64,000 nt of DNA from Cyanophora paradoxa CCMP329 (lineage: Eukaryota; Plantae; Glaucophyta). Below the pieces are notes generated by a model. That model saw only the letters and a list, made by a program, of their open reading frames with translations. It was not told where the DNA came from and did not search any database. The position numbers and the translations under genes were made by a program. This document shows, piece by piece, positions 1 to 64,000 of the stretch; position 1 is the first letter of the stretch, and each line of letters starts with the position of its first letter. The DNA lies in NCBI GenBank assembly GCA_004431415.1, contig QPMI01000436.1:124001-188000 (forward strand), in the 5' to 3' direction.

Positions 1-1170
1 GGAACAGCCACGCGACGAAGATGGACGAGACCAGGACATACCTGGGGTACGGGTTCAAGAAGGGGAGGAGGGCGGCGGAAGGGGGGGGGTACGCGTGCGC
101 ACGTGCGCATGATGCCGGGTCCCGGGCGGATGGCGCCCCAGATCCCGAGCGCCGCCCCGATGAGAGCGAAGACGAAGAAGAACACAGCCAGGACCGTCCT
201 GGGGTACAGCGCTCTCGTTTAGAACTTGCGGGGGGGGGGGGGGAAGAGTCGCCGGGGCGTACAGTGCCTTCAGGACGCCGCTGACGTTGTCGTCCTTGAT
301 GCGGCTCGGCCTCGCGTCGCTCGGGAACGCGTCCCGTACGCTCTCCGCCAGCTGTACGGCCTGCGCAGGGGGGGGGGGGAAAGCTCGTCGGCGGGACGGG
401 GGTACGCGATGGGCTTTTTTCGGCGCACGCGGTCCCGGAGGTAGCGCAGGGCGTCGTTGTCGGCGGGGGTAGAGCGCGCGACGGGCGCGACGGCCGCGCC
501 CGTGTCCTGGAAGGTCCTGGGGGGTACAGTTCGCTCGCTCGCTCGTAAGGGCGAGGAAGGGGGGTACGCGGGCGCACTGCATGAGGTCAAGGCCACGGTT
601 GATCTCGTTGCGGAGGATGCCGAGGCCCGCTGCGGGGCGGTTCAAGGCAAAAGCGAGGGGCGCAGGGGGCTACGCCCTCACCGAGCCCCGCGAGGCCGCC
701 GCCGATGAGGCCAATAGCGCTCAAGGCGAGGAAGACCCTGGGGGGGGGAGAGGGGGGGGGGGGGGGGTTGGGAGGGGCGGAAGCGGGGGCCAGCGGGGGT
801 ACATACCTCCAGAAGATCTTCTCGCGCCTCGAGGGCTTAACTGTCTTCTTGCTCATTTTCTTGCGCCCCCCGCAGCACCCGCAGACGAAGCTGCGGCGGC
901 GTGGGCGGCGGGCGGGGGCGAGGGAGAGCCTCGCCGCGTCTGCGCACCGGAAAAAGCACATCCCAATGACCCATAGGAGACTAATAACGAAGAATATGAT
1001 CCCGAAGATCAACGCGGCCGCCATCGCCTGCAGCCGCGCGACGCGGTGAGCTCCAGCGGCGCTCCTTCGAGGATTCAAGCCGCGCAGGCGCCGCCGCGGA
1101 CCTTGAAAGAGCCCACATCGTCCCCGTTGATCGGGCTTCCCGCCGGATTGCCGACTGGGATGGCCGACAT
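1..1170 (-). CDS. Multi-pass membrane protein (prominin/tweety-like topology), 5' part; runs off the left edge
   Basis: Spliced minus-strand exons from ATG 1170: MSAIPVGNPAGSPINGDDVGSFK|AMAAALIFGIIFFVISLLWVIGMCFFR|FVCGCCGGRKK...KIFWR|VFLALSAIGLIGGGLAGL|...|TVLAVFFFVFALIGAALGIWGAIRPGPGIMR|YVLVSSIFVAWLF. Four hydrophobic segments, a Cys cluster after TM1, GT-AG introns. The family is inferred from topology only. Confidence 0.7.
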
Positions 1171-1464
1171 TGCTTACTCGCGCAACCGTCGCGCGTCTCC
1201 GATACGGCACGATGTCGCAGGGCCAGGGGCAGCCCGGAAGAATCACTTATTGATCTGCACGACCGTTGCCAGAGCGCGACAGCTCCGGTCCTCGTGCTGC
1301 GCCGGCAAAGAGCGCTCAGGGCGGCGGGAGCGCGGCGCCAAGGCGCGTCCGGTCGGGATTCGTGCACCTACAGACTTATCCGTTGCAAATGCAGCCTGCT
1401 CTCGACCCACCTGAAGCTCCGGGAGCGTGGCTTCGGGAGGGTGGCGGGGCGCACGGTCGGCGGG

Positions 1465-4400
1465 GAGGGAGGTCTGGGTGCGGAAGGACCACCAGGCGTC
1501 CGTGTGCCCGTTCGTGAAGAGCACGACGGAGCCCTTCGCCGGGGCCGAGCACCTGCGCGGGGGGAGGGCGTGAGGGGGCCGAACGAGCGAGAGGGGGCGA
1601 GAGGGAGGGAGGGAGGGAGGAGGGAGGGCGACTAAGGCCTCTAAGGTCCTAACTACTAAGGCCTCTAAGGTCCTAACTTTAAACCTAAGATCCTAAGGAT
1701 ATCTTCGCCCAAGATCCTTAGGATATCTCTAAGATCTCAAGCCTCAGGCTCACTTGAGAGCTATGGGGGGGGGGGGGGGGGGGGGGGGGGGGGGCGGCCC
1801 CTATTGCTAGGGCAAGCTTCTAGGTCTTAAGGCCGGGGAGGGGGGGGAGGGGGGGGAGGGCGGACGCGAGCACTTCTCGATCTGTTAGGGCGAGCTGCTA
1901 CGCCCAGGTCCTCCACCCAGTCTTCTCGCGGGTTCTAGAGGGAGATATCCAACGATATCTTGGAGATCTTAAGCCCAAGACCTCTTAGGTCCGCTCACTT
2001 GAGGGCGTTCTTGGCGTCCTTGACGAGGAATCGTAAGATCTCTAAGACCCTAACTTTAAACCTAAGATCCTAAGGATATCTTCGCCCAAGATCCCAAGGA
2101 GAACTCAAAGATCTCAAGCCCGCTCACTTGAGGGCGTTCTTGGCGTCCTCCACGACGAATCACGACTAAGGCCTCTAAGATCCTAAGGAGATCCTGAGGA
2201 TATCTTCGCCCAAGATCCTTAGGATGTCTCTAAGATCTTAGGCCTCAGGCTCACTTGAGGGCGTTCTTGGCGTCCTCGACGACGAATCACGACTAAGGCC
2301 TCTAAGATCCTAAGGAGATCCTTAGGATATCTCTAAGATCTTAGGCCCAAGATCCTAAGCCCGCTCACTTGAGGGCGTTCTTGGCGTCCTCGACAACGAA
2401 GACGTCCGCGCCGTCCGAGTAGGGGTCCCCGCCCGCCGCCGCCACCGCCGGCCAGTCCACCAGCACCGGGTTGTTCGTCGCCCCCGCTGGAGATCGAATC
2501 GCGTCGGACCAGATTCTTCCGAGAGAGCAGCGGCATAGGCTTCTAGGCATATGCCTAAGGCAGAACGGCCTAGGAAGCGCGCCTAGGCCTAGGAAGCGCG
2601 ACCGGGGCGCGTCGGACCGAGTCGAAGAAGAAGACGAAGAAGAAGAAGGGCGTGGCCGGGGCCTAGACGCCAAGGGCCGCCGCGCAACTAGACCGGGGCC
2701 AGGGCCTAGGCTAGAGTTCTCCTAAGGATCTTGGAATTCAGATCCTAAAGATCTCTTTAGGATCTTAGGTTCAAGATCCGAGAGTTCTCCTCAGGATCCT
2801 AGAAGGGCCTAGGGCCTAGAAGGGCGGGGTGGGGCCAGGGCCGCACCGCACGCGGCGCCGGAGACGTCGTTGAGCTGGTTGGTGAGGGTCTGCGTCAGCT
2901 CGTCCACGCCCTTGATGACCGACGAGAGGTCCACCGCGCCCCCGATGCGGCCCAGGACGCCGCCCGAGCCCCCCAGGTAGTCCTTCAGCTCCTTCTCGAA
3001 CTGGCGGAGGCCGGCGCCGAGGTCCGCAGAGGCCAGCTGGAAGGCCCTGACCTGGCTCGCCGCGTCCTGCAGTGAGAGATAAGAACAAGGCAGAAAGACA
3101 GACACTTAAAGTAATGCCGCTCGCCTGGTCCATGCCCAGAGACATGGAAGTGATGTTGGCAGGCTGGTTGTACGCCCCGCAGTAGGCGCCGGCGTCGTCC
3201 GGCGTCAGCTTGCCCTGCGCGTCCCCGGGCTGGAAGTACAGAGGCGCCCAGACGCCGTCCCGCTCGCAGCGCTGGGAGGGGTACGAAGAGTAAGGGGAGG
3301 GGGTACTGGATGCTTGGGGGGCACGCGATTTCGGCGGGCACCTGGACCTGCTGGAACATGTAGGTCGCCTTGATCGCGTCGCGGCCCTCGATCCATCCCG
3401 GAATCTCACAGGCCTTCGAGCAGACTTAGCGGACGGAGAAGGAGGGGGGAGGAGTGGAAGGGGGGTACCGCACCGTGGAGCCCGCCGTGTTCCCGACGGA
3501 CAAAGCGGCGAATAGGAGGAACAGCCACGCGACGAAGATGGACGAGACCAGGACATACCTGGGGTACGGGTTCAAGAAGGGGAGGAGGGCGGCGGAAGGG
3601 GGGGTACGCGTGCGCACGTGCGCATGATGCCGGGTCCCGGGCGGATGGCGCCCCAGATCCCGAGCGCCGCCCCGATGAGAGCGAAGACGAAGAAGAACAC
3701 AGCCAGGACCGTCCTGGGTACAGCGCTCTCGTTTAGAACTTGCGGGGGGGGGGGGGAAGAGTCGCCGGGGCGTACAGTGCCTTCAGGACGCCGCTGACGT
3801 TGTCGTCCTTGATGCGGCTCGGCCTCGCGTCGCTCGGGAACGCGTCCCGTACGCTCTCCGCCAGCTGTACGGCCTGCGCAGGGGGGGGGGGAAAGCTCGT
3901 CGGCGGGACGGGGGTACGCGATGGGCTTTTTTCGGCGCACGCGGTCCCGGAGGTAGCGCAGGGCGTCGTTGTCGGCGGGGGTAGAGCGCGCGACGGGCGC
4001 GACGGCCGCGCCCGTGTCCTGGAAGGTCCTGGGGGTACAGTTCGCTCGCTCGCTCGTAAGGCGAGGAAGGGGGTACGCGGGCGCACTGCATGAGGTCAAG
4101 GCCACGGTTGATCTCGTTGCGGAGGATGCCGAGGCCCGCTGCGGGGCGGTTCAAGGCAAAAGCGAGGGGCGCAGGGGGCTACGCCCTCACCGAGCCCCGC
4201 GAGGCCGCCGCCGATGAGGCCAATAGCGCTCAAGGCGAGGAAGACCCTGGGGGGGGAGAGGGGGGGGGGGGGGGTTGGGGAGGGGGCGGAAGCGGGGGCC
4301 AGCGGGGGTACATACCTCCAGAAGATCTTCTCGCGCCTCGAGGGCTTAACTGTCTTCTTGCTCATTTTCTTGCGCCCCCCGCAGCACCCGCAGACGAAGC

Positions 4401-4678
4401 TGCGGCGGCGTGGGCGGCGGGCGGGGGCGAGGGAGAGCCTCGCCGCGTCTGCGCACCGGAAAAAGCACATCCCAATGACCCATAGGAGACTAATAACGAA
4501 GAATATGATCCCGAAGATCAACGCGGCCGCCATCGCCTGCAGCCGCGCGACGCGGTGAGCTCCAGCGGCGCTCCTTCGAGGATTCAAGCCGCGCAGGCGC
4601 CGCCGCGGACCTTGAAAGAGCCCACATCGTCCCCGTTGATCGGGCTTCCGCCGGATTGCCGACTGGGATGGCCGACAT
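1465..4678 (-). pseudogene. Second, 3'-truncated tandem copy of the membrane-protein gene
   Basis: Same exons from ATG 4678, continuing through ...GVWAPLYFQPGDAQG..., DAASQVRAFQLASADL..., ...FVVEDAKNALK|CSAPAKGSVVLFTNGHTDAWWSFRTQ. It then joins abruptly at ~1429 to the upstream region of the left copy. Confidence 0.6.
1630..2400. repeat. Expanded intron with tandem copies of an exon end plus donor site in CCTAAG/AGATCT/CTTAGG-rich sequence
   Basis: ctcacttgagggcgttcttggcgtcct at 1994, 2123, 2250 and 2364 (the real exon), partial at 1749; period ~115-130 bp. Confidence 0.9.
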
Positions 4679-5147
4679 TGCTTACTCGCGCAACCGTCGC
4701 GCGTCTCCGATACGGCACGATGTCGCAGGGCCAGGGGCAGCCCGGAAGAATCACTTATTGATCTGCACGACCGTTGCCAGAGCGCGACAGCTCCGGTCCT
4801 CGTGCTGCGCCGGCAAAGAGCGCTCAGGGCGGCGGGAGCGCGGCGCCAAGGCGCGTCCGGTCGGGATTCGTGCACCTACAGACTTATCCGTTGCAAATGC
4901 AGCCTGCTCTCGACCCACCTGAAGCTCCGGGAGCGTGTACCTTGCAGCCTTGACGCGATGCGGACCGTTGGGTGAGATTCAAAGAGGGCGCAGCTAGCAG
5001 AGGCTCAGGACGTGTTGATGGGATTGAGGAGCGCCGCACCGACTTCGCGTTCGCGCGCGGGACGACGAGCGCTCAGGCTCTTCCACGTCGAACTCGGAGG
5101 TCGGGGGAGCGATCGTGGTTGGGGTACGCTGGACCTGGACGTGCAAA

Positions 5148-6351
5148 ATGAGTCTGCAGAAGAAGCCGGCGTTCGAGGCGGCGCAGGCGGGCAAGCTAGA
5201 AGCGCTCAGGGAGGCAGTCGGCGACGCGCGCGGTCAGGATTTGGACGTGCGGGACGAGGATGGGCGAACTTGCTTGGTGCGGCCCGCGACACGCATGCAC
5301 GCGCTGCGGCTCTGTAGCCGAGCGTGCCGCAGCATTGGGCTGCCGCGCAGGGACACACGCTGGTCGTGCGGTTCCTCCTTGAACGCGGCGCGTCCGAGGT
5401 GAGCGTACGCATATGCGTTGAGAGAGCGAGCGGATGCGCCCGCTCGTGCTGAGGCACGCTCGCAGAACACGAGCGACGAGAGCGCGTGGACGCCGCTGAT
5501 CTCAGCCAGTGCGGCCGGGCGTTTGGACATTGTGGAGATGTTGCTAGCGAACGGCGCCAAGGTCGAGGCTGTGAACGAGAACCAGCAATCCTGCCTCTCT
5601 GTCGCCGCGTCCAAGGGTCCGCGCTGCGCTGCGCCAGCGCCCTCCCGTCTAGTTTGGTTCTGAGGCGTCGTGGACTTGGACAGGGCACCTGGGCGTCGTT
5701 CGGGCCATCCTGGAGAGGAACCCGGACGCCAAGCTCGTTAACCTGCCTGACCGCATCAACCGCTCCACTCCGCTTCACAGGGGTCCGCCCGCCCGGCGCG
5801 CGCCCGCTCGCCAAACTCACTCCGCACCGCTTCGCGCGCCCGCGTCGCAGCGACCGCGCGGGGGAACGTCGAGATCGTTCAGAGGGTGAGGCGGCCGCCC
5901 TCCGCGGGGCGCGCGCACGCCCGGCCTGATCGCGCGCCGCCTGCAGCTGCTGGAGGCCGGCGCGAAAGTGGCGGCGCAGGACGGCGAGGGTGCGCCCGCC
6001 GCTTCCTCGGCCGCACCGGCGCGGCCGCTGAGCGCGTGCGCACGCAGGAAACACGCCCTTGCACATCGCGGCGCAGGAGGGCCACGCGCAGGTCGCGGGG
6101 GTCCTGGCCGAGCACGGGGCGCCGCTGGACGCGGAGAACAAGGTACCCCCGCCCCGCCGGCCTCTTTGGATCCCCGCGCCGCGCCTTCGGCTGAGGCGGA
6201 GCGCAGGAGGAGCAGACGCCGCTGCAGGTGGCGACGGGCGGCGTCCGGGAGGCGATCCTCTCGCACGCCCCCGCGCGGGTGTCCGCAGCGGCCGCCCACG
6301 GCGGCCGGGCGCCCCCAGTCGCGTAGCTTAAGCTTAAGTCCTACTTTATAA
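5148..6351 (+). CDS. Ankyrin-repeat protein, gankyrin/PSMD10 (Nas6)-like
   Basis: Spliced: MSLQKKPAFEAAQAGKLE...DEDGRTCL|HWAAAQGHTLVVRFLLERGASE|NTSDESAWTPLISASAAGRLDIVEMLLANGAKVEAVNENQQSCLSVAASKG|HLGVVRAIL...STPLHRA|TARGNVEIVQR|LLEAGAKVAAQDGEG|NTPLHIAAQEGH...DAENK|EEQTPLQVA. About 6-7 ankyrin repeats with in-phase GT-AG introns. Confidence 0.85.
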
Positions 6352-6484
6352 GTCGCTCCGCTACCTCGCCCTTCTCCCTCCTTCGACCTCGCCTCGCCTC
6401 CGAAGCTCAAGCTTCAGCCGTGCATTAATTACATGCATTCGCCCCACACGACCGCCTGCATACGCAGACTGCGCATGCAGCTGC

Positions 6485-7591
6485 CTACACTGCGTGCACC
6501 GAGCCGCGCCAGTGCCAGTGCTCGTGCGCTCCGGATCCGCTCACTGCGCGGGGCTCGCGATCGGCTCGCGGGCGGCAGGGAGCGGGACCTAGAAGACCTG
6601 GAGGGGCGAGGGGCGGGGCGGGGCGGGCCTGGGGGCGGTGGCCCGTGGCGAGCTGGTCCGCAACCTTCTTGGCGGCGTACTCGTTGCTCATCCCCTCCGG
6701 CACCGTCACGCTGCCCACGCACTCCTCCTCCACGGACTGCGCGAGATTCAGAAAATTTGATCCGGATCAAATTCTCGGATCAAATTTGAAGCCAAGGAGT
6801 GCGCACGCCGCGGAGGAGTCCGCCGTGGCGGCGGCGCTGGAGCTCCTGGTACACGTACGTCGTCGCGTCCGCGTGGCTCATCCCGTGCGGAATCACTGCG
6901 GGCAGCGCGTTCACCTCGCGCTGGGTTCTGGCGGACGAACGGCGCGGGCGCGGGCGCAGGCGCACGCACCGATGCGGAAGGCTTCGTTGTCGCGCGGCCC
7001 AACGCTTGTGTTCTTGCCCTCGCCCTCGACCTCTGCGCGCGCGTGTTAGTAGGAGGCCGTGTTGAGCGGCAAGTGAGAGGCGCACCGACGATGGGCCCGT
7101 AGCGTGCGCGAACCTCCTGCCCCAGGCGCGCCGAGCGGGCCGGCGTCGCCGTGAGGACCTCCGCGAGCGAGTGCTGCCGGAATCGATCGCATGCAGGTTC
7201 AAAAAGCCAGATCAGGGGTCGCGGTAACCTTCTCCTGCGATGCGGCGAGGACGCCCTGGCGCCAGCGGTCGTACAGAGTCATCTGCAAGCCGTTTCAAGC
7301 CAAAAAGAGCATGCATGAACGGCTCCGAATGCGGACCACGTAGTCCACGGCGTCCACGTCTCCCATAGTCGGCGGGATGGCGACGCGAAAGTCACCACCG
7401 CCAGCCTCGACCACCGCGCTTCCCACCGACCCGAGGTTCTGCTCCGAGTAGCGGCGGCGGAGCTGCGCGACGTTGTTGGACTCCGATTGAGTGGCCGGGG
7501 CGCGCTGCAGAGAGAAAGCGGGCACTTCGTCGAGGATGTACGCCTCCGCCTCATCGTCGCTCAGCCAGTCTGATCGCAGGGCGTCAGACAT
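6485..7591 (-). CDS. Hypothetical protein with a repeated (V/I)P-x-x-M-x4-A-x2-(Y/K)V motif
   Basis: Exons MSDALRSDWLSDDEAEAYILDE...RVAIPPTMGDVDAVDYV, ...PAVIPHGMSHADATTYVYQEL..., SVEEECVGSVTVPEGMSNEYAAKKV, with splice signals. The 3' end is uncertain. Confidence 0.55.
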
Positions 7592-8243
7592 GCAGCGCGC
7601 TCGGGTGACGAGAGAGCTCCACCTGGAATATGAACGTGCACGGCCTCGCTCCCGCGGGCCATTGCCGAGCTCCCGATGCGCTGACGCCATGCTCGGAGGC
7701 CGTCATACACGATCCGTGCGACTGCGCACGAGTTGCGCCGGATCAGCCGGCGATGCGGATTCACGGGTGAACTCGCACCTTGGCCGTCCTCCAGATTGTC
7801 CGGGACTTGGATCGTGAATATGCCGGACTGCAGCTGGGGCTGCGAAGTCGGAAGCGGTGAAACAGAGTGCGCGAGGGGCGCGAGAAATGAAAGCGGCGCA
7901 GTAACAGAGACGTCGCGGATCGGCCTGCGCGCGCGTCTCCGGCTCTCACTCTGAGTGCGCACCGCGCCGTGGAAGCCGGTCTGCAGCGATGGGCGGGTCG
8001 TCTGCATTTTTCTTCTTTGGGGTACGGCGCATAACCACCCAGCAGCACAGAAACCTGCACAGGACCTCGACGGCGCCTAGGACGCAACGCAGAGGATAAG
8101 GAAGCATCTTAAGGAGGGCTTGTGCTACGTCAAGCGCAGCCAGGCGCAGCTTTTGGTGGAATTCGGTCCGGAGGTCGGCGGCAGTCGGCAGCGGTTTCCA
8201 GTAGGTCTAGCTAAGCTGTGGGACCGTGCCTGAATCAACTGCG

Positions 8244-10005
8244 ATGCCGCAAGCGCTCATCTTCGACGAGCTCGGCAACGTGCATAGACACAGCCTGCCA
8301 ACAGGGCACACCGTCAAGGTCTCTGGCGGACCGCTCTGGAGGTTCGTGTCGCTCATCAGCAGCGTGCTGCGGCGCCGTCCGCCGCGGGACCCGTTGACCT
8401 CTATTGTAGGTTAGCGCTGGCCGAGGACGGCGCGCTCTTCTACGAAGAGGCGAGCGAGGAGGGCATGCTGCAGGAGCGCATGCTGGAGTTTGAGCGCATC
8501 GCCCAGATCTCGACGAGCTCGACGCACGCCGCCGTGGTGACGGAGAATGGGCTTCTCTACACTTGGTGCGGATCTCGCCGCCCGCGCCACGCGCCACTGG
8601 GGCGCGCCGCTCACGCTCCGTGCGCAGGGGCATGGGCGACAAAGGCAGCCTCGGCCTCGGCGGCATCCGCGGTGCGTCCCGCTCCGGGGGCGGCGAGGCC
8701 CCTCACCCTCCTCGGCTCCGAGCTCACGCGTTTCTGCAGGCAAGAGCTTCCCGCAGCTGGTGGAGAGGAGGGCCTTCGGGAAGGTGGCGAAGGTCTCGTG
8801 CGGCGTGGACCACACAGTCCTCGTCAACGGTACCCCCCGCCAGCCAACGCAGCCGCCAACGCTGACGCTCCCGCTCCCGCCTCCGCAGAGCGGGGTGAGG
8901 TGTACGCGGCGGGCAGCAGCAGCTGGGGCCAGCTGGGCGTCGGGCCGCTGCGGAAGACGCAGCCGGGGGGGGAGAAGCAGCCTCAGATGAACTTCCGCTG
9001 CGTGCTCTCCCTCTGGCGGGCCAAGCGCCGCATCGTCGGGGTCGCCTGCGGCGCCTACCACACCGTACTCCTCGCCGGTGCGCTTTAGTTCGAAGCTTCC
9101 TGCAAAAATTTTAAAGAGATGTTGTACCTAAGAGACTATAAACTTTAAGAGAGGTTGTATCTATCAACTTTCTCTAAGACTTCGTGCTACAAACTAACTC
9201 TAAGAGAGGTTTATCTGACGGAAAGGCAGACGACGGCGGGGTCTTCACGTTCGGCTGGGGCGGATCGGGGGCTCTGGGGCAAGCCAACCACAAGTCCCTC
9301 GCGGCCCCCGTGCAGGCGCGCCGGCCCAGCCTCGCGGACCCCGCTTGCCGCGCTGACGCGCGGCCGGCCGGGTGCATGCAGGTCGAGTCGCTCCGGGAGA
9401 AGCACGTCAAGAAGATCGCGGCGGGGTACGGCCACACGCTCGTCAGCACGGGTCCGTCGGGCGCCCTCGAGCTAAACCTGCCGGCCGCGGTCGGGGCGGC
9501 CGGCCGACGAAGGGGCTCGCGCAGGCTTCGAGACGCTGGCCTCGGGGCTGAACAACTACGGGCAGCTGGGCCTGGGGGACACGCGGCAGCGGACCACCTT
9601 CACCGAGATTGAGCAGCTCCGCGACAGGGGGGTAGTCTCCGAGATCGCCGCAGCGGACTTCGCTTCGTTCGCGATCATCGCAGGTACCTCCCAGCGCCCC
9701 CTCCCGTCCCTGCCTTCGCGTACCCCCCTGAACGAGCCCGCCGCAGGCCGCGGGGAGCTCCTCTCGTGGGGTACGGGCGCCCTCGGCTTCCCGCCCCCGC
9801 CCCCGAACCCCACCCTCCTTCACCAGGTACGCCCGTACCCCTCCGGCCGCGATCGCCCAATCGCGAGCCCTCACACGCGTACCCTGCGCAGCCCAAGCCC
9901 TTTGAAGCGCTCCCGCGGAGCGTGACAGCGTTGGGCACCGCCCCCGTTATCTCTGTGAACCCCGCCCCGCAAGGATGGGTCTTTAGCGTTGTCCTCGAAT
10001 CGTAG
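8244..10005 (+). CDS. RCC1-repeat (beta-propeller) protein
   Basis: Repeated RCC1 motifs across exons: ISTSSTHAAVVTENGLLYTWGMGDKGSLGLG, VSCGVDHTVLV..GEVYAAGSSSWGQLGVG, VACGAYHTVLLADDGGVFTFGWGGSGALG, IAAGYGHTLV..GLNNYGQLGLG. Confidence 0.92.
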
Positions 10006-10223
10006 CCGGTGCATGTCCCTCCCGCGAGAGCGCTGCACAGCCCGCTGCGCCGCGCGCGGCCTAGCAGCCGGCCGAAGGTCTAGCCCGCGGGCACGTCTGT
10101 GGGACAGCCCCCCGGGCCTCGCTTACGCACGTGCACGCGAGACGTGAAAGAGCAGGGGTTGACAATTCATACACCGCGTGTCTGAAGGGGCTCGAGAGCA
10201 CAACGCGAGACCGAACGGGGAGT

Positions 10224-11023
10224 TTACTTCTTCTTCTCCTCCTCCTCCTTGGCCTTGGCCTCGGCACGCTTCTTGCGGATGCCGACGAGGCGGGCGTCGG
10301 AGCGGGCACGGCGCAGCTTCTCGTAGACCTTGACGGCCTTCTCCTCGGCCTGAGGGGCACGGCGCACAGCAGCAACGTCAGCGGGCGCCCCGCAGCGGAA
10401 GCGCAAGCTCTTGCGCAGCGCCGCACCTTGATCTTGCGAGTCTCGGCCTTGACCGACTTGCGCACGATCGGCATGATGGTGGCGGCCTTGAGCTGAGACG
10501 CCTTCGACACCTCGTCCGCCGAGGCGTCGCCCTTCTTGGGCTTCTTGGTGTTGCGCGGGATGAGCACAAGCTTGGCCTTGTACTCCTTCAGGCGCTGCAC
10601 GTTGGCCTGGAGGGACTCGGTCGAGCGGTTCTTCCGGCGGTGGTCAACGCAGATGCCGATGGTGGTGGCAAGCTTCTTGTTGATGCCAGCCTCCTGCTCA
10701 AAGAGAAAGGCGAAACGAGCGCACGAGCACGCGCGTAAGGGGCTGCGCGAGCAATCCAGGGCGGTCGGCGTATCGCGCACCTTCAGCTCATCGAAGGTGA
10801 AGCCGCGGCCGAGACGGGTCTTGAAGTTGTACTTGTTCGTCTGCGGGTGCACGATGGGGCGCAGAGCACCGGCCACCGGGCGGGGCGCGACGAGCTTCGC
10901 CTTGAGCTGGCGAGCGACCCTCCTGCGCTTCTTGCGGGACGCCTGGTCGAACCAGGTCTTCACACGCCGCTGCCAATCCTTGCGGAAATGGGCATTGGGT
11001 ATGATGTTGTTGTGCTTCGGCAT
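10224..11023 (-). CDS. RPL13: 60S ribosomal protein L13 (eL13), 3 coding exons
   Basis: [27 protein letters not shown]...[14 protein letters not shown]...[17 protein letters not shown]|EAGI...[31 protein letters not shown]...|...[33 protein letters not shown]. Confidence 0.98.
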
Positions 11024-11617
11024 CTTCCCCCTGCGCAGCGACAGAGCGATGAGCGGCCCGATCCGAGAGAGGCGGGCGAGCCCGCCGTGCCCCGCCCCCG
11101 ACTAGGCACGCGCATCCCGCTCGCTCCGCAAGCCTGATCCAGCCCGATCTAAAGCTATGGAGGGCGGCGGGATCGGCGGCCGGTGGCTGGTCGCGAGCGC
11201 GGGCTGCGACGCTTCCCGAAAGCTCTAATAGGGCTCCAAGATGCCATGCGCTGTTCAGCGGCCGCTCCGCATCGCTAGGCCCCGCACTGGCCGCCGCCCG
11301 AGGTCACGCACCCGGGTTCCCTGCTGACTACCCCCCTCGGCGGCGGGTACACGGGTGGGCTCGTTCGTGCCCGTACCCGGCTTAATATTAAATAGATTAT
11401 ATAGATTATATTCTATAAAGATATATAGTAGTTTTTTGAGTAATTAAATCAATTTTTTTTTGTCCGGATCAAGCACTAGCTCCGACGCGCGTACCCGGCG
11501 GCGCCCCTCGGCCCTCGCCTGGCTCCTCTCGCCGGCCGCGAACGAGCATCCCAAGCAGATCGGGAGCTTTGCCGCGGCCGATTCGCGGCGGGGCGGCGGC
11601 GGCCCCGGCGCCCTCGC

Positions 11618-13321
11618 ATGGACTGCGGCGCATGCGGCCCAGCCCGCCGCGGTGACCGCTTCGTGTGCGTACATTGCGTGCGCGGCAGGTACGCGCCATT
11701 TCCCGGCCGACGTGGGGCACGCCGCGTCAACGAGAGGCACCGTCACACGCGGGTCATCTGATCTGCCCCCGCAGCATCGCAGCACGGCGGCGCGAGCTCG
11801 TCGAACGCTTGAGAGAGAAGGCTGCCGTGCAGTTGCAGCTGGAAGCAGCGCTGCGGCGGCAGGAGCGACTGGTGGAACAGGAGGGCGAGCGCAAGCGGAC
11901 ACCCGACCACATCTGCGCACTCACGCAACTCGTCGAGCAGACCATCGAAGTGCTGTCTTCTGGTAGGTACCATGCGCCGCCTTTGCGGGGCAGATCCGCT
12001 CAAGGGCCCGCAGAGCGGCAGCGCAGCAGTGAGCGGAAGAAGAAGCTGCAAGAACGGCGGGAGGAGCTCCTGAGGGGGCACGAGCAGCTAAGGCTGCAGC
12101 TGCGGGCGGCCCGCGAGCGCTACGAGCCCGACATCAAATCCTCGCGCTACGCCTTCGACTTCCAGGTGATCCCTCGCCCCGGCAAAGGCTCCAGCCGATC
12201 CGGGGCGCCCGAGGCCGCGGCGGCCGACGGCAGCGGCGGCGGGGCGCAGAGGGACAGGGCGCGCGAGTGCTGCAGGGCGCTGCTGGCGTCTCTCTTCGAG
12301 GTCGCGGACGTGCACAAGCTGACGCTGCGGTGCTCGAACGGGCGGGAGATTCCCGGCATCCGCCTGCTTGGCGAGGCCGACCTCGTGCTCCCCGACACGA
12401 GCGACGTCCGCGAATACGCCGGTGCCCCTTGAGCTCGCCCCCGCCCTTCTCCGGGGCCGGGCGCGGCGTAACCTCCTCTTTCTCCGCGCGCTCAGACCTG
12501 GAGATCGCGCTGCCGCGCGTCTCGGCCGCGTACGCGAAGATAGCACACGTGGTCGAGGTGCGCTCCAATCCCTCCGCATTCAAAATTTCGAATTCAAATT
12601 TGAATCTATCTGCGGGCAGGTGGCGGCGCGGTACCTGGGCCAGTGCCTCCCGTACCCCGTCACGCCGCGCTCCTCGCTCTCCGTGATCACGGCGGAGGCG
12701 CCGGGCCCCTCGAGCTCCCGGCGCGAGTTCTCGCTGGCGCTGTGCGACCTGCAGGAGCGGAGCATGCGGCTCTTCGGAGAGGCGCACGAGCTGCTCTCGG
12801 CCGACCTGCTCTTCCTCCTCGTCCTCGCCCGCCGGCAGCAGCTGCCCCACCACGCCCCGGGGCGCGCCTCGGGGCCCGGGCCGCCCCCTGAGCCCCCGGA
12901 CGCGCCCCGATCCCTCGTTTCCCGCCTGCTGGACCTCCAGCGATCCTTCGCCGTACCCCACCAGCTCCTCTCCCCCGCCCCGGCCCCCTTCTCCATCTCC
13001 CCGGCCCTCCCCGCCTCCCCCTCGGTTCTGGCCTCTGCCTCCGCCCCCGTGCGACCGCCGCTGGCGCGGACGCACACGTGGACCAAGATCAGCGTGAAGG
13101 ACGCCGGTACCCGGGCCCGGTCCCTCTCCACCTCCAGCTCCGTACCCCCGGGCGACGAGCTGAGCCCGCCCCCCGCGGACGCCCCCGGCGCCGGCGCCGC
13201 GCCGGGTGACACCGCCAGTCCGCCCCCGCTTCCGCCCTCGCCCGCCCCCTCCGGCTCGCCCGCTGCCGCTGCCCCGCCGCCCCCCGGCGCCCTGCACCCG
13301 AGCCCGCGGGCCCCGCCGTAG
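11618..13321 (+). CDS. ATG14: ATG14/VPS38(UVRAG)-family class III PI3K complex subunit
   Basis: N-terminal CxxC...CxxC (MDCGACG...FVCVHCV), a long coiled coil, then LVLPDTSD...VSAAYAKIAHVVE|VAARYLGQCLPYPVTPRSSLSVI...FGEAHELLSADL, which matches the Atg14/Vps38 domain pattern. ATG14 is preferred over UVRAG because of the Cys pairs. Confidence 0.65.
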
Positions 13322-13969
13322 CTGTCATGATCATTTAGAGCTTGGACAAATCTGCAGTCACTGAGTGCAACTGGCAAGCCCCTATGTTGACTTCCAATCT
13401 GGCCTCGGGGCAGGCTCGCTTCCATCTGCAGGTGGACCGGCCGGCGGGCTGCCTCAGGGCCTAGCACATGCATGATCAACCCGTACTGATGATTAGATGA
13501 TCATGGGTCAGGAGGGGCCCTCGGAGCATTGGTGAATAGGATCAACTATGATCGATTGACAAACCCATGAACTACTTTACCTACAATACCAAGCTAAAAA
13601 AAGAGATTGTGAATTGGAAGTCGAATGTCAAAACGCTGCACTGTTAGCACACTCACTACCCTCATGCGAAATGAGCAAGTATGTATACGAGTATCCGATC
13701 GAGGGCCTAACAAGCTAAGAGCAATCAAGCGACTGCACACTGTGTCATATGAAGATGAAGCCGATCTGCAAACCCTACCAAATGAGCAGCTATTGTACAG
13801 AGCTCTGGGCCCAGCTAGTGGCGACAGAGAGGGAAAGCCAGAGCAAAGATAGCGGCGAAGCCCTCACAAAACTCCCCAAGGGGAACGTACGCCAAAAGTC
13901 CGTGAGCACACGGCGAAAATTACAGGTAAGCCAGCACTATATGGCTTGGAAAGAAAGTTTGGACGCTCC

Positions 13970-14565
13970 TCAGATGTGGACAGCGTCCTTCACAACCGGG
14001 ACCACCGCCATTCCCTTGTGCATCGAGTAGTGGTGGTGGCACGTGCAGTTCCGGAATGCGGTACTGTTCTTGTTATTTTCCTCATGATCTTCGTGTACGT
14101 GCCAGACACGCTTCTCGACGCCCCTGCGACGGCAAGTGGTCGATCAGCCGCCCGCGCGGTTGGAACGATCGTATGGCCGCGATGGCACTTTCGCCGGCTC
14201 CGCCGCGGCAGACGCAGCTAAACGAACCTTACATTCGCCCACGTGAGGTTGGCGTAGTGCTGAACTGCTCGGCGGCGCGAAAAGCTCGGGTCAGCAAGGT
14301 TGCAGACAGGGCGTGCGGTCACCCATAATGGCCGCTGTCACCCGCTCCGGGGCTCCCAACAGCGCCTATGATCTCTATCTGCTATTCCCCGACGCGGCGC
14401 ACCGGCATTCACGGGGTCCCACACGAAGCCAGTGCAATGGCAGCCTGGAGCTCGGCACCGCGTTGGGGGCGCAGCCCGGTTGAGCAAGCTGCGGGCTGAT
14501 GTGTTGTTCTGGACAGGCTGGTGGCCGACATCCGATCGGGCCGGCGCGGCGGCCTCGAAACGCAT
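13970..14565 (-). CDS. Small Cys/His-rich putative zinc-binding protein (~117 aa, 3 exons)
   Basis: Phase-consistent splice model: MRFEAAAP...RCRAPGCHCTGFVWDPVNA|VQHYANLTWANVR|GVEKRVWHVHEDHEENNKNSTAFRNCTCHHHYSMHKGMAVVPVVKDAVHI*. Confidence 0.5.
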
Positions 14566-14642
14566 GGTGTTATCAGGATTTCTCGCTTACTCCTAGTCTG
14601 GGTGTACCCGGCTGGGCCCACCACTCGTACCCCCACGCAAAG

Positions 14643-16838
14643 ATGGCGGAAGGCGGCGGCTTCTTCCGCGGCACGGCGCAGGACCAAGACAACCGCTTCA
14701 GCGACAAGGCGTGCCCCACCTCCCGAGCGCGCCCCGCCCCTTGCCCGACCGCACCCTGACAGACGCGGTTCGCGCGTCGCAGATGAAGAAGCTCGTCGCA
14801 AGCACAAAGTTTCCGGAGAACTTCAGCACGAAGGTGCGCCGCGACGTGCTCGCGGGCGCGGCCCGCGGGAGCGATGGGGCTGCGGGAAGAGCGCTCCGTC
14901 CGATCGCTTGCTAGCATTCTAAGCTACGTTTTCCACCACGGGCTGCCGCCCGCTCGGGTCCCGCTACTTTTCAGCTTGGTCTGATGGTCTCCCCGCCCCG
15001 CAGGTCAACATGAAGAAGGTCCGGCGTGGAATGCGGATGCAGGACGCGCTCGTACACTGCTCACGATCCATCGCGCCCGGCAGGTGAAGCTCGATGTCAT
15101 CAAGCCTTGGATCGTGAGGAAGGTCACGGAAATGCTCCAGTTCGAAGACGAGGTCGTGATCAACTTCGTCTTCGCCCAGCTCGAGAACAACCAGGTGGGT
15201 CCGCGCCCGCGAGCGTCCCCTCGGCTCGCCCTGAAAGCCGCCCCGCAGTTCCCGGACCCGAAGGTCATGCAGATCAACATCACGGGCTTCCTCGAGAAGA
15301 ACACGCCGGCGTTCATGAAGGAGCTCTGGACACTGCTCGTCAGCGCTCAGAAGTCCGACTCGGGCATCCCCGTCGAGTTCCTCGAGGAGATGAAGCAGCA
15401 GATCAAGCAGAAGCAGGCACGCCTTTCTTTCCGCTCGCAGCGAGCCCGCAATCGCGCTGACCCGCCACCCGCAGGCCGAGCAGGAACGCGTGCAGGCGGA
15501 GCTCGCAAAGCGGAAGGAAGAAACAGAGGCGCGGCTCGCCGAGAAGAGGGCAGCCGGGCCGCCGCCCGCCGCCGTGAAGCAGGAGGTGCGTTGGAAAACG
15601 GATAGGCGTTCTTTCTAGACCCCTTCGGTAGCTTCGGGATGACCTGTCCTTGTACTCCGCCATGCGCCCGCCGCCGCGGCACTGGAACTCACTTGCTCCC
15701 GTCACGCCCACTAGCTTGACAGTCGGATCCGCTCGAATTGCAGCACCCGTCGATCAGGTCGGATGAGGGCCGGACGTACCCCCGTTTCCGTTCCTCGCCG
15801 CCGTCCGGCGGCCCCCCTCCCTCCCCGACCCACACTCATTCCGTCCCGTGGCTTGGCCAGGTTGCGGCTCCGCCCCGCGTGCCCTCTCAAACCCTCCTCG
15901 CCGCCGCCGCCGCCCCCTCCCGCCCGCCCGCCAGCCGCTTCCCCTCCAGCGCCCTTAGCGGCCTTCCGAGGATCCTTTTCTCCGCCCCGCCCCACGCCCG
16001 CCTCTCACCGCCTCCCCCTCGCTAGGACCCCCGCGACTCGGGCGGTCGCGACGCGTGAGCGATCCCTCCCGCCCCCGCCCGGCGCGCCGCCCGCCCGCGC
16101 CGAGCAGCGCGCTTCAGGCGTGGCGGAGACCGGGACCGCGATCGGGACCGGGGGCTGGACCGTGACCGGGACAGGAGACGCGACGACAGGGACGACGACC
16201 GGCGGTGCGCGCCCTCCCGGATCCGATCCGATCCGATCCGATCCGATCCGATCTGACCTGATCTGAGCAGGAGGCGACGCAGCCGCTCCCGGAGCCGCGA
16301 TCGGGATCGGCGCCGCTCCCCGCCCCGCCGCGACGACCGCGATCGGGATCGCGACGGGTCCGCCATGCCGCGCCCCGCGCCTCCCGCTCGTTCGCTCTCG
16401 CCCCGGCCCACTTCGCCCCGGGCAGCCGCCGGAGCCCGCCCAAGCCGCGGGACCGCTCCCGCGACGACCGAGGCTCGCGCGACGGTGCCCGGCCCGCTCT
16501 GCCCCGAACCCTCGGAGGGCCTCCGCTCACTCTCGCGCGCCGCGGCGCGCCACGCAGGCGGGCGGGACCGGCGGCGCGGGCGCAGCTCGTCGAGCGAGAG
16601 CGACCGGGACCGCAAGAAGAAGGGCCGGCGGGCCTCGCGCTCGGCGTCGCGGAGCCGCTCGCGCAGCGGGAGCCCCCGCAAGAAGGACGAGGAGAAGAAG
16701 AAGAAGGAAGCGACTTCGAAGCGGCGCGGGTCGGACAGCTCGAGCTCGGCCGGCGGCTCGCCCCCGCCCCCCGGGGCCGGCCAGGACCGGGAGGAGGCCC
16801 TCAGGAAGAAGGCACTCTCCGCCGCCCGCAAGGAGTAG
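14643..16838 (+). CDS. SRRM1: Serine/arginine repetitive matrix protein 1 (SRm160): PWI domain plus RS-rich tail
   Basis: MAEGGGFFRGTAQDQDNRFSDK|MKKL..KFPENFSTK|VNMKK|VKLDVIKPWIVRKVTEMLQFEDEVVINFVF..|FPDPKVMQINITGFLEKNTPAFMKELWTLLVSAQ..GIP; RS/RD-rich C-terminus ending LRKKALSAARKE*. Confidence 0.95.
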
Positions 16839-17420
16839 GGGCCCCGGGCCCGGGCGCCCGGCCCGGGCCGAGCCGCGAGGCCGCGGCCGCGCGCGCCCCC
16901 GGCTACCCCCGCGCCTCGCTCGGTTTCGGGCGTGATTCGAGAATCGAGACGGAGTGAAAAGCAGCCGTGGCCATGCGCTGGCGCCGGCGGGGGCGGGGCG
17001 GGGCTCAGAGCCGGGGAGGACGGGTCGGGCCGAGGAATTTCGGGGGAGGCCGGTTCTCTAAAATCTGTGCCTTCGATCGGTGTTTCGAATTCAGTGCTTG
17101 AAGCTTAAGATTATGAAAACAAAGCGGTACAGATCTAGAGCTAGCCTGACCTAGCTATAGGCCTCGGTCAGCCTGCAGGTGGGGCTCTGATCATGAATCA
17201 TTGAATATAAATATATATGCATATACATGTACATGTGCACGTGCACGTCACTTGAACTTCGGAGTTAATACTCGTGTTTGAATTCGTAACACCGAACAGC
17301 CAGGGGTACATGCAGAGTACCAGTCGAGCCTGAGAGGTTGCAAGCTTGCGAAGCTCCTCGCAAGCTTCACATCAGCAGCTTCGCGGAGAATCCAGCTTTG
17401 CGCATCGACAACGATCAACC

Positions 17421-17948
17421 ATGCCGCCGCCGCCCAAAAGAGCCTCCAACATGAGCGCGCGCGCAGAAGGTGAGGCATGCATGTGATCGGATAATGATCA
17501 CGTGCACGCCGGCGCCGTGACGATCAAGCTTCAAGCCGAGACGTCGACGGTGAACTGACGCGTGCCACGGTGCGCGGCAGGTGGCGGAATTCCGTGAGAC
17601 CGTGAGGCAGACGACGCAGGACCGCGCGGCCATGAGACCGCGGCATGCGCAGCAGGACGATGAGACCCAGGAGCTGACGGAGCAGGACCGCGCGGACGCC
17701 GCCCTCGTCGCCGCCTTCGACGGCGCGGAGGCCGCCCCGGCACTCCCCGACGGGCTCTTCGCGGCGGGCGGCGAGGCGGAGCTGCTCGAGGCCGACGCCG
17801 ACGAGCTCCTCCTCCAGGCCGAGGTGCGCCCTCGCGACCGTCGGACCGGCCTTCAGCTTCCCCGGACGCGCGATATGATATCCCGATCCTTACCCGTCAC
17901 GAACATTACCCCGCGCAGGCCCTCTACGCTTCCGACAAGGAGCTGTAG
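17421..17948 (+). CDS. Small acidic protein, copy 1 (possible frameshift in exon 1)
   Basis: ...QDDETQELTEQDRADAALVAAFDG...LPDGLF...ELLEADADELLLQAE|ALYASDKEL*; paralog at 18911-19326. Confidence 0.5.
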
Positions 17949-18910
17949 GCCGCGGGAACGCGCGCGGCCGCGACCGGACTGGTACTAGTACTCGCGAGAA
18001 GTGGATCACGATCATTCATGACCTCGAGCTCCTCCTTCATCGTCTCGCCGTCGGCGCCTTACGTCTCTCGCGAGCCGCCTCGCGTCTCGTCTCTCCTGCT
18101 TGTCTCCTTTCGAATTCTCTGGAATTCATTGCAGACTCTGAGATCGCGCGATCGGCCGCCTCATCCGCCGAGGGGCCCCGGCTGCCCTGGTACCTGGTAC
18201 TACGGTACCTGAGCCTGATCTGAGCGGACCTGGTACTGGGGGTGGCGGCGGAGGGCCTGCCAGCCCTTGCGGACGACCCAGCGCCCCGCCGCCAGCTGCC
18301 GCCTCAGCGTCGCCGCCTGCGCATGCGCCTTCATTGTCGTAAGGCGGATCCGGAGGAGGGGGCCGGGGGCGGGGATATCGATTCAATGATTCTGAGCAAA
18401 AACGTTAACGGCGCGCTCATGATCAACAGCCTCTTCGAATTCGCGGCGCCGGCGGCCGCGGGCCCCGGGCGGCGAGCTCGAGGCGGACCCGGGAGCTAGG
18501 CCGACGCCGGCGCTGACGTCGACGATCGCGAACTCCTGGCCTGCTCCAGGCCGACTCGAGTTCGCGCGCGCGGGAGAAGCTTGATTATAGGCTTAAGGCC
18601 TAGCTATATAGGGCTGGCGGGAGCCTGGCGCCGCTGCAGAAGTTCTCGGCGCTATGCCATGTGCATCAAGGGATTCATTGTACCGATATGCAAGCTAGCT
18701 GATCATCCTGGCATGCATATGATCATATGCATGATCATGAACGGAACAAAAAAATAAAAAATAATTGAACACCGAACAGTCGACGTCGAATCGTCCGACG
18801 TCGATCAGGGCCCTCAGCCGGGGGCCGGCCGCCGGACCGGGTACAAGGGCTCTGGAAAAAGCAGCTCGTCGCATCGATTCGGCATCTCGAGCTCGCGTTA
18901 TCGATCAACC

Positions 18911-19326
18911 ATGCCCAAGGGTCCCAACAAGCAATTTGCTCCGAAAAGGCGCCAGCAGGTGATACGTATCGATCATATGCATGATGCGATGACCAAATTA
19001 AACTTTAACCCGAAACGGTTAACTGACGCCCGGCGCAGGACGATGAGACCCAGAAGATGACGGAGCAGGACCTCGCGGACGCCGCCTCCGTCGCCGCCTT
19101 CGACGGCTCGGAGCCTGACTCGGAGGCCGCGGCCGGCCTGCCCGACGGGCTCTTCGAGGCGGCCGCGGGCGGCGAGGCGGAGCTGCTCGAGGCCGACGCC
19201 GACGAGCTCCTCCTCCAGGCCGAGGTGCGCCCTCGCGACCGGCCTAGGCCTTCCCTGCACGCACGCGCGCGCGATTCGATCCCCCGCGGGCGCGCAGGCT
19301 CTTGACGCCTCCGACAAGGAGCTGTA
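18911..19326 (+). CDS. Small acidic protein, copy 2 (3 exons)
   Basis: MPKGPNKQFAPKRRQQ|DDETQKMTEQDLADAASVAAFDG...LPDGLF...ELLEADADELLLQAE|ALDASDKEL*, with in-phase GT-AG introns; the exons are conserved with copy 1. Confidence 0.6.
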
Positions 19327-19849
19327 GGCCGCGGGGACTATACGTATACGAACTTAGCGGATCGCGTTCACAATATAATTATATAAATCGCTCATGAACA
19401 TGGCCCGCCGCCCGGCGCCCGGCGCCTTGACTTGCACGCGCGCGCCGCGCGCCTGTCGCCGAGTCGAGCTCATCAGAGTCTCGCGAGCCGCCCTGCCTCT
19501 TGCTCGCCTCTCCCGCTTGTCTCCTTTCTCTCTGGAATACATTGGAGATCGGCCGCCTCATCGATCGGGGGGGGGGGGGGGGGGCGCGGGCCCCGCCCTG
19601 CCCCTGCCTACCCCCGGCCCCTGCCTACCCCCGGCCCCGCGCCTCACTCGGTGTCGGGCGTGATTCGAGATTCCAGACGGAGCGAGGCCCGGGCGGGCGG
19701 GGGGGGGGTCCCGACTGTGGCCGGCTGGCTGGCTAGCGCCGGGGGCCGGTGGGGGCGGGGCGGCGCCTTCAGCTTCGATCGCATTGTAGCCACCTCAATC
19801 GCTCGAGGAATCGCATACATATGCATTGCAACTGCTGCCCACGGCCCAC

Positions 19850-22415
19850 TCACTGCGGCGGGAGCCAGTGGCCGGTGGTCGCGGGGATGCGGGTGCTGTC
19901 CAGGCGGCGCGAGGCGAGGCGCTCCTCGGCGCCCATCAGCAGCGGCGCCGCTCCGCCCTCCCCCGCCGCCAGGTACACTATCTGAGCGATCTGAGCTGGC
20001 GCTGGCCGGGCGCTGGGCCCGAGCGGGAGGCGGCCCGAGCTCGCCTGGTACTGGCGGTGGCGGCGGAGGGCCTGCCAGCCCTTGCGGACGACCCAGCGCC
20101 CCGCCGCCAGCTGCCGCCTCAGCGTCGCCGCCTGCGCCCTGTAAGAAGGCGGAGGGGAAGGGGCGGGCCCGGGGGGGAAAGGCGGGGGTTCTAATCTAAG
20201 CAAGAAGGATTGGATGGGGACCGGTACCCCCGCGCGCCTTGAAGCCCGGGTCGACGAGGACGAGGGCGATCTCGCCCCCCATCCGCTCCGCCCCCGCCAC
20301 CGTCCGGGAGTGGCCCTGTACCCCCGCGGGTCTCAGCGGGGGAGAAAAGGGCGGGGGGGAGGGGGGGATACGCGCGTCGTGCTGAAAGTAGAGCGGGGGT
20401 ACGGAGGCGAGCGAGACGCAGGCGGCCCCCGCGCTGCGGGGGGCGTCGGCGGCCCCGCACGCGGAGGGGGTACGGGGCGAGAGGCCCGGGGGCGACCTGA
20501 GGGCGGCGGGGCGCTGGCCCTCGTCCCGCCGTGCGCCCGCCTGGAAGTAGTCCCTGCGCCGATTCGAACCGGAGGCGAAGGCGATCGCGAGGACCGACGG
20601 TTGGAGGCGCGGGCGCGGGCGCACCAGACCCATGCGAGGAGGGCGGCGTGGCGGTCCGGCGGCTGCGACGGCCGCACGAAGTCCACGATCTGGCGGGGGG
20701 GACGGGAGGGGGGGTGGGGGTGAGGGGGAGAAGTTAGGGCTCAGAGAGAGCGGGTGGAGAGGGGCCGCCGCGACCCCTCCCCGACCCAGATCTTCAGATT
20801 GAATCTGAATCTGAATCTCTTGTGGCCCTTAAGCTTGAGGGCGGCAAACTTGAGGGACTACCCCTCCCAAGTTCTCTCTCGAGTTCTCATGATCAGTCCT
20901 CCCTGATCCATGCCCCTCCCAGGCGCCGGCCGCCCCCCGCCCTAGCCTCTGGGCGCCCCCGGCCCTCCTCTGGCCCTCCGAGGTACCACCGTTGCGTGTA
21001 CCCCCGGCCGGCCCCCCCCCGCCCTCCCCCCCCCCGCCGCCCCGGAGGGGTACGGGTACCTTGGCGCGGAAGCCAAAGAAGCGAAGGAGGGCGGCCACCT
21101 CGGTCGCCCCGATCCACTTGCGCGTCTCGGCGAGCCGGTGGTTCAGCTGCCCCGCGCCCTCTGAAGGAGAAGAGGAAGGTGAGGAGGGGGGGGGGGGAGG
21201 AGGGGAGGGAAGGGGGGGTACGCGCCCACGTCGAACCCGGCGCGCCAGGCGGCCTCGATGTACCCCTGCAGGCGCGGCAGGCTCGGGATCTCCCCGCTCC
21301 CTGCGCGACCGGGCTTCAGAGGGAGGGGGGTACAGGCGGGGCAGGGAGGGATGTACCGTCGAAGAGATGGGGCCGGTACTCGGGGAGGCGGACGAGCCAC
21401 GAGCAGAGGATCTGCAGGTTCCTGGGGGGGCCGGGCGTGCGGTCAGACTGCTCAGAGGACCGTTCAGGGCAACGGAGGAACGAGCGGGCGAGCGAACCGG
21501 TACCCGCAGCCCCAGCCGGCGTCACCGGGGCCCCAGGTGAAGAGGTCGCAGGGCCCGGCGAGGAGGCAGCGGGCGGCTGGGTTGGCGGCGAGGCGGAGGT
21601 AGGCGCCCCGCAGGAGCGACGTCACGTCCGCGAGGCGCGTCTCGACGTCGGGCCCGTCGATCGCGGCCTCCACAGCCGCATCGACGGCAGAGGCGGAGGC
21701 GGAGGAGGAGGAGGCAGAAGAGGATGACGAGGTGGAGTAGGGCGCAGGCGGCGGAGGCTGCCCGGCCTCGTCGCCGCGGGCGCGCTTCCACCCCTTCTGC
21801 CGCCTTTCGATGTGCTCTCGGTACTGCTCCCTGTACGAGCCGCGCTCGTCGGCCCCGTAGCGCGCCTGCAGCGCCGCGAACTCCGCCGCCTCCCGCTCGT
21901 CCTGCACGGCCCGGCTCGGCTCGGTGGCGGGCGGAGCGCGCGGCAGCGGAACGGAGGAGGGAAAGAAAGAGCGCGGCGCACCCGTTGCTGGCGGCCGTAC
22001 TCCTCTTCCTGGATGTGGCCCGCGACGTGCTCGTCGTAGCTCCTCGCCGGCACCGCCGCGCCGCATCGGTCGCACTTGATGCTCGCAGAAGGTGCTCGTG
22101 GCGACTCTGCGCCGCCCAGGAACTGCGCACGGGGACGGGCCGCTCGTTTGCCCGGCGCCTTTCAAACTGAGCGAGCGGTCGGCGCGCACCTCGTCCTCCT
22201 GCAGGTGCGCGAGGGCGTGGGATTCCTCGTCCTCCGGCGGTACGCTGCAGCCGCACCGCTCGCACCGCGTCTGCCGCCGAGCCTTCGCGGGCGGCGGCGA
22301 GACGATGAAGCAGTCGTCGTCGTCCTCGTCCTCGTTGTCCTGCGTCCTCTTCAGCAGCAACCAGGAGCGCTCCGAGCGCTGCGCGGACCTCGCTCTTCCG
22401 CTTCACCCGCGCCAT
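19850..22415 (-). CDS. ZUP1: ZUP1/ZUFSP-like deubiquitinase (zinc fingers plus peptidase C78)
   Basis: Two CxxC-x11/12-HxxxH fingers, catalytic DAGWGCGYR|NLQ, IEAAWRAGFD, KWIGATEV, PPLYFQHD|GHSRTVAG, and C-terminal QYQ|IVYL. Confidence 0.88.
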
Positions 22416-22552
22416 CCCGTCTACCCCCCACAGAAAAAAACGGAAGGAGCCGCGCGCTGCGCGCTGCCTAGCCTATCACAGCAACCGTGCGGGAGGCATG
22501 AGGAAGTCCAGCAAACGATAGCCTCGCCTTCCGGCTGCTTGCGCCAGCAGCG

Positions 22553-25500
22553 ATGAGCAGCGACGACCTCTTCCACGGGGCCTCCATACGGTGCGCTGCT
22601 CCAACAACGTGCTCTGTGCGGCATCAGTGTCGTGTTCCAGGGCCTCCTCTCCGTCCCCCGCCCCTGCAGCTAAGAAACGGCATAAGGCGGATGCTGCGGC
22701 TGCGGCGCGGCGGTGGCGGCGCTTGTGGCGGCATTGCTGACGCGCTGCGCAGCTCCTTTCAAGTAATCAGCGAGCTCCACCGGTCAGGGACGGGCGCGGT
22801 TTACAGGGCGAAGTACCTGAAGGATGGAAAGACCTACGTCATCAAGGAGCGGCGGCAGGCGGAGCTGGGAAAGGTGAGCGGTGTCTCGCGGCGCGCGGGA
22901 GGGCAGGCGAGGGCGGTCGCGTGCGGGGCGAGTGCCGCGGGCCGCTGACGAATCCGCGCGCGGGGCCGCCCCGCCGCGCGCAGAACCGCGATGTGACGCA
23001 TGAGCTCCAGTTGCTGCAGCGGATCCAGCACCCCAATGTCATCCGATGCCACGGCGAGCGAGCCGCCCCTCCCGCCCCCCTCCGCCGCCCTGCGCGCTGA
23101 CCGCGCGCCGGCGCCGCGTGCAAGCAGGACACTTTTGGGACCCCGCGCACCGCGTCCTCTTCATCGTTCTGGAGTACGCGGACGGGGGCGACCTCAGAGC
23201 CTTCGTGGAGAAGCGCGCCGCGAAGCGCGAGTACCTCACGGAGAAGGAGGTGCTCCTCATGTTCGCGCAGGCGCGCCGCGTACCCGTCCCTCCATCCCTC
23301 CCTCCAATCCGCGCTCCTCCCTGATCCTGTACCCCGCAGATCTGCGCGGCGATACAGCACCTGCACGCGCACAACATCGTCCACCGCGACATCAAGAGCC
23401 TGTACCCTCCTCCCCGCCCCGCCCCCCCGTCGCTCTTCCCGCCGCCCCTGTCTCCTCCGCACCGACGCGCGCGCGCTTTCACAGGAACATCCTTATGAGC
23501 AGCAGCGGGACGATTAAGGTGGGCGACCTGGGGGTAGGCCGTTTCAAGAGCGACCAGACCGCCATGCTCAAGTGCGCCGTACCCCTCCTCTTGCCTGTTC
23601 GGGGTACCCCTTTTTGCTTCTTCGGGTCCCGACTGACCGTCCCGCAGCACGTTCTACGGTACCCCCCTGTACGCCTCGCCGGAGCTCTGCCAGAACCAGG
23701 CGCGAGGGGGCCCTCGCCCTTCTTCCCCCCCCGCCCCCCCCTTCCTTTCGCCTGGCTGACTTTCGCCGCAGCCGTACGACGAGCGGACGGACGTTTGGAG
23801 CCTCGGCGTCGTCCTCTACGAGCTCGCCGCCCTCCGGTTCGCGTACCCCCCCTCCACTTCCACCCCCCCTCCCCTCCCCCCCTTCGCCCCTGGTTGACGC
23901 GTCCGTCCCCCGCGCAGGCTGCCCTTCACGGGCCGTACCCTCACGGACCTCGCCCGCGGTGCGCCGCGGGTACCCCCTGCTCCATCGCGTACCCCCGGCC
24001 TCACCCGAGGGGGGTACAGCGATCAACGCGGCCTACTTCGAGCCGCTGCCGCGGCAGTTCAGCCCCCGCCTGCAGTCCCTCGTCGTGCGCCCGTACCCCT
24101 CGCCGCCGAAGCCCGTACCCTGGGCGCCGAGAATCCGTACCCCCGCAGAAGGCGATGCTGAGCAAGGAGTTCGCGAAGCGCCCGACGGCCGCGCAGGTCG
24201 TCGAGTCCACCGCGTGCGTTCCGCGTACCCCTCTTTACTTCCCTCCTCGTACCCCTCTGAGCCCCGTTTCGTTCGCAGGGAGGCGATGCGGGCGCTGCAG
24301 ATTCCGTTGCCGGAGTGCTTACGGGATCAATTGCAAGAGCCCGCCCCGGCCGCCGCGCCCGCCGCCGCCCCGGCGCCGGCCTCCGCCCCGGCCCCGAGGC
24401 CGCGCCCCGCGCCCCGGCTCCCCTCCCGCCCCCCTCGCCCGTTCCCGCCCTCAGGCGACCCTACCCCCCGTACGCCTTCTCCGGGGCCCGAATCCTACTC
24501 CCCGCGCCGTACCCCGGCCGCCCGGCAGCGCCCGGGCCCCCGCGCGCCGCCCGAGCAGCCGGCCCCGCCCGCGGCGCCCCTCCCGCCGGCCCGGCCGGCC
24601 TGGGGGGCTCTTTCGTCCTCGCCCCCCCCCGCCGGCCACCCGCCCGCCCGGGACTCCGAGCCCCCTCCGTCGCCCTCCGCCCCGCCGCCCGCCCGCGAGC
24701 GCCCGCCCCGCCGCTCTCCCCCCGCGTCCGCGCGCCCCTGTGGTACCCCTCCGCCCCCTCCGCCCCCCGTCCCCAACAGCCGCTTCCCGAGCGGAACTCT
24801 ACCCCGGATCCGACCCCGGGCCCGCCCCTCGACCCCTCCCCGGAGCCGTACGCGAACGGCCGCCGTACCCCCACGGACGCCCCGGGGTACCCGAACGGGC
24901 GCCGCACCCCGGGGGACCTGGGCTACGCGAACGGGCGGCGTACCCCCACGGATGCCGCCCCGCCGCGGCCGCAGAGCGGGCTGGGCAGGAGGAGCCCGGG
25001 GCCCGAGCCCGGGGCGCAGCCGCTGGAGGAGGCGCTGGCGGAGCGGGGCACGGAAACGGCCGGCGCCCGCCCGCGGAGCGGGGCGGCGCGCCCCAAGAGC
25101 GCGCGCCTGCGTGCGGTGGGGGACGATTTCCAGCGGGGTACGGCTGCTTCGGGGAGGACGGGCGGGCCGGGAGCGTCAGCCCGCGGCGGGCGCGGCCGAG
25201 CAGCGCCCCTACGGCCGTTCAGCGCGCGCGGGCGGCGGCGCCGGAGCAGCAGCAGCGGCCGCCGCCTCCTCGGCCGACGTTGGCCCAGTGCCCGCCGGCC
25301 CGTCGCCGGCGCCCGCGGCCGGCCCCGCCGCCCGCCGCCCCTCCCTTCGGCCGCGCCGCCGTCGGCCTTGCAGGGCGGGGCGCCGCGGGCGCCGCGGGCG
25401 CCGCTGCAGCCGGCGGGCGACGACGCAGCCGGCCACGAGCCGCGCTTCGAGCGGGTTGCCGTCCGCGAGGCGAGCGAGGCCTCCCGATCGCCCCGCCGCC

Positions 25501-26115
25501 TCCTTTCTGACGCGGCGAGCGCGAGCAGGTCGCCCCGCTGACGCCGGCCGCCCGCGCCGCCCTCCCCACGCCCCGCCCCGGCCCCTTCCGGCGCCCGCCC
25601 CCGCGGCGCCCGCCCCGCCCGCCCCGCCCGCCCGCCACTCCAGCCCTCCGTCACCTTCCAAGACCCGCCCCGTCCCAACGTCCTGCGGAGGCCGACGGGC
25701 CGGAGCCGGCGCCGGCCCGCCCCGCCCGCAGAGCGCGCCCCTCGCGCGGCGGGGCGCCCCACCGGAGACGCCGCCGCCGGCCGCGGCGGCCGCGGCCCGC
25801 CGCCCCACGAGCCCCCGCGAGCGTTCGGAGACGCCGAGGCCCGCCCGCGCGTCCCGCCTCCGCCCGCCTTCCGGTGCCGCCTCGCCGCGCACGCGCGCCG
25901 CCGCCAGCGCCGCCGCCTCTCACCACGCATGTGCGCAGGCGGCGCTGCCGGCGCGGCCGAAGGGCGCGCTGCGGCTGAGCGCGCGGGAGCGGCTGCCGCC
26001 CTACGTCGCCCACCTGCGCGCCTCGGGGGGGTACGCCCACTTCGACGCCCTCGTCGCCCGCCCCGTCCTCGCGGGGCCGGCGCCCCGCCCCGCCTCCGCC
26101 GGGCCCCGCCGCTAG
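22553..26115 (+). CDS. NIMA-related (NEK) Ser/Thr kinase with a long Pro/Arg-rich tail
   Basis: YVIKE..., IQHPNVIRC, LFIVLEYADGGDL, HNIVHRDIKSL|NILM, IKVGDLGVGR, TFYGTPLYASPELCQNQ|PYDERTDVWSLGVVLYELAALR|LPF, KRPT. The tail exon structure is uncertain. Confidence 0.92.
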
Positions 26116-26430
26116 CCGGCCGGCCGGCCACAGGCCGGCTCCCCCAGGAGACAATCGCGATTATTGTTTGCGCCCTTCAATAGCAATTTTTATGCAGGTT
26201 AACGTTGGCCGCCCGGCCGCGACGCGCCTCCGCGCCGCTCCGGTCCGCTGCCCGCTGCGCCTCAGTGCCGCGCGGCGAGCCGCGTCGACGTCGCTACCAC
26301 CGTGACTCCGCCGCATGCGCAGCGCCCCACCCAGCGCGGGGCGAGAGAACGGTTGCATGCGCACGGAGGGCTGCAGTTATATATAGAGCGCTTCATAATA
26401 TGCTTGTCTAAGAGACTGGGAGGACCGCCG

Positions 26431-26481
<51 letters not shown>

Positions 26482-26615
26482 GGGGGGGGGGCGCCCTGCA
26501 GCTGCGCCTCGCTTCTGCGGCTTATTTGGCTATATATATGATTATATAGATATACATGGAATCAGCAGCTGGTATACGTACGGTTTCCGCGGAGTCCGGA
26601 GTCGGCGTCCGCTTT

Positions 26616-28530
26616 TTAATTATAAACCGTTTGAACGATCGCGTTGGCGAACAGAGAATCGTGATCGGTCTGCGTGTAAGACGCGTCCGTTTCCTCGTAT
26701 TCATCAAGCTCCAGCTCAAAGTCCTCGTTCTCAATCGCGAGCTCGTTTGGGAGCTCGAGTTCCACATCAGCAGACGATTCGAATTCGGAGACTTCAACCT
26801 GCGCATGCGCATGCCAATCAAAACGTATACGTATTACTCCGAATTCGAATGCTCAGCTAATGCATGCATACATATAATCTAGATTGCAAATTTAATTGAT
26901 CATGCATGTGCAGGGCATGCGCATAGATACATACCTCATGAGTCGCATTGTCCATCTGGCACTGTGTCAGAAGAGAGCCAGAAAGACATTTTAAAGGACT
27001 GAATCAGGGGCGCACTTGATTTACAGTGAATTTGTTCATGTCGATGCACTGCGAAAGAGCGATATCGATAGTGACGAAGACGTTCAAAATCAATATTTTG
27101 CGTGTGTTTCAAGTTTGTATAATATCATTACTTGTTACGCACTCTCGAGCCTTTAGTGCCACCGAACTGAATGCGATCGCGCCGGGCCGCGATTAATATT
27201 GGAGGGAAAAAGTCAAATGGCATAAAGTGAACTTCAGCGTTCATGATCGATGTCATCGGATCGCGCACCTTCCAGCAAGTTCCGCTCTTGCAGTCGTTAT
27301 TGGTCACGCATCGCTGGCCGTCTCCGCACTTCACGTTGGATCCGGACGAGGCACAATGACCACCACAGTCAACGTCAGTTTCGCAGGGTTGCTGGCGAGC
27401 GCGATATCGTCAATGGACAATCAAAAACAATCCTGGGAAGGGGTGTGTTTACAGTTTCACAGCGAAGTCCTCTGTCGTCGTCATCATACTTGTTGAAGCA
27501 GTGCGCATTCGTCTTGAGCGGCACTTTCTCGGCCCACACCAAGTGGGTCTTGTGTGAAACATCGGCCTTTAATTTAAATTTCAACATCCAATGATATCGA
27601 TGCGAGGCGCCGTCAGTGTGAGCATGGTCGACAATGAATATTTAAGTAGCCGAAAATCGCTCACATCCAAGTTCATGCAAATCGGACCGACGATGGGCTT
27701 GGCGATGATTTTAGCGTCGTCGAAGTGAAACTTGCCCTCTTTCGATGCCTTATCGAACCAGGCTTTTATGGTATCATGCGACTTTCCGAATCCGGGTACG
27801 TAGCCCCACTATTCGAGGTCGACACAGTTAGACGATCAGAAGTGTTTTGGCGTGTATTTTTAGCGTTTTTCTAGAATCTAAAAATGCAATTTGGGGTCGG
27901 CGACGGGAGGGTTTGGGGCTCACGAAGTCGGGTAATTTGAGCGTCCCCCAGGTGAAACCGCCTACAATAGTCACCTTGTACCTGTTCATTCCAACGTCAA
28001 CGTTATCGTGTCAAGATGTTCCAAACGGAACGAGTAATCAAATCAGAAGTTTTATCAAGTGCGTGCCCGTCTTTAACGCAGATGGATTCGCCAAACTGAG
28101 CTTCGTATTCTTGCTGCGTGCACGTGGTGTTTGCGAATCACGATCAGCGTCTCCCATGCAGTATATAGTAATTTATATTCACAATAATATATCACTAGTA
28201 CTCAGCATCTAGAAACGTTCTCTATTCATTTATTACTAAGTTAAATCTCGTCCTAGGGTTTAAATCAAATTAAAGGTTCACCAGTGGAGGATCATTGACT
28301 TGACGAGGGGTCGATCCGTTATTTCCGCTTTGACCCCATCCGCTACAGTTATCATCATCGAAAAGTCGGTACACGTATCCCTTGTCGCGCTCGGCTCCTT
28401 GGGGACCGTCAGCCGAAGGAGCGTAATCAACCTGCCAGGGGCGCGCGCAAAGCATGAGCATTTGGAACGGACTTGCCAGTTGGCAATCGTCGCGGCGCCC
28501 CAGGCCCCGAAATTGTTTCAAGTACGTATA
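26616..28530 (-). CDS. Hypothetical protein with a Cys-rich ETDVDCGG module and an acidic C-terminus (5' end not resolved)
   Basis: In-phase exons: VDYAPSADGPQG..., QEYEAQFGESICVKDG|YKVTIVGGFTWGTLKLPDF|WGYVPGFG...PICMNLD|ADVSHK...HCFNKYDDDD...|CETDVDCGGHCASSGSNVKCGDGQRCVTNNDCKSGTCWK|...|VEVSEFESSADVELELPNE...TVYN*. Confidence 0.65.
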
Positions 28531-29530
28531 CTAGTGAGCGTGTCGCTCGCGTATACGTAAGATTATCGGACCACGCTCCGAGGCTCCGCGGCGTACAGAC
28601 CTGGTCGTGCACTGCGCATGCGCTCAGCCCAGATCATGATCAGAATCGCAAACCAGAATTAGGCGCAGATCTGATCATAAGCAAAGGGCCCCCGGACGCG
28701 CACCTTTACCCCAATCAGTGCTGTCCGGTCTTGAGGTACAGCCCGATCCGGATCCGGAGCTGGAGCCTGCAGAGCTGGAGCTCGAGGTGCCTCCCATGTC
28801 ACAGATGCTGCAGTGCCGATGTCTGTATCTCAGAGACTACGAGTAGACCGAAGGCCAGCTGCAGCCGAGCGCTGAAACGTAAGTATAAGTCTGAAGTCGG
28901 CTTAAGCTTGAACTCTGAGCCGTTGCAATTGCAATTGAGCTCTCACAACCTCGAGCTCTCAGACGCGTGACCCTCGGACGTCCATGAGAGCGGGAAGCTA
29001 GCTGTACAGCCTGTACGTTACTGTATAATTAGAGCCTAGATCCTCAAGGCTACTAGTAGCCTGCTAAAGCTACCCTACGTGAGGATTACCATCACCCAAC
29101 TTGTGACACAACGTCACCCAAGTACATCACTGTACATCATCATCGTAACAGTACATCATGGCATGTACAAGATATATATCGATGTCGATCGGTATCGCCA
29201 CTGGTTCGCCTGGCTTCGCCATCCCAACGGCAACGTCGGCATTGACTCGGCAAGGGCCGAAGCTCAATTGCAACTTGCAAGCCGGGCCGTTAACGTTCAA
29301 CCGTTGAACGGTTGTCGCCGAAGCCGGGCCGGCCGTTCAATGGTTGTCGACGCCGGCCGAATCCCGTGCCGAATGAATCGGATACGAGCTGGTGTGCACG
29401 TGACAGTGGTGACTGGTGTGAGACCGTGTGACACAGTGACACTGGTGTCCGAATCGATATCGATATCGATATATATATATATATCGATCCCTGAGTCACT
29501 TGCAATTGACCGCGTTGATTCTAGTGCTAA

Positions 29531-30617
29531 GTTGCTCCAATAATTGGACCATACTATGATAATCATTGAATACCCGTTGCTCCAATAATTGGACCATACT
29601 ATGATAATTGCAAGGGGGGAAAAGAAGACCGAAGGTCTTCCCCCCCTTGCTTCCCGTTCCCTCGCTTCAGCCAAAACTTTTCTATGAGGCCGTTTTCGAG
29701 GTCCAGTTTGCAACACCGGAAAAAAATGACGGGTTATTCGCGTTCGGATTGGCTCGGTGGACCGGTCAGCTCTCGACTTTCGAGCGTCGAATTAGAGGGG
29801 GAAAAGTGGTTTTCGAGGGGAAAACTAACTTCTCTCTAACTCCGGTCTTCGAATTCCTTGCGCGGTTCTGCATGGAACCAGTTCTCCCTAGCTGTCTCCT
29901 CTAGATTTCGGCTTCCTCGCAGTGCGTCGCGTACGCCTTGCTCTTCGTTGCGCAATTCTGCATGGAACCACTTCTCTCTACCTGTCAACGTCTCCTCTAG
30001 ATTTCCGCCTAGAAACTGCTTGCGTTGCTGCCTGCGCCGCTGCAGCTGATCGCAGCCGAGCACGCCCGGCCGGCCAGATCTAGACCGTACTCTCTTGCTG
30101 CGCTTATATCGAGCTTATATCGAGCTTATATTGCAGAACCGCGTGTGCCGGCCGAGCACGCCGGCCGGGCCGGGCGCTCGGCGCTCTTGTTGCGATCGGC
30201 ACCCGGACAGCAGACTAGCTATAGTTCGTGTCCTGCGTGCACGCCGCGTGCAGCCCTGTGTTGCGCCGCCGGGCCGCGTGCACGTGCGTGCGCCCCCGCC
30301 GCCTGCTACCCGGCCTGGGCACTGCCTCCGGACGCGCCGCTGCACGCCGCTTTCCGGTCGTTACGGATCCAGCTTCTGGTAGCTATCGTCGCTCCGAGCC
30401 TTGCCGGGCCAGATGCCGCTCTGTGTCTATCTTTAATTTACTAATTCAACCTGCCGCGCGCGCTGGGCCGGGGTCGATCTACATCTGCCCCGTGCATGTT
30501 CGTGCCACTACTACTCTTTCATTAGATCCCGATTCCCCCCTTGCACCCCCGGCGCGCCAAACGCGGCCGGGCCCCTAGTCATTGAATAATTGGACCATAC
30601 TATGACAATCATTGAAA
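29531..30617. repeat. Minisatellite aataattggaccatactatgataatcattg (3 copies) interrupted by the element
   Basis: Copies start at ~29539, ~29584 (split by the insertion) and ~30585. Confidence 0.9.
29608..30578 (+). mobile_element. Non-autonomous Helitron/Helentron (HINE)-like element, ~970 bp
   Basis: 13-bp subterminal inverted repeat (29609-29621 vs 30533-30545), 5' hairpin 29610-29650, GC-rich 3' stem-loop 30548-30571, and terminal CTAG (30575-30578). It is inserted between A and T of the flanking repeat gataa|tcattgaa with no target-site duplication. Confidence 0.7.
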
Positions 30618-30809
30618 TGCTTTTTACTTTTCACTATTAACGTTGACGCGACGTCGACGTCGACGTTTCTAGTTCCATTAATTTGTGCAACTGTGTACGT
30701 CGTGACGGTACGGTTGATTTTACTAATTATAAGTTGATTTTTACTTTAGCGTAGTACCTGGTACCCGGTTCAAGGGCCGGTTGTGCAGTGTGCACAGTGC
30801 ACGCCGCTG

Positions 30810-31780
30810 CACGCCTGCAAGCGGTTACCAGGAGCCGCAGGGATTTCGTGAAGGGGTACACTATAGCGAAAGCGATCGGAACGTGAAGGGTTTCGCTGAA
30901 CTTCGGAACGTGAAGGTTGACATTCGCGATCGGCCGCGGTACCGTACGCGTGCCACGGTGTAAAATTATATTACCGTAGTACCGCGCTGACATATAGCTT
31001 ATACTTAATTTATAACTACCGTGTTGTGACCGCGCTACCATATTGCCGCGCTCAAAATTAAAGTTCTTGAACGCGGTAATTTGGTGGCGCAGTAATATTA
31101 ACTGTCTTTTGCTAACACTTTTCGAATTCTATAGGCAGTTTGATGGAAACGTCGGAAGAGCTAGCTATATAGAAGTATTTAGTGGGCTGCATATTTATAG
31201 TACTGAATGTGTTTGGGCGATGCACTAAATATTTCTCGCCTGCTAAAGCCGGGATGGGATTTCTTAGGGGTAGCCACCGTAGCCCTAGATAGCCCCGTCG
31301 ACGTCAGACTCTGAGAGGGTCCGTCTTCAACACACAAACTTTTAAATTTGAAGCCCTGCGAAGACTGTCAGGACTCCGGGGCCGCGAGTACCGTGGTACT
31401 ACTAGGCTAGACGCCGCTAGAGCCGCTAGACTACTGCTACTAGTCTGCTAGTAGTAGTCCGCGACCCGCAACTGGGCCGCAAGTGCAGTGCACGGTCCGG
31501 ATCCGCGCGCGCACCGAGCCGCGGCCGGCGCCGCGCGCGGCCGCGGCCCCGCGGTACCGGGTAACTGCAGCTGCGGCGGGTAATCATATATATGCATTGA
31601 ATGCAGCCTGCAAGCGGCTACCAGGAGCCGCAAAGATTTGGCAAAGGGGTACACTATAGCTAAAGCTGAACGTGGAGGTTGACATATATATGCATATAAA
31701 TTGATATACTATGATAATGGAGAGCTGGATATATTTAGTGGGCTGCTTATTTATAGTACTAAAAGTGTTTGGCGATTGCA
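30810..31780 (+). repeat. Degenerate direct duplication, possibly a decayed gene fragment
   Basis: ctgcaagcgg(t/c)taccaggagccgca...ggggtacactatagc at ~30815 and ~31608; tatttagtgggctgc(a/t)tatttatagtact at ~31177 and ~31732. Confidence 0.8.
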
Positions 31781-33789
31781 CATGTGCGATTGAAAAGATG
31801 AATTCGAAAAGTGCGATTGAAAAAAACGATGAAGCGTTCATACGAGAAAAACAGTTGTTTCTTTACTTTTTACTTCAGACGCAAGCGAACACTTGCGGAA
31901 AAAATCGGTAAAAACGGCCGGCTGTCAGGCGGCTGATCATGACTCGGGCTGAGTCCCCGATTTCTATTGGCTGGTCCTCGGTCTGTCAGACCGGGCCTGC
32001 GGCAGTACAAAGTGAACATGACGCTCGCTCGCGCTGCGGCAGTACAAAGTGAGCGACTTCAAGCCCGAGGTGGTGCGCATGCAGATGCATATGCATATGC
32101 GTGCACAGTGCACGTACCACACGCGAAACATTAGTACTACTGATTCCATGTGTACCACTCGCTAATATTGAGTTGATCGATCCCCCGTGATTCAATGATT
32201 TGCAGGAAGCTGATGGCACAGTCGTTTACAAGCTCACCCTGCCGGCTGCAATTGTCTCTGCGCCCCAGGTGCAACCGTGCGATGGCGATTATATTATCAT
32301 TATTTATATTTGAGGCGACGTCGCATTCGATCATAAATATGCGAGTCTTTAAATCGATTGCCCATCTCTCTGACATAACTACTCGCAGGCGGGCCAGCAG
32401 TTAGTCGTCTACATCGTCAATGCGGCGGGGTTGAGGCGGGAAGTTCGGTCAGCGTCGAGAATTCCGGCAGCGCTGTCGTCCTGAAGTTCAGTGCGCGCCC
32501 CCCACTTCCAATTCGTTAACGTTGTTCAATGTAAACCTCGCAATTTGACCTCGCGCTCTTCGGCAGAGGCGCCGCAGCTCCGCCGCAGCCTTCTTCAGTT
32601 CTCCGTGAATCAGGACGTGAGCTCTAGATTTTCAGCCCTCGCGGCAGCCGTTTGAATTAATATTTTGCTTTAATTTCCGCTCACATCGAGTTCGAATTTC
32701 GAACAGTATGACCTCCGAGTCGAGCCCGCCCCGGGGCAGCCAGCCTCTGCCCCCATCATCATCGCCAAGGTAACTACGTATACGGTTAGAATTTGAAGAG
32801 TCCTAAATGACCGCGAGCGTAACTTGCAAGCTTATGGCGCTTTCGTTAAGGCAAATGTTCTAGCCATAGCCTAGTTGCCAATATTGCAATTGTGCGACGG
32901 CATTCGTTGTGATCGTGACGACAACACTGCATTTACATTAATGAGGATAACTTGTTATTGAAGACTAGGTGATCTTGAGCTAGCGCAAGTCAACAGAACT
33001 TGGATATTGATTACGATTCCCGCCTCGTCGAGAATTGAATCCAGCTTATAATTATATTCAATTAAGCGGTCTGGTTCCGCAGGCCTTCAGGTGGACCCCA
33101 GTGTCCAGCGCTAGCGTCGCCAGCGTGCCTTACCTCAGCTCGGGCGCCTCCCCCTCCACCTTCACGCGTACGGTACGGGCACGCCGCCTCCACTTTGCGA
33201 TCGGCTCCGGATCGATCCGCTTGATTTTGCACTCATGGTCGTCATCGCAGGAACCTCTTGCAATTGGCTTCTTGCTGAGCGCCATCGTGTTGGTCATCTT
33301 GGCGTGATATTCATCGGGCCGCTCAGCGGCTTGTAATTCAACACGCCGATTTCGGCTAAGATAAAATCCGCAAGACATATGCATGATCATGAATTGCCTC
33401 TCTTTTCTTTCGCGTTTCGAATTCGTCCACGTGTTAGATCATTCGACATCGGCTTGTCGCAGCACTCCATATCTGACATGTGCGTGTGCGTGCGGCTTTA
33501 GCTTAGATAATCAGCTGTAGACCCATGCGCTTCTCACAGTACACGCGCAACTTCGCTTCCGTCTGAATGCTCTTGGGGTGCATGAATGCGAAACATCTAG
33601 ATCTGAGTCACTGAGTTGCAATATTAAAAATGGAGGGCCGCAAAGCCCCGCCGCCGCGGCCATATTATTACTACGTATGCGCACGTGCATTTTGCAACAG
33701 ATCAGCACTAGTAATACGGATGCGCGCGCGTAGTGTACGCAATATTTACGCTGCATTTCATGCAGAACACACGCCGCGCGGCGCTCGAA

Positions 33790-36700
33790 TCAGGAGGCGG
33801 CGCCATATTTGAAGAGAGGGGGCCTGTAGGGGGCGGCCACTGCGCGCGCGCATGCGCGAGTCAGCAGCAGGCTTGGAAAATCAAATCTGGACGTCTAAAC
33901 ATAGGAAGAACGCGAGGACGTAGCTATTGGAATTTCGAATTTCAGGAAAGCCCAGGCGACGTCCGCGCACCTCTGCGGAATTAGATTTCCTCTTAGGACA
34001 TCTTAGGACGCGCACCTCTGTCGTAGCTATTGGAAATCTAGGAAATAACAGAGAGACGTCCAGGACATTTAGATCTTATACATTAAGACACCCAGGCGAC
34101 GTCCGCGCATGCACCTCTGCGGGGCGCGGTGTCTCCAGGAACGCCGACGCCGACGTCGACGCCGGCATGCTGCGCGGATCCGGAGGCAGCCGCGGCCACG
34201 CCTGCAGCGGCAGCAGCATGTGCTGCAGCTGAGGTCGGCGCGGCCTCGAGTTCCGAGCTGAAGCTGCCTGCAGCTGTGGCCGGATGTACATTTATATGTG
34301 CCGCTGCAGCTGGCCAGTCGTCGTTGACGAGGCCCGGGGCACCCGCCGCAGTTCCCGATGCGGGCGGGGGCGGCGCCGCCCAGTGGGCAGGCACCGTCCA
34401 GGCCGGGAGGCTCGGCCCCGCGACCGGCGGGGCGGCGCCGGCCGTGGCTGCGGCCGCAGGCATGGGCTTGGGCGCCTTGCCCACGAGGCGCACGGCGATC
34501 GCGTTGCCGCTGCCCGACACCTCGAAGAGGTGCGGGAACCTGCGAAGAGGTGAGACCCGCACATCTATGGTCGACCCGCGCAGAAAAGATCTAGAGGCGA
34601 GGCGATCTAGAGATCTAAAAGCACGCCGGGCAGGGCCGGTGCGCGTACCGCTTGAGGTGCTCAATGAGCTTGGCGCCCGGTCCCATGGCATCCGCAAAGG
34701 TCCTCCCGGCCTGCATCTTGCGAATCAATATATAACAACAAAGCCAAGCGTACGCGGACCCTTCTAACGAACCTTCGCTTTGAAGCCGCCGCCCAGATTG
34801 GTAAGGGCGACCTTTGGGATGCCCTGGCGGTGACACTCGCGCAGTGCCGAGGCGAGGAACACGTTTGCCTCCTTCTCCGAGCATGCCGGCGCTGCTGGCG
34901 CTCCCGACCCCGAGAAGACCGTTGTCGACGACGACGGCTCGGGCCTCGGCTCCCGAGCCGCAGGCGGCATCGATATCGACGTCGACGTCGACGGCGCTTG
35001 CCGCTGCGACGGGGCTGTCCATGTATACGACTTCGCCCCGTCCTTGAGGGAGATGACGCAGGCGCCGCTGGCCACAGCCACCGCTGTGGAGGAGCTGGAG
35101 GACGACACCGAGAAGCTGCGCGGGTTCCTGAAGCAGAACGCCACGATGCTCTGCTGCCCGCTCAGCTCCTTGAAAGTCTTTCCGGTCTGCAGAAAAGCAA
35201 TGCGTTAAACCGATATATATAGATATCGGCAAGGCAGTTAGGAGGCAGTATAATTACCTTCTGCGAAAACAGCGTTCCCAGAGTAGAAGAGTCCGAGGAG
35301 CCCCCGCACCCTTGCAGGAGACTCACGAGGGTCGATGCCAGCTTGTCGAACGGCCTGCACCCATGCCATGCATATGTGTGCCAGTACAAGCACGTCAGCT
35401 CTGGCATCGAGCAAGTACTATCAATATTGATAAAACGTTTTTAACAACGATTACCAGGAGTACACCGCCGCCCCATCGTTCAGCAAAGACACCTGCATGG
35501 CGTTCTCCTGGCCCGTCACGTGGAACAGGCTGGGATACCTGCGCGCGCACACAGGAAATCGCGAGAAATCAGATCTAGGAGACGGGAGCGGAGATGTCGA
35601 CCGCACCGTCGGAAATAGGCGGAGAGCTTGCCGACGCCGAATTCCGAGGGCTCCTTGCCGGTCTGCACATCATCATTGGATTGGCATCATCACGCGGATG
35701 CAGAGCAAGCAAACACATGCGCGCGGTCGGACCTTCTGTCTGAACGCAGAGCCGAGCTTGGTCAACGTCAGGGCTCCATGGCCACTGGCTCCGGCCTCCC
35801 GCAGGATGGAGACGAAAGCTTCGTTCGCTCCGCTCTCGCCCGTCGTCGTCGGCACGTACGCGTATACAGCGGCCGGCGCCTGGGGTGCAGGCACGGCCGC
35901 GTGGATTCCGGTGCCGGTTGCGACTGCTGTCGTCGTGGATGCAGCCGGCGACCCCAGAGCTGCGGACGCGAGGGCGATGACGCAGTTCCCAAGGCAGCCG
36001 GCGCCAGTCACGGAGAAGAGGTGCGGGCGCTCGAGGCAGAAAGCCTCCATGCTGGGCTCGCTGCTGAGTTCCTTGAACTTCTTTCCTACCTGAAGGCACA
36101 TTTTTTAGTGCTAGATTTGTTTGCGGGTCGGATGCTGTTCAAATATTTGTTTACCTTCAGAGCGAACGCCGATCCCAGGGCGGAGGCCAGAGCTGAGCCT
36201 CCGCGCTCTTGAAGGACGCCCACGAGGGTCGAAGCCAGCATATCGGTCGGCCTGCGTAGGATACACATCGATGAGAGAGAATCGTTTGTGAGATGCCAAG
36301 CTTAAGTGAAGGACTGCATTTCACGATGTTACTTCAATTGTCTTTGCTGGAATTCGAATTGTGTTAATATGCTCAAGGACGGCGTACCATGGGTTTGATG
36401 TTGTGGGCATCGATATCGATGCGTGCGCCACACCGCTTCTGCCGGCGACATCATTCCGTAGGGAGACTCGGAAGTCGTTTTCCTGTCCAGACAACAAGAA
36501 TTCATCCGGGTACCTGCGCAAATTATCCAAATTCGAAAACGGTTTATATAATTAGAGTCCGGAAGCAATATATTCGTACTCAGAAAAGTACGTGGACAGT
36601 TTTCCCACGCCGAATTCTGATGGTGCCTTTCCGGTCTGTACGGGTGAAAAATAGTAAGAAATTAAAGCATTTAGCATCCGCGTGGGCCAGAGTAATTTTA

Positions 36701-38945
36701 TAAGAGGGTGTATATATAGATAGATTCGTGGCCGTGGACATGCACATGGGGCAGACCATGTATCTGAACGCGGATCCGAGTTCGGACGTCGAGAGGGAGC
36801 CGCCTGCGTTGCGGAGCGCGGCGGCGAAGATCTCATTGACGTTCACCCCGCCAGCTGCAGGCGCAGGCGCGTGGGTCATCTGCATGGGATTCGCCAGGCA
36901 CTCCGCCTCGAGCTGCGCGCGGAGGTGGGCGAGCTCCTCCGGCGAGTTCGTCTCGTGGTTGAACCTGCAAAATTTGTTCGAAACTTTCGAGTAATCAAAT
37001 AACGAAGGCTTCACCAGCACTCGGGGTGCGATCTCGGGCACGAGTGCTCTGTCCAGAACTTCGTGCAGGCGAATCCCTTCAACTTTCGCTTGTCTGCACG
37101 TCACGAATTCGCGGAACGAGTTACGCTTCGTTTTATACGTAAATTAGATGCTCTACACACCGTGGATTTTCGTGCGCATGCATTCCATGTCGTTGCACGG
37201 CAGTTTGCCAACGACCTGCGGACGAAGTTCCACTTCAGCCAGCTCATGTTATCTCCGTTCGATTGGGCGCACCGAACGATAGCAGATAGCTACAGAAGAT
37301 ATGCCGTTGGGATCATGATCAGCAGCTGCGTTGAAGTGGAAGGCTGTGTTCGTTGCCGGAGGTGCGGTGGCAGCCGCCACGGGGTTCGCCGGCACGGTCA
37401 GTAGTGGGGGCGCCGGCGACGCTGAATTCGAATTCACCCATCCGTTAGCGTCTGCGGTACCGGTGGTGTTCGAATATGCCAGGTCGGCGTCGAATTCAAC
37501 GTCAAGATCGACGGCGGGTGGCCACGATGCAGCACTGCTTGCGACGGCGGGTGGCCAGGAGGTCGCGGCGGCCTCCGGCGCCTCGAGCTCGGATGAGAAA
37601 CCGTTTGCGAAGGCGACGGCGGATATCGATGGCCAAGAGGTCGTGGTAGTCGCAGGAGCAGGGATCGCCGCTGGGACAGGAGCGGCTGGCGCCATGGCCA
37701 CCGGTACCGCGTTGGCGACGTCGACCGGTGCATGTAGGAATGGGCAGGGGACGGGCGCGTCGAGTTCCATGTTGACGAAGTCGTCTGCTGCGCGGACGGC
37801 GGCGAGGGCGATCTTGTACACTGTCCGGTCGATCTGGAATGACTTGTCCTGTCCGGCGAGTTCAAACATTAGCTTAAGATAATATATTTTATTGCCAGCT
37901 GCAGCGTGCGCACCATTGTGTCGCAGTAGTTCTCGAGGGTGAAGACGTTGGCCTCGCTGATGGCGAGCAGGGCGCAGAGCTTCTGGCGGTACTCGGCGAG
38001 CACCTCCGCGTCGCCCCCGAGCCGGTCCACCTGCGAGATCGCCACCACCGCCTTCCGCTCTGCCCCGCGCCCCGCCCCCCTCAGCCACCGCCGCCGCCGC
38101 CGCCGCGGGCCGCGCACTGAGGGCGAGGGTGGCGGCGCGGAAGAGGGCGGCGAAGCGGTCGAGGGTCTCCGAGCGCAGGTCGAGCTCCGAGTACGACACG
38201 ATGAACACCACCGCGTGGATCTGCCGCGACGCAAAGTTTACCGGTGCAAAGCTCACGGAAACTGCTTCCCCGCGCACCTTGCGCGAGGGATCCGCCTGCA
38301 GTCGCTCCCCGCGCGCCTCCAGCGCCGCCCGCAGCCCCTCTGCAGTCACGCACTCCTGCATGGCCCGGCGGCCCGCCGCGTCAGATGGACCCAAAGCCCC
38401 CGAGCACGACCGCAGACCTCCATGGGCCACTGGAGGGGCAGGGCGCCGTGCAGCATGAGCGCCATCTCCTCCCCGCGGTAGTTCGCCCTGCGCCGCGTCA
38501 GGTCCGGCCCACGCTGCCGCAAGCTGCGCCGCCCGCACCCGTCGATGCCCCAGCTGTCGAAGATGGCAACAGGAAGATCTGCCAATCCTCCGCGTCTGCT
38601 CGCTCACCGTCATGACAAATCGTTAGCGAAAAGACGGGTGCGGGCGGACGCCCACACCGGTTGAGACGAAAGCGAACGAATTCGTTCGTGACGTGCTCCG
38701 TGTGGCCCCCCGCGACCGCCGGCGCCGCCACCCGCTCGCTCAGGCACGACACCAGCGAGTTGAAGAACGAGCTCTGCGCCGCCCGTCAACAGCTGCGGCT
38801 GGCCCGGCCATGACGCGGGCACGCGCGCCTTGCCGCTGCCGTGGGGTCCGCAGAGGAGGATGTGGGCCCCGCCCGCCGCGGCCGCCGCCGGCGCCGCGTC
38901 GAAAATGTCGCCCGCAAAGTCCTCTGCCGAGCGGCGCTTCAGACA

Positions 38946-38978
<33 letters not shown>

Positions 38979-40363
38979 GCGGGCGGCGCGCACGGAACTC
39001 AAGGATGAACGCGTCCTCCAGCGTCGGGATGGGCGCGTCCCGCTCGTCCCGCAGGCTGCCGGCGCGCGTCAAGCGGCACCGTGGCGGGCGTGGGGCGGGG
39101 GCGGGCACCTGAACTCGATGTGCTCGGGCAGGGCGTCGAGGGCGGCGTGCAGGGCACCCGCCGAGCCCTTCGCCTGCGCCGGCAGCGCCGCCCGCACCGT
39201 CGCCTCCGCCAGCGGCGCCACGCCCGCCGGCAGCGCCGCCGTGTGCCGCCCGAAGTACGCCCCGCCAGGGAAGACGAGCCGCGCGCCCGCCGGGATGGGC
39301 GCCCGCCCTCGTTCCGCACCGTCAGCTCCAGCTGCAGGTCCTCGCCGAGCCGCAGCCGCCCCCGCCCGCCGAGCAGCAGCCGCGCGCTCACCGCCGCCAG
39401 CCGCTCCGGCGTCGCTCCCGCCGCCCCGCCCCGAACGACCCCTCCGCCACCCGCCGCAGCTCGCCCGCCGCGAAGACCCGCCCCGCCGTCGCCACCTCCC
39501 GCAGCCGGCCCGCACCCGCCCCCGCCCGCAGCGTCACCGCTGTGACCGTCGCGCCGCTCTGGCCCCGCCGCCTCAGCCCACAGCGAAACAAACGAGAGAG
39601 CCGCGCGCACCTCGCGCCGCAGGCGCTCCGCTGCAGCCGCCGCCGCGTCCTCGCCGCCCGCCGCCGCGCCCCAGTCCGCCGAGGTCAGGACCCACACGTG
39701 CCGCTGCGCCTCCGCGGCCGACTGCGAAGCGAAGTGCTCCCCGCACGCCTCCAGCGCCGCCGACAGCCCCGAGCCGGACCCGCCGTCGCCAGCGCCGGCA
39801 CCGCCAGCTACAGGCTCTGCCGATACGCCCTCAGCGCTGGAAGCGCACCGCGCGCACAAGAGCCGTGCAGAGCGCACCCTCGTGCCGCCCGAGCGCCTCC
39901 TCGACGCCCTCCCGCGACGCGGTCAGCGGGCAAAGCAGCTCCGCGCCGCCGCGCCTGCAGCGGACGACGCCAATCCGGCAAGGCGCGCTGCGGCCGCGAT
40001 CTTTGACGCTGCCGAGCGCCGCAGCGAGCACCTCCCTCGCCGCGCTTCGCTGCAGCTGCCAGGCCGGGCCCCCGTTGGCGTCGCTGACATGTAGCGCGGC
40101 CGTGGCGCCTTCTGCGCTTCGGATCCCGTCCGCGCCGCTTCCGTCCGCGCCACCGCCATGCAGGACCTGCGCGCATGCGCGCGCGCGGGCGTCGGAGTCA
40201 GCGGTCCGGTCATGTCATGACCAGGTCCGAATTCGAAGACCGCGCGCGCGCGCGAGCGAGAGGGAAACATGAATGGGCGCACGATGATGACGTCCCGCGC
40301 TGGCTGATGGAGCGCCGCCGGTCTCCCGCGCAGGTGCCGCGCCGGCGCCTCGAGCTCCCGCAT
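33790..40363 (-). CDS. Paralog B: vWA-like + Ig/FW-like + IFI44-like GTPase + tandem CCCH + 5 LOTUS/OST-HTH-like domains
   Basis: MRELEAPARHLRGRPAALHQPARDVII|...; HILLCGPHGSGK|SSFFNSL...LPVAIFDSWG...IHAVVFIV...SQVD...LENY...AADDF; ICYRS|VVGKLPCNDMECARKIH|DKRKLKGFACTKFWTEHSCPRSHPECW|FNH; repeats such as LASTLVGVLQERGGSALASALGSAFALK|VGKKFKELSSEPSMEAFCLERPHLFSV. The last exon VAAPYRPPLFKYGAAS* is homologous to that of paralog D. A few G-run frameshifts. Confidence 0.85.
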
Positions 40364-40721
40364 CGGTTTCGACCGAGGTTTCGACCGAAGTTGTCAGCCG
40401 ACGTCGTACCCCCCGTGTGGTTAGCGAAATCATGAAACATAAAACATGAATCATAATGAAACAGCGAAACAGCAATTGGATCCGGGCTTTGCGCGCGAGC
40501 TAGCGCTCGTATCGACATCGACGATTAATATTAATCGGCTCAAACCCGAAACAAAGAACCAGAACACTGATCGCGAGCCCCAAAGCTAGAATATTAATCC
40601 ACATAAAGAAGCTCAACGCGAGCCGGCGCCGCATATCCTAAGGCGGCCTGCCCGGGGTTTGAGATAGCCTAATTACATATCAGGCTAGCTAGTTATATGT
40701 ATTGGGCACAGCGCTAGCCTC

Positions 40722-43700
40722 TTAGGCTCTCTCTCCGGCGCGCCAGCGGTCGATGGCGGTCTTGAGGGAGCGGTTGGGGACGACGTCGCGCCCCACCACC
40801 TGCGGATCCGGAGGCCGTCAGCTGCAGGCCGGCCCCCAAAAACAAATTTGCCCGGATGGGTCGGATAGGTGGGCCGCCCCCGGCGGGCCGGGGCCCGCGG
40901 CCGCAAACAAAGATATTATTCCTTAAACATCTAGAGTTTGGGCGATTTCAAATGGAATGCATCTTTGGATTGAAGGTTGAAGGGCGCCTGCATGAGAGAA
41001 AGAGACTCTTCGGCCCGCACCTGCTCGCCGGTGAGGGGGCTCTTCCCGTGCCACGCGAGCCAGTTGTCCACGGCGCCCCGCTGCGCCCGGCGGTAGGCTC
41101 AAATTCAAAGGGGCGGGGCTCGCGATCGGGGGCGGGGGCGGGGCCCGGGGCGGAAATGCTGGATCCGGAAATCTTCTCACCTCGTAGCTGTGGCCCGTGC
41201 CGTCCGCGATCATCACCGGGTCTGCACGCACGTTAATAGAAGGCTCCGATTCGAAGGCTCGTTAATAGAATTTTAACTAGATTCATAAAGGGGCTCAGGT
41301 TCAGTTTGGGCGCACCGACCATGACCTCGTGGGTGATGGGGCACAGGAACTCGGGCGGGGGCGGTCCGCTGGGGCGCGCCGCGAAGGGCGCCGGCAGGGG
41401 CGCCGGCGCGGCCGCCGGCGGCGGCACGAGGGGCGGGGGCGGGGCGGGGGCGGAGCTGCCCAGTCTGCTGCCGGCGGGCTCGGCCTCTGGACATGCGCCG
41501 GGCGGGCGGCGGCGGCGGCGGCGGCGGCGCCGGATCGAGAGGGCGCGGCCTTGGGCTTGGGCACCGGTTGGGCCGGGGCCGGGGCCGGGGCCGCGGCAGG
41601 CTTCGATCTGGCCTTCGGGGCTGCGGGCGCTGCCGGCACCGCCGCTGGAACCGCCCGCGGCGCGGCCGCCCGCCCGGCGAGGCGCACGGTCGCCTTGTCT
41701 CCGCTGCCCGACACCTCAAAGAGATCCGGGAATCTGATGGGGAGGTTACAATAGACTCAATAACAACAAGCGTATAATAACTTGGATAGGGTAATCATAT
41801 AATAATAAAGCTATAAGCGTTTCCAGGAGGGGTGAGGCCTCTCGGCGCCACGGTACTCTATTGGCAGGACACGGGCCCCCCCACTGCCCGAGGGATGGTC
41901 GGGGGCCTGATGGTCTTATAACAATGATAGCGACAGCAAAGTCGAATAATAAGAGGTCCGGGAATGTGATCACGACGAGACGTGAGCGGTTTTCCCATCA
42001 AAAACTCGAGTATTTAGAGACGACCCGCACAGAAGCTTTAGGGTGGCGAGCAACCCGCATAAGAACCTCGCCGAGCGGGGTCGTGTGCGTACCGCTTCAG
42101 GAACTCAATAAGCTTGGCGCCCGGTCCCGCGGACTCCGAAAACGACTGTCCCGCCTGCGCTCGCATTTCATTGCCAGAGAAGGTTTCGGGCCACGCATTT
42201 CATAGTAAGATCAGGTTTCGGGCGAGAGGAGTACTAGTGTCCGCAGTTTTAAAAAGAAAGAGAAAGCGCGCCTTCGCCTTGAAGCCGTCGACCAGGGTGG
42301 TGAGGGCGACCGACGGGAGGCCCCGGCGGTGCCAGTCGCTCAGCACATGCACGAGGAATGCCTTCGTCATGACATCCGATCCCGCGGCCGGGGCTGCGGC
42401 TGCAGGCCCCGCCTGCAACTCCACGTGCACTGGCCTCGCGGCCGCCGGGCGGGGCGACAGCATTGAGGACGCGGACGTCGCAGCAGACTCTGCCGTCGGC
42501 GCCGTTCGCGCTCGCTCCGCTGCCGCCCGCGCTGGCGCCGGCACCGGTGCCGCTGCGCGGGGTGGCTCCAACTCGACCGGTCCCGCCAGCCGCGGCGACA
42601 GCACCGACGACAAAGCTGCGGGAGGTACATACGCCGCCGGCGCCGTACGCGTGCGAGGTGGTTCCGCTGCCGCCAGCTGCAGCGCTGGCACCGCTGTGCG
42701 CGATGGCGCCGCTGCCGCCGCCCCGCGCGGCGCAGCCGAGCCCACGAGGGAGACGACGCAGGCGCCGCCGGCGGCGCCCACGCTGGCGACGGCGAAGCGC
42801 TCGGGGTGCGCCAGGCAGAAGGACAGGATGCTCGGCTGCCGGTCGCTGCTGAGCTCCTTGAACGGCTTGCCCGCCTGCGAGAATGGTAGCACCTCAGTCA
42901 TAAACAGGGCGCATTGAATTCGAGTAAATTCCAACAGACGATTCCAGCGACCTTTTTCGAAAATTCCTTGCCTAGAGAGGAAACGTCAAGCGAGCCCGCG
43001 GACTCCTGCAGGATGCTGGCAAGGGTCGCCGCCAGCGTGCTGGCCGGCCTGCAGGGCAAACGCTTAGCCGGCGGGACGTTTGATTGCAGTAGGGCGGGCA
43101 GCGGCTGTAGCTTCGTATACGTATACGTATATACTTATGCACCATGGGCTCGACGAAGCCGACGGCGGCTTCGAGGCCTGGGCATGCGCAGGAGCCGTCG
43201 GCAGCTGCAGCCCAGGGACGAGCTGTGCGACGGAGCTCGACAGAGCCGACGGAGCGTGCGCTGGAGCTCGAGCCGCATTGACGAGGCAGAACGTCTGCGG
43301 CCCGGGCGCCCCGGTGCCGGCGACGCGGAAGAGGTCGGGGCGGCGCTGGCAGAACTGCGCCATGCTCGGCTGTGCGCTCACTTCCTTGAACTTCTTCCCC
43401 GCCTGGGCTCGAGATGGGTTAGAGAAGCGCTCGCAAGCGATCAACAGCGTTAATATTGCATACCGCCACGGCGAATGCAGGGCCTAACGAGCCGCCGTTG
43501 AGAGAGCCCCCCGCGCTCTCCAGAACCTTTACCAACGTGGAAGCGATCTGTTCTTCCGACCTGAGAAGCCGAAGAGATGAGGGAGGAAGCGGAAGATCTG
43601 ATCATGAGGTTCTGTACCAAAATGAATGGAGGTGTACAGACGGTGATGCAGCCTTCGACTTCGCTGGAGGGGCTACGAACTGCTGCGGCGGCGCAGACAC

Positions 43701-45264
43701 GGACGGAGACACAGCTCCACCGCTCCGCAGGGACACTCGAATGTCGTTCTCGCGTCCCGTCACCTCGAAGAGATCGGCGTGCCTGCACGATCGAAAGTTT
43801 AATGCATCACGATCACGCCCAGAACAGGAGCGGGGGAAGGCGGAAAAGCTCACCGGCGGAAGTGGGACGAGAGCTGCGCGACGCCCAGCTCCGACGGACT
43901 CTTGCCGGTCTGAGGAATTCGTATTCGATGTCAACGTGAGCGGCAAATGAAGAAGGATATTCCGGCGATCGGCGCGACCTTCTTCCTGAATAGGATGCCG
44001 AGTTCCGTCGTTGACAGAGCCGCGCCGGCCTCGCGCAGCACAGCCGCAAAGATTTCATTCACGTCGCCGGCGCCGCCGACACCTGCGGTTGCTGGCGCGG
44101 GGAGCAGGCCGGGAGCTGCTGACGTAACCGTTTTTGCCGCAGCGGCTGGTGATCGCGCAGCGGTTGGCTTCTGTGCGAAGGATGCTGCGGGGGCGGCAGC
44201 TGCCGCAGCCACAGCTGGAGCGGCGGGAGGAGCCGCCAGGCACTCCGCCTCGAGCCGCTGGCGGAGGCGGGCGAGCTCTTCCGGCACGTTTGTCTTGTGG
44301 TTGAACCTGCAAAAATCGAATGAGAAGGAGACATCGTATTAAATTATAAGTGTCGATGTAAACTTCAGGCAAGATCGAAATTAGTTAAACCCTTACCAGC
44401 ACTCTTTGCCCGACCGCCCGCACTTTCCGGTCTCCCAGAACTTGGTGCAAGCGAGGCCTTTCAGCAGGCGCTTGTCTGCAGGCTCCGAATTAATCAGATC
44501 TGGACGCGAGCGGCGTCAAAGAATTCCAATACGAATATGTACCGTGCAGTTTCGGGCACTTAGAGTCTCTGCACCCGCTGTACATGGGACTGATCTGCGG
44601 GCGAAGCTTCAGCCAGGCTGCATGGGTCAGCCCTTATAGGGCCGCGTACCGCAAACACGCAGAAGTCTCCGAGCTTCAAGGGGACATCTGGAGGCTTGCC
44701 GTTCCCTTGTGCAGCAGACTTGGATGGCGGGGCGGGCTTTGCGGCGGGGGGGCCGGGAGTAGCAAAAGTTGCGAGAGCGGGGGATGGCGCGACCGCCGGG
44801 ACCGGTGCGGCGGCTCGAGCAGGGGCCGGCGGCGTGGCTGGCGTGGCCGGAACGGGCCGGCGCGGAGCAGATGGACGAGGAGTTGCCGCGGGCGGCGCGA
44901 GCGGAAATGGGCATGGGACGGGCCCGTTGGCCTCCATGCAGAGGAAGTCGTTGGCGGCGCGGACGGCGGCGAGGGCGATCCGGTACACCGCCCGGTCGAT
45001 CCCAAACGACTTGTCCTGCGCCCGGCCCGTCACATCGGGATCGGCCGCAGCGCTACAGGCGGGGCCGAGGCCGCGGGCGAGGGCGGGGGCGGGCCTTGGT
45101 GTCGCAGTAGTTCTCGAGGGTGAAGACGTTGGCCTCGCTGATGGCGAGCAGGGCGCAGAGCTTCTGGCGGTACTCGGCGAGCACCTCCACGTCGCCCCCG
45201 AGCCGGTCCACCTGCGAGATCGCCACCACCGCCTTCCGCTCTGCCCCGCGCCCCGCCCGCCTCA

Positions 45265-45299
<35 letters not shown>

Positions 45300-46139
45300 G
45301 GGCGGCGCACTGAGGGCGAGGGTGGCGGCGCGGAAGAGGGCGGCGAAGCGGTCGAGGGTCTCCGAGCGCAGGTCGAGCTCCGAGTACGACACGATGAACA
45401 CCACCGCGTGGATCTGCCGCGGGGCGAAGTTCGCCGGTGCAAAGCTCACGCTGACTTCCGCCCCGCGCACCTTGCGGGAGGGGTCCGCCTGCAGCCGCTG
45501 CCCGCGCGCCTCCAGCGCCGCCCGCAGCCCCTCCGCCGTCACGCACTCCTGCCCGCCGCGTCAGATGGATCCAAAAAACCCGAGCACAACCGCGGACCTC
45601 CATGGGCCACTGGAGGGGCAGGGCGCCGTGCAGCATGAGCGCCATCTCCTCCCCGCGGTAGTTCGCCCTGCGCCGCGTCAGGCCCGGCCCGCGCCGCCAC
45701 TCGCCGCGCCGCCCGCACCCGTCGATGCCCCAGCTGTCGAAGATGCCCACGGGCAGGTCTGCCAGCCCCTCGTGCCTGCCGGCCGGCCGTCGGGCGGTGC
45801 CGGCCTCTGCCGCCAGCGAACGAGCCGGGCACGCGCACCGGTCGAGGCGGAAGCGGAAGAACTCATTTGTGACGTGCTCCGTGTGGCCCCCCGCGACCGC
45901 CGGCGCCGCCACCCGCTCGCTCAGGCACGACACCAGCGAGTTGAAGAACGAGCTCTGCGCCGCCGGTCAGCGGCTGGCCCGGCCATGACGCGGGCACACG
46001 CGCCTTGCCGCTGCCGTGGGGTCCGCAGAGGAGGATGTGGGCCCCGCCCGCCGCGGCCGCCGCCGGCGCCGCGTCGAAAATGTCGCCCGCAAAGTCCTCT
46101 GCCGAGCATCCGCTTCAGACAGCGGCGGCGGCGGCGGTG

Positions 46140-46179
<40 letters not shown>

Positions 46180-47524
46180 GCGGCGCGCACGGAACTCGAG
46201 GACGAACGCGTCCTCCAGCGTCGGGATCGGCGCGTCCCGCTCGTCCCGCAGGCTGCCGACGCGCGTCGGGCGGCGCCGGGGCGGGCGTGGGGCGGGGCCG
46301 GCACCTGAACTCGATGTGCTCGGGCAGGGCGTCAAGGGCGGCGTGCAGGGCGCCCGCCGAGCCCTTCGCCTGCGCCGGTAGCGCCGCCCGCACCGTCGCC
46401 TCCGCTAGAGACGCCACCCCCGCCGGCAGCGCCGCCGTGTGCCGCCCGAAGTACGCCCCGCCAGGGAAGACGAGCCGCGCGCCCGCCGGGATGGGCGCCC
46501 GCCCCTCGTTCCGCACCGTCAGCTCCAGCTGCAGGTCCTCGCCGAGCCGCAGCCGCCCCCGCCCGCCGAGCAGCAGCCGCGCGCTCACCGCCGCCAGCCG
46601 CTCCGGCGTCGCTCCCGCCGCCCCCGCCCCGAACGACCCTCCGCCACCCGCCGCAGCTCGCCCGCCGCGAAGACCCGCCCCGCCGTCGCCACCTCCCGCA
46701 GCCGGCCCGCACCCGCCCCCGCCCGCAGCGCCACCGCCGTGACCGTCGCGCCGCTCTGGCCCGCCGCCTCAGCCCGCAGCGCAACGAACGAGGCGGCGAG
46801 GCGCACCTCGCGCCGCAGGCGCTCCGCTGCTGCTGCTGCCGCGTCCTCGCCGCCCGCCGCCGCGCCCCAGTCCGCCGAAGTCAGGACCCACACGTGCCGT
46901 TGCGCCTCCGCGGCCGACTGCGAAGCGAAGTGCTCCCCGCACGCCTCCAGCGCCGCCGACAATTCCGAGCCGGACCCGCTGTAGCCAGCGCCAGCGCCGC
47001 TAGCTACAGGCTCTGCCGCGACGCCCTCAGCGCTAGAAGCGCACCGCGCGCACGAGAGCCGTGCAGAGCGCACCTTCGTGCTGCCTAAGCGCCTCCTCGA
47101 CGCCCTCCCGCGACGCGGTCAGCGGGCAGAGCAGCTCCGCGCCGCCGCGCCTGCAGCGGACGACGCCGATCCGGCAAGGCGTGCTGCGGCCACGATCCCC
47201 GACGCTTCCTAGCGCCGCAGCGAGCACCTCCCGTGCCGCGCTTCGCTTCCAGGCCGCCCCGCTGTCTACATGGTTGGCCGCGGCGTGAGCGCCTTCCGCT
47301 TTCCCGTCCCGAGCGAGCGAGCTACTTCCACACACGTCATCGCCGTGTAGTACCTGAGCCCGCGCGCGTGCATTCGCGTCAGCGAACGACGCTCGTGTGC
47401 CGCGGTGCATTCCGGTCAAAAGCCGGAACGCGAAGGGGAGCGCGCGCACGATGATGACGTCCCGTGCGGGTTGCAGCAGCGCCGCCGGCCTCCCACGCAG
47501 GTGCCGCGCCTCCGGATCCCGCAT
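40722..47524 (-). CDS. Paralog C: vWA-like + Ig/FW-like + IFI44-like GTPase + tandem CCCH + 4 LOTUS-like domains + C-terminal U-box
   Basis: Same N-terminal core; FCVFA|ISPMYSGCRDSKCPKLH|DKRLLKGLACTKFWETGKCGRSGKECW|FNH; four LOTUS-like units; U-box PPPEFLCPITHEVMV|DPVMIADGTGHSYE|RGAVDNWLAWHGKSPLTGEQ|VVGRDVVPNRSLKTAIDRWRAGERA*. Confidence 0.88.
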
Positions 47525-47858
47525 TGATATCCGGCCGCGAGAGCTCGACCGCTTCCGACGACAGCGTACCCCTGGGCCGGCTGAGCGGCGGCGGCGGCGC
47601 GATGCCCGCAACTCCGCTATAGCTATTAACGCTGATCATGGCCTACGGGCACACCGAGCGCCTTCCATGACAGCTGGGTTCGATCGCGAGATCTAGAGCG
47701 CCAGCTGCAGCTCAGCGGCTAGTACTAGTTCTCGCTCGCCTACATTGCTACAAGGCTAGCTACAGCTCCCTGAGCGATGAAGAACTCAATCGATCACACG
47801 CGCGTCGCTGGAAGAACAAATCGAGGGTGTCGAATAACTAGGATCAAATCGAGGCGGG

Positions 47859-50800
47859 CTAGGAGAAGGAGTAGGCCACGAGGTCGAGGAGGGCGCGGAC
47901 GGCGTGGCGGTTGACGTCGTGCGGGAGAACGCTCTCCCGCCAGTGCACCAGGCGAACGATCTCCCGGCGATCCCGTACCCCGGACGCGATCTCGCGGTTC
48001 GCCACCTCCCCGAACTTGGCCGCGTCCATCCCCTTCCGCAGGATCACGAGCACCACGTTCTGCACCCCTGCACCCGCCCGCAGCGTCAGTCACAGGCTGT
48101 TCGACCGCCGAACAAGAGAGGAGAAGGCGGACCACGGGCGTGAAGATCGTCCACGGCCCGCCGCTCGGGCACGTCGACGCGGTCCGAGGCTGCGTGCCCG
48201 ACCACCACGACGGTGGCCGGCGCGGCGCCGCCGGCTTCGCCGCCCCAGTCGTCCGGCCTGGCCCACGCGAACTCGAAGGGAGGCCCCGGGGCGCCCTCGT
48301 CCTCCTCTTCCCCACAGAAGCGGTAAGAGAGGGCCTCAAGCAGATCCCGCGGGTGGCTTTCGCCCTCCCGCGCCGCCACAAGCGGCACCGTTCGCTTGAG
48401 CTTTGGGTTCGAGTTCGCCGCGGGGGGCGCCGGCCCCGCCGGGGCGGGAGGCGGCTCCGCCGGGCCCGCCGGCCGCTGACGCTGTGCCTGATGCCGTCCG
48501 ATCAATGGCGCGGGGCGAGAAGAAGGAAGGAGGAGGGGGATAAGGGGGGTACAGGCGCACGAGGGCCTCCTGGAGACGCTGCAGCTCCCCCCTCAGACCG
48601 ATGTTCTCCCCCCGCAGTCGCTCTGAGGCAAAGACGAGGGTCATACGGATAGCGGGGATGGGGGGTTCGTGGAAGGGGTTGCAGATGGGGGTACAGGGAA
48701 TGGGTTGGTACAGGGGATGAGGGAGTGCGAGGAGGGGTGGGGGGTATTGTTATTACAGGCGGGGTACGAAGTACGGGGTACGGGGGTACTAAGAGAGTGC
48801 TATGAGGGTGGTACGGGGTTACGGCGGTACTGTGGGGGACTACGGAGTACGGGGTACGGGGTACTAGGGTACGGGAGAAAGGTAATATTAGGAGTACGGG
48901 GTACTACGAGGGTACGGGGGTACTGGGGTACGGGTTACTAGGGGTAGGATGGTAATACAAGTGACGGGGTACGGGGTACTAAGAGGGTACTAGGAGTACG
49001 GGAGGAAGGTTTATAGGAAGGGAAAGAGTTGGAGGCGGGTCAGGGGGTGGGAGGGGAGGGGTGGGAGGGGGACAGGGGGACAGGGACGGGGGGGGGGGGG
49101 GGGGGGGAGGGAGCGGGATTGGAGCAGGAGAGGGTAGAGGAAGAGGGTTGGGGGGGGGGGGTGAAGGGTGGCGAAGGGGGCCAGGAGGCGGGAGGCAGGG
49201 GGATTGGGGGTGGGGGGGGGGCGGGGCGGGGGCGGCGGGAGGAGAGGGGGGGCAAGGGCCGGGTACGACAGGCGCGCACCGATCTCGCGGCGGAAGCCCT
49301 TCTCGGCGTCGGCCCGCCGAGCACCCTCCTCCACCCTTGCCGCCTGCGCTCATATGATCAGAGCCGCGCCGGCGAGTCTTGAAAGGGGTCTTATCAAAAG
49401 GTCCGGGCGAGCGCGCGCCTCGAGGTGCCTGGAGCGCTCGCGCTCGCGCTCGAGCTCCCCGCGGACGCCCGCTAGCTGCGCCTCCAGATCCCAAACCCGC
49501 GCCTCCAGCTCCGCTTCCCTGTACCCCGCCTCGGGGGGGCGGCCTTCCGAGGGGCCGTCGGCCGCGGGGGGCTGCTGCATGGACGCTCCGTCCGGCTGGG
49601 CTGGAGGCTCCGCCCCCCCGTGGCAGCCGTCTTCTCCTCCGGCTGCAGCCGGCGCGCCGCTCCTGTGCTTGTTTCGGCCGCCCTTCGGTTTTCGGCCGGC
49701 CGGCTTGCCCCCCTCCGAAGGCGGATGCTGGGCGGCCGAGGGGCCAGCTGCAGGCTCTTGGACGGCCGGCTGATCGCTGCTCGCCTCTGCTAGCGATTGC
49801 AGGGGCGGCGGCGTTGGCGGCGGCGGCGGCGACGGCTTGTACATGTCCGCTAGTCGCGCCAGCTCCGTCAACGCCGAAGCCGACCGCAAAGGCTGAGGCT
49901 GGGGCCCGCCGCCGTCAGGCCCCCCCGGTCCGGCCGGCGCGTTGCTCCCGCGCTCGCCCCGCTGTTGCTGCCGGCCGCGGCTGCCTCGCGCGCCCCTCCC
50001 CCTGCTGCCGCCGGCCGCGTGCTGCTGGTGCCCCTCCGGCGCCGGCGGGATCGGCAGCTCCTGGACGATCGGCGGATCGTTGTACCCCTGCTCCCCAGCC
50101 GACGGTTCTATGGGGGCGGAGGGCTGCTGCGGGGTCGAAGGCGTGCCTTCCTCCGCGCCCGCCTCGCCGGCGGCGGCTGCGGACGCCCCGCCGCTGCCGC
50201 CGCCGCCGCCGCCGTCCCGCCAGCCGCGCGGCGCCGGCTGCCGCTGCTGCACTGCCGCGCCGAGCGCCCGCTTCGAAAGCTCCGCAGAGGGGGCCATCTT
50301 GTGCGGCTGCCGCCCGGCTTGGGAACCGCCCCTGGTCCTCTCCTGCGCGCGCGAATCGCCGCGGCCGGCGGACGCCGCGGGGCGAGCGAGGCGGCCTGCG
50401 GGGGACTGCGGCGTGAGGAGAGGTCGAGGGGAGAGGCACAGAGTACTCGCTGACAATTGCAGAGCGTGCACTTGTCGCCGAAGCGCTTGTCAGGTTGGCC
50501 CCCGCAGTCTCGACAGGCTGCCTTCGCGAACTCTTCGAGCAACGCCGAGCCGGGGGGACTCCAGCCCCCCGAGCCCTCCTTAATGTTGCGTAGCATGTCC
50601 TGAAGGGTGCGGAGGACCGCCGCCTCGGATCTAATCCAGCAGTGGCCGAATCAGCGCTCAAAACGAGCAGCGGCACGGGCAATCGAGCGCACCTATCGCG
50701 GAGCGCTTCCACAGGTCCTTCCCTGAACCAAGCGACTCTCTTCGTCACCTCGTAGAGGCAGGTGAGCAGCTCCGGCGCTGTGTTGCACGTTGGCCAGCCG

Positions 50801-51307
50801 TTGATAAGTGCTCGGAAAGCCCGGAGAGTCTTCTGCGCGCGCTGTTGAGCCGTCTGAGCGTTCTCTTCCTGCGCGTCTCTGCGCGCACTGCATCAGCCGC
50901 GTGCGATTCTCTGCATGCGCCCAGTTCCCAGCGCAAAGCGCACCCGAGCGTGGGCAAGACCTGTCGAAAGAGCGCCCGCGTCTCGGGCGGCACGGCGCGC
51001 TGGAGCAGCTGCTCATGGAGATCGATGACTGATGATATCCATGTAGGTGTTATCTCGCACTCGCGTGCTTCTTTGCCTGGACACCAGGCGCCGACGAGTC
51101 CAGAGACCAACTCCAGCACATCCAGTGCCTCCTCCTCGTTAAATGCGCTGCAAGAGCGACCCGCAGCGTCAGGAAGCGCTTCGGTCGCGCTGAGCGAACT
51201 GATCGGTCGCACCTGAGACCGCGCAGCAGTTTTTCGATCACCGCCTTCTTTTCTGTGTCGATCATCGCACCGAGCCGCTCTAGCACCCGCACCGGAATCC
51301 CGGGCAT
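47859..51307 (-). CDS. Hypothetical protein: helical N-terminus, low-complexity linker, coiled coil, C-terminal alpha/beta domain
   Basis: MPGIPVRVLERLGAMIDTEKKAVIEKLLRGLR|...EEEALDVLELVSGLV...; EAELEARVWDLEAQLAGVRGELERERERSRHLE; ERLRGENIGLRGELQRLQEAL; ATVVVVGHAASDRVD...|GVQNVVLVILRKG...IVRLVHWRESVLPHDVNRHAVRALLDLVAYSFS*. Confidence 0.65.
48650..49262. repeat. Purine-rich low-complexity intron with GGGTAC-type repeats and G runs
   Basis: Many ggggtacg/gggtact units between exons of the 47859-51307 gene. Confidence 0.85.
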
Positions 51308-51373
51308 CGCGCCGCCGCCGCCGCTCAGTCGGCCCAGGGGTACGCTGTCGTTGGAGCGGTCGAGCTCTCGCGG
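51308..51373. promoter_or_regulatory. Very short divergent intergenic region (putative bidirectional promoter), also copied upstream of paralog C
   Basis: The predicted ATGs at 51307 (-) and 51374 (+) are 66 bp apart; an inverted homologous copy lies at ~47525-47610. Confidence 0.45.
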
Positions 51374-54300
51374 ATGCGGGAGGCGCGGCACCTGCGCGGG
51401 AGACCGGCGGCTCTGCTGCAACCCGCGCGGGACGTCATCATCGTGCGCGCGCTCCCCTTCGCGCCCCGGCTTGTGCGGAAAGCACCGCAGCACACGAGCG
51501 CCGTTCGCTGACGCGAATGCACGCGCGCGTGCTCAGGTCTTACACGGCGATGACGTGGCTGGCAGCGGCTCGCTCGCTCGGGATGGGAAAGCGGAAGGCG
51601 CTCACGCCGCGGCCAACCATGTAGACAGCGGGGCGACCTGGAAGCAAAGCGCGGCGAGGGAGGTGCTCGCCGCGGCGCTCGGAAGCGTCGGGGATCGCGG
51701 GCGGGGCGCCCCGTGCCGGGTCGGCGTCGTCCGCTGCAGGCGCGGCGGCGCGGAGCTGCTCTGCCCGCTGGCCGCATCGCGGGAGGGCGTCGAGGAGGCG
51801 CTCCGGCGGCACGAGGGTGCGCTCTGCACGGCTCTCGTGCGCGCGGTGCGCTTCTAGCGCTGAGGGCATCGCGGCAGAGCCTGTAGCTAGCGCTAGCTAT
51901 AGCGGCGCTGGCGACAGCGGGTCCGGCTCGGGTCTGTCGGCGGCGCTGGAGGCGTGCGGGGAGCACTTCGCTTCGCAGTCGGGCACGGAGGCGCAGCGGC
52001 ATGTGTGGATCCTGACCTCGGCGGACTGGGGCGCGGCGGCGGGCGGCGAGGACGCGGCGGCGGCTGCAGCAGAGCGCCTGCGGCGCGAGGTGCGCCCCGC
52101 CCCCTCGTTCGTTTCGCTACGGGCTGAGGCGGCGGGGCCAGAGTGGCGCGACGGTCACGGCGGTGGCGCTGCGGGCGGGGGCGGCGGTGGGGGCGGGCGG
52201 GCTGCGGGAGGTGGCGACGGCGGGCGGGTCTTCGCGGCGGGCGAGCTGCGGCGGGCGGCGGAGGGTCGTTCGGGCGGGGCGGCGGGAGCGACGCCGGAGC
52301 GGCTGGCGGCGGTGAGGGCGCGGCTGCTGCTCGGCGGGCGGGGGCGGCTGCGGCTCGGCGAGGACCTGCAGCTGGAGCTGACGGTGCGGAACGAGGGACG
52401 GGCGCCCATCCCGCCGGGCGCGCGGCTCGTCTTCCCCGGCGGGAGTACTTCGGCGGCACACGGCGGCGCTACCGGCGGGCGTGGCGCCGCTGGCGGAGGC
52501 GACGGTGCGGGCGGCGCTGCCGGCGCAGGCAAAGGGCTCGGCGGGCGCCCTGCACGCCGCCCTCGACGCCCTGCCCGAGCACATCGAGTTCAGGTGCCCG
52601 CCCCGCCCCACGCCCGCCGCGGCGCCGCCCGACGCGCGTCGGCAGCCTGCGGGACGAGCGGGACGCGCCGATCCCGACGCTGGAGGACGCGTTCGTCCTC
52701 GAGTTTCGTGCGCGCCGCCCGCCGCCGCCGCCGCCGTTGCCGCCGCCGCCGCCGTCGTCGTTCTGACGCGCCGCTCGGCAGAGGACTTTGCGGGCGACAT
52801 TTTCGACGCGGCCCCGGCGGCGGCCGCGGCGGGCGGGGCCCACATCCTCCTCTGCGGCCCGCACGGCAGCGGCAAGGCGCGTGCACCCGCGTCATGGCCG
52901 GGCCAGCCGCTGACGGGCGGCGCAGAGCTCGTTCTTCAACTCGCTGGTGTCGTGCCTGAGCGAGCGGGTGGTGGCGCCGGCGGTCGCGGGGGGCCACACG
53001 GAGCACGTCACGAACGAGTTCTTCCGCTTCCGCCTCGACCGGTGCGCGCCCCCGCCTCGTTCGCTGGCGGCAGAGGCGGGCACCGCCCGACAGCCGGCCG
53101 GCAGGCACGAGGGGCTAGCGGGCCTCCCTGTTGCCATCTTCGACAGCTGGGGCATCGACGGGTGCGGGCGGTGCAGCGCATGGCGGCGCGGGCCGGGCCT
53201 GACGCGGCGCAGGGCGAACTACCGCGGGGAGGAGATGGCGCTCATGCTGCACGGCGCCCTGCCCCTCCAGTGGCCCATGGAGGTCCGCGGTTGTGCTCGG
53301 GCGTATCGGGGCTATCTGACGCGGCGGGCCGGGCAGGAGTGCGTGACAGTGGAGGGGCTGAGGGCGGCGCTGGAGGCGCGAGGGCAGCGGCTGCAGGCGG
53401 ACCCCTCGCGCAAGGTGCGCGGGGCGGCAGTTGGCGTTAGCTTTGCACCGGCAAACTTCGCCCCAGTCGACGTGACCTTTGCGTCTTTGACTGTGCCCCG
53501 CGGCAGATCCACGCGGTGGTGTTCATCGTGTCGTACTCGGAGCTCGACCTGCGCTCGGAGACCCTCGACCGCTTCGCCGCCCTCTTCCGCGCCGCCACCC
53601 TCGCCCTCAGTGCGCCGCCCGTGCGCGGCGCCAGCGGCGGCGGCGGCTGAGGCGGGCGGGGCGCGGGGCAGAGCGGAAGGCGGTGGTGGCGATCTCGCAG
53701 GTGGACCGGCTCGGGGGCGACGCGGAGGTGCTCGCCAAGTACCGCCAGAAGCTCTGCGCCCTGCTCGCCATCAGCGAGGCCAGCGTCTTCACCCTCGAGA
53801 ATTACTGCGACACCAAGGCCCGCCCCCGCCCCCGCCCGCGACCTCAGCCCCGCCTGTAGCGCTGCGTCTGATTGTAAGGTACGCAGGACAAGTCGTTCGG
53901 GATCGACCGGGCGGTGTACCGGATCGCCCTCGCCGCCGTCCGCGCCGCCAATGACTTCCTCTGCATGGAGGCCAACACCGCCGTCCCCTGCCCCTTCCCG
54001 CTCGCACTCGCGCCGCCCGTGGCAGCTCCGGCAATGGCGGCAGCCCCTCGTCCAGCTGCTCCGCGCGCACCTGCTGCGGCCGCGTCATCCAAACCACCAG
54101 TCCCTGCTCGAGCCGCCGCACCGGTCCCGGCTATCGCGCCATCCCCCGCTTTCGCAACTTTCGCTGCTCCCGGGCACCCCACCGCAAAGTCTGCCCCGCC
54201 ATCCAAGTCTGCTGCACAAGGGAACGGCAAGCCTCCTCCAGCCGCGCCTGCCACGCCACCGGTCCCTCCTCGAGCAATCGCATCCTTTGCCTCTCCGGGG

Positions 54301-57300
54301 AGCTCTGCACCAACAACCAAGTCTGCTGCGCAAGCAAACGCCGAGCCCGCATCTGTATCTCTCACAGGAAATTCGAAGGCCGCGTCACCGCCCGTACAGG
54401 GCAGTTCATTTTGGTACATACAGCTTCTCAAATCCTAGAGCCTCTGCGTCTTTTCTCACCCTAATGATGTAAATATTTTCGGCTTCTCAGGTCAGAGGAG
54501 CAGATCGCTTCCACGCTCGTCAAGGTTCTGGAGAGCGCGGGGGGCTCTCTCAACGGCGGCGTGATAGGCCGTGCATTCGCTATGGCGGTGCACAGCGTCC
54601 AAACCGCTGATTGCGAGCGCTTCTCTGACCGTTTCCGATCCCAGGCGGGGAAAAGCTTCAAAGATGCCAGCGGGCAGCGGAGCGCGGCGAAGTTCTGCCA
54701 GCGCCGCCCCGATCTCTTCCGCGTCGCCGGCGCCGGGGCGCCCGGGCCGCAGACGGTCTGCCTCGCAGATCAGACCGGCCGTCCTGCCCCTTCGAGTTAC
54801 TGGTGGCTTCCTATCCTCGGCCTCATCAAATCTGCGCGTGTTCCTGAATCATCTTCGATATTTCTCCAGGCTGCCGGAGAAGCTAGCTTCGACCCTCGTG
54901 AGCCTCCTGCAGGGCTGTGGCGGCTCAGCATTGGCCTCTGCACTGGGCGGCGAATTTGCCTTTGAGGTAATGCTGACGCGAATAACGCTGAACTCGGGCG
55001 CACCTTGATCTCGATTCAGGCAGGAAAGAAGTTCGAGGAACTCAGCATTCAGCCCAGCATAGAGATTTTCTGCATTGAGCGCCCGCACCTCTTCTCCGTT
55101 GCTGGCGCCGGCTCTGGCAATGGGAGATGCACCGTCTCTCTCAAAGACTTCGCGGTCGCAGTGCCAGCAGCGGCATCAGCACTCTCAGCACCGGGCTTGA
55201 GACTGCAACTTCAAGGCTGCAACTTCCAAGACAAGGCTGCAACTTCCAAGACAAATTCATCTGCAGCGCCCAAGGCTTTCTCGTCGCCCGCACGTGCCTC
55301 CGCCCCAGGTGGGCAGTTGTGCATGTACATGTACATGCGAATGCTGATGGTCGCCTATTCATATGCCTAGATCCTGAAGACTACTCGCTAATCTGTCAAC
55401 GATCGGTGCTCTATCCTCTCGCTCTTTCCCTTCACATCTTGCGCTTCATCTTTCGCCGGATTTGAGATGAGCTGCGATGCCAGATTGTCTTCAACCAACC
55501 GTGTCTCGACAAGGACTGCACAAAAGTCCACGGTGAATATTATTTGGCCTGAAGCGATGTTTAAATTTGCGTACCAGTGCACGCGATTGTTCATGCCCTG
55601 AAATGGTTTTTGCGACGGCAGATAAGCGCCTCCTAAAAGGCATCGCGTGCAAGAAGTTTTGGACGGACGGCTCGTGTGGGAAATCGGGCAGTGAATGCTG
55701 GTGAATTGGTTTTGGTTTCCAATCTTTGATTTTCCGTTGTTTTAAATTTCGATCCGATTCATTGTGATGCACAGGTTCAACCACGAAACGAAGTCGCCTC
55801 ACCTGCTAGCGCTGGCCCTCATCCGCCAGCGGCTCGAGGCGGCGTGCTTGGCGCCGAATTCGAAAGGCCCGGCGGCCCCTCGGCCTCCCGCGATCGCGAC
55901 AGCTGCAGTCCCCGCATCGTCGACGCCGACAGCCGTCGCGAAGGCCTCGTCGCCGTCAACGCCCGTGCCTGGCGTGCCTTGGTATGCTCGCCTTCAGGAT
56001 TTTATCGATGTGCGAGTGCACTCAAAACCGCTGCTACTCCCGATCGCAGGTCCGAGGACCGGCTTACGTCCACGCTTGTCAAGCTGCTGGAGGACGCTGG
56101 GGGCTCCCTCACTGGCGCCGGCATCGGCGCGGGCTTCAGGAAAATGGTGCTCCGTTCTATAATTATGTGTAGTCATTTTGCAAGTTTGTAAACGCTTCTC
56201 GTTCACTACCGCCTCTCACTGCTTAGGCGGGGAAGAGCTTCAAAGAGGCCAGCGGGCTGCCGAGCATGGGCTGGTTCTGCCAGCGCCGCCCCGACATCTT
56301 CCGCGTCACCGGCGGCGTGGGCGAGCGCGTGCAGCAGTCGTTCCATCTTGCTGCTCACGGCTCGTCCGCCGCTCCTTCTCCCCCCGTGTCAAAGCACGCA
56401 AGGCCAGCCGCAGCGCAAGCGCACGCCGCACCCCCTTCAGCGTCTCCCCCGAGCAGATACACAGCAGGGCAAAGTGGACAATCAATCCCGACCGTCATGC
56501 GTAAGGCCGGATGCCGCAGCGAGAACGCGCACGCGTGCAAAGCGCTCGCTGACTGACACACTCTCAGCGGTGGCGCTGGTCGTGGAGATTCTTGTGGATG
56601 TGCTGCGCTCGAGCACCCGCACGGGCCTGCCCAAACGCATGAACGCTGCTGATCTCGCCCAGGTGTTCAACGTTCGGGTGCGCCCCATTAAATTTGGCGC
56701 CTGTTAGTCATATATATATTTCTCATGAATTCTGCCCTAAGGTCGGCAAGTCGTTCTCCGCCGCTTTGGGCGAAAACATCTCGCCCGTCGCTTTCTGCCA
56801 GCGGTTCGAGATTTCATCGAAAATTTAAACCCGCCGCGCTCGAAGTAATCGTTTCACCGTCAACGCCATTATCCGCAGCTATCCGCACCTGTTCGCGATA
56901 TCCTCCTACTCTGACAATAGTGGTCAGAAGTTCGTTGACGTGAGTCTTCGGGCCGACGCTCCCGTATCTTCCAGAGGTCTGCCCTAGACCTTCCATAACC
57001 GATCATGAAGCGCGTATGGAGCGCTGAGAACTCAAATCGACTGCAGACGCCAGCGGTGTGCCCCCCGTCATCGAAGGCATCATCCAGCTCGAGCCGCCGC
57101 CGCTTTCGAGTTTCCCAACGATCGCTTCGAACTCGGATATCGATGCGGGAGCTTCGACCTCTTTCCCGCCGGGCTACTATCCGGTCCCACCGCCTCCCGC
57201 GATCACTGCGGCCCGCAACCAGCCTTCCGATCCTGTTCCTAAACCTGCCCCCGTTTCTCGGCCTAGTCCTTCCGCGCCGCCCTCCGGATCCCAGCCCACC

Positions 57301-57824
57301 GGATTTGTACCCGCATCCGGATCTTCCCAACACATGCCGGATGCCGAAATCGTGGCGGCTCTGCGGGAGTGTTTGGGGGAGAGCGGCGGCTTCGCGCAGC
57401 AGTCCGTCCTCGCCTCCAAGTTCCACAAAAAGGTGCGCCGGCCCGTAATGTTATCGAATTTGCGCGTTAATATTTATATTCTAACTGTGCTCACCCCGCC
57501 AGACGGGGCGCACTTTTAAGGAGGCGGCCTGGAAGCAAAACTTCCTCTCCTTCATCCGGCGGTAAGCGCGGCTTCGACTTCATAATCCTTGTATTTAAAA
57601 GAAATACGTAATCTATCATTTTGGATTTAAAAGAAATACGTAATGTATCTATCATTTTGATTAGGACAATCGACTGACTCTCGGATGCCCCACGCGCCCC
57701 TGGCCATCTAGATACCCCGGGGACTTCCGGCTGGTGCCCTCGGGGAAAAGTGCGGACTCGAGGAACACGTCGGCCGACATCATCGCCCTCGCGTCGGATC
57801 CGCTGTCGGAGGCGGCGGCGGTCT

Positions 57825-57859
<35 letters not shown>

Positions 57860-60800
57860 GCGGCGGCGCCCTCGCGACTGGCCCTCTCGCGATCGCAGGC
57901 TGCGGCGCCGACGGCGGCGCCGGCGGCGCCGGCCGGCGGAGATGTTAATGTTGCATGCGTAGGGCCGGCCGCGGCGGTACCAGTGTCATCTCCGCAGCCC
58001 GCAGAGGCGTCGCTTCCCCTCCGGTTTCTAAGGAGGGCGCCTCTCCTGCCCACCCCGCAGCCGCCGCAACCCTCGCCTGCCGCTCCAGCCCAGCCTGCCC
58101 CCGCCCCCAGCGCCAGCGCCAGCCGGGGTCCCTCCGGATCCGCGGCGCTGCGCATGCCGGAAGGGGCGATCGTGGCGACTGTTGACTCCAAGGCAGCAGC
58201 CGCCGCCATGGCTTCCGTGCACGCGCCGTCCTCGCTGGCTTCCACCCCGGGCCCGGCCTCGCAGGCCATGATCAGCCCGCTCCCTGTCACGACGGCCGTG
58301 GCCGCGCCGGCTGCAGCGGCACCGGCGCCGACGCCGGCCGCTCTCCCATTGCCTCCGCCTCCGCAAACGATGGCCGACCTGGAGGACTCCTCGCTCATCT
58401 GCCACGGCGCGGTGCGCGGCATCGAGTTTCCGTCGCCTGCTCGCGATTGCCTTTGCATGTCAAGTCTAGATCTGGCCGGGGGCTGATTCTGAGCTGAACG
58501 GCAGATATTATCTGGACAGCCGTGCCTCGACAAGAGCTGCGCGAAAATTCACGGTGCATAATTATATTGCGTCGGTTTCATTTTGGGCCGCGCTCATGGG
58601 AGGCTGCATGTGCAGACAAGCGCCTTCTCAAAGGCATCGCGTGCAAGAAATTCTGGACAAGCGGTTCTTGTGGGAAATCGGGCAGCAAATGCTGGTGAAT
58701 CTCTTTGCAGATGCTATTCGAATTCGCGCACTTGTTTCCATATGTTGATTCTGGATAAACTTTTGTTTTCCAGGTTTAACCACGAGACGAACTCGCCCCA
58801 TGCACTCGCCCGCATCCGTTTGCGGCTCGAGGCGGAGTGCTCGCGATCGGGTCTTCCCGCGGCTTCAGCTGTGGCAACGGAGTTGGCGGCGGAGCGGTCG
58901 GCGCAGTCGGTAGCAGCCGCGGCCGACGCCCCCGCGCATGCGGCAGCCACAGCAACAGTCGCTGCTCCTGCGACAGTCTCGATTGGCAACGATGCTCCTG
59001 CAGAAGCTGCAGCGGTCGCTTCTGCTGTTGCAGCTGGCGCTTCTGCGGCCATTGCGACGTCGACGGCAGCGGCTGCAGCAACGGTCGCTCCTCCGACAAC
59101 GGTCTCAACGGTCAACATCGCTTCAAATGCTGCAGCGACCGCGTCCAAAGCAGACGCTACTGCTCCCTCAACAGCGGCCGCACAGAAGCTGGCACTCGCG
59201 CCAGCAGTGGACCTCAAGACACCTGCAGCTACGGCTGCAGCTGCAGCTGCCGCCGAAGCATCTGCAGCCGCGCCTCCGTCTCAGGCCGCGGTCGCTTCCA
59301 AGGCCTCTACCACCCACTCGGAGGCGTCAGTCACGAAGACATACACGGCCACAGAACAAGCGCCTGGGCCGGCGTACGCCCTCTCCAGGCCTGCAGCTGG
59401 CCAGAGCCACGGGGACGGCTACCTCAACAAGATTTTCACAGAGTTGTTGGGCGAAGCAGGCGGTTTCCTATCTACCGCCCAACTTGGCTTGCGTTTTCGG
59501 GAGAAGGTCGGGGAGATCGCGGCCGAGCTGCTGTTACCTCTCTCCTCGGAGTGTGGAATGGACAGGCTCTCGGCCCACTTGCGCCGGTGGGAACCCGTCA
59601 CTGCTTTCCTTCGATCTCTTCTTTTGAACAGTCTGTTGTGCAGATTTCCCGACCTCTTCGACATTTCTGGGCAGGAAACCGCCTTTCGAGTGTCCCTGCG
59701 GAGCGGCGTTGATGGGACGGGTCTGCGGCCGCCTGCGACCGCACCGGTACCGGCGATACCGAGCAAACCAGTTTGGTGCGCCTCTCAAATTTTCCTTTTC
59801 TCCTTCTCACTTATATCCCGCCCAGCATCCCGCCACCACAGGATTGTGCACACATAAATTCCCAGATAGCAAAAGCTACGCAGTTGCCACAGCCCGAACG
59901 TGTGCTGTAACCCGGCCCTCCCATCGACCGCAATGGGCACGTGCACGTGTCTGAGATGGATCGATATCGCAGTGGCGGAGCAGATCGCTGAAACGCTGGT
60001 CGACATCCTCCGCGCGCGGGGGCCGCAGGAATGCGACGTGGCAACACTCGCACAGGCGTTCGACAAGCAGGTACGCGTGTAACGCACTTTATAATAATTA
60101 GCTAGATCTTAAAAGCCCATTCGGAATCGCGACCTCGAATTCGAATTCGAATTGGCTGACCGGGGCCGTTGCCGCAGACCGGCAAGTCCTTTGCTGCAGC
60201 TCTTGGGAAGAATGCCAACGCATCCCTGACCAGTTTCTGCATGTGGTTCGCATGGAATTATATTTCCGCTTCCGCTTTACATTTGCGCTGCAAATGCCAT
60301 TAACAATTTTAATTCGGGCTACTCTCTCCACCGTCAGCTATCCGCACCTGTTCTCGCTCCGTTGTAATTGCAAAAGCGGGAAGAAGCTTAAGCCTATGGT
60401 ATATGTGACGCTTCGGTCCGATGCCGCTGCCGGTACGTATACGCTTCAAATTAGTTTCACGCTTTTGGGGTGCTGCTTACTGTGGGCTTCGCAACGGGCG
60501 TGCAGGAGTTTCGAATTCTCTGCTCCCATCTCCGCAGCCCGCAGCCGCATCGCTTCCCCTCCGGCCGCCGCCCTTCGTGCCCGCGGCCGGCGCCGGGGGG
60601 ACGGCCCTCCTGCCTACCCCGCTGCAGCCCTCGCCTGGTTCTGCAGCTGCCACCCAGCCCGCGTTCCTTGGACCTCCCCTTTCATGGACCACGACCTCCC
60701 TCGCGATCGGCTTTAATGTCTCCAGCCATGAACCACCGCTTTCATTTGTGGGGCTCGACGCTCGTGCTCCAACCAACGCTCCCGCAGCCGCCCCATTCTT

Positions 60801-62183
60801 CTTCTCGCAGCCGACATGTACAGCCCCATCCACGCATATGGCTGGAGCGACTCTGGATTTCCCGCCGGGCTACCATCGGCTGCAGCCTCAGACGCAGCCG
60901 CAGCCTGCCCCCGCGCCCAGCGCCGCCAGCCCGCGGCCGGGTCCCTCGGGATCCGCGGCGCTGCGCATGCCAGAAGGGGCGATCGTGGCGGCGCTGCAGG
61001 AGTGCCTGCGGGAGGCCGGCGGCTCCGCCCCGCCGGCCGCTCTCGCCTCCGCCCTCCGCGCCAAGGTGCCCCAACTTCAATTCATATAACTTCTTCTCAG
61101 AGTCTTCTTCAAGGCTTTAGCTTCGTCCTCTGCCAGGTTGGGCGCACGTTCGTGGAGGCGGCGGGGGACCCCAACTTTCTCGCCCTCGTCCGCCGGTGGG
61201 CAGATCTGGATCTAGAGCCGTCGAAAATTCAACCAAAATACTCTAGATCTTAGCAGTCGAATTCTACTTCATATAGCTCTAGAGATCATAAGCTTCGCTA
61301 TTTGATCGTTTACGTTATCCCTCGTCCGCCGGTGGGCAGCTGCAGACTCGGTGCAGAGCCGTTGAAAGGAGAATAGCAATTCTACATTACTTTAGCAGTC
61401 GAATTCCACTTCATGTAGCTCTAGAGAAAATAAGCTTCAAATAGCTCTGGAGATAATAAGCCACTTTCCTCGCCCTCGTCCGCCGGTGTGCAGATCTGGA
61501 TCTAGAGCCCTCGAGACGAGAATAGCAGTCGAATTCTACTTCGTACAGAGATAATAATAAGCTTTGCTGTAAAATCATTTACGTTATCACACACACACTA
61601 AGAGAATGTTCGGACGTGTCCCTCGGGCTCTGTCTGAGTGTGCCTTTGTCTGTGCGCGCAGGCACCCCGGGGAATTCCGGCTGGTCCCGGCGAGCTCGAG
61701 CCCCGCCCCGGGCCTGGGCCAGGCCGGGTGCGAGGGTGGCATCGCCTCCGCCTCGGCCTCTGCCGGATCCGGAATCGTTGCGATCGCCCTGGCGTCGTCG
61801 CAGTCGGCCGCACTGCCGCCGGCTGCTCCTAAGCCAATCGCCTCGAGCTCGTCAGCGTCTTCACAATCACCGGCCCCGTCTCCCTCGCCCCACAAAGGTG
61901 CGCGCGGCCGGCGCCCGGCCCGCAGCCACCCAAGCGTGATTCAAATTTGATCGAATATTGAATATATACTGGTGCTGACGACGGCCGGGCGCGCGCAGTG
62001 GCCCCGCCCTATAGGCCTCTCCTGCACCGCTACAGCCCCCCAGCATGCGCAGCGGCGCCGGCGCCCGCGCCCGCGCCCGCGGCAGCGGAGCAGCCAGCTG
62101 CTGTGGTCATGGCAGCCGATGGGTCCGACCAAGGCGCGGAGCTCGCCGAGGGCCGAGGCCAGCGGTGCGCCGGCGGACTATAG
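51374..62183 (+). CDS. Paralog D: vWA-like + Ig/FW-like + IFI44-like GTPase + 8 LOTUS-like domains + 2 tandem-CCCH units
   Basis: Core 51374-53965. LOTUS-like units at ~54490, 54870, 56050, 56570, 57333, 59415, 59965 and 60967. CCCH pairs LICQRS|IVFNQPCLDKDCTKVH|DKRLLKGIACKKFWTDGSCGKSGSECW|FNH (55370-55790) and LICHGA|ILSGQPCLDKSCAKIH|...CKKFWTSGSCGKSGSKCW|FNH (58375-58795). Apparent G-run frameshifts near 52180-52460. Confidence 0.82.
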
Positions 62184-63494
62184 TCAGCGTCGACGGAGTG
62201 TCTAGTCTTAGAGCCTGTGGTCAAGTGACCAATTGCAAGGGCTTACGGTGGATACGGATGCCTTCACGGCGGATACTTAGGCCCGGCCATGATCCAAAGT
62301 CGTTCTAACTATAATATTAATTATTGTCGAGGCATTATGGTGGACACATGCATATGCAGATATCAATCGGTGCATGTTTATCATGTTCATCAGTGCATGT
62401 GGCAAGCGCGTGGCATGCATATGGCATAAGCTCGAATTCGCAACGTTAACAGGATGGCTACGTATACGTGTACGAAGAATTCAAAGCTCTGAGCTTTAAT
62501 TTATACAGCTTTAGCTACGCGAATTCAAAGAAGGGGCTGGCTTGGCTCAGGATCCAGATTCCGAAGTTCGGGGATGCCTCAGCTGCAGGAAGCTCAGGAT
62601 AACGCGTACGAATTTAAAGAATGATCATGATGTGAACATAATCGTGAGCTCGAGACACGCGACGTATACACGCGAGCTCGAGGCACTTCGATTCGGAAGT
62701 TCGGCAGCTACACACATACAGAGCTAGCTATAGCGCCACCATAACTCAGAGAGACAAGTAGTGGCCGCGATCGACACTAGTGAATCAGGGGGTGTGTTCT
62801 TATGCGTGGAACAGGCATAAGAACCGAAATTCTAATGGAAAGTGACCATAAGAACACAGCTTTCTTACGGTCCGATTTGTATGGTAACCGTGTGACAAAC
62901 CATAAGAAACGGGCCATGATTCATTGGAACAAACGTAAGAGTCCTACGGTTGTTCCACGGTCAGCTGTTCTCATGCATGAGAACGCGATATTTCGAGCAA
63001 GTATACACATATGCATGTGGCCACCAAGTGGAATATACTACCGACCATGCATTATTATTCTAATTGCCAAGTTGACTACTATAGCTAAAGCTAGGCTACA
63101 ATGGGGTGACAGGATGATCATGACAGGGGGGTGGAGAGCTAGGCTATTGATGATCAGGTCTACTAGGCTAGAGGAAAGAATTCGAACGATGAGGAATACA
63201 GATCGGGAAAACACTAGAACTGGTGTTGTCCGACGGTCACACAGTGTGAACGTTTCTCGCAATCGTTCGTGCTGACAACGCCAGGCATAACCGGTGCCAA
63301 TTCGGCATTACATACGAATACGTAGATTTAAACGCTACGCCTAGAATCTGAATGTGATTCGATAGCGACCGTTGCGCAACCGTTGCGTACATGTGGAGGC
63401 GCCTCGTAGTCTGCCAGTGCACGCGCACGTGGCCGCGGGCGCAGCAGACCCCGGGGCGCCGGCGCCGCGTGCACGCCCGCGGCGACTGGACTTA

Positions 63495-64000
63495 CACCTT
63501 GAGGCGGCTGAGGTAGCGGAGCTTGAGGGTGAAGTGCGGCGCCGTCGCCGGCTGATCGGGCCAGCCGGGCTGCTGGTAGGTGGCAACCTTGCCGCCCTTG
63601 ATGCGGCCGTCGTACAGAAGGGTAAGGAGGTTGTCGAGCTGCGCCCTCGCCTGCGCAGACGCGGAAGGGAGCGCGAGGCTCGTTCGATCAGACAGTTTCA
63701 ACGGCTTAAATAAATACATGTTTACGCACCAGCGAGATGTAGAGCTTCTTGGTGGCGCGGGAGAGGAGGCAGAAGGGCTTGATGTAGAGGGCGGGCTGGA
63801 CGGGCGGGTCCGCGAGGACCGGGGGTGCGTCGAGGTTCTTCTTCGCCTTCTCAGCCGCCAGATCGGCCGCGTGGAGCCTCTGCTCCGCCTTCAAGATCTC
63901 CTCGCGATCGCCCTGCTGCTGCGCCTGCGCCTTCAAGACCATCGCTCCCGCCTTCTCCTCCTGCGCCTTGGCGTGGATTTCCTCGCGCCGGGTCCACACT
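63495..64000 (-). CDS. Partial hypothetical protein entering from the right edge
   Basis: Exons ...EEIHAKAQEEKAG...AEKAKKNLDAPP...KKLYISL|AQARAQLDNLLTLLYDGRIKGGKV...LRYLSRLK with a GT-AG intron and coding-like codon bias. Confidence 0.5.

Follow-up and report, generated by a model that had tools for sequence, protein, structure and literature searches.

Few antiviral genes of animals are induced as consistently as IFI44, and reports on its action conflict (10.1101/2020.02.24.963900; PMC6712396). An antiviral effect or an induction by viruses is described for it in mammals, fish and cnidarians, and in fish its numbers have grown through duplication (10.1101/2020.02.24.963900, 10.1101/693333, PMC13319465). 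Its GTPase domain is recognized by a G1 motif GxxxxGKS, a G3 motif DxxG followed by a hydrophobic residue, and a G4 motif that is often incomplete; restriction of RSV by human IFI44 does not depend on G1, the P-loop not being needed (10.1101/2020.02.24.963900), and a proviral role has been reported for IFI44 too (PMC6712396). Among RNA-associated modules, minimal LOTUS domains bind G-rich/G4 RNA in organisms from bacteria to animals (PMC7498356), and the association of LOTUS with CCCH and U-box domains is a known theme among RNP regulators, as described in a survey (PMC2848206).

Within the window, i.e. the whole stretch of 64,000 nucleotides of Cyanophora paradoxa DNA that was analysed, three adjacent and transcribed paralogs, A, B and C, are annotated in EukProt as g12366, g12367 and g12369. 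Their positions, as proposed from the sequence alone, proved exact by the start and stop codons of the spliced models, and the proposed range of four to eight winged-helix-like repeats and the proposed U-box in one of the three genes, here B, also agree with these models (Table 1). All 92 of the 92 introns in the models are GT-AG or GC-AG. From exon 5 onward, A and C have uninterrupted frames up to their stop codons, and the frameshifts in exon 4 of B and C are, according to RNA contigs, errors of the assembly, which also carries homopolymer errors. Pfam scans made exon by exon were almost blank because the domains are split over exons of 20-50 aa. An independent annotation (database-predicted proteins) shows the same fusions in A, B and C; its model of B differs from the spliced model in lacking LOTUS 4 and the final U-box exon. 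Queries for the sequence searches were individual exons and these predicted proteins. Two further paralogs, g6184 and g15614, bear the same head at 41-48% identity.

Table 1. Genes, domains and paralogs, with positions counted from the first letter of the window
Feature	Position	Strand	Remarks
Gene A (g12366)	33790..40363	-	27 exons; start/stop codons 40363/33790; vWA, beta-rich, IFI44-type GTPase, CCCH x2 (one pair), LOTUS x5; no U-box
Gene B (g12367)	40722..47524	-	27 exons; start/stop codons 47524/40722; vWA, beta-rich, IFI44-type GTPase, CCCH x2 (one pair), LOTUS x4, U-box
Gene C (g12369)	51374..62183	+	41 exons; start/stop codons 51374/62183; vWA, beta-rich, GTPase, LOTUS x2, two blocks of (CCCH x2 + LOTUS x3); no U-box
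Degenerate vWA, A	about 39460-40300	-	paralogous position to B
Degenerate vWA, B	46660..47460 (approximate)	-	Pfam VWA_2 E 0.0012
Degenerate vWA, C	about 51435-52250	+	paralogous position to B
Beta-rich domain, A	about 38994-39400	-	paralogous to B
Beta-rich, possibly Ig/NBR1-FW-like domain, B	46191..46600 (approximate)	-	all-strand prediction
Beta-rich domain, C	about 52310-52707	+	paralogous to B
IFI44-family GTPase, A	37765..38870	-	aligned with paralogs
IFI44-family P-loop GTPase, B	44935..46050	-	G1 GxxxxGKS; G3 DSWG + hydrophobic residue; degenerate G4 SQVD; ENY motif
IFI44-family GTPase, C	52835..53970	+	aligned with paralogs
Tandem CCCH, A	36955..37284	-	ligand pattern; ligands all conserved across copies
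Tandem CCCH, B	44297..44661	-	ligand pattern; sub-threshold Pfam; spliced in RNA contig
CCCH pair 1, C	55394..55784	+	ligand pattern; sub-threshold Pfam
CCCH pair 2, C	58400..58783	+	internal block duplication; ligand pattern
LOTUS x5, A	34479..36855	-	36855-36453, 36389-35973, 35843-35478, 35456-35067, 34883-34479
LOTUS x4, B	41673..44077	-	44077-43722, 43619-43286, 43144-42749, 42382-41673
LOTUS x8, C	54412..61710	+	starts 54412, 54801, 55980, 56497, 57334, 59408, 59896, 60967
U-box, B	40740..41360	-	spread over four exons; joins the frame of B only if a base is added near 41,440
Paralog g6184	tig00001000		CCCH x2, U-box of same type as B, canonical vWA, no LOTUS repeats
Paralog g15614	tig00000042		same head; database model ends inside GTPase

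The GTPase found no relatives in a single-sequence search, and only a profile of five paralogs reached IFI44, its sole non-self match at E<=10 among 8000 candidates being a mackerel IFI44-like protein (E 8.3e-7, 81% covered). Alignment of the profile with the IFI44-like protein by hhalign gave 97.5% (E 6e-12, 212 columns aligned), and in the Atlas the highest-scoring clusters (0.95/0.94) consist of unnamed G-domain proteins of chordates and molluscs. G1 and G3 are invariant in 5/5 paralogs, and G4 reads SQVD or SYxD; because it is degenerate, the GTP specificity of the head remains putative. These alignments and motifs support membership of the IFI44/IFI44L family. No TLD match was obtained in any paralog, the vWA domain standing in that place, and the fish IFI44-like match (P0006) likewise lacks TLD, so the TLDc domain is not universal. 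Viral contigs and phages yielded no relatives, PADLOC gave no meaningful match, and the one match in bacteria was confined to the P-loop. Cyanophora is not known to have an interferon system.

The shared core had been read from the sequence alone as degenerate vWA, Ig/FW-like and P-loop domains; the first and the last were borne out, and the Ig/FW label is sub-threshold (B against Pfam N_BRCA1_IG, E 0.045). Paralog g6184 has, unlike A, B and C, kept a canonical vWA domain (VWA 55 bits; fold match Z 17.5), with DVSEH in the MIDAS (DxSxS) strand. Since that strand is lost in A, B and C, the window vWA domains are degenerate and probably metal-free. A structure model of the head, built on five sequences, reached a pLDDT of just 48 and can be used for the vWA part alone; an Atlas fold search with it returned generic vWA entries. 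For the beta-rich domain, a PDB sequence search for a solved relative gave zero matches, and homology to the N-terminus of a metagenome relative (L003) was dismissed (hhalign 1.3%).

GTPase, CCCH and LOTUS domains are joined in one gene. Exon 13 of B encodes the end of the GTPase, its final helix, together with the cysteine that opens the CCCH pair. In an 811-nt RNA contig this exon is spliced to those of the CCCH and LOTUS domains, and LOTUS 2-4 are spanned by a second contig of 1436 nt; on this evidence from B, the separate genes for head and tail that had been raised as a challenge to the fusion were rejected. Letters specific to A and to C are present in RNA contigs, so each copy is transcribed; the heads of A, B and C are distinct sequences, each represented in RNA, and RNA depth is present over the U-box exons of B. 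It is scarcely credible that the fusions are artefacts of annotation or assembly, in which separate genes or mismatched heads and tails were joined. The homopolymer errors would allow it, as would the dependence of the U-box frame of B on one base and the scope of the RNA evidence, in which reads were placed and joints examined on B only and the contigs are partial, none amounting to a full-length transcript; against it stand the content of exon 13, both contigs, the three distinct transcribed heads and the independent annotation.

In the tails, Pfam PF12872 (OST-HTH), whose cut-off is 23.8, scores 34 bits in A and still 25.3 bits when repeat A3 is taken by itself; three of the 15 scanned repeats match it at E<0.1, and the remaining repeats join by mutual homology. 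The model of a repeat (pLDDT 89) consists of two strands and four helices, including the additional short helix that OST-HTH domains insert between helices 2 and 3, and its best folds are Tejas (Z 9.6, rmsd 2.1 over 69) and TDRD5 (Z 9.1), followed by TDRD7 and MARF1, LOTUS proteins making up 7/12 of the top matches. The Gly of the G-h-x-p-h motif is invariant across repeats, and 17/17 repeats retain the invariant residues of the fold. Profile and model together support the view that the winged-helix repeats are minimal LOTUS/OST-HTH domains; thus, both IFI44 and LOTUS, whose absence from profile searches would have told against the sequence-only reading, were recovered. When the LOTUS profile was searched against PDB sequences, the single match was a spurious spike peptide. 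After the wing come unconserved Ala/Pro/Ser linkers or, immediately, the next repeat, and an eLOTUS (Vasa-binding) identity was rejected, the sequence having no conserved C-terminal extension helix. Domains of the Zalpha type (ZBP1/ADAR1/E3L) are marked by Asn and Tyr of helix 3 and a Trp of the wing. The fold matches also include ASFV I73R and winged helices that bind DNA, within 1 Z unit of the LOTUS matches (Z 8.7), which would suit a Zalpha-like binding of DNA or Z-form nucleic acid, rather than RNA, by ZBP1-like or chromatin-associated proteins; this is very unlikely, however, as the Zalpha signature is missing from the conserved columns, the extra short helix is typical of OST-HTH, and both the Pfam OST-HTH cut-off and the majority of top folds favour LOTUS. 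Pfam gave no Zalpha match in the repeats. By analogy with minimal LOTUS domains elsewhere (PMC7498356), the Cyanophora repeats may bind RNA.

The naming of CCCH fingers and a U-box from the sequence is supported as well. The ligand pattern C-x-C-x-C-x3-H is kept in eight fingers, with Pfam below cut-off (E 0.03-0.13), and finger 1 of g6184 passes PF00642; similarity to the PARP12 type is weak (E 0.05; Atlas 0.78) and under every threshold. The U-box of B scores 33.5 bits in Pfam against a cut-off of 21.4, and its exons are intact, but the join to the frame of B needs one base in a C-run. As it is 58% identical to the U-box of g6184, a paralog without LOTUS repeats, grafting onto B was rejected; on this comparison, the U-box is ancestral, inherited by B and lost in A and C, either twice or once with conversion. 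A ubiquitin output is consequently not common to the locus and would be confined there to B.

Over their 5' 2.7-3 kb, A, B and C are 84-89% identical in DNA, and their tails align in patches only, as expected from a shared core with divergent tails. The heads are young, with introns that can still be aligned and a GTPase dS of 0.09-0.18, and the tails are old and reshuffled (CCCH dS 0.5-1.0), with LOTUS repeats that are intermixed across genes in the tree and share one intron. Values of dN/dS are <1 in every pairwise comparison, with purifying selection on the head, and among LOTUS repeats they are 0.4-0.65, with dS up to >1. The diversifying tail of the sequence-only reading is therefore upheld as module shuffling on a homogenized head, which these comparisons support, but not as positive selection, which is rejected on pairwise dN/dS. 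Nor did the architecture prove to be a conserved single-copy housekeeping gene. Largely neutral birth-and-death, by which exon modules duplicate and heads convert at a recombination-prone, GC-rich locus and the array differences of the proteins produced carry no adaptive meaning, is unlikely. Tandem duplications are frequent in the window, the LOTUS dN/dS suggests relaxed constraint, and the MIDAS and U-box losses fit such drift, but even at that dS all 17 repeats have kept the invariant positions of the fold, frames stay open across the 92 introns, and all CCCH ligands are intact.

The reading preferred here, at a probability of about 0.45, is that a Cyanophora-specific branch of IFI44-family GTPases may have turned into surveillance scaffolds bound to RNA, with cell-autonomous defence as their most likely role. 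The proteins would most likely be GTP-switched RNA-granule scaffolds, one with ubiquitin output. From an ancestor like g6184 (vWA-beta domain-GTPase-CCCH2-U-box), the locus would have acquired an intron-bearing minimal LOTUS module that was then multiplied and swapped between copies, and gene conversion or re-duplication may account for the observed likeness of the heads. The CCCH pair and LOTUS arrays would make multivalent contacts with structured or G-rich RNA, Ala/Pro-rich linkers would let the proteins collect in RNP granules, and local crowding would lead to GTP-dependent dimerization of the GBP/IFI44-type head. The vWA domain may bring in partners, B and g6184 may ubiquitinate proteins on captured RNA, with A and C as U-box-less sensors or sequestering partners, and the differing tails may broaden the range of RNAs recognized.

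Defence is suggested by the IFI44 kinship of the GTPase, the LOTUS fold, the fusion in spliced RNA and the expression of all copies, together with purifying selection on the head, repeats that are intermixed and share one intron, and heads that are younger than the tails. Immune receptor families are usually built in this way, as tandem clusters in which the signalling head stays constant and the sensor tail is shuffled. It is possible, although doubtful, that the locus is an RNA-sensing immune-receptor cluster, with a constant IFI44 head, interchangeable LOTUS/CCCH sensor arrays diversified by exon shuffling, and one member acting as a ubiquitin ligase. Counting against defence are the dN/dS values, all <1, the occurrence of transcripts in ordinary-looking RNA runs from two studies, the degenerate G4, the lack of any nuclease or other killing domain found in A, B and C and of any viral or phage relative, the action of human IFI44 without its P-loop (10.1101/2020.02.24.963900) and the proviral report (PMC6712396); in addition, LOTUS, CCCH and U-box also fit ordinary RNP control (PMC2848206). 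A less probable alternative is that these are, with unchanged biochemistry, endogenous regulators of RNP granules or mRNA turnover (in stress, the cell cycle or a sexual stage), with the GTPase as switch, like MARF1, plant LOTUS-CCCH and Plasmodium LOTUS proteins. OST-HTH with CCCH and U-box/RING is a recurrent RNP-ubiquitin theme in protists and plants (PMC2848206), and expression without any known challenge and purely purifying selection would suit it; however, studied members of the IFI44 family of the head are infection-induced, tail composition is sharply different among three adjacent copies, and the architecture, unlike that of a conserved regulator, was found by the searches in this species only.

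Searches of sequence databases for the vWA-IFI44-CCCH-LOTUS architecture found none outside Cyanophora, within which LOTUS arrays on this head were found at this locus alone, and the belief that no such protein had been described was matched by the literature on IFI44 in protists, algae and fusions, a coverage that mostly excludes subscription journals. The component domains are known; it is the combination of an IFI44 GTPase with shuffled LOTUS/CCCH arrays, and with a U-box in one case, for which no description was found. The finding concerns a single species and a putative defence role. That an IFI44 GTPase is naturally fused to arrays of RNA-binding domains and, in one gene, to an E3 ligase is a testable hint that such GTPases act on RNPs, and in early-branching algae, where intracellular immunity is little described, uniform heads with shuffled tails offer a concrete candidate cluster. 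Were the immune-cluster reading true, IFI44-based antiviral defence would be placed far outside animals, and RNP complexes would be a natural target of IFI44 GTPases.

In relation to known systems, ZAP/PARP12 and RNF213/GBP-type defence resemble the Cyanophora proteins only in manner of working, through CCCH recognition of RNA and through an NTPase with ubiquitin output on a foreign target; WWE/PARP, AAA and helical stalk are absent, similarity is sub-threshold, and the proteins are not members of these groups. With MARF1/Limkain-b1, TDRD5/TDRD7, Egalitarian and Oskar they share the fold (Z 8-9.6) and tandem minimal LOTUS arrays (6-8 in MARF1), but they lack NYN nuclease, Tudor, RRM and exonuclease domains and a conserved eLOTUS helix, and their LOTUS domains are fused to a GTPase, which is absent from the partners given in the available part of PMC2848206. 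The protist and plant OST-HTH proteins with CCCH and U-box/RING/B-box domains described there (Anantharaman, Zhang, Aravind 2010) follow the same logic of RNA binding plus E3 ligase as the tail of B, whereas in Cyanophora a vWA-IFI44 GTPase head carries the tail, whose make-up differs from one neighbouring paralog to the next. Compared with IFI44/IFI44L, A, B and C have an N-terminal vWA and beta-rich region instead of TLDc, a C-terminal CCCH/LOTUS region (plus U-box in B), a length of 1,500-2,500 aa versus 350-450 aa, and an identity of about 21-23%; nonetheless, the whole GTPase domain aligns, with G1, G3 and its hydrophobic residue, a degenerate G4 and the xNY motif, and tandem expansion of paralogs is common to both.

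Searched against 1.84 billion representative sequences, the stop-free stretch over the GTPase exons matched five proteins, all of them Cyanophora paradoxa predictions: g12366, g12367 and g12369 (genes A, B and C) on tig00020629, which corresponds to the window, and g15614 and g6184 elsewhere. When A, B and C were rebuilt by hand from the window sequence, their limits coincided base for base with those proposed in the sequence-only reading, and their 92 introns are GT-AG in 86 cases and GC-AG in six, with a median length of 65-70 nt. All three carry single-base indels within G-runs of exon 4, B has one further indel in a C-run near 41,440, and in A and C the frame is uninterrupted from the fifth exon onwards to the stop codon. 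The public EukProt models are partly wrong, containing work-arounds for the exon-4 frameshifts; that of A has a spurious end, that of B lacks LOTUS repeat 4 and the final U-box exon, and that of C stops early, inside LOTUS repeat 8.

Features of the window, with positions and strand
Feature	Position	Strand	Description
Gene A	40363-33790	-	27 exons, hand-built model
Gene B	47524-40722	-	27 exons, hand-built model
Gene C	51374-62183	+	41 exons, hand-built model
Presumed g12368	47800-51270	-	Unrelated gene between B and C
Terminal exon shared by A and C	33790-33839; 61999-62030		Short, homologous, begins V-A-x-P-Y-R-P
Upstream sequence common to B and C	47524-47616; 51293-51374		~90 nt
Late introns of C and A	61195-61662; 33840-34115		Short tandem copies of own donor region
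LOTUS repeat C6	59408-59704		8 aa longer at the intron site of the other 16 repeats
Direct repeat	1-1429; 3518-4937		1.4 kb, 99% identical, spacing 3.5 kb
Tandem array	1657-2400		125-130 nt unit, between the direct-repeat copies
Ribosomal protein L13e match	10064-11101	-	Two Pfam stretches sharing one open frame
Block of ~50% GC amid 65-70% GC	27000-33500		6.5 kb, directly downstream of gene A

Expression is evident from seven probable RNA runs (two studies), in which 44-48% of gene B words are present, approximately the value expected from exons alone. RNA contigs were aligned to B over 40710-46700; their splice joints agree with the modelled GTPase introns, one GC-AG intron included, and a base inserted at 46636 abolishes the exon-4 frameshift. 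The fusion of GTPase and CCCH/LOTUS exons into a single gene, as originally claimed, is borne out in B by contigs that each cover part of the gene. One of 811 nt extends from exon 13, which encodes the final GTPase helix, across the two CCCH exons and LOTUS 1 as far as LOTUS 2; 203 nt of it, outside the listed alignment, equal 2+79+52+70 nt of modelled exons and end at 44719, where a DNA contig ends too. Another, of 1436 nt, covers LOTUS 2-4 and the linker preceding the U-box. The U-box exons have RNA depth; with the C-run near 41,440 masked in these data and no splice joints listed for the U-box exons, the reading frame that would link the U-box to the rest of B is a predicted one. Letters specific to A and to C also occur in RNA contigs, and one gapless contig bearing exactly C's nine substitutions spans two apparent deletions of C, which are thus assembly errors. 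That the fusions are an artefact is very improbable.

Most of the domains originally proposed stand. A profile of the five GTPases had one outside match at E<=10, a mackerel interferon-induced protein 44-like (E 8.3e-7, 97.5% probability, 212 columns aligned), with G1, G3, the HxVxF strand, G4 and the xNY motif all in register; language-model neighbours are unnamed chordate and mollusc G-domain clusters and two streptophyte clusters. In the Cyanophora proteins G1 and G3, the latter including the hydrophobic residue after it, agree with IFI44 definitions (10.1101/2020.02.24.963900), and G4 is degenerate in the paralogs, as in human IFI44. Judged by sequence, the G domain belongs to the IFI44 family. 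The vWA domain is clear in g6184 (55 bits; fold Z 17.5) and degenerate, with MIDAS missing, in A, B and C; the domain that follows is all-beta and possibly Ig/FW-like. The four tandem CCCH pairs have all ligands intact with sub-threshold profile scores, and the U-box of B exceeds the Pfam cut-off. The winged-helix repeats (five in A, four in B, eight in C) are LOTUS domains: the Pfam OST-HTH profile is matched above its cut-off, and a single-repeat model (pLDDT 89) gives Z 8.1-9.6 to LOTUS domains of Tejas, TDRD5, TDRD7, Egalitarian, MARF1 and Oskar. Non-LOTUS winged helices score closely behind, and binding of DNA or Z-form nucleic acid by the repeats is improbable. Since the conserved extension helix is missing, the repeats are minimal LOTUS domains, a class reported to bind G-rich and G4 RNA (PMC7498356).

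No relative of the vWA-GTPase head was found outside Cyanophora in a search restricted to similar lengths and shared words, nor were viral or phage relatives found. Two metagenome contigs carry IFI44 exons of animal type; six others, presumably from communities on rock or in lichens that include green algae, carry an intron-bearing gene of ~385 aa (5677-8107 in L003) to which the Cyanophora GTPase (E about 1e-7) is a better match than fish IFI44, with no vWA, CCCH, LOTUS or U-box near this gene. Stand-alone IFI44-type GTPases therefore exist outside animals, and the long IFI44-LOTUS fusion is known to date from a single species. In the accessible literature no description of this fusion or of IFI44 in algae was found.

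The paralog g6184 comprises vWA, beta domain, GTPase, CCCH2 and U-box without LOTUS, and its U-box is 58% identical to that of B, with a DGTG motif in common; the U-box is thus ancestral and lost in A and C, and the present locus is where LOTUS arrays were acquired. U-box exons of B occupy the place of the terminal exon common to A and C, which suggests a single shared loss or replacement. A phase-0 intron lies at an identical site in 16 of the 17 LOTUS repeats (C6 excepted), repeat types are mixed across genes in the LOTUS tree (8 label changes vs a shuffled mean of 8.0), and in C a CCCH2-LOTUS3 block is duplicated internally, C4 pairing with C7 and C5 with C8. Introns of the heads are still alignable among paralogs (z mostly 7-16), whereas for homologous CCCH introns this mostly fails, 17 of 18 comparisons giving z below 2.5, and dS, approximate because head GC3 is 0.90-0.97, is 0.09-0.18 for the GTPase vs 0.48-1.0 for CCCH blocks. 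Young, homogenised heads therefore sit on older, reshuffled tails, and we infer gene conversion or head re-duplication. The sequence common to B and C upstream places the 5' leader within the duplicated or converted unit. Pairwise dN/dS (GTPase 0.13-0.20, LOTUS 0.13-0.65, CCCH 0.13-0.83) is constraint; of the claimed diversifying sensor tail, module reshuffling holds and positive selection, all values being below 1, was not detected. Near-neutral turnover of the locus is rather unlikely.

B and C are inverted copies flanking the presumed g12368, which stands in head-to-head orientation to C, at a distance of ~110 nt from the C start codon, and contains a Cys-pair cluster and coiled-coil stretches, with no Pfam match in the two frames examined. 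Donor-region copies in the late introns are a sign of ongoing local duplication; the 1.4-kb direct repeat is either a recent duplication or an assembly artefact. The block downstream of A holds no convincing ORFs.

In established protein families, RNA is the ligand of LOTUS and CCCH domains, U-boxes serve to recruit E2 enzymes, and G domains of the GBP/IFI44 type do not have the catalytic glutamine of Ras. Here, multivalent contacts with RNA, together with low-complexity linkers, could concentrate the proteins on RNPs, GTP would drive dimerisation of the heads, B or g6184 might ubiquitinate associated proteins, and A and C might sense or sequester. The architecture, expression, constraint and module shuffling of these genes are established. 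A defence role, to which we give a probability of about 45 %, is the leading reading on account of the IFI44 head and of a pattern in which heads are constant and tails variable. A less likely reading, regulation of ordinary RNPs, draws on the combination of LOTUS with CCCH and U-box, a known RNP theme (PMC2848206).

By architecture the whole Cyanophora proteins are not orthologues of IFI44, the TLDc domain being absent, nor are they members of the MARF1/TDRD proteins, having neither nuclease nor Tudor domain. A, B and C present a domain architecture that is real and, in the literature searched, undescribed, and an evolutionary pattern that is informative.

Follow-up and report, generated by a model that had tools for sequence, protein, structure and literature searches.

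A probable remote homolog of the animal IFI44/IFI44L G domain in three neighbouring genes of Cyanophora paradoxa, a glaucophyte alga

The window analysed here, a 64,000-nucleotide stretch of DNA from the glaucophyte alga Cyanophora paradoxa, contains three neighbouring genes with a G domain of the IFI44 type, which we call copies A, B and C, and all three are transcribed. The explanation that we consider probable is that the copies are expressed paralogs whose central domain, at about 22-26% identity, is a true, remote, TRAFAC-type homolog of the IFI44/IFI44L G domain and would work by the switch mechanism proposed below. Homology, conserved motifs and purifying selection are evident at the locus itself, and its genes are transcribed and spliced. 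An earlier, sequence-only reading of this DNA had placed an IFI44-like domain "outside animals", which is correct because the host is a glaucophyte alga.

Besides copy C, that reading had pointed to two further copies near 37770-38870 and 44940-46040, and both are real and lie on the minus strand. Across about 2.7-3 kb, copies B and A are 89% and 84% identical to copy C in DNA sequence, respectively. All three window copies, and two paralogs elsewhere in the genome, have gene models in EukProt (P0001-P0005, all named EP00741 Cyanophora paradoxa), which were found through a stop-free read-through of exons e2-e5. This read-through of the window served as the search query, followed by EukProt's own gene models. 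The genes and their G domains are located as follows.

51374..61196, plus strand: copy C, entire gene model P0001 (40 exons, 2316 aa)
52782-54000, plus strand: P-loop G domain of copy C, in eight short exons
40934..47524, minus strand: copy B, entire gene model P0003 (1351 aa), with a terminal U-box at about 41317-40934
46096-44905, minus strand: G-domain exons of copy B, from DNA similarity to copy C and exon comparison
33133..40363, minus strand: copy A, entire gene model P0002 (1420 aa), containing CCCH and LOTUS/OST-HTH repeats
38921-37738, minus strand: G-domain exons of copy A, from DNA similarity to copy C and exon comparison

The exons and the two GC-AG introns of the copy C domain could be delimited as listed below; after the G domain, an Ala/Pro-rich tail extends to 54414.

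52782..52876, plus strand: exon e1, the last part of the linker followed by the first half of G1 (ending in HILLCGPHGSGK); joint 52876>52926 in runs X1-X3
52877..52925, plus strand: 49-nt GC-AG intron, splitting the P-loop between GK and SS
52926..53041, plus strand: exon e2, beginning with SSFFNS and including the G2 Thr (EHVTNEF)
53105..53161, plus strand: exon e3, G3 (LPVAIFDSWGID); joint 53161>53213 seen
53213..53282, plus strand: exon e4, ANYRGEEMALMLHGALPLQWPME; nucleotides 100% identical in copies A, B and C
53337..53414, plus strand: exon e5, helical insert preceding strand 4; joint 53414>53507 seen
53507..53609, plus strand: exon e6, IHAVVFIV strand and then a helix; joint 53609>53672 seen
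53672..53817, plus strand: exon e7, G4-like AISQVD and the TLENY strand
53818..53886, plus strand: 69-nt GC-AG intron; joint 53815>53885, with 3 ambiguous letters
53887..54000, plus strand: start of exon e8, last G-domain helix (RAANDF, then PCPF)

Six of the eight intron positions, both GC-AG introns among them, are borne out by spliced contigs in the three RNA-like runs X1-X3, which skip 52877-52925, 53162-53212, 53415-53506, 53610-53671, 53818-53886 and, just upstream, 52591-52643. Some of these contigs carry copy-B-specific or copy-A-specific letters, so what they document is intron positions common to the paralogs. The tail and downstream exons of copy C are spanned by contigs specific to it. 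The joint of the 49-nt intron reads 52874>52924 with 2 ambiguous letters, giving GC..AG ends, and neither it nor any other of the splice joints is present in the DNA-like run X11. Introns 53042-53104 and 53283-53336, which are not among the joints listed, are placed by the EukProt model, their GT..AG ends and conservation of the frame.

Every motif that had been quoted for copy C was found, and in the proposed order: HILLCGPHGSGK continued by SSFFNSL, EHVTNEF, LPVAIFDSWG, IHAVVFIV, SQVD, TLENY and AANDF, with the first of these, the P-loop, straddling the 49-nt intron. The further claim that the G motifs are intact in all three copies holds for G1, G2 and G3, with a G4 that reads S-Q-V-D. In the family as a whole, conservation extends to G1 (GPxGxGKS), the Thr of G2 and G3 (DSWG), all invariant in the five Cyanophora paralogs; G4 keeps its Asp but has Gln or Tyr instead of Lys (SQVD, SYMD or SYAD), so guanine specificity is not assured. 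Judging from the conserved motifs, the algal domain would be expected to bind GTP. Ras has its catalytic Gln at the residue after G3; here that residue is hydrophobic, Ile or Val in the alga and Leu in IFI44L. The domain terminates in a family-specific RAAxDF helix.

The earlier reading had cited human IFI44 motifs for comparison; in actual, non-human IFI44L sequences the corresponding motifs read ILLVGPVGSGKSSFFNS, LPFMLCDSMG, IHCVAYV, TKVD, (E/G)NY and RAADDF. Both the alignment and hhalign find the ordered IFI44 signatures in the algal domain (the GKSSFFNS flank of G1, the G2 Thr, D(S/T)xG, the IHxV strand, (T/S)xxD, the NY strand and the RAAxDF helix), except for the G4 Lys, where IFI44L has TKVD and the alga SQVD, SYMD or SYAD. 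In their longer form, the shared features are GPxGxGKSSFFNS, D(S/T)xGxD, (R/K)IHxV, (S/T)xxD, NY, RAAxDF and the hydrophobic residue after G3. The algal domain differs from IFI44/IFI44L by an additional helical insert between G3 and strand 4.

Homology searches led to the same family. A profile built from the G domains of the five Cyanophora paralogs was run against a database of 5.8 billion proteins, from which the 8000 candidates with the most 5-residue words in common were scored, a word-sharing step that biases the outcome toward proteins containing GKSSFFNS. Beyond its own family, the profile matched only mammalian IFI44L, at 61-70 bits (E 4e-11 to 4e-14; for instance, hamster IFI44L at 64 bits, E 2.7e-12, and blue whale IFI44L at 61 bits, E 4.1e-11). 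With P0001:320-600 as query, BLASTP aligned whale IFI44L from end to end across 277 columns (62 bits, E 2e-15), and hhalign of the algal profile against an IFI44L profile gave a probability of 99.0% (E 3.8e-18) over 236 columns that reach the C-terminal RAAxDF helix. Thus, the two domains are homologous over their whole length, at a low identity of 21-27%, and the IFI44-like identity proposed for the algal domain stands ahead of other GTPase families. Used as a single query, P0005:340-680 retrieved the paralog P0004 and nothing else, with no IFI44 at E<=0.001. All IFI44L sequences compared were mammalian. P0006 and P0009 were left out of the comparisons; P0006, a protein from a Logan contig, falls with human and monkey IFI44L into one 90% cluster, and it was present in the profile match list and in one Pfam scan before its exclusion. 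When the algal domain and whale IFI44L were each used as query in feature searches, the same neighbour clusters came back; Streptophyta clusters were among those seen.

An important question is whether this likeness could belong to a generic TRAFAC/MMR_HSR1-type GTPase, with the GKSSFFNS flank and general G-domain features imitating IFI44 and no specific ancestry behind them, a reading that we regard as unlikely. The candidate step, as noted, favours the shared P-loop flank, and weak, sub-threshold Pfam matches to RsgA_GTPase and MMR_HSR1 are found in the algal proteins and in IFI44L alike. Against this, the alignment with IFI44L runs end to end, through 236-277 columns up to the terminal helix, and a profile stripped of the P-loop and everything preceding it still scores 19-28 bits on IFI44L, compared with 5 bits for the best of 2100 shuffled controls. 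Other families in PDB, Pfam and NCBIfam stay at or below 22 bits even with the P-loop included.

A better match to AIG1, MMR_HSR1/Era or septin was looked for specifically, and nothing rose above the Pfam cut-offs. AIG1 (PF04548) had no match at E<=0.1 in P0001-P0005, MMR_HSR1 (PF01926) reached 13.7 bits in P0002 and P0004 (cut-off 21.9 bits), and septin (PF00735) had no Pfam match, the best septin sequence in PDB scoring 11.4 bits on the P-loop only. RsgA was the best Pfam match, at 21.9 bits, below its cut-off of 30. GIMAP/AIG1, septin, Era/EngA (MMR_HSR1) and RsgA have the TRAFAC G-domain fold and the P-loop in common with the algal domain but differ in giving no sequence match to it above family cut-offs. 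More widely, the G-domain profile passed no Pfam, NCBIfam or PADLOC cut-off, with mad8, at 18 bits, on top of the last two. Scored against the profile, PDB sequences reached at most 19 bits, on the P-loop only, and a single-sequence PDB search likewise returned only P-loops, so that these searches found no solved relative of the IFI44-type domain. Pfam scans of single-exon translations and of the in-frame read-through gave P-loop noise only, a word-indexed search with the 346-aa stop-free read-through (region 5-167) had no match, the true proteins being too long for its length filter, and a scan of viral contigs found no relative. The sole locus from a scan of bacterial and archaeal genomes (L001) was rejected as a MutS-like ATPase because it had only the P-loop in common.

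Structure prediction bears on the same question. The AF2 model of the algal domain (pLDDT 63, pTM 0.71) has G-domain topology, and its predicted fold is nearest to IFI44 models: the best nine ESM Atlas rows are all IFI44/IFI44L clusters from chordates and molluscs (TM 0.65-0.68), before any other GTPase family, the next being a bacterial HydF-like GTPase at TM 0.54. The input alignment contained five IFI44L rows, and the model's likeness to IFI44 is therefore not independent evidence. In PDB, Foldseek returned generic G domains, as a generic GTPase would predict; GIMAP2, septin 9 and EF-Tu align to the model with TM 0.40-0.48.

Within the reach of these sequence searches, the only detectable relatives of the algal G domain, besides those in the alga and in one metagenome eukaryote, are animal IFI44/IFI44L. 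That eukaryote, whose metagenome contigs include JAABUK010000525.1 and JAABUK010002971.1, is represented by contigs L002-L005, L008 and L009, which have a GC of 0.48, and its proteins are of the algal type, with the same module of beta-sandwich and G domain; Pfam scans of the ORFs of L004 were uninformative. The exclusively animal identity of the named relatives, together with a distribution among eukaryotes that looks patchy, could suggest that the genes were exchanged horizontally with an animal lineage, in either direction, or that they are contaminants in the assembly, instead of an old eukaryotic family. We consider this very improbable, given that the genes have the composition of the window (70-76% GC), contain many very short introns, GC-AG ones included, that are spliced in the organism's RNA, and belong to a set of five paralogs spread over three contigs of one Cyanophora genome. 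The low identity to the animal proteins and the occurrence of the algal type in the metagenome eukaryote also argue against it.

The near-identity of the G-domain cores had been attributed to purifying selection or gene conversion. Counted exon by exon and then summed, dN/dS of the core among the three copies is 0.15-0.25 at a dS of 0.12-0.18, and the introns are only 67-80% identical, which supports purifying selection. Exon e6, like e4, is 100% identical in nucleotides across the three copies, and the introns beside both have diverged through substitutions and indels; identical exons with such flanks are not what simple conversion tracts would leave, and gene conversion in its simple form is thus unsupported. 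Purifying selection combined with strong codon bias is the more likely source of the identity. It is highly unlikely that we are dealing with decaying duplicates or faulty gene models that lack a working enzyme, since, against the lost G4 Lys, the scarcely detectable vWA of the window copies and the possibility that P0001 merges two genes, every exon of copies A, B and C has an open frame, spliced transcripts are present, and both the dN/dS values and the invariance of G1, G2 and G3 speak for constraint.

IFI44-likeness is confined to the G domain, because the algal proteins have no TLDc domain: Pfam found no TLDc/TLD match in P0001-P0005, while IFI44L in the same scan gave weak TLD matches. 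Animal IFI44/IFI44L have an N-terminal TLDc domain, and some animal IFI44-like clusters are also without TLD, for example, ones with Ig domains. The fusion partners also set the algal domain apart from IFI44: they are vWA-like, beta-sandwich, CCCH, LOTUS and U-box parts. P0001 runs from a weak vWA-like N-terminus through a beta-sandwich and the G domain to two CCCH modules and many LOTUS-like repeats, and this model may be two genes joined by the predictor. The vWA, sought as PF00092 or PF13519, is clear in P0005 (Pfam VWA 55 bits, alongside a U-box at 53.7 bits and zf-CCCH); in the window copies, the best match is VWA_2 in P0003 (E 0.024), and BLASTP leaves the N-termini unaligned. LOTUS/OST-HTH (PF12872) scores 34-37 bits in P0002 (cut-off 23.8 bits), the remaining LOTUS-like repeats being recognisable through self-similarity only. 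A U-box (PF04564) is found in copy B (P0003, 33.5 bits, cut-off 21.4 bits) and is absent from copies A and C.

Tandem CCCH, LOTUS/OST-HTH and U-box domains serve as components of RNA-directed regulators and of ubiquitin ligases. The C-terminal halves of the algal proteins share parts with Makorin-type and Roquin-type proteins (CCCH plus E3 ligase) and with LOTUS proteins (MARF1, TDRD5/7 and Oskar), families in which we know of no G domain or vWA, and the algal combination was not found elsewhere in the searches made. Under the homology with IFI44 that we favour, the G domain, which sits between the weak-vWA and beta-sandwich N-terminus and a C-terminal array of CCCH and LOTUS/OST-HTH domains, would act as a nucleotide-dependent switch or assembly module that gates an RNA-binding scaffold or a ubiquitin ligase. 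Such a scaffold or ligase could plausibly serve RNA surveillance or cell-autonomous defence. GTP binding, RNA binding, E3 activity and a defence role are thus predicted properties of the algal proteins.

Few antiviral genes of vertebrates are induced more strongly than IFI44 and IFI44L. Glaucophytes, to our knowledge, have no interferon system. In cnidarians and molluscs, IFI44/IFI44L belong to the antiviral programme (PMC13319465, PMC12943528). In the literature library that we searched, no paper tied IFI44 to Cyanophora, protist or algal genes. A glaucophyte homolog is evidence that the G domain is older than animals or has moved between kingdoms, and the algal fusions amount to a natural experiment on the partners of the IFI44-type domain: since the G domain is covalently joined to RNA-binding fingers, LOTUS domains and a U-box, they point to a link between IFI44-type GTPases, RNA and ubiquitination that can be tested. 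As a tentative extension, which we hold to be possible rather than likely, the IFI44-type G domain would be an old, pre-animal domain common to Archaeplastida and animals, with CCCH, LOTUS and U-box domains as its native partners; IFI44/IFI44L would then derive from a GTP-gated effector of RNA surveillance or defence, and the tandemly triplicated Cyanophora locus, with its diversifying tails, might be an algal cell-autonomous immune locus.

The G domain of copy C lies at 52782-54000 (+), in a region of 70-76% local GC, and is divided among eight short exons with introns of 49-92 nt. A 49-nt GC-AG intron interrupts its G1 motif, HILLCGPHGSGK followed by SSFFNSL; the G2 Thr sits in EHVTNEF and G3 in LPVAIFDSWG, after which come, in order, the strand IHAVVFIV, a G4-like AISQVD, TLENY and RAANDF. 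Thus, the motifs listed in the sequence-only reading are all present in the exons and in the right order, and self-comparison of the window recovered the two further copies that it had proposed. The 2.7-3 kb unit of copy C recurs twice, with the same exon structure:

47616-44690 (-), copy B unit, 89% identity to copy C
40343-37680 (-), copy A unit, 84% identity to copy C

Elsewhere in the window, GC is 63-76%, apart from 82% at 24001-26000 and 51-54% at 26001-34000.

An exhaustive HMMER search with the stop-free stretch 52926-53414, in which exons e2-e5 share one frame and the introns translate without stops, gave five proteins (P0001-P0005), all EukProt EP00741 models of Cyanophora paradoxa on three contigs. 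P0001 (2316 aa) is 100% identical to copy C in the exons, while two models, P0004 with 532 aa and P0005 with 894 aa, are less closely related. This partial query found no protein from other organisms at E 0.001 among 1.84 billion representatives. Three models map exactly to the window:

51374-61196 (+), P0001, model of copy C
47524-40934 (-), P0003, model of copy B
40363-33133 (-), P0002, model of copy A

P0001 has a second block of CCCH fingers and LOTUS repeats at 58505-61196 (+), after a long Ala/Pro-rich stretch, and may represent two genes fused by the predictor.

The evidence for an IFI44-like assignment outside animals, as had been proposed, comes from several comparisons. Pfam, NCBIfam and PADLOC gave nothing above cut-off for the algal G domain, and a single-sequence search found nothing but the paralog P0004. 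When a profile built from all five algal G domains was run against 5.8 billion proteins (8000 word-sharing candidates scored), the only matches beyond its own family were three IFI44L proteins, spanning 73-76% of the query: a Logan protein in a primate IFI44L cluster (70 bits), hamster IFI44L (64 bits, E 2.7e-12) and blue-whale IFI44L (61 bits, E 4.1e-11). BLASTP of the copy C domain against whale IFI44L gave 62 bits (E 2e-15, 23% identity, 277 columns), with an alignment extending from upstream of the P-loop to the last helix, and hhalign of the algal and IFI44L profiles gave a probability of 99.0% (E 3.8e-18, 236 columns). As a control, a profile lacking the P-loop and everything upstream was scored on seven IFI44L sequences and still gave 19-28 bits, against at most 5 bits for 2100 shuffled versions.

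Other families fared less well. Against PADLOC mad8, of the MADS defence system, P0001:325-592 gave a weak match (18.3 bits, E 3e-4 for one protein, residues 30-255) that is probably mere general P-loop NTPase likeness. The full profile reached at most 19 bits on any PDB sequence, through the P-loop only (ABC transporters, dynein, RsgA, septin, IRGQ). The best sub-threshold Pfam matches were RsgA_GTPase (21.9 bits, cut-off 30) and MMR_HSR1 (13.7, cut-off 21.9), with no Pfam match to AIG1 or septin. In the profile and Pfam comparisons, neither AIG1, Era/MMR_HSR1 nor septin fitted better than IFI44. On this sequence evidence, we regard the G domain of this glaucophyte alga as truly, if remotely, homologous to that of IFI44/IFI44L, and as nearer to it than to any other family that could be compared.

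The AlphaFold2 model of P0001:325-592, of moderate confidence (pLDDT 63, pTM 0.71), has its strands and helices in G-domain order. In the PDB it matched generic G domains alone (G-alpha, EF-Tu, MglA, GIMAP2, septin 9, FeoB; TM <=0.48). In the comparison with ESM Atlas cluster models, the top nine rows were without exception IFI44/IFI44L clusters of chordates and molluscs (TM 0.65-0.68 over 212-221 residues), followed by a bacterial HydF-like GTPase (TM 0.54). Because the model's alignment included IFI44L rows, this likeness is supportive rather than independent.

In language-model feature searches, the algal domain and whale IFI44L had most of their neighbour clusters in common. In two of these clusters plants are the commonest taxon; these are a lead, and the IFI44-type family may be wider than animals and Cyanophora. 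Metagenome contigs with a related domain fall into two groups. Six from one project (L002-L005, L008 and L009; prefixes JAABUK, JAABUP, JAABUS and JAABUY), with introns and a GC of 0.47-0.48, carry the upstream beta-sandwich-like domain and the P-loop on one exon, for example:

L004:3731-5176, algal-type locus
L009:4010-4816, algal-type locus

They score 74-79 bits against the algal type but 30 bits against IFI44L, and thus a second eukaryote has the algal type. IFI44L is the better match for the other four (L007, L010-L012; GC 0.35-0.38). At L012:300-1076 (GC 0.37), an intron-less ORF aligns with IFI44L along the full G domain (96-100 bits, 27-28% identity). The scan of viral contigs yielded no relative, and the single bacterial candidate was a MutS-like ATPase with the P-loop alone in common. 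Published discussion of IFI44 homologs extends to cnidarians and molluscs (PMC13319465, PMC12943528); our literature search found no paper connecting IFI44 with Cyanophora, protist or algal genes.

In architecture, the algal proteins are not IFI44 orthologs: vertebrate IFI44 has an N-terminal TLDc domain, whereas Pfam finds none in P0001-P0005. From N- to C-terminus, the order is:

P0005: vWA (55 bits), unassigned beta-sandwich-like domain, G domain, CCCH finger, U-box (54 bits)
Window copies: barely detectable vWA-like region, the same beta-sandwich-like domain (40% identity to P0005 over 102 residues), G domain, Ala/Pro-rich linker, tandem CCCH fingers, arrays of LOTUS/OST-HTH-like repeats (PF12872, 34-37 bits in copy A)
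41317-40934 (-): U-box (PF04564, 33.5 bits), among window copies only in B, at the end of the model

The copy B U-box lies directly upstream of the copy A start.

Contigs of RNA-like runs X1-X3 from the same organism, compared with the window, skip six introns, and the DNA-like run X11 has none of these joints:

52591-52643 (+), GT..AG
52877-52925 (+), GC..AG, 49 nt
53162-53212 (+), GT..AG
53415-53506 (+), GT..AG
53610-53671 (+), GT..AG
53818-53886 (+), GC..AG
53042-53104 and 53283-53336 (+), GT..AG, not among the joints listed, placed by the gene model, their ends and the reading frame

Of the eight introns cutting the G-domain region, 52877-52925 and 53818-53886 are thus GC-AG instead of GT-AG, and so are their counterparts in copies A and B. 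Every intron at this locus is very short, at 49-94 nt. Several spliced contigs carry copy B/A-type letters (52972 T>C, 53723 C>T, 53737 A>G, 53783 G>A) and therefore document intron positions common to the paralogs. Difference-free contigs cover the copy C-specific tail (53922-54412) and downstream exons, with joints of their own at 54587-54643, 54802-54868 and 54965-55017. Together, these contigs show that at least two of the three copies are transcribed. A joint 52839>53819, skipping 979 bases, occurs in all four runs, the DNA run included, with very short anchors of 18-22 letters and extra letters between; a repeat or low-complexity artefact of the GC-rich sequence is the likeliest explanation. 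CT..AC joints at 50879-50943 and 51148-51212 in RNA-like contigs (50800-51325) indicate that a spliced minus-strand gene lies immediately upstream of copy C.

The near-identity of the cores had been taken to suggest purifying selection or gene conversion. Exons e4 (53213-53282) and e6 (53507-53609) are 100% nucleotide-identical in all copies, with no change at ~43 synonymous sites, but the introns flanking them differ by substitutions and indels, which argues against simple conversion tracts; introns between G-domain exons are 67-80% identical, with indels. Counted exon by exon, dS is 0.12-0.18 and dN 0.018-0.044 (dN/dS 0.15-0.25), which supports purifying selection on the core, and the e4/e6 identity fits purifying selection with strong codon bias. 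The tails diverge past ...PCPF, as had been noted: C and B are alignable to ~54236, and A is unrelated from ~54049.

As to function, the algal G domain would be expected to bind nucleotide via G1, G2 and G3. Like IFI44L, it has no catalytic Gln, and its base specificity may be relaxed, since the G4 Lys is missing. For the RNA-binding and U-box parts, we propose that it could serve as a switch or an assembly module. The only hints of a role of these algal genes in defence are the analogy with IFI44 and the tandem layout of a locus whose tails diversify.
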